Source: Chiloscyllium plagiosum
Taxonomy: Eukaryota
DNA: 64,000 nt
Assembly: GCF_004010195.1 (NCBI RefSeq)
Contig: NC_057753.1
Coordinates: 4,812,887 to 4,876,886, forward strand
Direction of reading: 5' to 3'
Shown here: positions 1 to 64,000 of the stretch, in pieces
Layout of the letters: every line of letters begins with the position of its first letter
How positions within the stretch are numbered: the stretch's first letter is position 1
Program-made: the position numbers and the translations under genes
Notes under the pieces: model-generated
Seen by the model: only the letters and a program-made list of their open reading frames with translations
Told to the model about the DNA's origin: nothing
Database searches by the model: none

Positions 1-1396
1 AACTATCACATAAGATCCCCCACATTCACCAATTGTATTCATGACTTAGCTTCCAGTCCATATCCTTTTCAAATCTGTCATCCTTAATCCCTTAAAAAAC
101 CGAAAGAACTGCAGTTGATGTAAATCAGGAACAAAAGCAGAAGTTGCAGTGTACTTTTCACTGTGCTCTCGGACCAAGTATTTGAGCAGACAGAACAATA
201 AAGCTGAAATCTAAAATCTAATTTCCATTGTCGCCTAGCAGGGTGGGGCTTTTCTCATGGAATCTCACCAGTGTGGAAACAGGCCCTTCGGCCCAACAAA
301 TCCACACCAACCCCTCAGCAGGTCTGGCAGCATCCGTGAAGAGAAATCAAGAGTTATCCTTCCTCAGAACTGAGCTTTTCCAGCAATTTCCGTTTTTTGG
401 TATCCAAAATCCCTCCTTGTCGCTGAGGGAAATGGTCATTTCTTAATCTTTTCGACTGGACTGTGGGATTTGTCGAGGATGGCCATGTCTCTTCCGATGC
501 CTCTTGGTAGCATCGCTGCTTCGTCGGTACCAGAGTGGGACACCGCAGCACCAGGCCGCGGCAGCAGAGAGTGCCCAGCCTGAGGGTCGATGGCAGGAGG
601 GACAAGACAAAGCTGCAGCTGCTTGAATCCAAAGTACTCGAGCAGAGCACAGCAAGCCAGGCAGCATCAGGAGGTGGGGATGTTGCCAGTATAGAGTCAT
701 AGAGATGTACAGCATGGAAACAGACCCTTCGGTCCAACCTGTCCATGCCTCTAGTTCTGGCCTCCCTGGCCCCAGGGAAAAGACTTTGCCTATTTACCCT
801 CTCCTTGCCCCTCATAATTTTGTAAACCTTCATAAGGTCACCTCTCAGCCTCCGACGCTCCAGGGAAAACAGCCCCAGTGTATTCAGCCTCTCCCTCTTG
901 TAAGTCTTCTTCAGGAATGGAGGCGGGGGTAAGGGGGGGGTGGTGTTGCAGATAGAGGGGTGGGGGTTAGGGTTGTGGGAGGGGTGAGCGGTGGCGAGCT
1001 GGTGATAGGTGGGTACAGACAGTAAGGCAGCAGCCAGTCGTGAAAGATGGTGGCAGCGGTGGCAAAGTCTGACTTGACCAATGGAGGCGGTCCTTGGTGA
1101 AGGCGGCCGGCAAGCACAGGTGGGTCTTAGCCCAACGCGGCTGATAGTTTGCCCAACGCAGAGGAGAGCGAGCCCTCTTAGGGAAAGCCCGGCTCTAATG
1201 TCTGCAGGCCCATGGCTAAGGAAGGGGCTGTAAGGTTTGACTTTATAAACTTTGCTTCTGTATGATTTGGAGGAGCAGATATTGGACTGGGGTGGACAAA
1301 GTTAAAAAATCACACAACATCAGGTTATAGTCCAACAGGAGCAGCACTCCGAAAGCTAGTGCTTCCAATTAAACCTGTTGGACTATAGCCTAGTGT

Positions 1397-1816
1397 TAGG
1401 TAAAAACAATGACTGCAGATGCTGAAAACCAGATTCTGGATTAGTGGTGCTGGAAAAGCACAGCAGTTCGAGGAGCAGGAAAAATCGACATTTCGGGCAA
1501 AAACCCTTCATCAGGGCACCCCCACCTCCATTCCTGAAGAAGACTTACAATAGGGAGAGGCTGAACAGGCTGGGGCAGCGGAGGCTGAGGGGTGACGTTA
1601 TAGAGTTTTACAAAATTATGAGGGACATGGATAGGGTAAATAGGCAAAGTCTTTTTCCCTGGGGTCGGGGAGTCCAGAACTGGAGGGCATAAGTTTAGAG
1701 CGAGAACGGAAATATATAAAAAAAGAGACCTAAGGGCTTTTGCCCGAAACGTCGATTTTCCTGCTCCTTGGATGCTGCCTGAACTGCTGTGCTTTTCCAG
1801 CACCACTAATCCAGAA
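1397..1816. mobile_element. Foldback of Penelope-like termini enclosing a CR1 fragment
   Basis: 1435-1515 and 1733-1816 are inverted copies. CR1 3' sequence lies at about 1548-1735. Flanking repeat tatagcctagtgt. Confidence 0.65.
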
Positions 1817-2207
1817 TATAGCCTAGTGTGTGATTTTTAACTGTTTCTCTACATTGTGACTAAGATTTTGTACCTGGGTACTTTGTCCTCAAGATGGCGC
1901 CATTGTACACTTTCCACTGTACATCTAGAACCGAGTACTTGAGCAGACAGACCTATAAAACATAAATCTAAAATCTAATTTCCATTGTCGCCTAGCAGGG
2001 TGGGGTATTCTCATAGATTCCCTCCAGTGTGGAAACAGGCCCTTCAGCCCTACAAATCCACACCGACCTCTCCGAAGAGTATCCCACCCAAACCCATTTC
2101 CCATTACTCTGTACTTACCCTTGACTAAGAAGGTAAATTGGTTTGAATGAAACTTACAGAACGCTGAGAGGCCTTGATAAAGTAGATGTGGAGAAGATGT
2201 TTCCACT

Positions 2208-2515
2208 ACGGTGGCTCGGTGGTTAGCACTGCTGCCTCACAGCACCAGGGACCCGGGTTCCATTCCAGCCTCGGGGCAACTGTCTGTGTGGAGTTGCACA
2301 TTCTCCCCGTGTCTGCTTGGGTTTCCTCCGGGTGCTCCTGTTTCCTCTCTCAGTCCAAAGATGTGCAGCTCAGGTGAATTGGCCATGCTAAATTGCCCAT
2401 AGTGTTAGGTGCATTAGTCAGAGGGAAATGGGTCTGGGTGGTTTACTCTTCGGAGGATTAGTGTGGACTTGTTGGGCCAAAGGGCCTGTTTCCACACTGT
2501 AGGAGAATCTAATAA
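2208..2515 (+). mobile_element. HE1-type SINE
   Basis: Same consensus as 40485-40800. Confidence 0.88.
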
Positions 2516-2599
2516 ATAGATTATGGTGGGATTGTAGTAATATCTCTGGACTCGTAATGATTTTGATTATGAGCATAAGAGGTATAGTTAGTATGTTTG

Positions 2600-3060
2600 T
2601 CATCAGACTGGAAAAGGACTGAGACACAGACACACCTGAGTGAGAGAGTTCCAGTTAACTGAATATGGAAAGAGCTTTAACCAGTTACAAGGACAGAATG
2701 ATTGTTCAATTGAACTGCATGTGCATAGAGCTTTAGAAAGTTACATAGAGGGCAGCAATTGTACATAAGCTGTCTGTGTGGACGAGGATTCAGCTGATCA
2801 ACCTGGAGGCCTCTGTATCGTGGTGAAACCGTGGGGACTGTGGGAAGGGACTTAATTACCTATTTACTCTCACTACAAGACTAGGCTGAAGTGATCACCT
2901 CCCCTCACTCCACTTCAGTAAATCCATTCGGGGAGAAACTATTCACCTGCTCCAAGTGTTGGAAGAGATTAACTCAGTCTTCTGCACTGCTGAAGTACTA
3001 ACAAGTTCATCAATGACTACAGGAGTTAGATTTTGATGTTACTGTCGATGTTTCATGTTT
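2600..3060 (+). pseudogene. Decayed C2H2 ZNF pseudogene
   Basis: Reads HSGEKLFTCSKCWKRLTQSSALLKY*QVHQ* at 2925-3016. The 5' part resembles the decayed fingers upstream of gene 2, and a ZNF-type 3'UTR follows. Confidence 0.8.
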
Positions 3061-3307
3061 ACACTGGAAGCTGGGTGAATCCTGCGATACATTAAGGAAG
3101 TGGTAATGGACACACACTTTAAGTTCCTAGAAATAAAGCACAACCTCTTGCAACTCGGTTTAGTGTCAGGAAGAACAACAGTGAACGCTGGAAATATGCT
3201 GTCAAATCAGAGATAGGGGCCAATCTGGGATCTGTTCCTGAAATAAAGTATAGTAATGCAGCAGATTTAGACTTTCCACTGCAAAAACGGTGGTAGTCAT
3301 TTTTTTT

Positions 3308-3997
3308 TAGATTAGATTCCCTACAGTGTGGAAACAGGCCCTTTGGCCCCACAAGGCCACACTGAGTAACCCATCCCCCTCTGACTAATGTACCTAACAC
3401 TACGGGCAATTTAGCATGGCCAATTCACCCTGATCTGCACATCTTTGGACTGTGGAAGGAAACCGGAGCACCCGGAGGAAACCCACGCAGACTCGGGGGA
3501 GAATGTGCAAACTCCACACAGAGTCACCCAAGGCTGGAATCGAACCTGGGACCTGCTAGCCACTGAGACACCATGCCACCTTTTATGGTCTGAGAATTTC
3601 AAATGTTTTTGTTTGACAGTCCTGGAAAAACTTGTAAGTGTTGGCAATAACAAGTTGCATTTATATGCAACCTTTAACATATTATGAAGATTAGATTAGA
3701 TTCCCAACAGTGTGGAAACAGGCCCTTCAGCCAACAAGTCCACACTGACCCTCCGAAGAGTAACCCACCCGGACACATTCCCCTACATTTACCCCTTCAC
3801 CTAACGCTACGGGCAATTTAGCATGGCCAGTTCACCTGGCCTTCACATCTTTGGACTGTGGGAGGAAACCGGAGCACCCGGATAAAATCCGCGTAGACAC
3901 GGGGAGAATGTCTGTGTGGAGTTTGCACAGTCGCCTGAAGTGGGACTTGAATCTGGGTTCCTGGCGCTGTGAGGCAGCAGTGCTAACCACTGAGCCA
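3308..3997 (-). mobile_element. Two HE1-type SINEs (3308-3570, 3690-3997)
   Basis: Reverse complement of the HE1 consensus. Confidence 0.85.
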
Positions 3998-5344
3998 TTG
4001 GTATGTTATCCAAATAATCAATATTTTAAAAATTATTTATTAAATATGAAATATGAAAATTAATATAAACAGGCTACTTAAATGGAATCTAGGCAAAAGT
4101 AACGACTGCGGGTGCTGGAGAGTAAGTAGGTAATTAAATCCCTTCCCACAGTCCCCACGCTTTCACCACGATACAGAGGCCTCCAGGTTGATCAGCTGAA
4201 TCCTCATCCACACAGACAGCTTATGTACAATTGCTGCCCTCTATGTAACTTTCTAAAGCTCTATGCACATGCAGTTCAATTGAACAATCATTCTGTCCTT
4301 GTAACTGGTTAAAGCTCTTTCCATATTCAGTTAACTGGAACTCTCTCACTCAGGTGTGTCTGTGTCTCAGTCCTTTTCCAGTCTGATGACAAACATACTA
4401 ACTATATCTCTTATGCTCATAATCAAAATCATTTATACGAACAAAGAACCCGAAGGAAACCCACACAGACACGGGGAGAATGTTCAAACTCCCCACAGAC
4501 AGTCACCTGAGGTGGGATTTGAACTCAGGTCCCTAGCACTGTGAGGCAGCAGTGCTAGCCACTAAGCCACTGTGCCACCCTTAGAGCAATACAGACCAAA
4601 TGCCAGTAATTGGAACTAGCTGCGTTGGCACCATGGTCAGTTTGGGCTGAAGGGCCTGTTTCCATGCTGTGTTACTCCATGACTCTGTGTTGCTATTCCA
4701 AATGCCATCTTAGATACAAAATTTGAAAAATAAAGAGGTAAGTTAGAATGTTGATCGCTGCAGTTCTTAGTATAAAGTAAAAAAATAGAGGAACAAAGTT
4801 AAAAGTTTAATCATTTCTGTTCTTTCTTAAGCCATGGGCCCACACACTCACTGTGCACTGACTGCCCTCTCTCCTGCGCTTGCTAAACTTTTACCGCGTT
4901 GGGCAGCGTCCTGCCAAGCTCACCACAGAACACAAACCACTAACACACTTTGTTGCCCCTGCTCCTCCAATGCACGAGCTCTCTTCAGAAGGTGAGGAAC
5001 AAACCCTAAGGAAACCTTGCACTGCCTCTCCAGCATCCTCCTCTCCCCACCCCCACCTCCCGCTTCTGTTTCTCCTTCAGGCTGCTCTTCTTGCTCAGGT
5101 TGCACTCGCTCTGGGGTGGTCTGCAGCAGAATCGCGACTCCCAGTTGGTTGTGTGCCCGCGGCTCCTCTTCTCCTGGGACTTTGGAGCGTTTGGATGGCC
5201 TTTTCTTGTCCTGAGAGTGTGAGCAGGTCCGCCGCTAACCTTGTTTGCTGCTCTTGGTGCACTTCGAGTGCAATGAGTTACGGTTCTGAGACCAGCCTGT
5301 CCGGCTCAGTCAGGGGGCTACGAGGAGATGCTTGGATCAAAAAT

Positions 5345-5460
5345 CCCAGGGACATTGCAAAACTCAAACGCGGCGTTAGATCAAAATCTGACAGAATCAC
5401 CCCATCCACGCGAATCCGAATATTTTGTGCCTCTGAATGTAGAAGGAAAAATATTTCTCC
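5345..5460 (+). other. Isolated copy of the ZNF leader module
   Basis: ttgcaaaactcaaac...tctgacagaatcac...ccgaatat...ctgaatgtagaaggaaaaat aligns with the leaders at 18190-18270, 31714-31600 and 57670-57555. Confidence 0.6.
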
Positions 5461-5487
5461 ATTTTTATTTCCAAGCCATCAAAAGAT

Positions 5488-6488
5488 GATGATAGCAAAA
5501 TTGGAGGTGTAGTGGACAGCAAAGAAGGTTACAACGGGATGTTGATCAGATGGGCCAATGGACGGAGACGTGGCAGGTGGAGTTTAATTTAGATAAATGT
5601 GAGCTGCTGCATTTTGGGAAAGCAAATCTTAGCAGGACTTACACACTGAATGGTAAGGTCCTAGGGAGTGTTGCTGAACAAAGAGACCTTGGAGTACAGA
5701 TTCATAGCATCTTGAAAGTAGAATCGCAGGTAGGTAGGCATTTGAAGGCGGCGTTTGGTATGCTGTCCTTTATTGATCAGAGTTGAGAAGTCATGTTGCG
5801 GCTGTACAGGATATTGATTAGGCCACTTTTGGAATATTGCGTGCAATTCTGGTCTCCTTCCCATTGGAAGAATGTTGTGAAACTTGAAAGGGTTCAGAAA
5901 ATATTTACAAGGATATCAGGGCTGATGAAGGGCTTTTGCCCAAAACATTGATTTTTCCCGCTCCTCGTCTGCTGCCTGACCTGCTGTACTTTTCCAGCAC
6001 CACTCTAATCTCCAGCATCTGCAGTACCCACTTCTGCCTTACAAGGATGTTGCCAGGGTTGGAGGATTTGAGCTATAGGGAGAGGTTGAAATAGGCTGGG
6101 ACAGTTTTCCCTGAAGCGTCGGAGGCTTAGGGGTGACGTTATAGAGGTTTATAACATCATGAGGGGCATGGATAGGATAAATAGACAAAGTCTCTCCCTT
6201 GGGGTGGGGGAGTCCCGAACTAGAGGTTTAGGGTGAGGGGGTAGGATATAAAAGCACCTAAGGGGCAACATTTTCACGCAGAGGGTGGTGTGTGTATGGA
6301 ACGAGCAGCCAGAGGAAGTGGTGGTGGCTGGCAGATTTGCAGCATTTAGGAGGCACTTGGATGGGTATATGAACAGGAAGGGTTTGGAAGGATAAGGGCC
6401 GGGTGCTGGCAGGTGGGACTAGATTGGGTTGGGATATCTGGTCGGCGTGGACGGGTCTGTTTCCATTCCGTACATCACTATGACTCTG
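5488..6488 (+). mobile_element. CR1/HER1-like LINE 3' fragment with an inserted Penelope terminus (5916-6038)
   Basis: Encodes WQVEFNLDKCELLHFG...RDLGVQ. Tail ctatgactct. The insert is flanked by ttacaaggat. Confidence 0.88.
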
Positions 6489-6799
6489 TGTGCAGGTTAG
6501 GGTGAATTGGCTATGCTAAGTTGCCCATGATGTGAGGTGCATTAGTCAGAGGGAAATGGGACTGGGTGGGTTACTCTTCGGAGGGTCAGTGTGAACCTTT
6601 TGGGCCGAACGGCCTGTTTCCACCCTGTAGATAACCTAACCTAATCTAATCACTGTAACACTTTTCACTTGTGTTTTTGTACTGGAGTACGTGAGACAAT
6701 AAAAAGCCTAAATCTGAACCCTCCTCTCATCTCTTGTGGCGGGAGATGACAAAACTGTTCATTGTCAGCTCAGCAGAGAGACTAGAAACAAACAATTCG

Positions 6800-6900
6800 G
6801 AGAGGAGGGTAACCAATGGGAATGAATGGGGCGGGCCTGGAGGACCGAGCGGGTGCGGATGGTCTTCCAACCAATGGGAGTAAACGGGGGCAAGACTAGT
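6800..6900 (+). promoter_or_regulatory. Remnant CCAAT/GC-box promoter segment
   Basis: Two CCAAT boxes flank GGGGCGGG. Its reverse complement resembles 24058-24120. It lies upstream of pseudogene 8769. Confidence 0.45.
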
Positions 6901-6999
6901 TGACTGAGATGGAACTTTGGCTGGATCAAACGTAGCAGATGGAGATTGCATTGGGTATGCAATGCATTTTCGGTGTGTTTTTGAATCTATGCAACCCGT

Positions 7000-8765
7000 C
7001 CACCTCTTCTCATCCCCCTCATCAGCCTTGCGTGCTCGAAGGTAAACAATCCCAGGCTATCCATGCTCTCTGAATTGCTCCAGGCCCAGGTAACACCCTG
7101 GTGAATCTCCTCCTTTTATATACATCCTTCCCCTGGTGTGGCGACCAGAACTGGACGCAGTATTTCCAGCTGAGGCCGAACTAACTTAATAGCTCAATCA
7201 AAACCTCTTTGCTCACATATTCAAGGTCGATACAGCGTGGAGATGGTTAAAAAAAAGCACAGCAGCTCAGGCAGCATCTGAGGAGCAAGAGAGTTGGCAT
7301 TTCTGGCTTTACCCTTCAGGTACTCAATGCCCTGACTGATAAGGCATTTAGGAAACTTGCCTTTCTGAACAAAATTGCGTACCCATCTTCAAAGATCTTT
7401 GTACCTGCACAACAAGGTTCCTCTGATCCTGTGTCGTACCTGGGGTCCTATTCAATGCCTTGTTAGTCATCTCAAAATGCAACACCTCACGCTTTACGGA
7501 GGGGGGTGGAAAAGAGTCCATTTGCCACTGTTCAACCCATCTGATTAGCCTCTCTGTATCAGCCCATAGTCAAGGCCTTTCCACCTTGCTATTTACTCCC
7601 CCATTGATTTTTATATAATATGCACAGTTAGTGATCACACCTCTGACATTCATGTTTAGATCTTTAAGAGTCATACAACATGGAAACAGGCTCTTTGATC
7701 CAATTTGTCCACACTGACGAGGCTTCCTAAACAGAACTGGTCCTATTTGTTTGCATTTGACCCGTATTGCTCTAAACCTTTGCTATCCATGAACTCTGTC
7801 CAAAGTAATAAACTCTGTCCAGCCAGCTATGCCCATGTCTCACAGGTAAATTAGAAAATTATCTCAGCAATGACTGAGTGAGTGAATTCTCTCCCATACT
7901 CAGCAAGAGTATAGTTTTGCTTTACTGAACTCGCTGGTGTCCAGTGAGCTGGAATAATGCTCTGAACTCAGTCCTGCAGTGAGAGCATCTGAATGGTCTG
8001 TACCCAGGGAACTCAAATACCTTAAACTTTTTCTGGCAGCTTATTCCATACACGCACCACCCTTTGTGTGATAAATGAGTGTTGCCCCTCAGATCCCTTT
8101 TAAATATTTACCTTCTCACCTTAAACCTATGCCCTGCAGTTTTTGACTCCCCTATCTACACCCCTCATGATTTTATAAATCTCAATAAAGGTCACCCCTC
8201 AGCCTCCTAAGCTCCAGTGAAAAATGTCCCAGCCTACTCAGCCTCTCCTTATAACTCAAAACTTTCCAGATTTATTAACATTGTTGTAAATTGTTTTTTT
8301 CACCTTTTCCAAATTAAGAACATCCTTCCCATAAGCATGGTAACCAGAACACAGTACACAGTACACCATACACCAAATATGGCCTTACCAGTGTCTTGTA
8401 CAGTTGAGCATGTCATTTCAATTTCTGTTCTCAATACACTGACCAATAGGGGCAAACGTGCCTAATGCCTTCTTCACCACCCTGTCCACCAGTGACACCA
8501 TTTTAAAGGAACTTTGTACCTGCCGCCTTTAAATGTATATTGTGAACAGCAAGGGACCGAGCACAGAACCCTTTGTTTCACCACTGGACATAGGCTTCTA
8601 AACATAATACCCTTCAATCATCACCCTCTGCTTCCACCCTCTAAGCCAATTCTGAATCCAATTTTCCCTTGATCCCAAGGGCTCTTACTGACTTAACCAA
8701 TGTCCCAGGCAAATCCCTATCAAAAGCTTCACTGAAGTCCAAACAAACTACATCAACTTCACCAC
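7000..8765 (-). mobile_element. Nested decayed CR1-clade LINE fragments
   Basis: Reverse-strand CR1 RT motifs (VDVVCLDFSEAFD) and an HER1-like 3' tail at about 7668. Confidence 0.7.
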
Positions 8766-9292
8766 CTTCATAAGCACCAGTCAGTTCACATTGGGGAAAG
8801 ACCATTCCTCTGCTCTCTCTGTGGGAAGGGCTTTGTTGAGTCATGCAACCTGCTGAGACACCAGAGAATTTCTATTGGGAAGAGACCTTTTAAACGCCCA
8901 TATTGCTGGAATTACAATAAATATTCCGGGGACTTGGTGTCCCATCAACAAGAGAGTCTGTTCAGGTTGCCATTCCAGCTCACTGCACACCACTGCATTC
9001 ACTCCAGGAAGTGGACTTTCACCTGCTCAGAGCGTGCAAAAGGATTCACCCAATCATCCAGCCCGCTCTCACACCAGTGAGTTCCCTGGGTACAGACCGT
9101 TCAGATGCTCTCACTGCAGGACTGAGTGCAGGGCATTATTCCAGTTCACTGGACACCAGCGAGTTCAGTAAAGCAAAACTATACTCTTGCTGAGTCTGGG
9201 AGAGAATTCACTCACTCAGTCATCCAGTTTGCTGAGATAATTTTCTACTTTACTCATGAGACATGGGCACAGCTGGCTGGACAGAGTTTATT
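7807..9292. repeat. About 210-bp inverted duplication (7807-8015 / 9078-9292)
   Basis: Reverse-complement match with several substitutions and one short indel. Confidence 0.93.
8769..9238 (+). pseudogene. C2H2 ZNF pseudogene, 5' part (split by LINE insertion)
   Basis: Reads HKHQSVHIGERPFLCSLCGKGFVESCNLLRHQRISIGKRPFKRPYCWNYNKYSGDLVSHQ, followed by frameshifted fingers. Confidence 0.85.
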
Positions 9293-12200
9293 GCCTGCCT
9301 CTAACTGCCCTAGTTAGGTGATGGTGAGCTTCCTTCTTGAACCACTGTCGTCCTTGTGCTGTAGGATGACCCTAAAATGCCCTGGGGAAGGGAATTCCAG
9401 GATTTTGACCCAGTGACCATAAAGGAAGAGTGATATATTTTTAAGTCAGGATGGTGAGTGGCTTGGTTGGGAACTTGCAGGGGGTGGTGTTCCCATGTGG
9501 CTGTTTCCCTTGTCCTTCTAGATGGAAGTGGTCGTGTGTCTGCAAGATGCTGTCTGAGGATCTTTGGTAAATTTCTGCAGTGCACCTGTAAATACTAGAC
9601 AGTGCTGATACTGAACATTGGTGGTGGAGGGAGTGGATGTGTCAATCCAGCAGGCTGATTTGTCCTGGATGGTGTCATGCTTCTTGAGTGTTGTTGGAGC
9701 TGTACCCATCCAGGCAACTGGGGAGTATTCCATCACGCTCCTGACTTGGGCCTTGAGGATGATCAACAGGCTTTGGGGAGTCAGGTGGTGAGTTACAATA
9801 TTCCTAGCCTCTGACCTGCTCTTTTAGCAACTGCGTTTATGTGGTGAGTTCACTGGAGTTTCTGCTCAATAGTAACTCCCCCCACTCTCCAAGAATGTTG
9901 ATAAGGGGGGATTGAACATAGAACACAAAACAATACAGCGCAGTACAGGACCTTTGGCCCTCAAAGTTGCACCGACCTGTGAAATCGATCTGAAGCCCAT
10001 CTAACCTACACTATTCCATTCTCATCCATATGTTTATCCAATGACCACTTAAATGCCCTTAAAGTTGACGAGTCTGTTACTGTTGTAGGCAGGGTGTTCC
10101 ATGCCCCTACTACTCCCTGAGTAAAGACACTACCTCTGACATCTGTCCTGTGTCTATCACCCCTCAATTTAAAGTTTTGTCCCCTCATGCTAGTCATCAC
10201 CATCCAAGGAAAAAGGCTCTCACTGTCCACCCTATCTAATCCTCTGATCATCTTGTATGCATCTATTAAGTCATCTCTTAACCTTCTTCTCTCATGAAAA
10301 CAGCCTCAATACCTCAGCCTTTCCTCATAAGACCTTCCCTCCATACCCGGCAACATCCTGGTAAATCTCCTCTTTTCCAAAGCTTCCACATCCTTCCTGT
10401 AATGGGGTGACCAGAACCGTACACAATATTCCAAGTGTGGCCGCAGCAGAGTTTTGTACAGCTGCAACATGACCTCGTGGCTCTGAAACTCAATCCCCCG
10501 TACCAGTAAAAGCTTTCTTAACAACCCTATCAACCTGGATGGCAACTTTCAAGGATCTACGCACATGGACACAGATGTCTCTGTTCATCTACACTACCAA
10601 GAATCTGACCATTAGCCCAGTATTCTGTATTCCTGTTACTCCTTCCAAAGTGAATCACCTTACACTTTTCCACATTAAAGTCCATTTACCACCTCTCAGC
10701 CCAGCTCTGCAGCTTACCTATGTCCCTCTGACACCTGCAACATCCTTCCACTGGCCACAACTGCACAGACCTTAGTGTCATCCACAACTTTACTATCTCA
10801 TCTTTCTACACCCTCATCCAGATCATTTATAAAAATGACAAACAGCAGTGGCCCCAAAACAGATCCTTGCAGTACACCACTAGTAATTGAACTCCATGAT
10901 GAACATTTCCTATCAACCACAACCCTCTGTCTTCTTACAGCTAGCCAATTTCTGATCCAAACCACTAAATCGCCCTCAATCCAATTAGATTAGATTCCCT
11001 ACAGTGTGGAAACAGGCCCTTCGGCCCAACAAGTCCACACCAACCCGCCGAAGCGCACCCACCCAGACCCATTCCCCTACATTTACCCCTGCACCTAACA
11101 CTATGGGCAATTCAGCATGGCCAATTCACCTGGCCTGCTATCTCCATATTTTCTGCGATAGCCTACTGAAATCCATATACACCACATCGACTGCTTTACC
11201 CTCATCCACCTTTTTGGTCACCATCTCAAAAGAACTCAATAAGGCTTGTGAGGCAAGACCTACCCTTCACAAAATAGTGTTGACTATCCCTCATCAAGTT
11301 ATTCCTCTCCAGATTATAAATCCTCTCTCTTATAATCCTTTCCAACACTTTACCCACAACCGAAGAAAGACTCACTGGTCTATAATTACCACTACTCTCC
11401 TTCTTAAATAAGGGAACAACATTTGCTATCCTCCAGTCTTCTGGCATTATTCCTGTAGACAATGACGACAAAGATCAAAGCCAAAGGCTCTGCAATCTCC
11501 TCCCTGGCTTCCCAGAGAATCCCAGGATAAATCCCATCTGGCCCGGGGACTTATTTATTTTCATATGTTCCAGAAATGCTAACACCTCCTCCGAATGAAC
11601 CTCATTCCCATCTAATGCAATAGCCTGTATTTCAGTATTCTCCTCAACAACATTGTCTTTTTCCAGTGTGAATACTGATTAAAAATATTCACTTAGCGCC
11701 TCTCCTATTTCCTTGGACTCCACGCACAACTTCCCACTACTGTCCTTGGCAGGCCCTAATCTTATTCTAGTCATTTTTTTATTCCTGACATACCTATAGA
11801 AAGCTTTAGGGTTTTCTTTGACCCTACCTACCAAAGACTTCTCACATCCCCTCCTTGCTCTTCTTAGCTCTCTCTTTAGGTCCTTCCTGGCTAACTTTTA
11901 ACTCTCAAGTGCCCTAACTGAGCCTTCAAGTCTCATCTTTTCATAAGCCTCCTTCTTCCTCTTGAAGAGAGATTCATCTTTGTTAGTAAACCTCAGTATC
12001 CTTGATCGACCACTTCCTCCCTGCCAGGTACATACTTAACAAGGACTCGCAGTGGCTGATCCTTGAATAAGCTCCACATTTCAACTGTGTCCATCCCCTG
12101 CAGTTTCCTTCCCCATCTTATGCATCCTAAGTTTTGCCTAATTGCATCATAATTGCCTTTCCCCCAGCTATAACTCTTACCCTGCGGTATATACTTGTGC

Positions 12201-13368
12201 CCTTCCATCGCTCAAGTAAATGTAACCATAATGTGGTCACTATCACCAAAGTGCTCACCTACCTCAAAATCTAATACCTGCCCGGGTTCATGACCCAGTA
12301 CCAAATCTAATGTGGCCTCGCCCCTTGTTGGCCTGTCTACATACTGTGTCAGGAAACACTCCTGCACACATTGGACAAAAACTGACCCATCTTAAATACT
12401 CAAACTATAGCATTTCCAGTCAATATTAGCCAAGTTAAAGTTCCCCATAACAATTACCCTGTTACTCTCACTCTTTCGAGAATCATCTTTGCAATAGTTT
12501 CCTCTACATCCCTGGAACAATTCGGAGGCCTACAGAAAACTCCCAACAGGGTGATCTCTCCTCTCCCGTTTCTAACCTCAGCCCATAGTATCTCAGTAGA
12601 TGAGTCCTAGTACAGTCCTTGATGGTAACACCATTGAATGTCAAGAGTCATTGGTTAGATTGTCTGTTACTAGAGAGAGTCATTATCTGGCATTTTTGTG
12701 GCATGAATGTTACTTGCCACTTGTCAGCCCAAGTCTGGATTTTGTTCAGATCTTGTCACGTTTGAACATAGACTGTTTCACTATCCAAGGAGTCACAAAT
12801 GGTGCTGACGTTGTACAATTAATCATCAGCAAACACCCACTCTGACTTTATGATGCAGTGAAGGTCATTGATGAAGCAGCCGAAGATAGTTGGGCCTAGG
12901 ACACAACCCTGAGGAACACCTGCAGAGGTGTCCTGAAACTAAGATGGCTGACCTCCAACAACCACATCTTCCTATGGGGCAGGCATGAGTCCAACCAGAG
13001 AGTTTGCCCCGTCATACCCATTGATTCCAGTTTCTCTTGGGTTCCTTGATGCCACGTCTGGTCAAGTCCTTCTTTCCATGTTTGAACCAAGGCTGTGATG
13101 AGGTCAGGAGCTGAATGGCCCTGGCAGAACCCAAACTGGGTGTCACTGATCAGGTACTATTTGATGGAGCTGTCGATGACACCTTCCGTCACTTTACTGA
13201 TTATCAAGAGTCGACTGACTGGATCTGTCTGTTTTTTTCTGTACAGGACGTAGCTGGGCAATTTTCCACTTTGTTGGGTAGATAAGAGAGTTGTAACTGT
13301 CCTGAAAGAGCTAGGCTAGAGGAGCACCTTCTGGAGTGCAAGTCTTCAGTCAGGGCCCATAGTCTTTG
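9240..13368 (-). mobile_element. Older CR1/L2-clade LINE (9240-9912 and 12620-13368) inserted in a ZNF pseudogene
   Basis: Encodes KAQVRSVMEYSPVAWMG...DTIQDK. RT-like sequence resumes after 12620. Confidence 0.75.
9915..12618 (-). mobile_element. CR1-clade LINE ORF2 fragment (endonuclease C-terminus, RT, 3' tail), decayed
   Basis: Encodes PEDWRIANVVPLFKK, NYRPVSLSSVVGKVLERII and RPHLEYCVRFWSPHY. An HE1 fragment is inserted at about 10985-11137. Confidence 0.9.
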
Positions 13369-13369
13369 C

Positions 13370-13600
13370 ACTAATGAACTCACAGCGCGGAGAGGCCATT
13401 CATTTGCTCTAAGTGAGAGAAGGATTCAGTCAGCCGTCCCACATAAGGAGACACCAGCCTCTTCACTATTAACTGCAGTGACTGGATTTTGCTGTTAATC
13501 TCATCCAAGACTCAACCATGTTCATAAACTCCAGCCCAGTTCACATTCTGGTTATAAATGAAATAAATCAGCTTTGTGTTAACCAGAGTGCGCGTGGGTG
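13370..13600 (+). pseudogene. C2H2 ZNF pseudogene, last finger and 3'UTR (continuation of 8769-9238)
   Basis: Reads ERPFICSK*...FSQPSHIRRHQPLHY*, then ggattttgctgttaatc...aaataaatcagctttgtgtt as in the 3'UTRs of intact paralogs. Confidence 0.75.
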
Positions 13601-13961
13601 TTGAGTTTTTTTTTTAAACAGCACTAACACCGGTTAGTTACTTTAGAAGGGCTCTCCCTCTCCCTGTCTCCGCCATCCTCACCTCCAACAAATAGAACAG
13701 CTTATGGAGCTTCTTTGTCACCAACAGTGAGTCAATTTGCCTCTGCTGCTTGCATGTCTTCCCCTGGACAAAACTGTCTCTGTAATTTCCCTCTCTCTTG
13801 GTGTCAATCTGAACTCACGTCTTTCTCCAGAAGCTGTCCAATGACCCCCCACCAAATTCAAACTCCACTGCCATTACTCTTTCTTGCACCAAGTCCCATT
13901 CTCCCATCACTGTTCTATATGGGCTTTTGGTCAAGGAGTGCATTGATTTTAAGTTGCCATT

Positions 13962-14930
13962 TAGAGTCATAGAGATATACAGCATGGAAACAGAACCTTT
14001 GATCCAACGCATCCATGCCGACGAGATATTCTAAACTAATCTCGTCCCATTTGCCAGCACTTGACCCATATCCCACTAAACCCTTCCTATTCATATACCC
14101 AACCAGATGCCTTTTAAATGTTGTAATCGTATCAGCCTCCACCACTTCCTCTGGCAGCTCATTCCATACAGGCACCACCCTCGACGTGAAAAAGTTGCCT
14201 CTTTAGGATCCTTTTAAATCTTTCCCATCTCACCTAAAACCTATGCCCTCTAGTTCTGGACCTCCCCACCCCAGGGAAAAAGACCTTGGATATGTATGTC
14301 CCCCCCATGATTTTATAAACCTCTATAAAGGTCACCTCTCAGCCTCCAGGGAAAACAGCACCAGCCTATTCAGCCTCTCCTCTACAGCTTAAACCTCCAA
14401 CATTGGCAACATCCTTGAAAGGGTTCAGAAGATGTTTGCAAGTTTCACAACATCCCACCTATAGGCAGGAGAGCAGAATTGCACGTAATATTCCAAAAGT
14501 GGCTAAGCCAATATGACCTCCCAACTCCTACACCCAATGCTCTGACAGATAAAGTTGAAAATCACACAACATCAGGTTATAGTCCAACAGGTTTATTTGG
14601 AAGTACAAGCTTTTGGAGCACTGTTCTGAAGGCTTGTACTTCCAAATACACCTGCTGGGACTATAACATGGTGGTTGAGAGTTTTAAACTTTATCCACCC
14701 CAGTTCAACACCAGCATCCCCACATCCTACCAGATAAAAGAAACATACCAAATGCCTTCTTCACTATCATCCCTGCCTGCAACTCCACTTTCAACGAAGT
14801 ATGAACTTGCACTCCAAGGTATCTTTGTTCTGCAACATTCCCCAGTTCCTTACCGTTAAGTGTATGTGTCCTACCCTGATATGCCTTTCCAAAATTGCAG
14901 CACCTCACGTTTATCTACATTGAACTCCAT
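13962..14930 (-). mobile_element. CR1/HER1-like LINE 3' fragment
   Basis: Encodes VWNELPEEVVEADTITTFKRHL. A palindromic insert lies at about 14552-14730. Confidence 0.85.
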
Positions 14931-15099
14931 CTCGGCCCGTTTTTTTTCCTCAGATTCCGCCTGGGGCCTGGACCCCTACCTCCTTCTGTCACTCACCAGA
15001 TTGCCTCGAGTGGTTATTATCACTCCCTGTCACCTACTGTGGACTCCCTCTCCTTCTGGACCCTTCCTCTATCACACCCTCAGAAGAGGAGGAACCTGC

Positions 15100-15590
15100 C
15101 TCTCGCGTCACAATGAGACAATGGCTGATTGGCGGAGGCTCCGGGTCAATCGAGGGAGTGGGCAGAGCTGAGCGGCTCGGACCAATCGGAGTGAATGAAG
15201 GGCGGACCAAGCGACTGCCCACGTGATCATCCCGACGGACGGTGACGATCTGCGCAGACGCAGGGTCGCCCTGAGTGAAGAGATGGCCCAGTGCGCGAGG
15301 TTGTGGAGACGGTAAAGGAACAGAAACAGGGGCGGGGGAAAAGACAAATGGCGTCAATGTGTGCTGGGAAGTTTCATAAAAACCCGATGTCGGCTGCCAG
15401 GCCCGATTAGGATCTCCCGATCTTGTCTTCCCGGCAAATGGGGAAATGGCCGTGGGCCTCAAAAGGTCGTAGGCCCGAGTTGGCGCCGACATCTTTCTGC
15501 GTGGCAATATGTCGCGGTACGCATGCGTGGACGCCATCGTTTTAGGGGGCAAGGTGCTGTGTGGCATTCCATTACTGTAACAGGGAGGAT
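15100..15590 (+). promoter_or_regulatory. CpG-rich promoter of ZNF gene 1
   Basis: CpG dense with ATTGG/CCAAT boxes, CACGTG, a GC box, an NRF1-like CGCATGCG and a YY1-like CGCCAT at 15532. Confidence 0.7.
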
Positions 15591-15600
15591 TTAAACTGAG

Positions 15601-16545
15601 AGAAAGTGAGGGCTGCAGATGCTGGAGATCAGAGCTGAAAATGTGTTGCTGGAAAAGCGCAGCAGGTCAGACAGCATCCAAGGAACAGGAGAATCGACGT
15701 TTCGGGCACAAGCCCTTCTTCAGGAATGAGGAAAGNNNNNNNNNNNNNNNNNNNNNNNNNNNNNNNNNNNNNNNNNNNNNNNNNNNNNNNNNNNNNNNNN
15801 NNNNNNNNNNNNNNNNNNNNNNNNNNNNNNNNNNNNNNNNNNNNNNNNNNNNNNNNNNNNNNNNNNNNNNNNNNNNNNNNNNNNNNNNNNNNNNNNNNNN
15901 NNNNNNNNNNNNNNNNNNNNNNNNNNNNNNNNNNNNNNNNNNNNNNNNNNNNNNNNNNNNNNNNNNNNNNGGGTGGTTGGGTTGGTTGGTTCGGGTGTCC
16001 CAGAGGTGTTCTCTGAAACGTTCTGCAAGTAGGCGGCCTGTCTCCCCAATATAGAGGAGGCCACATCGGGTGCAGCGGATGCAATAGATGATGTGTGTGG
16101 AGGTGCAGGTGAATTTGTGGCGGATATGGAAGTGTCCCTTGGGGCCTTGGAGGGAAGTAAGGGGGGAGGTGTGGGCGCAAGTTTTGCATTTCTTGCGGTT
16201 GCAGGGGAAGGTGCCGGGAGTGGAGGTTGGGTTGGTGGGGGGTGTGGACCTGACGAGGGAGTCACGGAGGGAGTGGTCTTCTCGGAACGCTGATAGGGGA
16301 GGGGAGGGAAATATATCCCTGGTGGTGGGGTCCACTTGGAGGTGGCAGAAATTACGGCGGATGATACGTTGTACATGGAGGTTGATGGGGTGGTAGGTGA
16401 GGACCAGTGGGGTTCTGTTCTGGTGGCGGTTGGAGGGGCAGGGCTCAAGGGCGGAGGAGCGGGAAGTGGAAGAGATGCGGTGGAGAGCATCGTCGACTAC
16501 GTCTGGCAGGAAATTGCGGTCCTTGAAGAAGGAGGCCATCTGGGT
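15601..16545 (-). mobile_element. Penelope-like retroelement 3' fragment (GIY-YIG endonuclease and terminal repeat; contains an N gap)
   Basis: Encodes FTCTSTHIIYCIRCTRCGLLYIGETGRLLAERFREH. Flanked by the direct repeat tttaaactgag (15590-15600, 16546-16556). Confidence 0.9.
15692..15727 (-). ncRNA. Minimal hammerhead ribozyme motif
   Basis: AUUC-CUGAAGA-A-GGGC-UUGU-GCCC-GAAACGUC-GAUU, on the same strand as the GIY-YIG ORF. Confidence 0.7.
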
Positions 16546-16703
16546 TTAAACTGAGCAACTCATAACAAGAGAAATGTTTATTACTTCTAGACTTGTATCA
16601 GGAACCGACAGTGAAGGATTGTTTTGCTAATTCTTTTGCAGGATACTAAATTAGGAGTATTTGCAGGTGCTAAACTCAAAGACAAACATAATGGAAATAC
16701 CTG

Positions 16704-17368
16704 GGAAAGCACAGCAGGTCAGGGTAGCATCCGAGGAGCTGGAGAATCGACGTTTCGGGCATAAGCCCTTCATCAGGAATGAGAGAGGGGGGCTGTACCT
16801 CACCACTGTCATCTACTGCATCCATTGCACCAATGTGGTCTCCTCAACTTCAGGGAGACAGGACGCCTCCTTGCAGATCATTTCAGAGAATATCTCTGGG
16901 ACACCCACAACCACCAACCCCACTGCTCCATGGGTGAACACATTAGCTCCCCTCCCACTTCATCAAGGGCATGCAGATCCTGGGCCTCCTCCACTGTCAA
17001 ACTGTTATCACTTGACACCTAGACAGAAGAATGCCTCATATTCTGCCTTGGGACCTTGAAATCACACAGGATAAATGTGAATTTCAACAGCTTCCTCATC
17101 TCTTCTCCCCTCACATTATCCCAGTCCCATTATCATCATCACTCCCCCTCTGACCTATCACCTTCTCCTTCATCAACCTATCGCTTTCTCAGCCACCTCT
17201 CCCCCCCCCACTCTGAACATATTAGCCCCCCCCCCTTCCATTTATCTCTCATTCCTGTTGAAGGGCTTATGCCTGAAACGTCAATTCTCCTGCTCCTCCA
17301 ATGTTGCCTGACTTGCTATGCTTTCCCAGCAACACACTCTTGACTCTGATCTGCAGCCCTTACTTTCT
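16704..17368 (+). mobile_element. Penelope-like fragment with inverted 5' terminal repeat
   Basis: Decayed GIY-YIG (VIYCIHC...ETGRLLADHFREYLWDTH) with inverted termini. Flanking 17-bp repeat cataatggaaatacctg / cataatataaatacctg. Confidence 0.85.
16745..16780 (-). ncRNA. Minimal hammerhead ribozyme motif
   Basis: AUUC-CUGAUGA-A-GGGC-UUAU-GCCC-GAAACGUC-GAUU. Confidence 0.7.
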
Positions 17369-18264
17369 CATAATATAAATACCTGACAGTCACTCAATTA
17401 ATCAAAACCTGAATACACCAGCCTTTAAGCATGGAAAGGTTAAGGTCTGTTCTGCCTGTAGGACAAGATTTTCAATACTTGGAAGCAGCGCGAGAAAAAA
17501 CTGCATTGGTCTTTGTAAATTCACCTCCTTATTTCCCATTTGAGGTGCTCCTGAACGTGGAATCTTTGGAGGTCGCTGGGCAGAGTGGTGACTGTGGAAG
17601 GGGCATGCCTTGAGAAAGGACACAGTTCTGAATGATCTGAAGATTATAGATGTGGAATATGATAGGCCAGCAAGGAAAGTGTCAGCACTGTCAAGTAGAG
17701 TTAACAGGGGAAAGGATGAGAGTTGCAAAACCAATTTGGCTGAGACTAATGCAATTTTGCTGATATTACAGAATTGGAGACATTCCATCGCGCACACTCC
17801 TCTTTGACTGCAAGCGCACACACACACTTGCTTTTTATTGAGGCCTGAGTCTTCTGTAGGTCCAGATAAGGAGGAAAGTTCATTTCCCCACATCATAGAT
17901 TCTCCAGCATGGAAGCAGGCCATATTCCCCCAAGTGTACACCAACCCTCCGAAGAGCATCCCACCATATAACCCTGCATTTGCCATGACTACTCCACCTA
18001 ACATGCACATTTTTGGACTGGAAAGACATTGTCATAAAATCTCAACTGGTTCAGCAATCCAGCAGCTTTCACAATCGTTTTTGTATTCATCGTTTCACAA
18101 ATTACCAGATCCTCTCAATTCAATTCTACAAGTTTATCTCTCACTCCTATTTTTCTGTTTTAACTCAATTGACTAGGGTGTTTGAAAGGGAGGATTTGCA
18201 GTCAGAAACCTGACATGTGAAATCCCATGTCACATCAGGACCTGAATGTCTTTGGATTCAGAAC

Positions 18265-18888
18265 ATGGAAGCAAAGAGCACCGCTCAATGCAGAGAGAAA
18301 CCGTACACATGCTCTGTGTGTGGACGAGTCTTTAGCCATTCCTCTGGCCTGTCGAGACACAAGCTCAGTCACACTGGGGAGAAACCGTGGAAATGTGGGG
18401 ACTGTGGGAAGGCATTCACGTCACCCTCTGACCTGGAAAGGCATCGGCGCAGTCACACTGGGGAAAGGCCATTCACCTGTTCTGAATGTTGGAAGGGATT
18501 CAACCAGTTATCCAACCTACTGCAGCACCAGCAGGTTCACACTGACGAGAGACCTTTTGGATGTCCAGACTGCGGGAAGTGCTTTAAAAGATCTTGGGAC
18601 CTCATGTCCCATCAACGTGCTCACACCGACGAGAGACCATTCAGATGCCCTCACTGTGGGACAGGATTCAAGAAGTCGTATAACCTTACCATACACCAAC
18701 GGCTTCACACTGGGGAGAGACCGTTCATCTGCTCAGAGTGTGGGAAGGGATACACTCAATTGTGCAACCTGCAGACACACCAACGAATTCACAGTGGGGT
18801 ACGAGCATTCAGCTGCCCCGAGTGTGGGAAGGGGTTTACTCAGTCAGCCCACCTGCTAAGACACCAGCAAGTTCACAAGAAAATGTGA
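18265..18888 (+). CDS. C2H2 zinc-finger protein, 7 tandem fingers (ZNF gene 1)
   Basis: ORF 18217-18888 has 7 CxxC-x12-HxxxH units with TGEKP/TGERP/TDERP linkers. First ATG at 18265 (aacATGg). Putative acceptor tag|G at 18176/18177. AATAAA near 18993. Confidence 0.92.
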
Positions 18889-19359
18889 TGGAGGGATTTT
18901 GCTGTGAATCACGTCCAAGGTACAGCCATGTTCTTTGCTCATGTAAATAGACCATAGTTTAGTTATATATGTCAATATCCTGGATAAATTCAAATAAAGT
19001 CAGCTTCGTGTGACCCACCTAATGTGTCAAGTCTTGATGATCTGCACCACAGTTAGATCCTTTTGAAAGGGCTGTCTCTCTGCACTGTCTCCTCCAACCT
19101 CACACCTGCTATGACGTCATTCTCAGCTGTCAGTTTGTCCGCCTCCATTGATCCTATTAAACGGCTAATCACACAGAATCCCCACATGCTGTGGTGCGTT
19201 AATGATCCTCTCTCTGGCCCCTTTAAATCTGTCATCCTTAATCCCACTTTGATAAACAAATCCTCCAACACCACCCTCATGCTTGAAACTGCTCTCCAAC
19301 TCCCAACGTCATTTTCGTCTCTAAAGTGCTTCGCTATTTCGAATCCCTCAAGTGTGCAT

Positions 19360-19850
19360 AGATTAGATTAGATTCCCTACAGTGTGGAAACAGGCCCTTC
19401 GGCCCAACGACACCGACCCTCCGAAGAGTAACCCACCCAGACCCATTTCCCTCTGACTAATACGCCTAACACTACGGGCAATTTAGCATGGCCAACTCAC
19501 CCCGACCTGCACATCTTTGGATTGTGGGAGGAAACCGGAGCAACTGGAGGAAACCCACGCAAACATGGGGAGAATGTGCAAACTCCACACAGACAGTCGC
19601 CAGAGGCTGGAATCGAACCTGGGACCCTGGTGCTGTGAGGCAGCAGTGCTAACCACTGAGCCACCATGCCACCCATAAAGGTGCACCAGCCCACCAAAGA
19701 GCATTCCCTCTGGACTATGCACCCCCAAACTATCCCCGTAACCCAACATTTGCCTTGTCTAATCCACCGAACCTGCACATCTTTAGACACAGAATCCACA
19801 CAGACGGTCACCCAAGGCTGAAATTGAACCTGGGCCCCAGGTGCTATGAG
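19360..19850 (-). mobile_element. Two adjacent HE1-type SINEs
   Basis: Reverse complement of the HE1 consensus. Confidence 0.85.
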
Positions 19851-20540
19851 TCAAACGGCACAAAAACAGGCCCTTTGGTCCAACCAGTCCATGCTGACCG
19901 TAATCCCAAAGTGAACTAGTCCCACCTGCCTGCGCTTGGCCCATATTCCTCCTAATCTTTCCTATCCATGTAGATATCTAAATGTCTTGTCAATGTTGTA
20001 ACTGTACCCACATCCACAACTTCCTCTGGAAGTTCACCCCGCATACAAACTACTCTGTGTAAAAAAAATACGCCCCTCATGTCTTTCTAAATGTTTCTCC
20101 TCTCACCTTAAAAATACACCCCCTAGTCTTCAAATCCCCCACCTAGGGAAAGAAAAACACCTACCATTCAACTTAACTACACTTTTCATGAGTTTAGAAA
20201 CCTCTATAAGGTCACCTCTCAACCTCCTACACCCCAGCGAGAGAAGTCCCAGGCTATCCAGCCTCCTCTTATAACTTGAATCTTCCATTCCTGGCAGCAT
20301 GCTTGTAAATCTCTCCTGAATTCTCTCCGGCTTAATAATATCCTTCCTGTAACGGGGCGACCAGAACTGGCCACAGTATTCCAGAGGAGACTTGACCAAT
20401 GTCTTGTACAACCTCAACATAACGTCCTAACTCCTCTACTGAAAGGTCTGAGCAATGAAGGCGAGCGTGCTAAATACCTTCTAAACTTCCCTATCTTTAC
20501 ATGATAGAAACTTCAACGGATTATGTACCTGAACCCCTGG
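19850..20540 (-). mobile_element. CR1-clade LINE 3' fragment
   Basis: Encodes LRLYKTLVKSPLEYCGQFWSPRYRKDI. Confidence 0.85.
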
Positions 20541-21438
20541 CCGCTACACTACGACAGTGCTAACCACTGAGTCACCAGCACTCTTCGTAAATTCTTGCCC
20601 ATTGTTCCCAGTTCGTAATATCTGAACCTCTCCACTGGTATGACCTCATCCTCCTTGATCTCACTGCAGCCTGGGGCAAGGAGAGCCATTCCATTCCACT
20701 TCAATGATTCTCCAGTGTCCTCCAGCTGCATAAAGTCATGGAGGGCTGCAGCACTGAAAAGGACCCTTCAGCCCAGCGAGTCTATATCAGCCAAAATAAA
20801 AAACCACAACTATTCTAATCCCATCTTTCAGCAACAGAGCCATAACCTTGACATCGCACGTGTACATCTAAGTACTACTTAAATGTTATGAGGGTTGCTG
20901 CCTCTACCAACCTTACGGGCAGAGAGTTCCAGATTCCTATCAGCCTCTAGGTGAGCAACAATCTCCCCACACTCCCTCTAAATCTCCTGCTCCTTAACTT
21001 AAATCTATGCCACTTGGTCATCGATTCCTCCGCCAAGGGGGAGGATATGGGCCTCTAGGAGGTAGGACAAAACGAATAAAGGAGCTGCACAAAAGGGCTT
21101 CTGCATTGCTAAATTAGATTGCTCTGAACCAGACAAAAACTAGAAACCGCAGACTGATGTTTCCCCATGCTTACCTGACTACCTATAGTTAAAGCTGTGA
21201 AGAAGCAGATGGATAAGATGAGGAAATGCAAGTCCTCGTAGAGGAATCACTAAACCACACTTTGCAAGTTGTGAATCTTTGAAAAGGTGACATAAACCAA
21301 TATAACGTAACCAATATCATTGGTTCAAGCTTCTACCCATGAGGTGATACCATGTACTGATTGGTTGTAATTATGCCATCATGCTCCATGTCTGATGATG
21401 ATGAATATATCTAAACCTTACGCAAACTCTATAAGGTT

Positions 21439-23150
21439 AACATATAAAGTTAAAAGAGAAAAAGTATAACATAGCTAAGATAAGTGGGAAAACTGAGGAC
21501 TGGGAAGCTTTTAAAGAGCAACAGAGGATTACTAAGAAGGAAATACGCAGAGGAAAAATGAGGTACGAAGGTAAACTGGCCAAGAATATTAAGGAGGATA
21601 GTAAAAGCTTTTTAGGTGCTGGAAACCAGATTCTGGATTAGTGGTGCTGGAAGAGCACAGCAGTTCAGGCAGCATCCAAGGAGCTTCGAAATCGACGTTT
21701 CGGGCAAAAGCCCTTCATCAGGAATAAAGGCAGTNNNNNNNNNNNNNNNNNNNNNNNNNNNNNNNNNNNNNNNNNNNNNNNNNNNNNNNNNNNNNNNNNN
21801 NNNNNNNNNNNNNNNNNNNNNNNNNNNNNNNNNNNNNNNNNNNNNNNNNNNNNNNNNNNNNNNNNNNNNNNNNNNNNNNNNNNNNNNNNNNNNNNNNNNN
21901 NNNNNNNNNNNNNNNNNNNNNNNNNNNNNNNNNNNNNNNNNNNNNNNNNNNNNNNNNNNNNNNNNNNNNNNNNNNNNNNNNNNNNNNNNNNNNNNNNNNN
22001 NNNNNNNNNNNNNNNNNNNNNNNNNNNNNNNNNNNNNNNNNNNNNNNNNNNNNNNNNNNNNNNNNNNNNNNNNNNNNNNNNNNNNNNNNNNNNNNNNNNN
22101 NNNNNNNNNNNNNNNNNNNNNNNNNNNNNNNNNNNNNNNNNNNNNNNNNNNNNNNNNNNNNNNNNNNNNNNNNNNNNNNNNNNNNNNNNNNNNNNNNNNN
22201 NNNNNNNNNNNNNNNNNNNNNNNNNNNNNNNNNNNNNNNNNNNNNNNNNNNNNNNNNNNNNNNNNNNNNNNNNNNNNNNNNNNNNNNNNNNNNNNNNNNN
22301 NNNNNNNNNNNNNNNNNNNNNNNNNNNNNNNNNNNNNNNNNNNNNNNNNNNNNNNNNNNNNNNNNNNNNNNNNNNNNNNNNNNNNNNNNNNNNNNNNNNN
22401 NNNNNNNNNNNNNNNNNNNNNNNNNNNNNNNNNNNNNNNNNNNNNNNNNNNNNNNNNNNNNNNNNNNNNNNNNNNNNNNNNNNNNNNNNNNNNNNNNNNN
22501 NNNNNNNNNNNNNNNNNNNNNNNNNNNNNNNNNNNNNNNNNNNNNNNNNNNNNNNNNNNNNNNNNNNNNNNNNNNNNNNNNNNNNNNNNNNNNNNNNNNN
22601 NNNNNNNNNNNNNNNNNNNNNNNNNNNNNNNTTTGAGAAAAGACATTCTGGCTTTTGAGGGAGTGCAGCGTAGGTTCACGAGGTCAATTCCTGGAATGGC
22701 AGGATTACCTTACACTGAAAGACTGAAGTGACTGGGCTTGTATACCCTTGAGTTTAGAAGACTGAGAGTGGATCTGATTGAGACGTATAAGATTATTAAA
22801 GGATTGGACACTCTGGAGGCAGGAAACATGTTTCCGCTGATGGGTGAGTGCCGAACCAGAGGACACAGCTTAAAAATACGGGGTAGACCATTTAGGACAG
22901 AGCTCAGGAGAAACTTCTTCACCCAGAGAGTGGTGGCTGTGTGGAATGCTCTGCCACAGGGGGCAGTGGAGGCCCACTCTCTGGATTCATTTAAGAAGGA
23001 GTTGGATAGAGCTCTCAAAGATAGTGGAATCAAGGGTTATGGAGATAAGGCAGGAACAGGATACTGATTAGGAATGATCAGCCATGATTATATTGAATGG
23101 CGGTGCAGGCTCGAAGGGCTGAATGGCCTACTCCTGCACCTATTGTCTAT
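21439..23150 (+). mobile_element. CR1-clade LINE fragment (contains a Penelope terminus and an N gap)
   Basis: Encodes LEFRRLRVDLIETYKII...RTRGHSLKI...FFTQRVVAVWNALP. Flanking repeat tctataaggtt (21428, 23146). Confidence 0.85.
21690..21725 (-). ncRNA. Minimal hammerhead ribozyme motif in a Penelope terminus
   Basis: Minus strand reads AUUC-CUGAUGA-A-GGGC-UUUU-GCCC-GAAACGUC-GAUU. Confidence 0.7.
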
Positions 23151-23764
23151 AAGGTTGTTGGATTCTTTTGATTGCCAAGAAGTTTTCATACTTCTGGGCA
23201 AATCAGTCTGCCAACCCAGCGCTGTAACATACAATAAACGATTGTTTGCATGTTGGACAAGGAGTCGTTTACAGGTGTGTTAATTGACCGATCACGGAAC
23301 CGAGTGACCAATAGATCATCAAGGGGAAACGCTTTTTCCTTCCACCTCGTCCATGCTGTTCACAGTTTTATACCTCTCGTCAGGAAGTTGTGAAACTTGA
23401 AAGGGTTCGGGAAAGCTTTGCAAGGATGTTGCCAGGGCTGGAGCTGGAAGGAGAGGCTGACTAGGCTGGGGCTGTTTTCTCTGGAGCGTCGGAGGCTGAG
23501 GGGTGACCTTGCAGAGGTTTATAAAATCGTGAGAAGCATGGATTAGGTAAACAGACAAAAGTCTTTTCCCTGAGGCTGAGTACCTCCCCGAGTGCAATCC
23601 TTCCTTTCAAATATACATATAGTACCTAACTTAAGTTAAAACAGGACAAAAATTGAGTGAGACAGAGGGGTCAAGCTGAATGAATCTGGCAAGTCATTAG
23701 TGCTAGCACTAGGAACAGGTAATCATAAAAGCTGCCTGATTGGTTCAGAAATCTGAGTGGTCTG

Positions 23765-24500
23765 GCCCTGCCCCCTACAAAGATGGCGACCGCGCACACG
23801 TACCGCAGAACACTGTCCCAACAAAGATGGTGGCAGTAGCCAGGCCCAGCGCCGTTTTCCTCATTGGTACCAATGCGGAACCGGGAGTTTCTAATTCAGG
23901 CTGGTGGCCAACATCAAGTATTTATGAAACCTCCCAGCCCTCAGTGGTTCCATCTCTGCTATTTCTACTTAATTACCTTCTCCATTACTTCCCGCACTGC
24001 ATCTGCGATAGAATGTGGCCCGGAAGTTTATTCACGAGCCACAAATATGGTCCCAACCCCCCGGTTCACTCTGATTGGTTGAAGAACCAGCCCAGCCGCA
24101 TCTATTTCCCTCGCAATTGGTTCAGAGCGGCCGTCAATCAACGTGCCTCGTTGTCTGTCATTGCGGGGCGGTCGCGACCGTGCCCATTTCCCCCGTGCTC
24201 ATAGCCCGAAGCTGCCGTCAATCACCGCTCCCCTTTGTTGGCTGTTCGGAGGACCAGCGCCAACCCCGCCCCATCCCCTGTGACTGGCCCAGTGCTGCCG
24301 TCAATCATCGCTCCCCGTTGTGGGTGTTTTAACAGCCCATCCCCGCCCGTTCAGCTGGTATTGGCCTGAAGCTGCCGTCAATCACTACTCCCCATTGTGT
24401 GCGTTGGAGGACCAGTCCCAGTCCCGCCCCTGCCTCCCCCTGCGATTGGTCCATGGCCACCATCAATCAACGCTTCCCATTGTATGTTGGAAAATGCGCG
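23765..24500 (-). promoter_or_regulatory. CpG-rich promoter paralog (orphan) with tandem CCAAT/TGATTGAC array
   Basis: YY1-like AAGATGGCG and AAGATGGTG doublet at 23781-23832. 23905-23940 is an inverted homolog of 15361-15400. Five ~83-bp units follow. Confidence 0.7.
24085..24490. repeat. Degenerate tandem repeat, 5 units of about 77-85 bp
   Basis: cc(g/a)tcaatca recurs at 24131, 24215, 24298, 24375 and 24460. Confidence 0.85.
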
Positions 24501-24889
24501 GGGTTCTGTTTTTATTTGCTGCTGATCACATCCAGGAGTGAGCATTAACGCTGGGTTCGGGAACAAAGTGCATCGCATCCGCTCCCTTCCATGGTTCAGA
24601 CTTCCGAGACACGGGACACAAGTTCCGGCGGGCCTCAATGTCCAGTTTGAGAATTTAAAATGTTTGTCTGATGTTCCCGATTCTCCCAATGTAAGGCAAA
24701 TAAGAACTTGCATTTACAGTACGTATATGAAACGTGACACATGGGTTGGTGGATAGAAAAAGGCCAGAATTGGAGGAGGGCAGGGAGTTCAGAGGGTCAT
24801 GGCCTGCAGGACATTCCGAACACTGACCATCACAAAGTTACTGGCTGTCTCCATGGAGCTCTGAAATGGGACTGTGTAGGTCATGACCA

Positions 24890-25210
24890 CAGATGCTGGA
24901 AACCAGATTCTGGATTAGTGGTGCTGGAAGAGCACAGCGGTTCAGACAGCATCCGAGGAGCTTCGAAATCGACGTTTCGGGCCAAAGCCCTTCATCAGGA
25001 ATAAAGGCAGTGAGCCTGGAGCGTGGAGAGATAAGCTAGAGGAGGGTGGGGTGGGGAGAAAGTAGCATAGAGTACAATGGGTGAGTGGGGGAGGGGATGA
25101 AGATGATAGGTCAGGGAGGACAAGTCATGGTGCTGAGCTGGAAGTTTGGAACTAGGGTGAGGTGGGGGAAGGGGAAATGAGGAAACTGTTGAAGTCCACA
25201 TTGATGCCCA
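24890..25210 (-). mobile_element. Penelope-like 3' terminal fragment
   Basis: Same terminus as 21616-21734 and the reverse complement of 41357-41690. Confidence 0.75.
24967..25002 (-). ncRNA. Minimal hammerhead ribozyme motif
   Basis: AUUC-CUGAUGA-A-GGGC-UUUG-GCCC-GAAACGUC-GAUU. Confidence 0.7.
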
Positions 25211-25289
25211 TGCAGGTGACGCTATCACCTTAAACTAGATGATATTTACAGTCTCCGTGGATTTACAACTGGTAACCTAATATCGTGGT

Positions 25290-27272
25290 TATCACTGCAG
25301 CCCCTCAGCACCAGGGTCCCTGGTTCGATTCCTGCCTCGGGCGACTGTCTGTGTGGAGTTTGCACATTCTCCCCTTGTCTATGTGGGTTTCCTCCGGGTG
25401 CACCGGTTTCTTCCCACCGTCCAAAGGTTAGGGTGAATTGGCTGTGCTAAATTGCCCCTAATGTTAGATGTATTAGTCAGTGGTAAATATAGGGTAGGGG
25501 AATGGGTCTGGGTGGGTTACTCTTCGGACGGTCGGTGTGAACTTGTTTGGCCAAAGGACCTGTTTTCACACTGTAGGGAATCTAATCTAATTTTTAAAAA
25601 AACTTTCTCCACCTGGCTGGGAGCAATGATGAATCAAAAAGGGTGGTGCTAGAAAAGCACAGCAGGTCAGGCAGCATCCGAGGAGCAGGAGAATCGATGT
25701 TTTAAGCTCTTCGTATTTTGTTCAACGCTGATATGCTCAAAAGATCAATTCTCCTGCTCCTTGGATGCTGCCTGACCAGCTGTGCTTTTCCAGCACCACA
25801 CTTCTTGACTGATCTCCAGCATCTGCAATCTTCACTTTCTCCGGGGAGCAATGATGTGATGCGAGTCCGTAATAGTACCGGACATATAACATTGACCTTT
25901 GCTTATTGATTCTGCCCATGCACAGGTACAAAATCATCTTTATCTGGACCGTTAGAGGTTGAAAAACAGAGTGGAGACTAAAAACATCTAAGCAGTGAGA
26001 TCAGGGATCTGAGCAGCCTATCTCTACCTCTGAGCAAACCCCACAATATGCAACAGGTAGATGTGACGGGAAGGTCTGGCCTAAAAATTGGAATTCATAA
26101 AAGTGTGCACGTGAGAGTTTAGCTAAATACTATGTATACTTTTAAAAGAACATGCGAAGTGTCTTAAATATAGCATCTTCCAGCTCTTGTTCATTTTCAT
26201 ATCACAAGGGCTAGCTCATTATTTCACTGGTTTACATGGAGCACCATTACCACGTCCTTCATTCCTTATTTTAATCACTCCATCAGTGCCTTCAGTTGCT
26301 GCAGTTGTTTTCCTTCAGGTTAGATTAGATTACCTACAGTGTGGAAACAGGCCCTTCGGCCCAACAAGCCCACACCACTCCCCTTGTCTATGTGGGTTTC
26401 CTCCGGGTGCACCGGTTTCTTCCCACCGTCCAAAGGTTAGGGTGAATTGGCTGTGCTAAATTGCCCCTAATGTTAGATGTATTAGTCAGTGGTAAATATA
26501 GGGTAGGGGAATGGGTCTGGGTGGGTTACTCTTCGGACAGTCGGTGTGAACTTGTTTGGCCAAAGGACCTGTTTTCACACTGTAGGGAATCTAATCTAAT
26601 TTTTAAAAAAACTTTCTCCACCTGGCTGGGAGCAATGATGAATCAAAAAGTGTGGTGCTTCGGCCCAACAAGCCCACACCAACCCACCGAAGCACAATCC
26701 ACCCAGATCCATTCCCCTACATTTACCCCTGCCCCTAATACTACGGGCAATCACCTAACCTGCATATTTTTGAACTGTGGGAGGAAACAGGAGCACCCAG
26801 AGGAAACCCTCGCATACATGGGGCAGAATGTACAAATTCCACACACAGTCGCTTGAAGGCGGGAATTGAACCCGGGTCTCTAGCGCTGTGAGGCAGCAGT
26901 GCTAGCCACTGTGTCACCGTGCCGCCCAATATAAGCTAATAACTTGGAGGAAGGAAGCAAATGTCAAAATTGCAGACAACAAAAAATATAGGTGGAAAGG
27001 CATTTAACAAAGGAGATACAAACAGTTTCCAGAGATAATAATTAAGTCATAGGATTCCTACAGAACAGACAGGCCATTCGGCCCATCACATCTGCACCGA
27101 CGATCTGAAAAGCACCCCACGCACACCTACCCCCACCCTATCCCTGTAACCCCTCATTTACCATGGATAATCCACCCAGCCTGCACATCCCTGAACAACA
27201 TGGGGCAAGTTAGCACAGCCAATCCACCTAACCTACAAATCTTTGGACTGTGGGAGGAAACTGGAGCACCCA
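25290..27272. mobile_element. Cluster of HE1-type SINEs (25290-25590 plus; 26320-26930 minus with an insert; 27050-27272 minus)
   Basis: HE1 consensus segments. Unique sequence at about 25860-26320 lies between them. Confidence 0.78.
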
Positions 27273-28437
27273 GTTTTAAGGATTTGCCCTAAATCTTTGC
27301 AAAGTTTCTGTTTGTCATGGAACAGATTATCATGGCACATGTAAGAGTTTTGCAACTGACAGGAGACAGGTGAAGACTAAAACTTACATAACGTATATTT
27401 TGCTCAAGACAAATTAGTAATTTTGAACACACAGGGATTATATTTGTCTATCCAAATGAAACTCTGGCAACCAAGTAGAAAACAAAAGGCAGAGTCCCAG
27501 GAGGTGGGTGAGCATGGGTGGATAAAGTTCTGAGCATTATTCTTAACAAATAATAAACAACTTTTCAGGTAAGCATACATTTATTTTTATTTAATATGGT
27601 ATAAACCTCATTTCTCAACATTCAAAAACTGTTAGTGTCCCATATTATGTCTATCAGCGAGGCAGATCTAGATCGATCTTTTTCAAAATGTGTCTAAACA
27701 AATACAAATGATATTTCAAACAATACTTTGTAGCTCACGTTATATAAATTGCAAAGGTCCTTCAATACAAGGCTCTAGAACATTGCGCACACAAGATATT
27801 ACTTACTGCATTCTACAGGCACCAATATTGGGAGAAAGTGAGTACTGCGGATGCTGGAGGTCAAAGTTGAAGAGTGTGGTGCTGGAAAAGCACAGCCGAT
27901 CAGGCAGCGTCTAAGGAGTAGGAGAATCGACGTTTCGAATATAATCCCTTCATCGGGAATCCTCACTCTTAGACCACACTCTTAGACACCGGTATTGACC
28001 AGACTTCTAAATCATATCCTTCATGTCTGTAACAGAGAACTGTTTAAAGCCATCCAAAGTTGCCACAATCTCTTTGACATACTGACATTCTTCAGTTACC
28101 TCATGCCACATCTGATTTCATTTCAGATTCAGTAGGCAAAAGGTTGCATTGTGTGGGAAAATATAAGGTGTTAAATTTGGAAGGTAGAACAAAAGAACAG
28201 AGTATAATTTAAACATCAACACCAAGGGAGTTGGGGATACTTGTGCATGAGGCACAGGAAGCGAGCACACAGTTGATAAAGAGCAGATAATCAGCTAAAG
28301 TCAACGATTCAAGTGTAAACCTTCTTCAGGACTGGGAGTGGGTGTAGGGCAGCTGCAGATAAAGGGAGTAGTGGGGACAAGGTAGTGAAGTGGGGATAGG
28401 TGAAGACAGGGAGAGGGTACAAATGTTAGAGATACAG

Positions 28438-28785
28438 TCATAGAATCCAGACAGCGTGGAAACAGGCCCTTCAGCGCAACAGGTCCACACCGACCCTCCG
28501 AGAAGTATCCCGCCCAAACCCATTCCCCCCTACCCTCTATTTACCCCTGACTAATGCACCTAACCTATACATCCCTGAACACTACGGGCAGTTTAGCACG
28601 GCCAATTCACCCTAATCTGTACAGCTTTGGACTGTGGGAGGAAACCGGAGCACTCGGAGGAAACCCACACAGACACAGGGAGAATGTGTAAACTCCACAC
28701 AGACAGTCGCCCCGAGGCTGCTCGAACCCGGATCCCTGGCGCTGTGAGGCAGCAGTGCTAACCACTGAGCTACCATGCTGCCAAC
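28438..28785 (-). mobile_element. HE1-type SINE
   Basis: Reverse complement of the HE1 consensus. Confidence 0.88.
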
Positions 28786-29229
28786 CCCCCCTATTTCAAG
28801 GAGGTTGGCGTATAAGAGTAGAGATGTCTTACTGCAACTGTAGAAGATTCTGCTGAGACCACATCTGGAGTATTATGAGCAGGTTTGATCTCCCAATTTA
28901 AAAAAAGACATTGTTTTATTGGAGTCAGTTCAGAGAATGTTTACTTGGATGATGTTTGGTATGGAAGGGTTGTCTTAACGAGCAATGGCATAATAGGTTG
29001 AGACTGTACTCTCTGGAATTTAGAAGAATGAGAGGTGATCTCATTGAATTATAAAAGATTTTTAAGTGACTTTACTGGGCAAATGCGAGAGGATGTTTCC
29101 CCTCATGGGAGAACCTAGGACCAGACAGTATAGTCTCAGAATAAAGAGGCACCAATTTAAGACTGAGACAAAGAGGAATTTCTTCTCTGAGGTTGAGAGT
29201 CATTGGAGCTCCTTGCCCTGTGCAGTGGA

Positions 29230-29757
29230 GCTGTGGAGTAGACAGGCAGGAGGCTGGAAGAACACAGCAGGCCAGGCAGCACCAGGAGGTGCAGAAGTCG
29301 ATGATTCGAGTGTAACCCTTCTTCAGGACTGAGGGTGGGTGTAAGGGGGAGCTGCAGATAAAGTGAGGTGAGGGTGGTGAGGTGAGGACAGGTAGAGGAT
29401 ACAATCTGGTTGGTCAATGGGAGGAATGAATCCCACTGGTGGCAAGGAGCAGGAGGGGCTGGGTCGGGAGTAAAGGGAAGGGAAGGGAGGTTATTTGAAA
29501 TTGGAGAATTGACAATTCCCATTGACAAACCAGGTCGTACCCTCTGCCTGTTTTTACCTGTCCTCATCTCACCATCCTGCCCCAGCCAACCCTTTTATCG
29601 GCAGCAGCCCCTCCACCCACCCCCAGTCCTGAAGAAGGGTTACGCCCAAAACATCAACTTCTCCACCTCCTGACGCTGCCTGGCTTGCTGTGTTCGTCCA
29701 GCCTCCTGCCCGTCTACTTTGGATTCCAGCATCTGCAGAGTTTTTTTTGTCTCTAAC
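29230..29757. mobile_element. Foldback Penelope-like termini (second subfamily) inserted in a CR1 LINE
   Basis: 29237-29400 is the reverse complement of 29535-29720. The host CR1 continues on both sides. Confidence 0.7.
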
Positions 29758-29959
29758 AGACAGCTGGAGAGGCAGGGTCTTTGTGCATATTTAAGGTTGA
29801 GATCGATAGATTCTTGATCAGTAGGGAAATCAAGGGTTACAGGGAAAAGATAGGAAAGTGGATGTAAAAAATTGCCAGATTGCCTGTTGAATGGCGGAGC
29901 AGGCCCAAGGGTCAGAACAGAACTACTATTGTCTGTATTTCTCATGTCTTATAATTTGC

Positions 29960-30290
29960 TGCAGCTTTTCTAGTTGAGTGAGATCTGATCTGAGTGAGTG
30001 TGTATGGTTTGTATCACAGTGCAGTGAGATTGGATGACATGAAGTTGCTTGAGGCTTTGCAAGGAATCGTTTTGCTGCAGTGGCAGGGACAGAAACCTGA
30101 ATTTACATGTGGAGTTCTGAGAAAGGTAGGGACTTTGGAGAGGAAAGAGAGCTTGATGAGCCAGCAGTTTACAAGAAAAGTGGGGTTAAGGATTCGTCTG
30201 TGTTGGAGTGGGTGATTTGAAGGACCCTGAGAGAGCAGTTTAGTAGGAATCAGATTATTAGGGCTATTAAGAAGATCCAGCACATTGTGG
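29960..30290 (-). mobile_element. Ancient L2-like fragment downstream of gene 2
   Basis: Reads LIPTKLL...LSFLSKV...SGFCPCHCSKT, resembling the L2 RT N-terminal motifs. Confidence 0.55.
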
Positions 30291-30421
30291 GTTTAATGCA
30301 AAGTTAACTTATACACCTTAAATCAGAACGTTAACCACTGTAATTGGGCTGGATTTTATCAACGTCAAGAGAAACAGACCCCAAATGCACAAACTACAAC
30401 AGGGAAATACAGTCATTGTAT

Positions 30422-31357
30422 TTACTTGTGAACTCGCTGATGTTTCCAGAGGTTAGATGACTGAGTGAATCCCTTCCCACACTGGGAGCAGATAAATGGT
30501 CTCTCCCCAGTGTGAATTCGCTGGTGTTTAGTGAGTTGAGAGGATTGCCTGAACCCAGTCCCACAATGGGAGCACCTGAACGGTCTCTCGTCAGTATGAA
30601 CACGTTGATGGGACATCAGTTCCCGGGAACTTTTATAGCACTTCTCACAATCTGAGCATTTAAAAGGTCTCTCATCTGTGTGAACTAATTGGTGTCTCAG
30701 CAGAGTGGACGACTGGCTGAATCCCTTCCCGCACTTGGAGCAGGTGAACGGCCTCTCTCCAGTGTGAATTGGCTGGTGCCTCAGTAGGTCAGATGAATGG
30801 GTGAATCCTTTCCCACACTTGAAGCAGATGAATGGCTTCTCGCCGGAGTGAACACGTCGGTGTTGTAGCAGGTCACCTGTACTCTTAAAGCTTTTGTCAC
30901 AGCAAGAACACTGAAATGGCCTGTTATCAGAGTGAACAAATTGATGCGAATTGAGGCCAGTTAAGCAAGTGAAACCCTTCCCGCACTCAGAGCAGATAAA
31001 CGGTCTCTCGCCAGTGTGAACTCGTAGATGCTCAGTGAGCCTGGATGACTGAGTGAATCCCTTTCCACAGTAAGTGCAGCAGAAGGGCCTCTTTATAGTG
31101 TGAAATCGCTGGTGAGCTAGTAAACCTCCTGCGTTTTCAAAGCTCTTGTCACAATCCGAACATTTACAGATTTGTGTTTCAGCGTGAACCACTTGATGTG
31201 CAGTGAGGTGAAATTCATTCTTGAATCTCTTTCCACACACAGAACAAGGGAATGGCCTCTCCCCAGTGTGACTCTGTCGATGAATCTCAAGCTTGGATGG
31301 GAATCTGAATCGCTTCCCACATTCCACACACTTCCATGGTTTCTCCATGGTGCGCAT
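30422..31357 (-). CDS. C2H2 zinc-finger protein, 11 tandem fingers (ZNF gene 2)
   Basis: 311-aa ORF of 11 canonical fingers with H/C linkers. Putative acceptor ttttcag| gives an exon start near 31714. Start could be 31357 or 31348. Confidence 0.92.
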   Translation of the reverse strand: MRTMEKPWKCVECGKRFRFPSKLEIHRQSHTGERPFPCSVCGKRFKNEFHLTAHQVVHAETQICKCSDCDKSFENAGGLLAHQRFHTIKRPFCCTYCGKGFTQSSRLTEHLRVHTGERPFICSECGKGFTCLTGLNSHQFVHSDNRPFQCSCCDKSFKSTGDLLQHRRVHSGEKPFICFKCGKGFTHSSDLLRHQPIHTGERPFTCSKCGKGFSQSSTLLRHQLVHTDERPFKCSDCEKCYKSSRELMSHQRVHTDERPFRCSHCGTGFRQSSQLTKHQRIHTGERPFICSQCGKGFTQSSNLWKHQRVHK

Positions 31358-32259
31358 GTCCTTGTACCTCTCCAGATTGGATGACTGGTTGAAGCTTCAT
31401 CTACGCAGAAAGGACTTGTATGGTTTCTCTCGGCTTTGTTCCACGGTCGGTGCACTGGAACACACTCTCTCAGTCTGTGCAATTGATTAAAGCTCTTTCC
31501 ACAGTCAGTTCATTGGAACACACTCACTTGTGTGACTGTGTGTCTCATTGTTTTCCCAGACACCGATATTTGAAAAGTTTTTCCTCGGGATAGTTCAGAC
31601 AAACATTTCTCCTTCCACATTCAAAGACCAATGATATTCAGGTCCTGACGAATCAAGATCTTGACCTGATGCTTCTCTAAGTTTCCTGTTTGCAAATCAT
31701 TTCCCGCTAATCCCCTGAAAAAGGACCTGTGAGCATCACTATCAAGTCATGAAAGACATTCAGGGCAGGCAAGACTTGTTCCAATGGAATGATTTTTTTT
31801 TTCCCTCTCGTGTTTTCACTCAAACTGAAGGAATACAAAAGAAGCAACAAACAGAAACACATTCCTAACTGAACCGGAATGTTACTGCCAGCGTCTCTGA
31901 GACAATCTGCTCACTGACGTGCTCACCACTTGGGAAAAGTGTCAAACCGTTCTGCGTGAACTGCGCACGCTCCCTCTCCAGGACAAAGCTGGGCAAGGAC
32001 AGGGCGTGGAGGTCAACACTCTGTCATTGCAGCATAGTGGAGTCTTATTGACGGGCGAGGCAGGCCCGATGAGCTGATCGGCCTGATCCAGCTCTTATTT
32101 CCTCCGTTCAGTCACTGTAAACCCCCCCTCGTCAGTCCTGCTCTTTGGACCTGAAGGAGGTCAAGGAGTGCATCCTCCATCTTCCTCACACATCACCCAG
32201 CCCCTCCCTTTCCACATTGCAGCGTGGGGCTGAAATGTACCTGAGGATGCACAAGCGGC

Positions 32260-32800
32260 TCCTTCAGCTAATTGTTCCAGGGGCTGCCGCCTCTGCCTCG
32301 GGACTGCAGAAGCATCCGCTGCAGCCTGGCACAGCCTGAATCTGCTGGGAGCTCCAAGAAGCCCCGCCCCCTTCCACCCAGGGAGCCCCGCCCACCCGCA
32401 GTGACCTCACCGGGGGAGTCTGCGCGTGCGCCAGACTCCTCTTCTTCCTCTTCCTCCTCCTCCCCCTCAACGGGGTCCAAGATGGCGGCCGCGGGCTCAG
32501 GCCGACCCCAAGCCTCCGGAGGCTGCAAACAACTGCCCTGAAAGTCCCTGACCGTGACTAAGGCATTCCCAAGGCGTTTACGGAACCTTTTCCGTCCCAC
32601 AGCCCGGTTCCAAGCCCGCCCACCAACCAAACGCCCGAGCCGCCAAGCCCTCACCGGCTGCGGAGCGTCCGAAAGGCAACGTCGGTCCCCGTCGTCATCG
32701 GTGGCAGTGCGCATGCGCCACACGCGCCGCGGACAAAAGGGGATTGTCATAACCGCGGGGCATGATGGGTACGGGCCTCTCCTTGCCCACCCTGTGCAGC
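32260..32800 (-). promoter_or_regulatory. CpG island, promoter and first exon of ZNF gene 2
   Basis: CAAGATGGCGGC (YY1) at 32478 and TGCGCATGCGC (NRF1) at 32708. Minus-strand donor CCG|GTGAGG near 32410. GC boxes present. Confidence 0.7.
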
Positions 32801-32893
32801 CCATCTATGGACTCAACCTGAGAGGGCAAAGAGAGTCATCCTCCCCTGCCCAGGGGGGCCTTCAGGGACGATGACGCACCCCAAAAGCTGAAA

Positions 32894-33059
32894 TGATTTG
32901 GAGATGCCTGGTGTTGCACTGGGCTGTACAAAAATTAAAAATCACACAACACCAGGTTATTAGTCCAACAGGTTTATTTGGAAGCACTAGCTTTTGGAGC
33001 GCTGCTCCTTCATCAAGTGGTTGTTGTTGGACTATAACCTGGTGTTGTGTGATTTTTAA
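32894..33059. mobile_element. Short palindromic Penelope-terminus-like element
   Basis: aaatcacacaacaccaggttat...ataacctggtgttgtgtgattt, flanked by a 13-bp direct repeat ccaaaagctgaaa (32881, 33060). Relatives at about 1262-1396, 14552-14730, 34853-35010, 53575-53665 and 54280-54365. Confidence 0.7.
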
Positions 33060-33214
33060 CCAAAAGCTGAAAGTGCATCTTCTGTTGGCGTCCACGGTGC
33101 GCTTCCAAATAAAACCATAGGACTGTCACGTGGGGGGCTTGTGTGATTTTTAAATCCACCACCAACGCCCCTCTCTTCAACCCAACACCATGCCACTGGT
33201 AGCCCAGTGATTAG

Positions 33215-33530
33215 CAGGGCAACATGGTGGCCCAGTGCTTTAGCACTGCTGCCTCACATCACCAGGGACCCGGCTTCGATTCCAGCCTCGGGCGACTGTC
33301 TGCGCAGAGTTTGCACGTTCTCCCCGTGTCTGTGTGAGGTTCCTCCGGGAGCTCTGGTTTCCTCCCACAGCTGTGCTAAACTGCCCCTAGTGTTCCAGGA
33401 TGTTTAGGTCAGGCGCAATTGTCAGGGAAATGCAGGGAAATATGTCTGGGTGGGATACTCTTCAGAGTGTGGACTTGTTGGACCAAATGGCCCATTTCCA
33501 CACTGTAGGGATTCAATGATTCTATGATGT
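33215..33530 (+). mobile_element. HE1-type SINE
   Basis: HE1 consensus. Confidence 0.85.
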
Positions 33531-36300
33531 CTCCAGTGTCATTGGTGGTCCAGGATTTGGGGGTTGGCAATTGGTAACATTGGGAACAAATGTTTATTAA
33601 GCGGCAATGTATGTGTGAAGACAGAAGACACTGGTAGAGTGTTAAATTGGCACCTCACATCTGTCTTTACTTGGGAGAATGAAGATATAAGTATAGAATT
33701 CAAGAAGATGTGCCGTGTAGTTCTTCAGCATATTGACGTAAGAAGTGCGGAGGTGCTGGAGGGTTTCATAGAATCATCACAGAATTGGAAGCAGGCCATT
33801 CGGTCCATCGAGTCCACACAGACCGTCCGAAGAGCATCCCACCCCCTACTCCCAATACCCTATCCCAGAGTTCTGAAGGAGGAGATAGTGGAGGCATTGG
33901 TGGTGATCCTTCAGCAATCACTGGAGGGTTGCAGGGAACTGAAAAATGGCTAATGTAACACCATTGTTTAAGAAGGGAAAGAGGCAGGAAACCATTAGCC
34001 AGTTAGTCTGACCTCAGTCACCTGGTAAGATTAGATAGTCCATTGATAATGATGAGGTTGCAGAGCATTTCTAAGCGCATGGTAAAATAGGGCTCAGTTA
34101 GTACCACTTCATCAAGGGGTGGTCATGTCTGACAAGTCTGTTAGAATTCTTTGAGAAGGTAATGAGTAAGTTACACAAAAGAGGCGTTGAAATAAATTGA
34201 CAGCCTGTAGTGTTAAAGACAAGTTATTGGCATGGATAGAGGATTGGCTGACTGGCAGAAGGCAACAAATAGGGATAAAGGGGTCCTTTTCAGGATAGTA
34301 GCCCAGTAATGTTCTGCAGGGGTGCATGTTGGACCACAACTATTCAAAGGTATTCATTAACAATTGAGATAAAGAATTGAGGGTATTGTTGCTACGTTAG
34401 CAGATGACATAGTGTTGAGGCAGGAAAGAGAGGCTGCAGAAGAATTTGGAAAGGCGAGGAGAATCATAGAATCCCTACAGTGTAGAAACAGGACATTCAA
34501 CCCAACAGGTCCACACTAACTCTCTGAAGAGCATCCCACCCAGACTCACCCCCCCCAACACCATATCCCTGGACAATTCAGCATGGCCAATCCACCTCAC
34601 CTGCACAAAGGCACAAACAGCACACAGTTGCCCAAGGCTGGAATTGAACCCGGTCCCTGGCACTATGAGGCAGCAGCGCTAACCACTGTGTCGCCCTGTT
34701 TTATTTATTGTAGTCACATGTACCTAAGTACAGTAAAAAGCTTTGTTTTCTGAGCAGTAAAGGCAGATCATAGCCAACAAGGACATGCAGATCATAGGTG
34801 AGACATATAGGTTACAGCTTCACAAAACAAGATCAACATTATTTGAAATTAGTTAAAAATCACACAGCACCAGGTTATGTCCAACAGCTTTATTTGGAAG
34901 TACTAGCTTTCAGAGCGCTGCTCCTTTATCAGGATGAGGGAGCAGCGCTCTCTGAAAGCTATGTGCTTTCACATAAACCTGTTGGACTATAACCTGGCGT
35001 TGTGTGATTCTTTGAGCTTCAGATCTTCAAGAAGTCTAAATGAAAAGAGCTACAATTTCTCTAATCTCTCCTGATAACTAAAGCCTCTCTTCCCCTCAGT
35101 GAATCTCTGCTGCGCCTCCCCATAGCCTTGACATCCTTTATGGTGTGTGGACCCTCAAAGCATGACCCAATGCAACGTAGCCAGGTTTACAGAACCTCCG
35201 TCGATTCATACTCTCCACCCGAGTTAAAATAAAATTGGGTTTTATTATCTCTGTAGCAAATTGATCAATATTCCCTTCCATTTTTATAGGTTTCTGTCCC
35301 TTCTTGCTTTGGAGATAATAACCTGGCTGAGAGACAGAGGTTAAATGTCTGGTCCGATGTATATTATAGGGAAGGGAACTTAAGTCTGAGTTTACAACTC
35401 AAACTCAGAGAGACTTTCCTGCCAACAGGTTGTCATGGCAACACTGATAAGATACTCCATTGCAAATTAGATCAGGGAAAAGGAGAGCGTTTCTCTGTCA
35501 TTAACTGCAATATGAACTTAAAACAGCGAGTGGGAGAATAGATTAGATTCCAATGTGTGATACTTGTATTTATAATTGTGAAACTGCCGGAAATAGCAAC
35601 GAACAGCAGGGAAAGGAGTTTAGTGGTCATAGAATCCCCACAGTGCGAAAGCAAGCTATTCAGCCCATTGAACTTCGATTCTACTGCTCTTCGGATACTG
35701 CCTGACCTGCTGTGCTTTTCCAGCACCACTCTCTCGACTCCAATTGCCAGCATCTGCAGTCCTCACTTTCTCCATCAAGTCCACATCAACCCTCCTAAGA
35801 GCATCCACGCAGACTCAACCCCTTACCCTATTCCTGTGACTTTGCATTCCTCATGGCTAATCCGTCTAGCCTGCACATCCCTGGACACCGTGGCAATTTA
35901 GCACAGTCAACCCAGCTAACCTGCACATCGCTGGACTGTGGGAGGAAACCCGCACAGATTGGAGGAGAATGTGCAAACTTCACACAGACAGTCGCCCTTG
36001 AGTAGAGTCAAACCCGTGTCCCTGGCGCTGTGAGCCAACAGTGCTAACCACTGAGCCACTGTGTCACGGTTAACAAGAGAATTACTGGGAAAAAAAATTA
36101 ATAAAGAAATATGTCACTGCCAAGGACAGGGTTGGAGCCAGGGAGTGGAGTTTGTCATGGGTTCAATCATTTCAATCACTTCAGTCTTCTAAGCATTTAA
36201 GTAGAGGAAATTTCTAGTCATCGAGCACTAGATGTCAGATAAGTCAGGAAAGCGTGTGACTTGCTGGTGGTATTAGTGCATGGGGTTCTCCTGTTCAGAC

Positions 36301-37032
36301 GATAAATGGAAAAGCCCTGGGGAAAATTGATGTGCAGAGAGGTCTGGGTGTTCAGGTCTATTGTACCTCGAAGGTGGAAATGCAGGTCAAAAGAGTGGTC
36401 AAGAAGGCATACTGCACGCTTTCCTTCATCGGACGGGATATTGAGTACAACAGTTGGCAGGTCATGTTGCAGTTGTATAAGACTTTGATTCGGCCGCGTT
36501 TGGAATACTGCGTACAGTGCTGGTCGCCACATTACCAAAAGAACATGGATGCTTTGGACAGAGTACAGAGGAGGTTCACCTGAATGTTGCCTGGTATGGA
36601 GGGCACTAACTATGAAAAGAGGTTGAGTAAAATAGGACTGTTTTCATTAGAAAGATGGAGGTCGAGGGGGACCTGATTAAGGTCTGCAAAATCATGAGAG
36701 GTATAGACAGGACAGATAGCAAGGAGCTTTTCCCAGAGTGGGGGACTCACTTACTAGGGGTCACAAATTCAAGATGAGGAGGGAAAAGTTAAAGGGAGAT
36801 ATGCGTGGAAAGTTCTTTAAGCAGAGGTTGGTGGGTGCCTGGGAAGTGTTGCCAGCAGAGGTGGTAGAGGCTGGCACGATAGCACATTTAAGATGTATCT
36901 AGACAGATACATGAATGGGTAGGGAGCAAAGGGATACAGATCCTTAGAAAATAAGGGACAGGTTTAGATCGAGGACCTGGATTGGTGCAGGCTTGGAGGG
37001 CCAAGGGGCCTGCTCCTGTGTTGTAATTGTCT
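36301..37032 (+). mobile_element. CR1-clade LINE 3' fragment adjacent to a ZNF pseudogene
   Basis: Encodes LQLYKTLIRPRLEYCVQCWSPHY. Flanking repeat tgttcagac (36292, 37033). Confidence 0.85.
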
Positions 37033-37041
37033 TTGTTCAGA

Positions 37042-37530
37042 CATCAAACGTGCTGATACGAGAGTGCGTTCGCATCGGACAGAGACCGCTTCGGTGCTGT
37101 AACTGCGGGACAGAGTTTAAGCAAAAATATGACATCGCTGTACACGAGTGAATTGACAGTGGGGGGAGGTTGTTCTCCTGCTTGGAGTGTGGGAAAGATT
37201 TCACTCTGATGGTCCAACCTGCTCAGTCACCAGCAAGTTCAGACAACTGAGAGACCTTTCAAATGTCCAGAATGTGGGAATGGCTAGTAAAAGGTCTTGG
37301 AAACTGAAGTTCCACGAACGTGTTCCTGCTGACGAGAGATGTTTCTGGTGCTCTGACCATGGGGCTGGGTTCTGGTTGTCATCCCAGCTCACAGTCCACC
37401 AGTGAATTCAAACTGGGCACAGACACACACCCTGCTGCGAGGGAGGGAAGGGATTCACTCCAGTCAGCCAATCTGTGGACACACCAGCGCACAGACAAAT
37501 AACTGAAGGGACTGGACTTTGCTGTAAATC
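37042..37530 (+). pseudogene. C2H2 ZNF pseudogene (about 5 decayed fingers)
   Basis: Fragments include RPLRCCNCGTEFKQ, FSCLECGKDF, SNLLSHQQVQTTERPFKCPECG and SQLTVHQ*, with stops and frameshifts. A ZNF-type 3'UTR start follows. Confidence 0.85.
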
Positions 37531-37924
37531 ACAGATTCAAGATGATGCCGACACGGTAAAAGTCGTGTTTGGGCTTGTTAGAGCCTGACTCCAGGCCCGG
37601 CAGCATTGTTCTTTCTGTGTACTTTTCATCTTCCTTCTCTCCTTCATCTTTGGGACAGTGACTGCAGCATCGGTGGCATGGACCAGTCTCCTAGCAGTCC
37701 TGGTGGTAGGCCCGGAGCCTGGACTCCTGGTGATGGTAGGCCCAGAGCCTAAGGTCTTGGTAATGGCATTGCCCTAGCTCTTGGCAGTGTCAGTGAGGCT
37801 GTTGCGGCAGCAGAGCCGGGATCTCCTGGGGCATCGTCACTGCCGTTCCTGGAGCACGACTACTTGAGGACCAGAAAACCTTGCAGAAGTCCTAAGCTAT
37901 GCCTGAGACAGGAGTTGAATTCTT

Positions 37925-39347
37925 AGATTCTGAGATGTACAACACAGAAACAGATCCTTCGGTCCAGCTCATCTATACCAATCAGATATCTGAAATTAAT
38001 TTAGTCCCATTTGCAAGCATTTGGCTCATAATGCTCAAAACCCTTCCGATTCATATTACCATCCAGATGCCTTTTAAATGCTATAACTATACTGGCCTTC
38101 ACCACTTCCTCTGGCAGCTCATTCCATACATGCATTGTGTGAAAAGGTTACCACTTAGGTCTCTTTTAAACCTTTCCCCTCTCACCTTAAACCTATGTCC
38201 TCCAGTTCAGGACCCCACTGCCCCCAGGAAAGACCTTGTCTGTTTACCCTATCCATGTCCCTCATGATTTTATAAACCTTTGTAAGGTCACCCCTCAGCC
38301 TCCGACACTCCAGGCAAAACAGCCCCAGCCTACTCAATCTCTCCCTGTAGCTCAAACCGTCCAATCCTGGCAACATCCTTGCAGATTGTCCTGAACCCTC
38401 TCATGTTTCCCAACATCTGTCCTATGGCAGGGAGATCAGAATTGAACACAATATTCCAAACCTGGCATAAACGATGTCCAGTACAGCCTCAACATGGCCT
38501 CCCAACTTCAATGGTCAGTGCATTGACCAATAAAGGCAAGCATACCAAACAAATTCTTCACTATTCTGGCAACCTGCAACTCCATTTTCAATGAACTATA
38601 AACCAGCGCTCTTTGTTCAGCAACACTCACCAGGACCTTAGCTAGTTTTCATGCAGAAACGTAGCAAATAATGCAAGAGTAGGCACATTGGCTAGCTCTG
38701 CTGCCTCACAGCGCCAGGGACCCAGCCTCAGGCGACTGTCTGTGTGGCGACAGTCCATACATTTTCCTGATGAAAGGCTCCTTACAGAAACGTTGATTTT
38801 CCTGCTCCTCTGAGGTGCTGCATTTGGGGAAAACAAATCTTAGCAGGACTTATACACAATGGTAAGGCCCTAGGGAGTGTTGCTGAACAAAGAGTCCTTG
38901 TAGTGCCGGTACAAAACTCCTTAAAAGTGGAGTCGCAAGTAGATAGGATAGTGAAGAAGGCGTTTGGTATGCTTTCCTTTATTGGTCAGAGTATTGAGTA
39001 CAGGATTGGGAGGTCATGTTGTGGCTGTACAGGACATTGGTTAGGCCACTGTTGGAATATTTGCGTGCAATTCTGGTCCCCTTCCTATCAGAAAGATGTT
39101 GTAAAACTTGAAAGGGTTCAGAGAAGATTTACAAGGATGTTGCCAGGGTTGGAGGATTTGAGCTATAGGGAGAGGCTGAACAGGCTGGGGCTGTTTTCCC
39201 TGGAGGATGGGTATGTGAATCAGAAGGGTTTGGAGGGATATGGGCTGGGTGCTGGCAGGTGGGACTAGATTGGGTTGGGATATCTGGTCGGCATGGATGG
39301 GTTGGACCGAAGGGTCTGTTTCCATGCTGTACATCTCTATGACTCTA
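37925..39347. mobile_element. Two CR1/HER1-like 3' fragments (37925-38640 minus; 38820-39347 plus) with SINE and Penelope pieces between
   Basis: Characteristic ORF2 C-terminal peptides on both strands. Confidence 0.82.
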
Positions 39348-39539
39348 AGTGAATTGGCCATGCCAAATTGCTCAAATAGACATTGCGGGACAGACTTACG
39401 TCATGCTGGGGGAGAACAGTATACTTGCGACGGGCTGAATGGCCAGCAGCTGACCCCTCCCCGTGCCCAGGGATGGGGCCGAGCTGCACCACTCACTGTG
39501 AGCGAACCTCACCAGTGGGCGGTGACTGTCAATTACCTC

Positions 39540-39990
39540 ACAATAGACTTGACTGACTGACGGCATCTCTACCAATAGGAGGACGGGGCTAGCGTTGGAG
39601 GACGCAGGGGGGTGGTCCCCGAGGAAGGGGGTGGGGCCGGAGAACCGCGCATGTGCAGTTGGCCCTCCCAATCCATCCGCGTGAATGAGTGGCGGATCAT
39701 CCCATCCCCCCAAACACGTAACCAGCATTTCGCACAGGAACAGTGTCGCAGCGGTTGTGTGCGAGGTTTGTGGGGCGAACGCAAACGCGGAGGAAAAGAA
39801 GCGTAGACAGAAGCATCGTAAACATTTGGCGGAGTCCTACCTAGCATCAGGGGCAGAAGGCCGCAGGCCCGCGTTGCTGTCGCCATCTTTGTTGGAGGCA
39901 ACACACGGACGCGCGGCCGCCATGTTTGTTGGGGGCGTGGAGCAGCGGGGCGCATGCGCACGCGCACCGCTGCGTTGGTGAGCCTGGTGG
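39540..39990 (+). promoter_or_regulatory. CpG island, promoter and first exon of ZNF gene 3
   Basis: TGACTGACGG and CCAAT at 39554-39576. YY1 doublet CGCCATCTTTGTTGG / CGCCATGTTTGTTGG at 39881-39933. GCGCATGCGCA at 39950. Donor at 39978. Confidence 0.72.
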
Positions 39991-40096
39991 AAGGTCTCCA
40001 CGCAGCAAACCGAACCAAAAAGACAACTTCCTTTCCTCTGGATTTCTGCACTGGACTGAAACTGCTGGATTTCTGTTTCTCTGCAAACTTTTACAG

Positions 40097-40199
40097 CATA
40101 TTAATGCGAAGGATTTGCAAGCAGGAAACGTCACATCAGGACAAGACAGTCACTTGATTCATCAGGATTCCGACTATCCTTTGTGGAAGGAAAAGAAAA
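40097..40199 (+). other. Putative 5'UTR exon 2 of gene 3 (leader copy)
   Basis: Acceptor cttttacag| at 40096, then aggatttgcaagcaggaaac...cacatcagga...attcatcagga, with donor-like gttagt at 40200. Upstream donor ttg|gtgagc at 39978. Confidence 0.55.
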
Positions 40200-40484
40200 G
40201 TTAGTTCTGTCACTGTTTGAAGAAAGAATCTTTCCCATCTATTCCTTTCCAGAACCTTAAATCTGTGTCCCCTTGTCTACTAGAAACAGCTTTTATTCTT
40301 TGTCTACCCTATCTAAATCTGTTAAAATCATGCACCGTCTACCTTTTCACAAATCTCCTCTCCCCTCTTTTTCTTCAGCAACCACTTCACTGCTCTCTAA
40401 ACTGATCCGGCAACCGAATTTCCCCGCTTTTTGCAGCAACCTCTCTGGTAAATCTTTCTTGCGTGCTCTCCGTGCCCACCGTGT

Positions 40485-40800
40485 GGGCGGCACGGTGGCA
40501 CAGTGGTTAGCACTGTTGTCTCGCAGCGCCAGAGACCCGGGTTCAATTCCCGCCTCAGGCGACTGACTGTGTGGAGTTTGCACGTTCTCCCCGTGTCTGT
40601 GTGGGTTTCCTCCGGGTGCTCCGGTTTCCTCCCACAGTCCAAAGATGTGCAGGGCCAGGTGAATTGGCCATGCTAAATTGCCCGTAGTGTTAGGTAAGGG
40701 GTAAATGTAGGGGTATGGGTGGGTTCGCTTCGGCGGGTCGGCGTGGACTTGTTGGGCCGAAGGGCCTGTTTCCACACTGTAATGTAATCTAATCTAATCT
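40485..40800 (+). mobile_element. Full-length HE1-type tRNA-derived V-SINE
   Basis: A box tggcacagtgg, B box ggttcaattcc, V-domain tgtggagtttgcacgttctccccgtgtctg, LINE-like 3' end and (aatct)n tail. Confidence 0.92.
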
Positions 40801-41356
40801 CTCAAATTGAGTCGCATCCTTCTTGAAGTGAAGTGACCAGAACAGTTAAAGATTTATGCACTCTAACCCCACCCCCACCCTCTCTTGCAAGGCCCTCTGT
40901 CCCTGCATGTCCTGTACATTTGTGGCATTCACTATATATTTATTCCTGATGAAGGGCTTTTGCTGAAGCTCCTCGGATGCTGCCTGAACTGCTGTGCTCT
41001 TCCAGCACCATTGATCCAGAATATATATTTATTCTCCCGACCCTTTCTATTGAAATGCATCATCTCATTCTGTGTCCTTGAAAAGTCATAGGGAACTTGA
41101 AATATTTTGCTCAATTGCTCTCATCACATATTCTGCCAAACTTGCTGAGATTTTCGAGCACTGTTCATTTTTAATCTTATTTGAAGTATGCAGCACCAGA
41201 ATTTATAAGATTAAAAGCTGACTGATCAAGGTTTTTCAGGATTACAATTGGAACTGGTTGGGTCAATAGAGAGTGATTATTTCCACTGTTTGGGAGATTC
41301 TGCAAAGAGTACATAGTCTAAAAATCTGCGAGCTTTCAGGACTGAATGAGGAGTCT

Positions 41357-41690
41357 TCCCCAGGGCATCAATGTGGACTTCAACAGTTTCCTCATTTCCC
41401 CTTCCCCCACCTCACCCTTGTTCCAAACTTCCAGCTCAGCACTGTTCCCATGACTTGTCCGGACTTGTCCTACCTGCCTATCTCCTTTTCCACCTATCCA
41501 CTCCACCCTCTCCTCCACCTTCATCCCCTCCCCCACTCACCCATTGTACTCTATGCTACTTTCTCCCCACCCCCACCCTCCTCTAGCTTATCTCTCCTTT
41601 ATTCCTGATGAAGGGCTTTTGCCCGAAACATCGATTTCGAAGCTCCTTGGATGCTGCCTGAACTGCTGTGCTCTTCCAGCACCACTAATC
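41357..41690 (+). mobile_element. Penelope-like 3' terminal fragment
   Basis: ggcatcaatgtggacttcaacagtttcctc...attcctgatgaagggcttttgcccgaaac...ccagcaccactaatcc. Confidence 0.78.
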
Positions 41691-41733
41691 CTATCACTTT
41701 GAAAGAACAATCCTGTTTAGACCCACATTACAG

Positions 41734-41970
41734 GGAATTAGAAATGCAGGATTTCGAACTTTGGGAACTTAAATCAAACATCACAACAAGAACTGACTCA
41801 GACGTTTATATCATGGGGGTCTGAATAGCTTCAGAATTGAACATGGAAGTCAAAAACACCATTTACAGGGAGGAGAATATATACACAGGTCCTGGGTGTG
41901 GATGAGGCTTCATCTGTCCTACACGTGTGCAGACACTAATCTGAGAAGCCAGGGAAATGTGGGAATGAGC
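41734..41970 (+). pseudogene. Decayed duplicate of the ZNF coding-exon 5' end upstream of gene 3
   Basis: cag| acceptor, leader module, then ttgaacATGgaagtcaaaaac (matches 42244-42264) and [20 protein letters not shown]. Confidence 0.75.
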
Positions 41971-42249
41971 CCCCTTTGGGCTCAAAACGTACCTGTTTTT
42001 ATGACAATCCAGCAGCTTTCACGGTCACTATTTTCCTTAATGCCAGCCCCACCAATTTCGAGATTCATTCAGCTCAGTTTCACAACCTGTTTTTGTCTTT
42101 TAGTTGGTTCTGTTCTCACTCCCTTTTTTTTCTGTTTTACATCCATTTCACAGGGTCTGGGTCGATCGACAATTTTGCAGTTGGGAAATACAAACCAAGC
42201 ATCACCTCAGGAACTGACAATATATTGTAACTATTATCAGACTTTGAAC

Positions 42250-42891
42250 ATGGAAGTTAAAAATGCTGCTGACAGAGGGAAGAAGCAGCACATATGTTCT
42301 GCGTGTGGGCGAACCTTCAGCCGATTATATTATCTGTCAAAACACCATTGCAGTCAGACTGGGGAGAAACCGTGGAAATGTGAGGAATGTGGGAAGGGAT
42401 TCGTTTCCCCATCGAAGCTGGAAACTCATCGACGCACTCACTCTGGGGAGAAGCCGTTCATCTGCTCTGAGTGTGGGAAGGGATTCGCACAGTCATCCAC
42501 CCTGCAGACACACCAGCGAGTCCACACTGGCGAGAAACCTTTCACGTGCCCAGATTGTGGCAAGTGCTTCAAAGGCTCTGGGGAGCTGATATCCCATCAA
42601 CGTGTTCACACTGATCGAAGACCCTTCCAGTGTCCTGAGTGTGGGAAGTGCTATAAACGTTCGGGGAACCTGATGTCACATCAGCGTGTTCACACCAATG
42701 AGAGGCCGTTCCGGTGCCCTCGCTGTGGGAGAGGGTTCAGGCGATCGTCTTATCTCACTTTGCACCAGCGAGTTCACACCGGGGAGAGACCGTTCACCTG
42801 CTCAGTGTGTGGGAAGGGATTCTCTCAGTCCTCCCAACTGCTCTCACACTGGCAAGTACACGCTAAGGAGAAACAATCCATTTGCTCTTAG
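42250..42891 (+). CDS. C2H2 zinc-finger protein, 6 canonical fingers plus 1 degenerate (ZNF gene 3)
   Basis: Distal part of ORF 41896-42891. ATG at 42250 (aacATGg) aligns with the starts of genes 1 and 4. Pyrimidine tract and cag| acceptor at 42153. Confidence 0.9.
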
Positions 42892-43104
42892 TATTGGAAA
42901 GGGTTCACTGGTTGCTGCGATGCTAGTGAGTTCGCGCTGGGAAGGAACTGTTTAACCAGGCTGAGAGTGGAAGGGGATTTATTTGTTCAGCCCATCTGAT
43001 AAACTGCCTCTGAACTCAAGTAACTACAGTCACCGCACTTTGCTGTTTGTCTCATACAAGAATGAACTGAATGAATGGCATGATAATGGTACAGTTTTCA
43101 GATA

Positions 43105-43430
43105 GTTTAGATGAGATGAGATTCCCTGCAGTGTGGAAACAGGCCCTTCGGCCCAACAAGTCCTCACTGACCCTCTGAAGAGTAACTCAATCAGGCCCAT
43201 TTCCCTCTGATTAATGCGCCTAACACTATGGACAATTTAGCATGGCCAATCCATCTGACCTGCACATCTTTGGATTGTGGGAGGAAACCGGAGCACCTGG
43301 AGGAAACCACGCAGACACAGGGAGAAGGTGCAAACTCCGTACAGACAGTCACCCGAGGCTGGAATCGAACCCGGGCCCCTGGTGGTGTGAGGCTGCAGTG
43401 CTAACCACTGAGCCACCGTGCTGCCCCATC
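43105..43430 (-). mobile_element. HE1-type SINE
   Basis: Reverse complement of the HE1 consensus. Confidence 0.88.
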
Positions 43431-43611
43431 TGATCACTTCATGATTGAATTTCCCAATCAGTGTAAGGAAGAGAAGAGTGGGTCTAAGACTACTGTGTGA
43501 AACTTGAATAAATGCAATAACAAGGGACTGAAGACTGAGTTGTCAAAATTGACCGAGCTAATGACATTTAGATAGATCAGTAGAGAAGCAGTGGCAGACA
43601 TTTCAGGAGAT

Positions 43612-45630
43612 ATAGTCATAGAGATGTACAGCACGGGAACAGACCCTTCGGTCTAACCCGTCCAGATATTCTAAATTAATCTGGTAACATTTTCCAGCAC
43701 TTGGCCCATATCCCTCCAAACCCTTCCTATTCGTATACCTATCCAGATTTCTTTTAAATGTTGTAATTGTACTAGCATCCACCACTTCCTCTGGCAGTTC
43801 ATTCCATACAGGCACTACCCTCTGCATGAAAACATTGCCCCTCAGGTACCTTTAAAATCTTTCCCCTCTCGTCTTAAACCTATGCCCTCTAGTTCTGAAC
43901 TTCCCGATCTTTGGTAAAAAGATTGTGGATATACACCCTAACCATGCCCCCCATGATTATATAAACCTCTATAAGGTCACCCCTCAGCCTCTGACACACC
44001 AGGGAAAATAGGCCCAGCCTATTCAGCCTCTCCCTATAGCTTGAACCCTCTAATGCCGGCAACATGTGTGTAAACTTTTCTCAACTCTTTCAAGTTTCCT
44101 AACACTACGGACAATTTAGCACAGCCAATCCACCTGACCTGCACATCTTTGGATTGTGGGAGGAAACCGGAGCACCCGGAGGAAACCCACGCAGACACGG
44201 GGAGAACGTGCAAACTCCGTACAGACAGTCACCCGAGGCTGGAATCGAACCCGGGCCCCTGGTGCTGTGAGGCTGCAGTGCTAACCACTGAGCCACCGTG
44301 CTGCCCCATCTGATCACTTCATGTTTGAATTTCCCAATCAGTGTCAGGAAGAGAAGAGTGGGTCTAAGACTACTGTGTGAAACTTGAATAAATCCAATAA
44401 CAAGGGACTGAAGACTGAGTTGTCAAAATTGACCGAGCTAATGACATTTAGATAGATCAGTAGAGAAGCAGTGGCACAGCGCCAGAGACCCGGGTTCAAT
44501 TCCCGCCTCAGGCGACTGATTGTGTGGAGTTTGCACGTTCTCCCCGTGTCTGCGTGGGTTTCCTCTGGGTGCTCCGGTTTCCTCCCATAGTCCAAAGATG
44601 TGCAGGTCAGTTGAATTGACCATGCTAAATTGCCACTGGTGTTAGGTAAGGGGTAAATGTCGGGGTATGGGTGGGTTGCGCTTCGGCGGGGCGGTGTGGA
44701 CTTGTTGGGCCGAAGGGCCTGTTTCCACATTGTAAGTAATCTAATCTAATCTAATCAAAAATCTTTCCCCTCTCGTCTTAAACCTATGCCCTCTAGTTCT
44801 GGACTTCCCTATCTTGGGTAAAAAGATTGTGGATATACACCCTATCCATGCCCCCCATGATTATATAAACCTCTATAAGGTCACCCCTCAGCCTCCGACA
44901 CACCAGGGAAAATAGGTCCAGCCTATTCAGCCTCTCCCTATAGCTTGAACCCTCTAATGCTGGCAACATATGTGTAAACCTTTCTAAACTCTTGCAAGTT
45001 TCACAGCATCCTTCCTGTAGCAGGGAGACCTGAACTGAATGCAGTATTCCACAAATGGCCTAACCAATGTCCTGTACAGCTGCAGTATAACCTCCACACT
45101 CCTATACATTGTTGCACTGACCAATAAAGGAAAGCATACCAAAAACCGCCTTCACTATCCTATCTACTTGCAGCTCCACTTTAAGGAGCTATGAACCTGC
45201 ACTCCAAGGTCTCTTTCTTCAGCAATATCTCCCAGGACCTTACCGTTATATGTACAAGTCCTGCCCTGCCTTGCCTTTCCAAAATGCAGCACCTCACATT
45301 TGTTTAAACTAAACTCCATCTGCCACCTGATCCCATCTGATGAAAGTCCCATTGTACTCTGAGGTAACCTTCTCCACTGTCAGCTGCCCCGCCGACTTTG
45401 CAAACTTACTAACCGTACCTCGTATGCTCACATCCAAATCATTTATATAAGTGATGAAAAGCAGTGAACCCAGCACCGATCCGTGTGGCACTCCACTGGT
45501 CACAGGCTTCTGATCTGAAAAGCAACCCTCCACCACCACCCTCTGTCTTCTACCTTCTGTATCCAAATGGCTAGTTCACCCTGTGTTCCATGTGCTTTGA
45601 CCTCACTAACCAGTCTACCATACAGAACCT
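43612..45630 (-). mobile_element. CR1/HER1-like LINE fragments, partly duplicated, with SINEs
   Basis: Encodes [24 protein letters not shown] and VWNELPEEVV. Confidence 0.82.
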
Positions 45631-46619
45631 GTCATTTCAAGACATTCAGCAATGTTACTTTGCGGTTTGAAGGAGAGTTCCCAGAAGATCAGTTTGCATT
45701 GCCCATAATGGATTTTGCTTGTCGATATTTGATTGAATACACGGGTGATTGCTGACTGTAGTTAAAAGAGAATGAAAAGGGGCAGAAAATCACTGTGATT
45801 TTGGTGGCGGGGAACTCGCTCAGTTGCGCGTAATAGCAGTTCTGGGTATAAAAGCAATTGTGCATTGCTGGAAATGGGCTTTGTTTGAAAATATTTAATT
45901 GCCTACATAGCTGTTTTACTGGTGGTGGTTAGTAGTTTCAATAATTAAAAAAACAAATCACGTTGATTTGGTGGTGGGAAAGTCACTCAGTTGTGTACGA
46001 TAGCACGGAGACAGGCCCTTCGGCCCAAAAGTCCATTCACGCTAACCCCGTTTTCCTGCATTTGCCCCATATCCCTTCTAAACCTTTCCTATCCATATAT
46101 TTGTCCAAATGCCTTTTAAATATTGTTAATGTACCCGCCACAACCACTTCCACTGGCAGCTCATTCCACATGCATCCCACCCTCTGTAATAAAAAAAAAG
46201 TTGCCCCTCAGGTTCCCTTTTATTCTTTCCCCTCTAACCTTAAACTGATGCCGTCTCGTCCTCGATTCCCCAACCCTGGGGAAAAAGACTGAGTGCAATC
46301 ACCCTATCCATGCCTGTCATGATCTTGTACACCTCTATAAGAAACCCCCCTCAGTTTCCTACACTCTAAAGAAAGAAGTCCTAGCTTCTGAGTATAAAAG
46401 CGAAACAAGTCCTAAAGAGTCCCCCTCACTTTGATGGTTTGCATTGCCCATAATGGTCCTTTCTTGTAAATAACTAATTGACTACATGGGTATTTTACTG
46501 GTGGTGGTGGTTCGGAGTCTAAAATGTAGACCAGGTGATTTGTTTTGGGGGGAGGTGGTTGGGTGGAAGTCGCTCAGTTGTGTGTGATAGCACCTTTGGG
46601 TAAATGTAAGAAAAGAAAT

Positions 46620-48372
46620 GTTCCAGAGTTGTGGATAGCGTAGAAGGTTGTCAAAGGATACAGCAGGGTATAGATCAGTTGCAGAGAGGGGTGGAGAAAT
46701 GGCCGATGGAGTTTAATCTGGGTCAGTGTGAGATGCTGCACTTTGAGAGATCAAATGTTAACAAAAGTATACAGTTAATAATATACAGGCCAGCACAGTG
46801 GCTCAGTGGTTAGCACTGCTGCATCACACCGCCAGGGACCCGGGTTCAATTCCAGCCTCAGGTTACTGTGCAAACTCCACACAGACATTCTCCCCGTGTC
46901 TGCGTGGGTTTCCTCCGGGTGCTCCAGTTTCCTCCCACAGTCCAAAGAAGTGCAGGTTTGGGTGAATTGGTCGCGTTAAATTGTCCATAGTGTTCACTGA
47001 TTTGTAGGTTAGGTGCATTAGTCAGGGGTAAATGTAGAGTCATAGGGTAGGGGAATGGGTCTGGGTGGGTTGCTGTTCGGGGGGGTCGGTGTGGACTTGT
47101 TGGGCCGAAGGGCCTGTTTCCATACTGTAGGGATTCTAATTCTTTAAAGGCAGGACCTTGAATAGCATTGACGTGCAGGGGGATATTGAGTCCATGTCCG
47201 TCGCTTCCTGAAAGTGGCCTCACATGGAGAGAGGATGATAAAGAAAGCATATGCTACGCTTGTCTTTATTGGTCAGGAAATTGAGTACAGGATGTCGTGA
47301 GGCATCTTTATAAGACTTTGGTTAGGCCACGCTTGGAGTATTGTGTTCAATTCTGGTCGGCACATTGTAGGAAGAATGTAGAGGCTTTGGAGAGGGTGCA
47401 GAAGAGGTTTACCAGGGTGCTGCCTGGATTAGAGGCTTTGAGCTATAAGGAGAAGCTAGAAAAAAACTTGGGTTGTTTTCTCTGGAGCAGTGAAACCTGA
47501 GGGGAGACTTGATCAAAGTCTATAAAATTATGAGATGCACAGATAGGGTTGACGGTCAGAATCTTGTTTACCCGGAATTGGAATATCTAATACTGGGGGA
47601 AATGCATTTAATATTGGGGGGGGTTCAAAGATGACATGAGGGCCAGGTTTTTAAATGCAGAGTGTGATAGGAGTCTGGAACGCACTGTTGGGTTGATGGT
47701 GCAGGCAAATATGATAGGAGCATTTACGGGACTTTCAGATAAGCACATGAATATGCAAGGAATAGAGGGATATGGACCAAAGGAAGGCAGCAGGGATTGG
47801 ATTAATTTGGTGTCGTGTTAAGACCATAAGAGATAAGAGTAGAAGTAAGGCCATTTGCCCTTCGAGTCCACTCCCCCATTTAATCATGGCTGATGGGCGT
47901 TTCAACTCCACTTACCCGCATTCTCCCCGTAGCCCTTAATTCCTTGCAAGTTCAAGAGTTTATCACTCTCTGCTTTGAAGACGTTTAACGTCCCGGCCCC
48001 CACTGCACTTCCGCGGCAATGAATTCCACAGGCCCACCGCTCTCTGGCTGAAGAAATGTCTCCTCATTTCTGTTCTAAATTGACCCCCTCTAATTCTAAG
48101 GCTGTGCCCACAGGTCCTCGTCTCCCCAGCTGCTGGAAACAAATTCCCAGCATCCACCCTTTCTAAGCCATGCATTACCTTCTAAGTTTCTATTAGATCT
48201 CCCCTCAACCTTCTAAACTCTAATGAATACAACCCGAGGATTCTCGGTATGTTAGGCCTACCATTCCAGGGATCATCCGTGTGAATCTCCGCTGGACACG
48301 CTGCAGTGCCAGTAGGTCCTTCCTGAGGTGTGCGGTCCAAAACTGGACACTGTATTCTAAATGGGGCCTAAC
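46620..48372. mobile_element. CR1 fragments (46620-47820 plus, with an HE1 SINE at 46790-47140; 47820-48372 minus)
   Basis: Encodes RPRLEYCVQFWSAH and RTCGHSLRIRGGQFRTEMRRHFFSQR. Confidence 0.82.
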
Positions 48373-49086
48373 ACTATGTTCAGTAAAACATAGTGGGTCT
48401 GAGGGCCCGTTCCTGCGCTGTGCTGTTCTGTGTCCCATGTAAAAGGTGCTTTCGTCACACAGTGGTAGCGTGCATCCTGGGTTCAAATCCCACCTGCTTC
48501 AGCGGAATGTCATGACATGTCTGAGCAGGTTGATTGAATAAAGATCAAAAACGTTTTAAAAATCTGCTTGCTACTGTTTCAAATGGCTATGATTGTAACG
48601 GTATCAGTTCTAACTTTGCAAAAATTCTCTCGAAATTGGAGAAGTGCTGTCAGACTGAAAAATCACACCTGCAACACCTCTGCTCACGAAAGGAGGAGAC
48701 AGAAAGCAGGAAATCAGTCGGTCCATCACCCGATAGAGGGAATATGCTGGAATCTTTTATTAGGGATATCAAAGCAGGTAAGTTTGTGAATCCTGCTGAA
48801 ATTCTGCAGAGCTTAGATTGTCTTGTGAAAGGGAAATAATATTTGATTAATTTATCAGAAAGTTTTCAGGAAGGAGCAGGTGATGTTGACCAAAGGAGCC
48901 TGGTTATCGAGTGTAATGCAGGCAGAGGCGATCATGGAGGTATTGGATATGTGGACGACAGGGGTCCTGGAGATGTGGTGCCTATCGTATGTTTTGGGGA
49001 TCTTATAATTTAAATTCAAATCTGAATATTAATTTGTTAATGTGGGACTTTAACCAATGAGGGAACAAGAGATAGTCTAGTGCAAT

Positions 49087-51740
49087 AGAGTCCGAGAGAT
49101 GTACAGCACGGAAACAGATCCTTCAGTCCGACCCGTCCATGCCGACCAGATATCCCAACCCAATCTAGTCCCACCTGCCAGCACACGGCCCATATCCCTC
49201 CAAACCCTTCCTATTCATATACTCATCCAAATGCCTCTTAAATGTTGCAATTGTACCAGCCTCCACCACTTTTTTTCTGGCAGCTCATTCCATACACATA
49301 CCACCCTCTGTGTGAAAAAGTTGCCCCTTAGGTCTCTTTTATATCTTTCCCCTCTCACCCTAAACNNNNNNNNNNNNNATCTTTTCTGAACCCTTTCAAG
49401 TTTCACAACATCTTTCCAATAGGAAGGAGACCAGAATTGCATGCAATATTCCAACAGTGGCCTAACCAATGTCCTGTACAGCCGCAACATGACCTCCCAA
49501 CTCCTGTACTCAATACTCTGACCAATAAAGGAAAGCATACCAAACACCTTCTTCACTATCCTATCTACCTGCAACTCCACTTTCAAGGTAACACAGGGAA
49601 CTTTGGTATTCTTTATAACATAAACAGTAAATTTACAGGAATACTATGTGTCTTGCTTTCCAGTTCAGCTTGAAACACAGGTCAAAACTCAGTCTCCAGA
49701 GCCTTCCATCGCCTGATTGGAAGCAGGATAACTTCAAACTTCTTGCACACCTTGGTTATTAAAAGAAGCTGCTGATTAACCCTTTCCATGCCACAACCCT
49801 GAAGAAGGACTCGGGTCCGAAATGTCGATTCTCCTGCTCCTTGGGATGCTGCCTGACCTGCTGCGCTTTTCCAGCAACACATTTTCAGCTCATGCCCACA
49901 ACCCCAAGCAAGATTAATTCCATCACATACTGTAGCTAGGTGAGGGTTATTGCTAATTGGGTTGAAGGGTCACCTCCCACAGTCACGTGTCTAGCTACTG
50001 ATGGGGCCATCTTCATTCAACTTTGTTATTCTCGCGTCATTAAGAGAATATTTGAAATGTTCTGTAGTTTAACGAAACAGGAAGGCAAGACCACATGATG
50101 ACCATCCACATCCTTCAGTTCGAGTCATGGTTCTTGCTCAATTTTGCCAAAATCCAATAAAATCAGACACTTTCTTTATCCCTGAACATTTGACCAACTT
50201 CTGCAGCTGTTAACAACAGCAGCGAAAACTTTACAAGAGCTGGGAACCGAATTCATTTGACAGATAGAAGGTATAATTGGGACCAATTCTCGTGGAATTC
50301 ATTTCAAACTTTTAAATTTGAACAAATTGTGGAATAGGAACAATTGAGATTTTTTTTTTAACTGACCATTCGGACTCTGTCAGACTTTGATATTCAGTGG
50401 TGTTCTCAGTGCTGAAGTCAGAGTTTACACCTAGCCCTGAAACCTCTCATTGCAATGAGCAACTGTCGGTAAGTCAAACCAATTTAATGTTTGCTAGACT
50501 TACCATTTGTCACTTTGCTTTGCTCCAACAGAAACATCAGGCTTTCAGAGCAAGTAATAATTCCTCCTAATGCAGAAGCAAACAATGCAGGGAGAACTTA
50601 ATGGGTCAGACAACATCTGCTGGAGTGGACAAATAATGTTTTGGTCACTTAGTCATAGAGATGTACAGCACAGACCAGATATCCCAAACCCTTCCTATTC
50701 GTATACCCATTCAGATGCCTTTTTAATTGTACTAGCCTCCACCACTTCCTCTGGCAGCTCATTCCATAGACACACCACCCTCTGCATGAAAACGTTGCCC
50801 CTTGGGGGCCTTTTATATCTTTCCCCTCTCACCCTAAACCTATGCCCTCTAGTTCTGGACTCCCCCGCCCCAGGCAAAAGACCTTGTCTATTTATCCTAT
50901 CCATGCCCCTCATGAATTTATAAACCTCTATAAGATCACCCTCAGCCTCCGAAGCTCCAGGGAAAACAGCCCCAGCCTGTTCAACCTTTCCCTAGAGCTC
51001 AGTTCCTCAAACCCTGGCAACATCCCTGTAAATCTTTTCTGAACCCTTTCAAGTTTTACAACATCTTTCCGATAGGTTCTGCAAACCTTTCCCATTCTGA
51101 GCAATGGGTTATAGCTAAAACCAAATCAGAAATTGCTGGAGAAACCCAGCAGGTTTTGCAGCATCAGTTGGAAGAAAGCAGAGTTAGTGTTTGAGTCCAG
51201 TGACTCTTCTTCAGAACTAAGAAGGTTTACAGATTTCTGCACAAATTAAATAGGATAGTGAAGAAGGCGTTTGGGATGCTTTCCTTTATCGGTCAGACTA
51301 TTGAGTACAGGAGTTGGGAGGTCATGTTGCGGCTGTACAGGATATGGGTTAGGCCACTTTTGGAACATTGAGTGCATTTCTGGTCTCTCTCCCTATCGGA
51401 AGGATGTTATGAAACTTGAAAGGGCTCAGAAAAGATTTACAAGAATGTTCCCAGGATTGGAGAATTTGAACTATAGGTAGAGGTTGAACAGGCTGGGGCT
51501 GTTTTCCCTGGAGCATCGGAGGCTGAGGGGTAACCTTATAGAGGTTTATGAAATCATGAGGGGCATGGATAGGGTAAATAGACAAAGTCTTTGCCCTGGG
51601 GAAGGGGGAGTCCAGAACTAGAGGGCATAGGTTTAGGGTGAGAGACGGTGGTGCGTGTATGGAATGAGCTGTCAAAGGACATGCTGGAGGCTGGTACAAT
51701 TACAACATTTAAAGGGCATCTAGATGGGTACATGAATAGT
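49087..51740. mobile_element. Three separate CR1/HER1-like 3' fragments (49087-49588 minus; 50650-51075 minus; 51250-51740 plus)
   Basis: Characteristic ORF2 C-terminal peptides. Unique sequence lies between them. Confidence 0.75.
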
Positions 51741-51744
51741 CGAA

Positions 51745-52190
51745 GTGTGAGATGCTGGAAAAGCACAGCCGGTCAAGCAGCATCCGAAAAGCAGGAGAAT
51801 CAATGTTTCAGGCATAAGTCCTTCATCAGGAATGAGGCTTGTGGCCAAAGGAAGTGGGAAGATAAATGGGAGGGGGATGGGGCTGGGGAGACGGTAGCTG
51901 AGAGGGCAATAGGTAGATGGAGGTGGGGGTAATGGTGATAGGTTGGAGAGGAGGGTGAAGCGGATAGATGGGAAGGAAGATGGACAGGTAGGACAGTTCA
52001 AGAGGGTGGTGCATGGGATCAATGTGGATTTCACCAGTTTCCTCATTTTCCCTTCCCCACACCTTATCCTAGATCCAACCTTCCAACTTGACAAGGTGGA
52101 GGGTCCCAAGGCGGAAGATGAGGTGTTCTTCCTTCAGACATCAAGTGGCGGAGTGGGAGGGGGAGTTCAAGTATTCGGCCACAGGGCAGT
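51745..52190. mobile_element. Penelope-like terminal fragments in mixed orientation
   Basis: gctggaaaagcacagc...ccttcatcaggaatg plus gggatcaatgtggatttcaccagtttcctc. Confidence 0.65.
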
Positions 52191-53019
52191 GGTTGCAGTT
52201 TTTCGGTGTGGCACGTCGGCACTGGCAATTAATGAGTTGAGCACTGTATCCTTCAAAATAGTTATCTGTATTTGTAATATTTTCCTTACTGTCCATCACC
52301 TTGATAAATTATGATCTCTCTACCTGAATTAGTTCGTGCAGTTTTGGATGACTGATTACTTTGTTCAGACCCTTGGCATGCCACTCTTATGCTTACCATG
52401 TTATCCCAGTCAGGTAAAAACTGAAAGAACTGCAGACGCCGTAAATGAGGAGCAGGGGCAGGGGGTCGCTGGGTTGTGGGTGGGAGGGAGGGGAAGCGGG
52501 GGCAGCTCTGTGGGTCTGATGGCATCTATGAGGGAAAAATCAAAGTTAACGCTTGAGGTCTGGTGATCCTTCCCTCTGGTTTTTCTGCACAGAAGCTGTC
52601 GGACCTGCTGAGCTTTTCCAGCAGCTTCTGTTTTCGTTGCATTGTATTTATTTGCAGTTATTTGATTTGTCTCCAGCACCAGCTTAATTTTAATTTTTTT
52701 TTGGGGGGGGGGCATTATGTCTGTGCCTCACCTAATGGGATTGTAGGGTCGTCCTTTCGGTTGCTATTCAGCTGTTGACACACCTCACTCGCACCAGCTA
52801 ACCCCCTTGGGTCACCTGCAGAGACTTATTATTCCACACTCTGCTCACAACCATTTAATGCCTGATCTTTTTTGATCTGTCTGCCCATAAATTCTGCTCT
52901 CTCTGTGTGCTTCTCCCTCTCACTTTCACCGCTCGGAAAGCTTGTGATTTCAAATAAACAGGTTGCACCCTGCAGCCTGGTGTCCTGTTTGACGTCTGAC
53001 CTGACCCAGCACCTCCACA

Positions 53020-53420
53020 CGTCTCGTCTGCAAAGCCCGGCTGCCCCGCAGGAGTCCCGCCTGAGCCCCCAACAAAGATGGCGGCGAGGCCCTCATCCGT
53101 TCGTCCCCGGCCAACCGCGGGACGGGGGAAGTTTCTCCATTCGGGCCTGACACCGTGCACCCGATACTCACGAACCCCCCTCCCCCCGCCACAGGCGCTG
53201 CCACCTTTCCGCGGCTGTCTGCTGTCGCTGCCCCTTTAACCCCTACACCCTCTAACGCCACACTTCAGGCAGTGCGGCTGCGCGGTTCCCGCTGGGCGGG
53301 GCGAGGCATTCGTCACGTTCCCGGTCCCGCCCCCACCTTCGCTTGGATTGGTTGGAGCGAAAGACCACCCACCTCCTCCTATTGGACGTAGGATGCCGTC
53401 AATCAACCGGCTCCCAGCGT
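53020..53420 (-). promoter_or_regulatory. CpG-rich promoter paralog (orphan)
   Basis: CCCCCAACAAAGATGGCGGCG at 53066, GC boxes, and ATTGG-N10-CCGTCAATCA at 53381-53405, in the same orientation as the 24-kb island. Confidence 0.68.
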
Positions 53421-55015
53421 GAGCTGGACATTTCGCTTTTATGAATGGGGTGCAGCAGCAAGAACGTTCCACTGAGTCTCTACAAATCTCATGCTCATCC
53501 CGAGCATCAGGAAAGATGTCAAGGAGGGACAGGAGAAACTGCCGAGAGACCAACTCTCACTTCACGTAAGGAAGTTAAAAATAACATCAAATCCCAGGTT
53601 ATAATCCGACATCTTTATCTGGAAGCACTAGCTGTTGGGAGTTCTGCTCCTTCAGCAGGTGATAAGGGGAAGGAGACTTTGTTTGCTAAGTCCACCCTCC
53701 CAGCAACTCCATCCTGCGATAATGGAGTTGCAATCCTACGTAAAACGAAGAACTGCAGGTGCTGGAGTCTGGAACAGAAACTGATGGCAAAACTAAGCAG
53801 TGTAGTTATATAGAGAGTCATACAGTATGGAAACAGACCCATTCGGTCCAACTCGTCCCTGCTGACCAGATATCTTAAACTGATCTAATCACATTTGCCA
53901 GGATCTGGCCCACATCCCTCTAAACCCTTCCTATTCGTATCCCCATCCAGCTGCCTCTTACATGTCATAATTGTACCAGCCTCCACCACTTCTTCTGGCA
54001 GCTCGCTCCATATATGTACCACCCTCTACCTGAAAAAGTTGCCCCATAGTTTTAAATCTGTCCTCTCTCGCCTTAAACCTACTTAGCCTATCCATGCCCC
54101 TCATGATTTTACAAATCTCTAAAAGATCACCCCTCAGCTTCCGAGGCTGCAGGGAAAAGAGCCCCAGCCTATTCAGCCTCTCCCTATAAGTCAAACCTTC
54201 CACACCTGGCAATATCCTTGAAAAATCTTTTCTGAACCCTTTCAAGTTTAACACTTTTCCCATAACACGGAGACCAGTAGTGGACAAAGTTAGAAATCAC
54301 ACAACACCAGGTTAGAGTCCAACAGGTTTACAAACTTGACTTTTAACTTTGTCCACCCTAGTCCAACATCTGCACCTCTGTGGAGAGATAGTAGAGTTAA
54401 CAATTCGAGTTAGGCGAGTCTATCAGAACTGCTAACCAATCTTACCAATTAATCCACTTCAATTTATCTGTGACAGGGAAATACGATTGTTCTTCTTCAC
54501 TTTGTATTTACTCAAAATTATCAGATCTTTAATTGGAACGATCAGATGATTTTGTCCTCTATGGAGCTTGATTTTCGAGGATTGCAAAATTTTCACTTTT
54601 CTCTGTCGATCTTATTCAGAAAAGCTGCAAGGGTTGGGAGTCAGAGTTTCACAGCATGCAAAAGAGGCCCTTCAGCCCATCACGTCTGCACCAAACGATG
54701 GGAGAGATAACACAGCATTTGTGTGGCAAAGTTCAGTGACATGTGATCACTTACCAGTGGACGTGAGACATATAACTCAAATAGTGATAGCCACTGTAAG
54801 TGTACAGGACGGAAACAGACCCTTTGGTCAAACCCGTCCATGCTGACCAGATATCCCAACCCAATGTAGTCCCACCTGCCAGCACCCAGCCCATATCCCT
54901 CCAAACCCTTCCTATTCATATACCCATCCAAATGCCTTTTAAGTGTTGGTGATCACTTACCAGTGGACGTAAGACATATAACTCAAATAGTGATAGCCAC
55001 TGTAAGTGACCCTAT

Positions 55016-55712
55016 AGAGTCATAGATATGTACAGGACGGAAACAGACCCTTTGGTCCAACCCGTCCATGCCGACCAGATATCCCAACCCAAACTAGTCC
55101 CACCTGCCAGCACCCAGCCCGTATCCCTCCAAACCCTTCCTATTCATATACCCATCCAGTGTTGCAATTGCACCAGCCTCCACCACTTCCTCTGGCAGCT
55201 CAATCCATACACGCACCACTCTCTGTGTGAGAAAGTTGTCCCATACGTCTCTTTTATATCTTTCCCCTCTCATCCTAAACCTATGCCCTCTAGTTCTGGA
55301 CTCCCCGACCCCAGGGAAAAGACTTTGCCTATTTACCCTATTCATGTCCCTCATAATTTTGTAAACCTTTATAAGGTCACTCCTCAGCCTCCGACACTCC
55401 AGGGAAAACAGCCCGAGCCTGTTCAGCCTCTCCCTATAGCTCAAATCCTTCAACCCGGGCAACATCCCTGTAAATCTTTTCTGAACCTTTTTAAATTTCA
55501 CAACATCTTTCTGATAGGAAGGAGACCAGAATTGCACGCAATATTCCAAAAGTGGCCTAACCAATATCCTGTACAGCCGCAACATGACCTCCCAACTCCT
55601 GTACTCAATAGTCTGACCAAGAAAGGAAAGCATACCAAACGCCTTCTTCATTATCCTATCTACCTACCTGTGACTCCACTTTCAAGGAGCTATGAACCTG
55701 CACTCCAAGGTC
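55016..55712 (-). mobile_element. Young CR1/HER1-like LINE 3' fragment
   Basis: An uninterrupted 185-aa ORF2 C-terminus (55094-55651) and tail ctatgactcta. Confidence 0.9.
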
Positions 55713-55844
55713 TCAATAAGAAAGGAACCAAGATGGAGCAGACCCACCCAGCTGGAGAGGTACAGAAGGGGATCATGTATCTACTGAACCTCTCTCACAC
55801 ATCCTGTTTTCTGATTTCCGGCATCTTCAGTTTATCGCTTCAAT

Positions 55845-56075
55845 AAAAAGCTGGTCCCTGTGATACTGACGTTGTCATTGTAACTCACCAGTCCCGCTAA
55901 TGGTCTTTAAGAAAAGGGATCTGTTGTCCTGGTATATATGTGACTCCAAAATCACCCTGATGTGGCTGACTCTTAACAGTAAAACAGCGGAGCTAGCTGA
56001 TATGTTTAAGGTTAATTAGGGTGGGACAACAGATGTTGAAGTTGCCAGTTACGCACACGTTCCTGAAAGAATACT
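55845..56075 (+). mobile_element. Decayed DeuSINE (SacSINE1-like) 3' part
   Basis: ctaatggtctttaagaaaagggatctg...atgtgactcca...atgtggctgactcttaac...attagggtgggacaa resembles the Deu-domain and tail layout as recalled, without an alignment. Confidence 0.45.
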
Positions 56076-56133
56076 GAAAACAAAGGGTTGACTTTATGGA
56101 GGAGGGGTTGGTGACGGCAAGTGATTTGTACTG

Positions 56134-56425
56134 GGCAGCACAGTGCCTAGCACTGCACCCTCACAGTGCCAAGGACCTGGATTTGATTCTAACATTGGGC
56201 GACTGTCTGTGCAGAGTTCGCACGTTCTCCCCGTGACTGCGTGGATTTTCTGCACCGCTTTCCCCTCACAGTCCACAGATGTTCAGGTTGGGTTGGATTG
56301 GCTATTCAAAATGCAGGATTATCGATCAAGAGTTGGGGAGGGCTGGGTTTGGGTGGGATTTACTTCGGAGGGTCGGCGCAAAACTTGAATGGCCAGTTGG
56401 CCTCTTTCCTCACTGTCGAGAGTCT
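56134..56425 (+). mobile_element. Diverged HE1-type SINE
   Basis: HE1 consensus. Confidence 0.8.
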
Positions 56426-56778
56426 AAAACTAAACAAAAAAACCTTGTCTTTTGGTGCAAACCTCCTAGCAGGGAGGTTTTATTCCAAAGCATATCATGT
56501 GACTCACTTCTTAAAGAGACACCATCCACCATAACTTGCACCAACTATAACACTTAACCGTAATCATGAATCCCTTCACAGGGAATGAACCTGTATTTGA
56601 AGATAATCAGAGGATTCAACAGTATGTGTTGACGCAAAATTGATTTATTTGACTTTTATCTGGAATACTAACACCTACAACTGGGCTGGAGCTTATCAAC
56701 GTCAGCAATAAACAGATCCCAATGGATGTGGTGTAGTAGCCCTGGCTGTGACAAAACCGCAGTATGTAATCACTGTTG

Positions 56779-57564
56779 TTATTTGTGAACGCGCTTATGC
56801 CCAAGAAGGTGGGATGACCGAGTGAATCCCTTCCCGCACTCCGAGCAGGTGAATGGCCTCTCACCGGTGTGAGCACGTTGGTGGACAGTGAGCTGAGATG
56901 AGTGCTTGAACCCAGTCCCGCAGTGGGAGCACCTGAACGGTCTCTCATTCGTGTGGACGCGTTGATGGGACATCAGTTCCCCGGAGCTTTTATAGCCCTT
57001 CCCACAGTCTGGGCACTGAAAAGGTCTCTCATCGGTGTGAACGCGCCGGTGTCTCAGTAAGTTGGACGACTGAGTGAAGCCCTTCCCGCACTCAGGGCAG
57101 GCGAACAGCCTCTCCCCGGTGTGAAGTCGTTGGTGTATCAGGAGGGTGGACGACTGAGTGAATCTCTTCCCACAGTCAGAACAAGTGAATGGCCTCTCCC
57201 CGGTGTGAATGGTCTGGTGTCTCAGCAAGATGGATAACCGGGTGAATTCCTTCCCACACTCAGAGCAGGGGAACGGTCTCTCTCCGGTGTGAACGCGCTG
57301 GTGCCTCAGCAGGGTGGAAGACTGAGTAAATCCCTTGCCACACTCCGAGCAGGTGAAGGGCCTCTCCCCAGTATGACTGCGCCGGTGAGTTTCCAGCTCA
57401 GAAGGGGATTTGAATCCTTTCCCACAGTTCCCGCATTTCCACGGTTTCTCCACCATGTCACTGCGCTGATGTCTCAACAGGCCAGATGACCGGCTGAAGC
57501 CTCGTCCACACACAGAACAGACGTACGGTTTCTCCCCGCTGTGAATGGCGCTTTCTCCTTCCAT
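56779..57564 (-). CDS. C2H2 zinc-finger protein, 8 canonical fingers plus 1 degenerate (ZNF gene 4)
   Basis: Distal part of ORF 56779-57837 starting [14 protein letters not shown] at 57564. Acceptor near 57670-57674. AATAAA on the minus strand near 56644-56649. Confidence 0.92.
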
Positions 57565-57981
57565 GTTCAAAATCCGACGATATTCAGGTGACGGTAAATT
57601 GGCTGCCTCAGTCGGATCCTGATGTGATGCTTTGTAGCTTCCCGACTGCAAATCTCCTTGCTCTAATATCCTCTGACTTTGATTTGAAACGGGAACGAGG
57701 TGAAGTGAGAGGACCCCACAGAAACGCAAAGGCGGATTCTGACACTGAGCTGAATGAATGTTGCAATTTATGGGGTTGACACCCAGCAACGTGAGCCCGA
57801 AAGCTGCCAGATTCTCATAAAAACACAACTGGCTCACTACTGTCTAGATTACAGGGGTGCTGGAAAAGCACAGCAGGTCAGGCAGCATCCGAGGAGCAGG
57901 AAAATCGACGGTTCGAGCAAAAGTCCTTCATCAGGAATCTGTCCACCCTGTCTGGACCTACACAAGACTGGCCACAGTGAA

Positions 57982-58052
57982 GCAGAGACACAGAGAGAGA
58001 GGGGCAAAGAGAGACGGAGAGAGAGAGAGGGAGACAGAGACAGAGAGAGACA
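57982..58052. repeat. Imperfect (AG)n/(AGAC)n microsatellite
   Basis: gagacacagagagagagggg...gagagagagagggagacagagacagagagagac. Confidence 0.75.
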
Positions 58053-58189
58053 AAACATGAATTTTATTTATTTACAAACTCAAGCAAACCTTTAAGAGCA
58101 TCTCCCAAATCCTGAACTTCCAGCCCGTCGGAGGATAGCAGGTGTATCTGAACACACCGACTTCCCTCGATGTCACACACCATCCTGAC

Positions 58190-58630
58190 TGGTCTGAAAT
58201 TCAGTAGCGGATAAGCAGACACCTCCTCCATTTAAATATCGGCAAGATTGAAGCTATTGACTTTAATCCTCACTACAAACCCCACTCCCTCACCAGTGAC
58301 TCCATTCCTCTCCCTGGTAACTGTCTGACTAGCTAAAGCAGGCTGTTCACAATCATGGGAAAATATTTAACCTCAAGAAGAGCTTCCACGTACATCATCC
58401 CCTGTTTCCATCTCAGTAACATCGCCTGACTGCACCCTGGCCGCAGCTCATTTGCCGCTGCAAATCCCATCCATTGGTTTGTCATCTCCAGACTGAACTG
58501 TTCTTTAACAACCTCCTGGCCGGCCTCCCACGTTCAACCTCCCTATTTCCTCGAAGTCATCCAAAGGTCACGTGGTTATTGTCAACAACCGTTGTTCGCC
58601 TCTCACCCACGTGCTTACAGACCTGTAAAT
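58190..58630 (+). mobile_element. Ancient L2-clade LINE RT C-terminal fragment
   Basis: Reads LHLNIGKIEAI...FHLSNIA*LHP...IHWFVISRL...LLAGLP, matching the L2 consensus LNxxKTE...FHLRNIARIRP...IHAFITSRLDYCNSLLAGLP. Confidence 0.7.
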
Positions 58631-59104
58631 GCTCCCATTTGAAAAAAAAAACTTCTAAAACTAAGTAACATAATATATGGAACATCCAAACAAACTCTAA
58701 ACTGAAATCGAATTTGTCAGCTACTTTCACTGGTTACAATTTGAAAACCTCCCCTGACACCCGCAGCTAGAAAGGCATCAGCAAACTGGATTCAGAGAAA
58801 CATCTCACAGAGGAGGTAAAGTCACTGTGCAATTGTCGCACCCAGGAACCCAGGGGCCTTCGGGTCTGTGCAGACCAGAGATCACCACACATTGTGGGAG
58901 GATGGGAGATTCTCACAACAGGTTCAACTAAGGTAGAGAGAACCAATTTATTGCCAATAGCTGATCTCCTGTGGAGTAGGGACGGATTGAGGGTTTGAAG
59001 TTCAACAGATGGGGAGATGTGCTTACAACATTTTCACAACATTTGCTGCAAGGGGGTGGGGGAATAGAATGGGGTGATTGATTTCAAAGCGAAATTTAAT
59101 GCAC

Positions 59105-62100
59105 GGTTTAGAGAAATAAACATGCAAGACTGAAGGTCTTATATCTGAACGGACATAGTATAAGGAATAAGGTAAATGCGCTTGCGGCGCAGTTCGAAAT
59201 TGGCTTTCCTTTATTGGTCAGAGTATTGAGTACAGGAGTTGGGAGGTCATGTTGCGGCTGTACAGGGCATTGGTTAGGCCACTGTTGGCATTTTGCGTGC
59301 AGTTCTGGTCTCCTTCCCATCGGAAAGATGTTGTGAAATTTGAAAGGGTTCAGAAAAGATTTACAAGGATGTTGCCAGGGTTGGAGGATCTGAGCTATAG
59401 GGAGAGGCTGAACAGGCTGGGGCTGTTTCCCCTGGAGGCTGAGGTGTGACCTTATAGATGTTTACAAAATCATGAGGGGCGTGGATAGGGTAGAGATACA
59501 AAGTCCGTTCCTTGGGGTCGTGGAGTCCAGAACTAGAGGGCATAGGTTTAGGGTGAGAGGGGAAAGATATAAAAGAGACCTAAGGGGCAACATTTTCACA
59601 CAGAGGGTGGTACGTGTATGGAATGAGCTGCCAGAGGATGTGGTGGAGGCTGGTACAATTGTAACATTTAAGAGGCATCTGGATGGGTATATCAATAGGA
59701 AGGGATTGGAGGGATATGGGCCGGGTGCAGGCAGGTGGGACTAGATTGGGTTGGGATATCTGGTTGGCATGGATGGGCTGGACCAGAGGGTCTGTTTCCG
59801 AGCTGGACATCTCTATGACTCTATGGCGGGTATCACATGTTGGGCATCGTGGAGACGTGGCTGCAAAGGAATCAGGATTTTGAGCTGAATATTCAAAAAG
59901 GTGGGCAGAGGGGGTGGATTGTCTTATTAGTAAGAAATGAAATTAAATCAATAGTAAGAAACCAAGTAGGGCCAGATGATGTAGAATCTGTGTGGGTGGA
60001 CTTGAGAATCACGAAGGTTAAAAAAAAAACATAGTTGGAGTTATGTACAGGCTTCGAAACTGTAGTCAGGAGCTGGGGCACAAGACACATCAGGAGATCA
60101 AAAGAATGTGTAGAAAAGGCAAAGTTACAGTGATCGTGGGGGAATTTCAATATGCAGGTGGACTGGGAAAATCAGGCTGGTAGTGGATTGCATTTGTGGA
60201 ATGTCTGTGAGATGACTTCTTGGAGCAGCTTGTGGTGGAGCCCACCATGGAACAGGCAATACGGGATTTAGTGTTGTGCAATGAGGCAGACTTGATAAGG
60301 GAGCTTAAGGTGAAGGAACCCTTGGGTGGCAGTGATCATATTATGATTGAATTTACGCTGCAATTTGACATGGAAAAGGTAGAGTCAGAGCGCTAATAGT
60401 ATTACAGCTGAGTAAAGGCAACAAGAGAGGCATGAGGGAGGAACTGGATAGAATTGACTGGGAGTAGAACCGAGCAGGAAAAACAGTCGAATGGCAGGGG
60501 TTTCAGGGAGTACTGCATGAGACATAGCAGAGCGTGGTACAGGGAGAAGGGCTCATGCCCGAAACGTTGATTCTCCTGCTCCTTGGATGCCGCCTGACCT
60601 TCTGCGCTTTTCCAGCAACACATTTTCAGCTCTGATCTCCAGCATCTGCAGTCCTCACTTTCTCCTACAGGGAGGGTGAAGCAACCATAGCTGACTAGGG
60701 AAGTCAGGGATAGAATAAAAGCAAAAGAGAAAGCATATAATGTGGCGAAGGGCAGTGGGAAACCAGAGGATTAGGAACCTTACAATGACCAACAGAGGGC
60801 AAAAAAAAGTTAGAAGATTGTAAGCTAGCCAGTAACATAAAGGAAGATTGTAACAGGACAACAGAGGTGCAAAAGTGGACATTGGGCTGCTGGAAAATGA
60901 CGCTGGAGAGATAGTTGTGGGGAACAGGGAAATGGCTGAGGAACTTAATAGTTACTTTGTGTTAATCTTCATGATGGAAGACATGAGTAATATTGCAAAA
61001 ATTCAAGAGAGTGAGTGGGCAGAACGGAGTATGGTGGCCATCACCAAGGAGAAAGTGCCAGAAAAACTGAATGGCCTGAAGGTGGATAAATTACCTGGAC
61101 CAGATGGACCATACCCTAGAGCTCTAAGGGAGATAGCTGAAGAGATAGTGAAGACATTAGTCGTGATCTTTCAGGAATTGCTAGAGTCAGGAAGGGTCCC
61201 AGAGGACTGGAAAATGGCTAACGTAACGGTTCTGTTTAAAAAGAGAGGAAGGAAAAAGACAGAAAATTACAGAGCGATTAGCTGAACCTCGGTCGTGGGT
61301 AAGATCCTGGAATCCATTGTGAAGGATGAGATTTCTGAATACTTGGAAGTGTATGGTAAAATAGCGCAAAGTCAGCGTGGGGAGGCCATGCCTGACAAAT
61401 CTGCTAGAATTCTTTGAGGAGGTAACGAGCAGGTTAGACCAAAGAGAGCCAATGGATAGTATCTCCCTGGACTTCATGAAGGCCTTTGACAAGGTATCGC
61501 ACAGGAGGCTGCTGAGTAAGATAAGGGCCCATGGTATCAGAGGCAAGCTGCTAGCATGGATAAAAGCTTGGCTGCCTGGCAGAAAGCAGAGAGTGGGAAT
61601 AAAAGGGGTACTTCTTAGGATGGCAGTCAGTGACAAGTGGTGTTCCACAAGGGTCAGTGTTGGGACCAAAACTTCTCACTTTATACATTAACGATCGAGA
61701 GGAAGGAACTGAGGGAACTCTGACCAAGTTTGCAGATGATACAAAGATAGGTAGAGGAGCAGGTAGCATTGAGGTGGTGGAGAGGCTGCAGAAGGATTTG
61801 GACAGGATAGGAGAGTGGGCAAAGAAGTGGCAGATGGAGTACAATGTGGGAAAGTGCGAGGTCATGCATTTTGGTAGGAAGAATAGAGGCATGGACTGTT
61901 TTCTAAATGGGGAGAAAATTCAGAAGTCTGAAGTGCAGCGACTCTTGGGCGTTCTAGTCCAGGATTCTCTCAAGGTAAACTTGCAGGTTGAGTCAGTAGT
62001 TTGGAAGGCTAATGCAATGATGGCATTTATTTTGAGAGGATTTGAATATAAAAGCAGGGATGTACTTCTGAGGCTCTATAAGGCTCTGGTCGGACATTTG

Positions 62101-62620
62101 GAGTATCGTGCGCAGTTTTGGGCCCCATATCTCAGGATGGATGTACTGGCCCTGGAGTGTGTACAGAGGAGGTTCACCAGAATGGTCCCAGGAATGAAAA
62201 GCTTAATATATGAGGAACTTTTGAGGACTCTGATGAAGTTTAGAAGGATGAGGGAGGATCTATTGAAACATACACATTACTGATTGGCCTGGACAGAGTG
62301 GATGCTGGGAAGATGTTCCCATTGGTAGGACAGACTAGGACCTGAAGGCATAGCCTTGGAGTAAAGGGAATACCTTTTAGAAAAGAGGTAAGGAGAAATG
62401 TCTTCAGCCAGACAGTGACAAATCTATGGAATTCACTGCCAGAGAAGGCTGAGGAGGCCAGGTCTTTGACTATGTTGAAGGCTGAGATAGATAGGTTCTT
62501 GAGTATCAAGGGTTATGGAGAAAAAGTGGAAGAATGGGGTTGAGAAATTTTTCAGCCATGATTGAATGGCTGAGCAGACTGGATGGGCTGAATGGCCAAA
62601 TTCCTGCTCCTCTGTCTTAT
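59105..62620 (+). mobile_element. Long decayed CR1-clade LINE ORF2 (APE endonuclease and RT) with nested HER1-like (59205-59822) and Penelope (60547-60665) inserts
   Basis: Encodes LKVLYLN at the endonuclease start, GSDH, PEDWKMANVT, DFMKAFDKVSH and GVPQGSVLGP...YIND...KFADD. The Penelope insert is flanked by tacagggag. Confidence 0.92.
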
Positions 62621-62920
62621 GATACGAGGTTACAGCTGGGACAGTGACCGACTGGATTGGACAGGTGCATGCACTCAATGGACAAATGATCTTGTCTGAG
62701 TCATATTGACTCAATCATACTTTGTCATCTGATCCACAGAGTACAAAGATCTTTCAGGTCGACCTGTGTTACAATCCTTCCAAGGCCATTAGATCCTTCT
62801 GAAGGTATGCTATCCACAGCAGAACACATTTCTCCAGATGCGCTCTAACCAGGGTTTGTTGCATTTCTGTGCAACTCTCACTGATACTTGAAATCTTTTC
62901 CCACGGATAAGCAAACAAAC

Positions 62921-63030
62921 CTTTCCCTTCCACATTCAGAGGAGGATGACATTCAGGTCCTGGGTGGATCCAGCCAATCTGTTAAATCTTGATGTGGCGT
63001 TTGGTCTCTCAACCCTCGACTTCCAGGACC
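62921..63030 (-). other. Putative 5'UTR exon 2 of gene 4 (leader copy)
   Basis: Minus strand reads cctacag|ggtcctgg...caggacctgaatgtcatcc...ctgaatgtggaagggaaag|gtttgt. Confidence 0.55.
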
Positions 63031-63129
63031 CTGTAGGTTTACAAAATTCCTCACCGTCAGTGCAAAATAGAAAAATCAGGAGAGACAAAGATTTCTCTTG
63101 GTTCCAGGTTGCTGTGTGCAACGCCTCTC

Positions 63130-63635
63130 TCCTCCCTTACCAGCCGCAGAACAGGTTAGCGCGTGCGCCCTGCCGAAACTTGCCCCCTACAAACATGTCG
63201 ACCGCGCAGGCGCCCTGATGTCCCGCTGCCCCCAACAAAGTTGGCGGGGGGGGGTCCCGTGCCTGAGCAAAAAGGAGAAACACAGTAATGTCGCCCCTCG
63301 CTGCGAGGAAGGGGGGGGGAACCGATCCTCTCTCAATTCTGCGCCTGTAACCTTCACTTAGGCTTTATGAAAACTTTCTTGCCCACCTCGCTTGCTCTAA
63401 CCCTTCCTCCGCCGCCTACTTCTATTGTTTTTTTCTGTCACACGTCGCCATTTCCCCACCACTTCGTCCAGCTCCAATCACAGTCTGACAACGCGCATGC
63501 TCGGATCCCGATGTGACACTGCGCATGCCCGAGGCCAGGCCGTCCGCACACCCTCATCCCAACCGCCCCGCGCATGCGTCCGGGCCCGAGCCAAGTTCGA
63601 TTCTCATGTTCGTCCCGCTGTGAATGCTGGGTAAA
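63130..63635 (-). promoter_or_regulatory. CpG-rich promoter of ZNF gene 4
   Basis: GCCCCCTACAAACATGTCGACCGCGCA closely matches 23770-23796. A second YY1-like copy near 63230, three CGCATGC NRF1-like sites, and CCAAT at 63474. Confidence 0.68.
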
Positions 63636-63664
63636 AACTTGGCCATTGAATTAGATTCAGGTTA

Positions 63665-63967
63665 AATTAGATTCCCTGCAGAGTGGAAACAGGCCCTTCG
63701 GCCCAACCAGTCCACACCGACCCTCTGAAGAGTAGCCCACCCAGACCCATTTCCCTCTGACTAATGCACCTAACACTACGGGCAACTTAGCATGGCCAAT
63801 TCACTTGAGCTGCACACCTTTGGACTGTGGGAGGAAACCGGGGCACCCGGAGGAAGCCCACGCAGACACAGGGAGAACGTGTTAACTCCACACAGTCAGT
63901 TGCCCAAGGCTGGAATCGAACCTGGGACCCTGGTAGCAGTGCCAATCACTGAGCCGCCGTGTCGCCT
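63665..63967 (-). mobile_element. HE1-type SINE
   Basis: Reverse complement of the HE1 consensus. Confidence 0.88.
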
Positions 63968-64000
63968 ATTGCATTGCAATGGGACAGAAAATTATATCGT

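What the first reader, a model, noticed from the sequence alone, without database searches (positions are those of the whole stretch)
18265..57564. KRAB-less shark ZNF array with invariant signature fingers bracketing a variable core
Seen: all four proteins have the finger EKPWKCxxCGKxFxxPSxLExHRxSH (Trp linker, Pro just before the recognition helix) at or near the N-terminus. All four also have the pair CxDC(G/E)KxxKxSx(D/E/N)LMSHQRxHT(D/N)ERPFRCx(H/R)CG(T/R)GF near the C-terminus, while the number and helix residues of the other fingers vary (7, 11, 7, 9 total). The decayed pseudogenes at 8.8 and 37 kb retain the pair. No effector-domain exon is visible. Established: tetrapod KRAB-ZNF clusters turn over rapidly against transposons, and KRAB-ZNF expansion is a sarcopterygian feature. 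Inference: this is an independent chondrichthyan tandem-ZNF system in which the fixed fingers may act as a cofactor or dimerisation module instead of a separate domain.
Basis: partly seen in the sequence, partly recalled or inferred. Interest (0 to 1): 0.75.

Follow-up and report, generated by a model that had tools for sequence, protein, structure and literature searches.

The report
Shark zinc-finger family, fixed first finger
These four shark genes belong to a shark-and-ray family of DNA-binding zinc-finger proteins that lack the usual silencing domain but nearly always begin with the same unusual finger, which may do that domain's job of recruiting partner proteins.

Summary
Four intact C2H2 genes (7, 11, 7, 9 fingers) and several remnants are present as described. 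The fingers are not invariant: in both signatures the base-contact residues (-1, +2, +3, +6) vary, and only the scaffold is conserved. The two signatures differ in weight. The Trp/Pro(+1)/Glu(+5) 'W finger' is ancient. It occurs in 32 of 349 shark and ray fingers versus 0 of 1214 others, is always first or second in its array (36 of 36), and has an acidic helix unlike a base reader. The C-terminal pair marks only a subfamily (7 of 44 arrays, 4 from this window) and sits mid-array elsewhere, so 'bracketing' is local. The paralogs are old (dS 0.64-0.98) and under purifying selection, but scaffold constraint on W is no stronger than on ordinary fingers. No effector exon was found. Two genes have in-frame stops after the shared predicted splice acceptor, and 0 of 136 upstream open stretches hit KRAB, SCAN, BTB or SET. 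RNA could not be checked. New: a ~35-residue leader shared across elasmobranchs (UTR-like here) and a shared promoter motif. Best guess: the W finger is a partner-docking module (about 40%, untested).

The parts
18265..18888 (+). Gene A coding sequence, 207 aa, finger order F0-W-g-M-T-g-g (F0 = outermost finger, g = ordinary finger)
18376..18456 (+). W finger of A
18544..18708 (+). M-T finger pair of A
18177..18264 (+). Leader of A from the predicted acceptor to the ATG; 88 nt, with an in-frame TGA at 18211-18213, so 5' UTR
   Evidence: splice site predicted from sequence
15100..15560 (+). CpG island, predicted promoter and first exon of A, with the shared motif at 15532-15550
   Evidence: inference
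30422..31348 (-). Gene B coding sequence, 308 aa (alternative Met at 31357), W-ggggggg-M-T-g; the protein starts with the W finger
31268..31348 (-). W finger of B
30512..30676 (-). M-T finger pair of B
31349..31714 (-). 5' UTR of B within the finger exon: leader plus decayed fingers, several in-frame stops
32400..32760 (-). CpG island, predicted promoter and first exon of B (only the short GCCATCTT core of the shared motif, at 32486)
   Evidence: inference
42250..42891 (+). Gene C coding sequence, 213 aa, F0(degenerate)-W-g-(M-like)-M-T-g
42361..42441 (+). W finger of C
42613..42777 (+). M-T finger pair of C
42154..42249 (+). Leader of C; 96 nt, open but in a different phase from A and D
41711..41965 (+). 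Decayed tandem copy of leader, F0 and the start of W upstream of C
40097..40199 (+). Predicted second exon of C, a decayed duplicate of the leader
   Evidence: inference
39550..39977 (+). CpG island, predicted promoter and first exon of C; shared motif twice (39881, 39918); donor after 39977
   Evidence: inference
56779..57564 (-). Gene D coding sequence, 261 aa from the conserved Met, F0(degenerate)-W-gggg-M-T-g
57373..57453 (-). W finger of D
56869..57033 (-). M-T finger pair of D
57565..57670 (-). Leader of D; 106 nt, open and in frame (35 codons), predicted disordered; the one gene where an N-terminal extension in the ancestral phase remains possible
62921..63030 (-). Predicted second exon of D, a decayed duplicate of the leader
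   Evidence: inference
63141..63600 (-). CpG island, predicted promoter and first exon of D; shared motif twice (63182-63200, 63228-63246); donor after 63141
   Evidence: inference
8784..9237 (+). Pseudogene remnant g-M-(truncated T)-g-T-g; part is duplicated inverted at 7807-8015
37008..37501 (+). Pseudogene remnant (T-like)-g-M-T-g, frameshifted
2556..3040 (+). Pseudogene remnant with F0, a W remnant and one ordinary finger; part is duplicated inverted at 4118-4433
23770..24450 (-). Orphan CpG island with the shared promoter motif (23770-23788) and a leader remnant at 23663-23571; no finger exon seen
53000..53450 (-). Orphan CpG island with the shared promoter motif (53065-53083); no finger exon seen

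Best explanation
These are members of an old, birth-and-death family of elasmobranch tandem C2H2 transcription factors. Each gene has a CpG-island promoter with a shared motif, one or two short 5' exons with no conserved coding content, and one exon holding the whole finger array (structure inferred from sequence). The proteins carry no separate effector domain. The ordinary fingers and the M-T pair read DNA and diversify at base-contact residues; the pair is just the inherited marker of this local subfamily (shown: variation; inferred: DNA reading; about 75%). The W finger is a fixed N-terminal module kept across sharks and rays (shown; about 90%). Most likely it does not read bases but offers an outward helix face (Pro +1, Glu +5, Arg +8) to dock one common chromatin partner, playing the part that KRAB or FiNZ plays in other lineages (inferred; about 40%). 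That the targets are transposons and the output is repression is by analogy only (about 50%).
For: W class: 32 of 349 fingers in 27 chondrichthyan proteins versus 0 of 1214 in 139 others. Found in nine named genera, including Amblyraja, Hemitrygon and Mobula. First or second in its array in 36 of 36 cases. One clade of 36 of 36 tips, support 0.95, in a tree of 158 fingers. A search with the finger-free leader alone gave an independent sample: 9 of 10 new hits that reach the W position have a W or W-derived finger, 6 by the strict rule. Contact-site entropy is 1.55 bits versus 2.43 +/- 0.14 for matched ordinary fingers (0 of 2000 draws as low). Arg/Gln at -1 is 0 of 36 versus 54%; helix net charge is -1.2 versus +0.6. 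The outermost finger F0 decays or is lost (B, C, D and many homologs) while W keeps its zinc ligands. No effector exon: in-frame stops after the shared acceptor in A and B, acceptor-to-ATG distances 88, 366, 96 and 106 nt in unequal phases, 0 of 136 upstream open stretches hit an effector family. Precedents: the N-terminal finger of CLAMP binds MSL2 through helix positions +5, +8 and +9, with +1 affecting the two-hybrid result (10.1101/2022.02.16.480628, section read). Kipferl finger 4 binds the Rhino HP1 chromodomain (PMC11245307, passages).
Against: Among the four window genes the W scaffold is no more constrained (dN/dS 0.21) than position-matched ordinary fingers (0.17-0.19), and its contact sites vary (dN/dS 0.62; four different residue sets). 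The class was defined by W, P and E, so their frequencies and the tree are partly circular. Searches searched with the W region, so the 32 of 44 arrays with W is inflated. 20 of 36 W fingers come from one genus, although the contrast persists without it (1.59 versus 1.91 and 2.10). Some family members have lost W (P0169). No partner, DNA target or transcript was observed.
Confidence: 0.45

Rival explanations
1. The W finger is a DNA-contacting finger with a shared job (reading a common triplet or methylated base, or anchoring the array), and the family needs no dedicated effector, acting by occupancy or through partners that bind ordinary fingers.
For: W folds as a canonical finger (pLDDT about 87-95) and is joined to the next finger by a canonical linker. 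Its contact sites are fairly conserved across species (Tyr -1 67%, Thr/Ile +6 86%, Glu/Lys/Gln +3). A ray and a shark share an 8-finger orthologue at 90% identity that includes this finger.
Against: Acidic helix, no Arg/Gln at -1 in 36 of 36. The class-specific residues sit mainly off the base-contact face. The window's four copies differ at -1, +3 and +6.
Confidence: 0.25
2. Edge effect: fingers at the end of a tandem array escape the unequal crossing-over that homogenises the core, so W, M and T are distinctive by descent, with selection only for the fold.
For: Scaffold dN/dS of W equals that of ordinary fingers. M and T behave as subfamily markers (7 of 44 arrays). Leader, intron end and some 3' UTRs are still alignable between paralogs, so slow change preserves a lot.
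Against: The true edge finger F0 decays while W stays intact. Pro +1 is kept with three different codons and Glu +5 with two across the four genes at dS 0.64-0.98. The same residues persist in skates and rays.
Confidence: 0.15
3. The effector is the ~35-residue acidic/Ser-Thr leader in front of the fingers, a FiNZ-like short motif encoded inside the finger exon.
For: A finger-free leader profile found 25 proteins at E<=0.001 among 1.84 billion. Four were already known here, 2 are repetitive false hits, and all 16 of the 18 looked up that carry a name are elasmobranch. In some members the downstream Met is absent (both units of P0143; P0169, P0173), so the leader must be translated there. It has no Pfam match.
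Against: In the window the leader has in-frame stops (A, B), frameshifts, and equal mismatch rates at the three codon positions (64/190, 61/188, 60/193). Other species' models show frameshifts in it too (P0032, P0167, P0168). It is predicted disordered (pLDDT 45-53). The search could only find in-frame copies.
Confidence: 0.1
4. One reading: W and the M-T pair together form an invariant bracket acting as a cofactor or dimerisation module.
For: All four window genes have both. M and T have the lowest scaffold dN/dS in the window (0.10-0.11) and keep class-specific residues (Met +5; Thr in place of the usual Lys). M occurs in rays as well.
Against: The adjacent pair is in 7 of 44 arrays, 4 of them from this window. 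In the 3 Heterodontus arrays six fingers follow it. Contact sites of T vary at dN/dS about 1.
Confidence: 0.08
5. An effector exon exists but was missed (too diverged for Pfam, in an assembly gap, or joined through another acceptor).
For: No transcript could be examined. D is open through its acceptor. A 235-nt gap lies in the predicted first intron of A. Stretches under 36 codons were not scanned (136 of 524 scanned).
Against: In-frame stops in A and B. N-termini of other species' models upstream of the leader are unrelated to each other, and some are translated promoter or LINE sequence.
Confidence: 0.07

Closest known systems
KRAB zinc-finger proteins (sarcopterygians)
   Same: Clustered tandem C2H2 genes, finger array in one exon, turnover with pseudogenes, variable base-contact residues, TE-rich surroundings.
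   Different: No KRAB domain or exon; upstream exons appear non-coding; TRIM28 is reported absent in fish (PMC10380595, passage; the sentence concerns fish and names teleosts, not sharks).
FiNZ-ZNF family of cyprinids (Wells et al. 2023, PMC10547256)
   Same: Lineage-restricted KRAB-less expansion defined by a shared N-terminal element.
   Different: FiNZ is a 28-aa acidic peptide on its own exon. Here the constant element is a finger; the acidic leader lies inside the finger exon and is often disabled.
Protein-binding C2H2 fingers: CLAMP finger 1 (binds MSL2) and Kipferl finger 4 (binds the Rhino HP1 chromodomain)
   Same: A canonical finger within an array, with an atypical helix in CLAMP, that recruits a chromatin complex; the CLAMP surface (+5, +8, +9, +1) matches where W-specific residues lie.
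   Different: Single genes in flies, no sequence relationship tested or expected; binding by W is untested.
Tandem CWCH2 motif (Zic/Gli; PMC2837044)
   Same: A conserved Trp in N-terminal fingers.
   Different: There the Trp lies between the two cysteines in two adjacent fingers. Here it replaces the usual Phe/Tyr before the first cysteine, in one finger.

Membership tests
Classical tandem C2H2-ZNF | At least five C2H2 fingers joined by TGE(K/R)P-type linkers | tested here: met
KRAB-ZNF | KRAB domain (PF01352) N-terminal to the fingers | tested here: not met
   0 of 4 ORFs, 0 of 136 upstream open stretches of 36 codons or more, 0 of 26 elasmobranch tandem-ZNF hits
KRAB-ZNF | Upstream coding exon spliced in frame onto the finger exon | tested here: inconclusive
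   Excluded at the shared predicted acceptor for A and B by in-frame stops; open for C and D; no transcript seen
SCAN-, BTB-, SET/PR- or ZAD-ZNF | The respective Pfam domain | tested here: not met
   the only PR-domain hit, P0002, has no W finger
FiNZ-ZNF | 28-aa FiNZ peptide on a separate exon, cyprinid range | tested here: inconclusive
   No FiNZ profile was at hand. No conserved coding exon upstream, and no named leader hit outside elasmobranchs
TE-silencing ZNF systems (works-like claim) | Positive selection at base-contact residues | tested here: inconclusive
   Contact dN/dS 0.25-1.05 versus scaffold 0.10-0.21 among four old paralogs; too few and too distant to show dN/dS above 1
TE-silencing ZNF systems (works-like claim) | Binding to TEs and corepressor recruitment | not testable with these tools
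   needs ChIP/CUT&RUN and pull-downs
Tandem CWCH2 motif | Trp between the two cysteines in two adjacent fingers | tested here: not met
   The Trp is two residues before the first Cys, in one finger; definition from the PMC2837044 abstract
Dimerising zinc fingers | Self-association through the finger | not tested
   needs a biochemical assay

The most novel reading that the evidence does not exclude
Sharks and rays built their large ZNF repertoire (703-3586 tandem-ZNF ORFs per genome in the seven elasmobranch rows seen in Wells et al.'s table) around a repurposed zinc finger rather than an added domain. The W finger would be the universal corepressor-docking module, a KRAB equivalent made from a finger, so that single-exon duplications yield ready-made TE repressors driven from a shared promoter element.
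Probability: 0.3. Interest if true: 0.85.

Novelty: new variant of a known kind. Interest (0 to 1): 0.6.

Why it matters
Cartilaginous fishes have as many tandem-ZNF genes as tetrapods, yet KRAB-box families are reported missing from them (PMC8455134, passage), and my nine literature searches found no description of what defines their family or how it acts. The W finger, the leader and the promoter motif give three markers for delimiting that family genome-wide, and one concrete bait for finding its cofactor. If W docks a corepressor, it is a further independent solution to ZNF-guided silencing in vertebrates, beside KRAB and FiNZ, and it shows that an effector can hide inside the finger array where domain annotation cannot see it.

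Tried and rejected
Recent duplication only: rejected (dS 0.64-0.98; W shared with skates and rays). Invariant recognition helices: rejected. C-terminal pair as a family-wide bracket: rejected. Tandem CWCH2: rejected. An ATG lies 56 nt before the predicted first donor in both C and D. It is a variant of the promoter motif and is absent in A and at the 23.8 and 53.1 kb islands, so I did not read it as a conserved coding exon. No whole genome was held, so no genome-wide census. Sequencing-run search: no RNA holder listed among 19 holders; no reads were laid, so expression and splicing remain open. Homodimer prediction for F0-W-next finger with zinc: no verdict, score 0.00; no evidence either way. 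Metagenome scan with a degenerate W-finger pattern: 0 matches. PDB search with a W-finger profile: 260 matches, the 60 shown being general C2H2 proteins ranked by finger number, none singled out. ESM Atlas: general ZNF clusters for leader plus fingers; the leader alone scored 0.82 at best, below the useful range. Rfam: 0 matches. Earlier scan findings: none by sequence or words. Absence of W from chimaeras and bony vertebrates is not shown: no chimaera protein was retrieved, and the word-indexed searches missed known members (P0074 and P0116 were absent).
Full report
1. The observation. Six-frame translation shows four intact C2H2 arrays: A (+, 18265-18888), B (-, 31348-30422), C (+, 42250-42891) and D (-, 57564-56779), with 7, 11, 7 and 9 fingers. 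I call the Trp-containing finger W, the two fingers of the pair M and T, the outermost finger F0 and ordinary fingers g. The orders are F0-W-g-M-T-g-g, W-g7-M-T-g, F0-W-g-g-M-T-g and F0-W-g4-M-T-g. Remnants lie at 2.6-3.0, 4.1-4.4, 7.8-8.0, 8.8-9.2, 13.4, 37.0-37.5 and 41.7-42.0 kb. Those at 8.8 and 37 kb keep frameshifted M-then-T traces, not the literal motif. About 38% of the non-ZNF window is multi-copy within the window, with reverse-transcriptase and GIY-YIG fragments.

2. Not invariant, not recent. Over W+M+T, pairwise dS between the four genes is 0.64-0.98 (about 51-56 synonymous sites per pair, Nei-Gojobori, so noisy), and overall dN/dS is 0.16-0.30. The genes are therefore old paralogs under purifying selection. 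Split by site, scaffold dN/dS is 0.21 (W), 0.11 (M) and 0.10 (T), against 0.17-0.19 for three sets of position-matched ordinary fingers. At base-contact sites (-1, +2, +3, +6) it is 0.62, 0.43 and 1.05, against 0.25-0.74. The signature fingers are thus conserved on the scaffold and variable where bases are read, and W is not more constrained than its neighbours within this window.

3. Relatives. Three protein searches returned 166 listed proteins, 27 of them chondrichthyan; the best identities over F0+W are 61-73% for the closest shark proteins. A finger with at least two of Trp, Pro +1 and Glu +5 occurs in 32 of 349 chondrichthyan fingers and 0 of 1214 fingers from the other 139 proteins. I then dropped the PR-domain protein P0002, added the four window genes, and split long, evidently fused gene models at gaps over 40 residues. 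W is first or second in its run in 36 of 36 cases. Of 44 runs of three or more fingers, 32 hold W, 12 hold M and 7 hold adjacent M-T, four of them from this window; in the three Heterodontus runs six fingers follow the pair. Two further models break off at the start of T (P0032, P0122), so the pair is somewhat undercounted. W spans nine named genera of sharks, skates and rays. A Mobula and a Stegostoma protein are 90% identical over 226 residues and carry the same finger with Tyr in place of Trp, a possible conserved founder type. Biases: two searches used the W region as query, the class is defined by three of its own residues, and 20 of 36 W fingers are from Heterodontus. The finger-free leader search (section 5) gives an independent sample: 9 of the 10 new hits that reach the W position have a W or W-derived finger.

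4. What is special about W. Across species its contact sites are less variable than those of ordinary fingers (1.55 bits versus 2.43 +/- 0.14, 0 of 2000 matched draws as low; 2.08 and 2.64 for the next two fingers). It never has Arg or Gln at -1 (ordinary 54%), has Arg/Lys at +6 in 3% (40%), and its helix is acidic (-1.2 versus +0.6). Beyond the defining residues it prefers Arg at +8 (25 of 36 versus 18 of 314) and Ser at +10. F0, the real edge of the array, often loses zinc ligands or is turned into UTR, as in B, whereas W stays intact. AlphaFold2 gives W a canonical fold. M is neutral in charge, and T has Arg/Gln at -1 in 8 of 10, like a base reader.

5. Gene structure and the missing effector. 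The four genes share a homologous predicted acceptor (first exon base 18177, 31714, 42154, 57670), 88, 366, 96 and 106 nt before the ATG. A and B have in-frame stops in that stretch, and the phases differ. Each gene has a CpG island 1-6 kb upstream. A 19-base motif with a GCCATCTT core occurs 7 times, all in such islands, versus 0.04 expected in shuffles; the pattern was drawn from the window, so the figure is post hoc. That the core resembles a YY1 site is recalled, not tested. C and D have a predicted second exon that is a decayed copy of the leader. Of 524 stop-to-stop stretches on the sense strand upstream of the genes, the 136 of at least 36 codons were scanned against Pfam: one weak hit (DUF282, below cut-off), no effector family. 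The leader itself is conserved at the peptide level. A 41-position finger-free profile found 25 proteins among 1.84 billion: 4 already retrieved, 1 more (P0133) already retrieved but not in the profile, 2 repetitive false hits, and 18 looked up, of which 16 are named elasmobranch proteins and 2 unnamed. What lies upstream of the leader in those models is heterogeneous, sometimes the translated promoter motif. In the window the leader shows stops, frameshifts and no codon-position bias (0.34, 0.32, 0.31), and it is predicted disordered. I read it as mostly 5' UTR here, but translated in members that lack the downstream Met. All exon assignments are inferred; no transcript was seen.

6. Mechanism. 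Shown: an old elasmobranch family, one coding exon, a fixed first finger with an atypical helix, and variable contact residues elsewhere. Inferred: the ordinary and M-T fingers give each paralog its DNA target, and W docks a common partner through its outward helix face. Precedents exist for such fingers. In CLAMP the MSL2-binding residues map to helix positions +5, +8, +9 and +12, and a +1 mutation affected two-hybrid binding (10.1101/2022.02.16.480628; abstract and one results section read). Kipferl's fourth finger binds the Rhino chromodomain (PMC11245307; passages). These are analogies. I put about 40% on partner docking by W, 25% on a shared DNA contact, 15% on an edge effect, 10% on the leader as effector, and under 10% each on the full bracket model and on a missed exon.

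7. What is known. Wells et al. 2023 (PMC10547256; passages, the first third of Results, and a supplement search in which files 3-5 were not searched) never mention sharks in the main text. Their table lists tandem-ZNF ORF counts of 3586 (Scyliorhinus canicula), 1851 (Carcharodon), 1223 (Amblyraja), 1179 (S. torazame), 1165 (Rhincodon), 1106 and 703 (two Chiloscyllium) and 475 (Callorhinchus). So the expansion is on record as a number. The unsearched files could hold more on shark ZNFs. The whale shark paper reports KRAB-box families missing from cartilaginous fishes (PMC8455134; passages). PMC11603059 (passages) finds only PRDM9 in Rhincodon and proposes TRIM33 as partner of KRAB-like and FiNZ proteins in ray-finned fish. 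PMC10380595 (passages) and PMC2837044 (abstract) were also consulted. Nine searches (listings only unless named above) found no description of the W finger, the leader or the promoter motif; subscription papers are outside this library.

8. Verdict. The bracket idea and the word 'invariant' do not hold. It is a new variant of a known kind of system, with an untested but testable mechanism. Interest 0.6.

Noticed in passing
window 15532, 23770, 39881, 39918, 53065, 63182, 63228: A 19-base motif with a GCCATCTT core and a G-run recurs in CpG islands upstream of A, C and D and in two orphan islands (7 hits versus 0.04 expected). Its translation also appears in Pristiophorus and Heterodontus gene models (P0170, P0181), suggesting a family-wide promoter element.
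   Followed up: partly
window 23770-24450 (-) and 53000-53450 (-): Two promoter-like CpG islands with the family motif but no finger exon downstream. The first points towards an 897-base assembly gap (21735-22631) and carries a 77-base tandem repeat of 2.8 copies at 24204-24430.
   Followed up: no
window 40097-40199 (+), 41711-41877 (+), 62921-63030 (-), 5361-5455 (+), 23571-23663 (-): Extra copies of the leader, two with splice donors. Other sharks' models show the same leader-exon-then-finger-exon doubling (P0167, P0168) or stand-alone leader exons (P0175, P0178, P0184).
   Followed up: partly
P0074 (Mobula) and P0116 (Stegostoma): An 8-finger orthologue 90% identical between a ray and a shark, with Tyr in place of the Trp; a candidate slow-evolving founder of the family.
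   Followed up: partly
window 2556-2871 / 4118-4433 and 7807-8015 / 9078-9292: Two inverted duplications (98% and 93% identical) that each copy part of a ZNF pseudogene.
   Followed up: no
window 15973-16545 (-): GIY-YIG endonuclease fragment (Pfam PF01541, just above cut-off) in the predicted first intron of A, likely a Penelope-type element (label recalled).
   Followed up: partly
window 61603-62280 (+) and many shorter copies: Decayed reverse-transcriptase (LINE) fragments and a short interspersed repeat make up most of the multi-copy DNA.
   Followed up: no
Heterodontus proteins P0128-P0131, P0133-P0135, P0137-P0141: Long 'ZNF850/721/91-like' database models appear to be fusions of neighbouring single-exon genes joined by translated repeats, so public annotation of this family is unreliable.
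   Followed up: partly
window 42529-42609 (+): Gene C has a second, M-like finger directly before M; it groups with the M clade, showing that signature fingers can themselves duplicate.
   Followed up: partly
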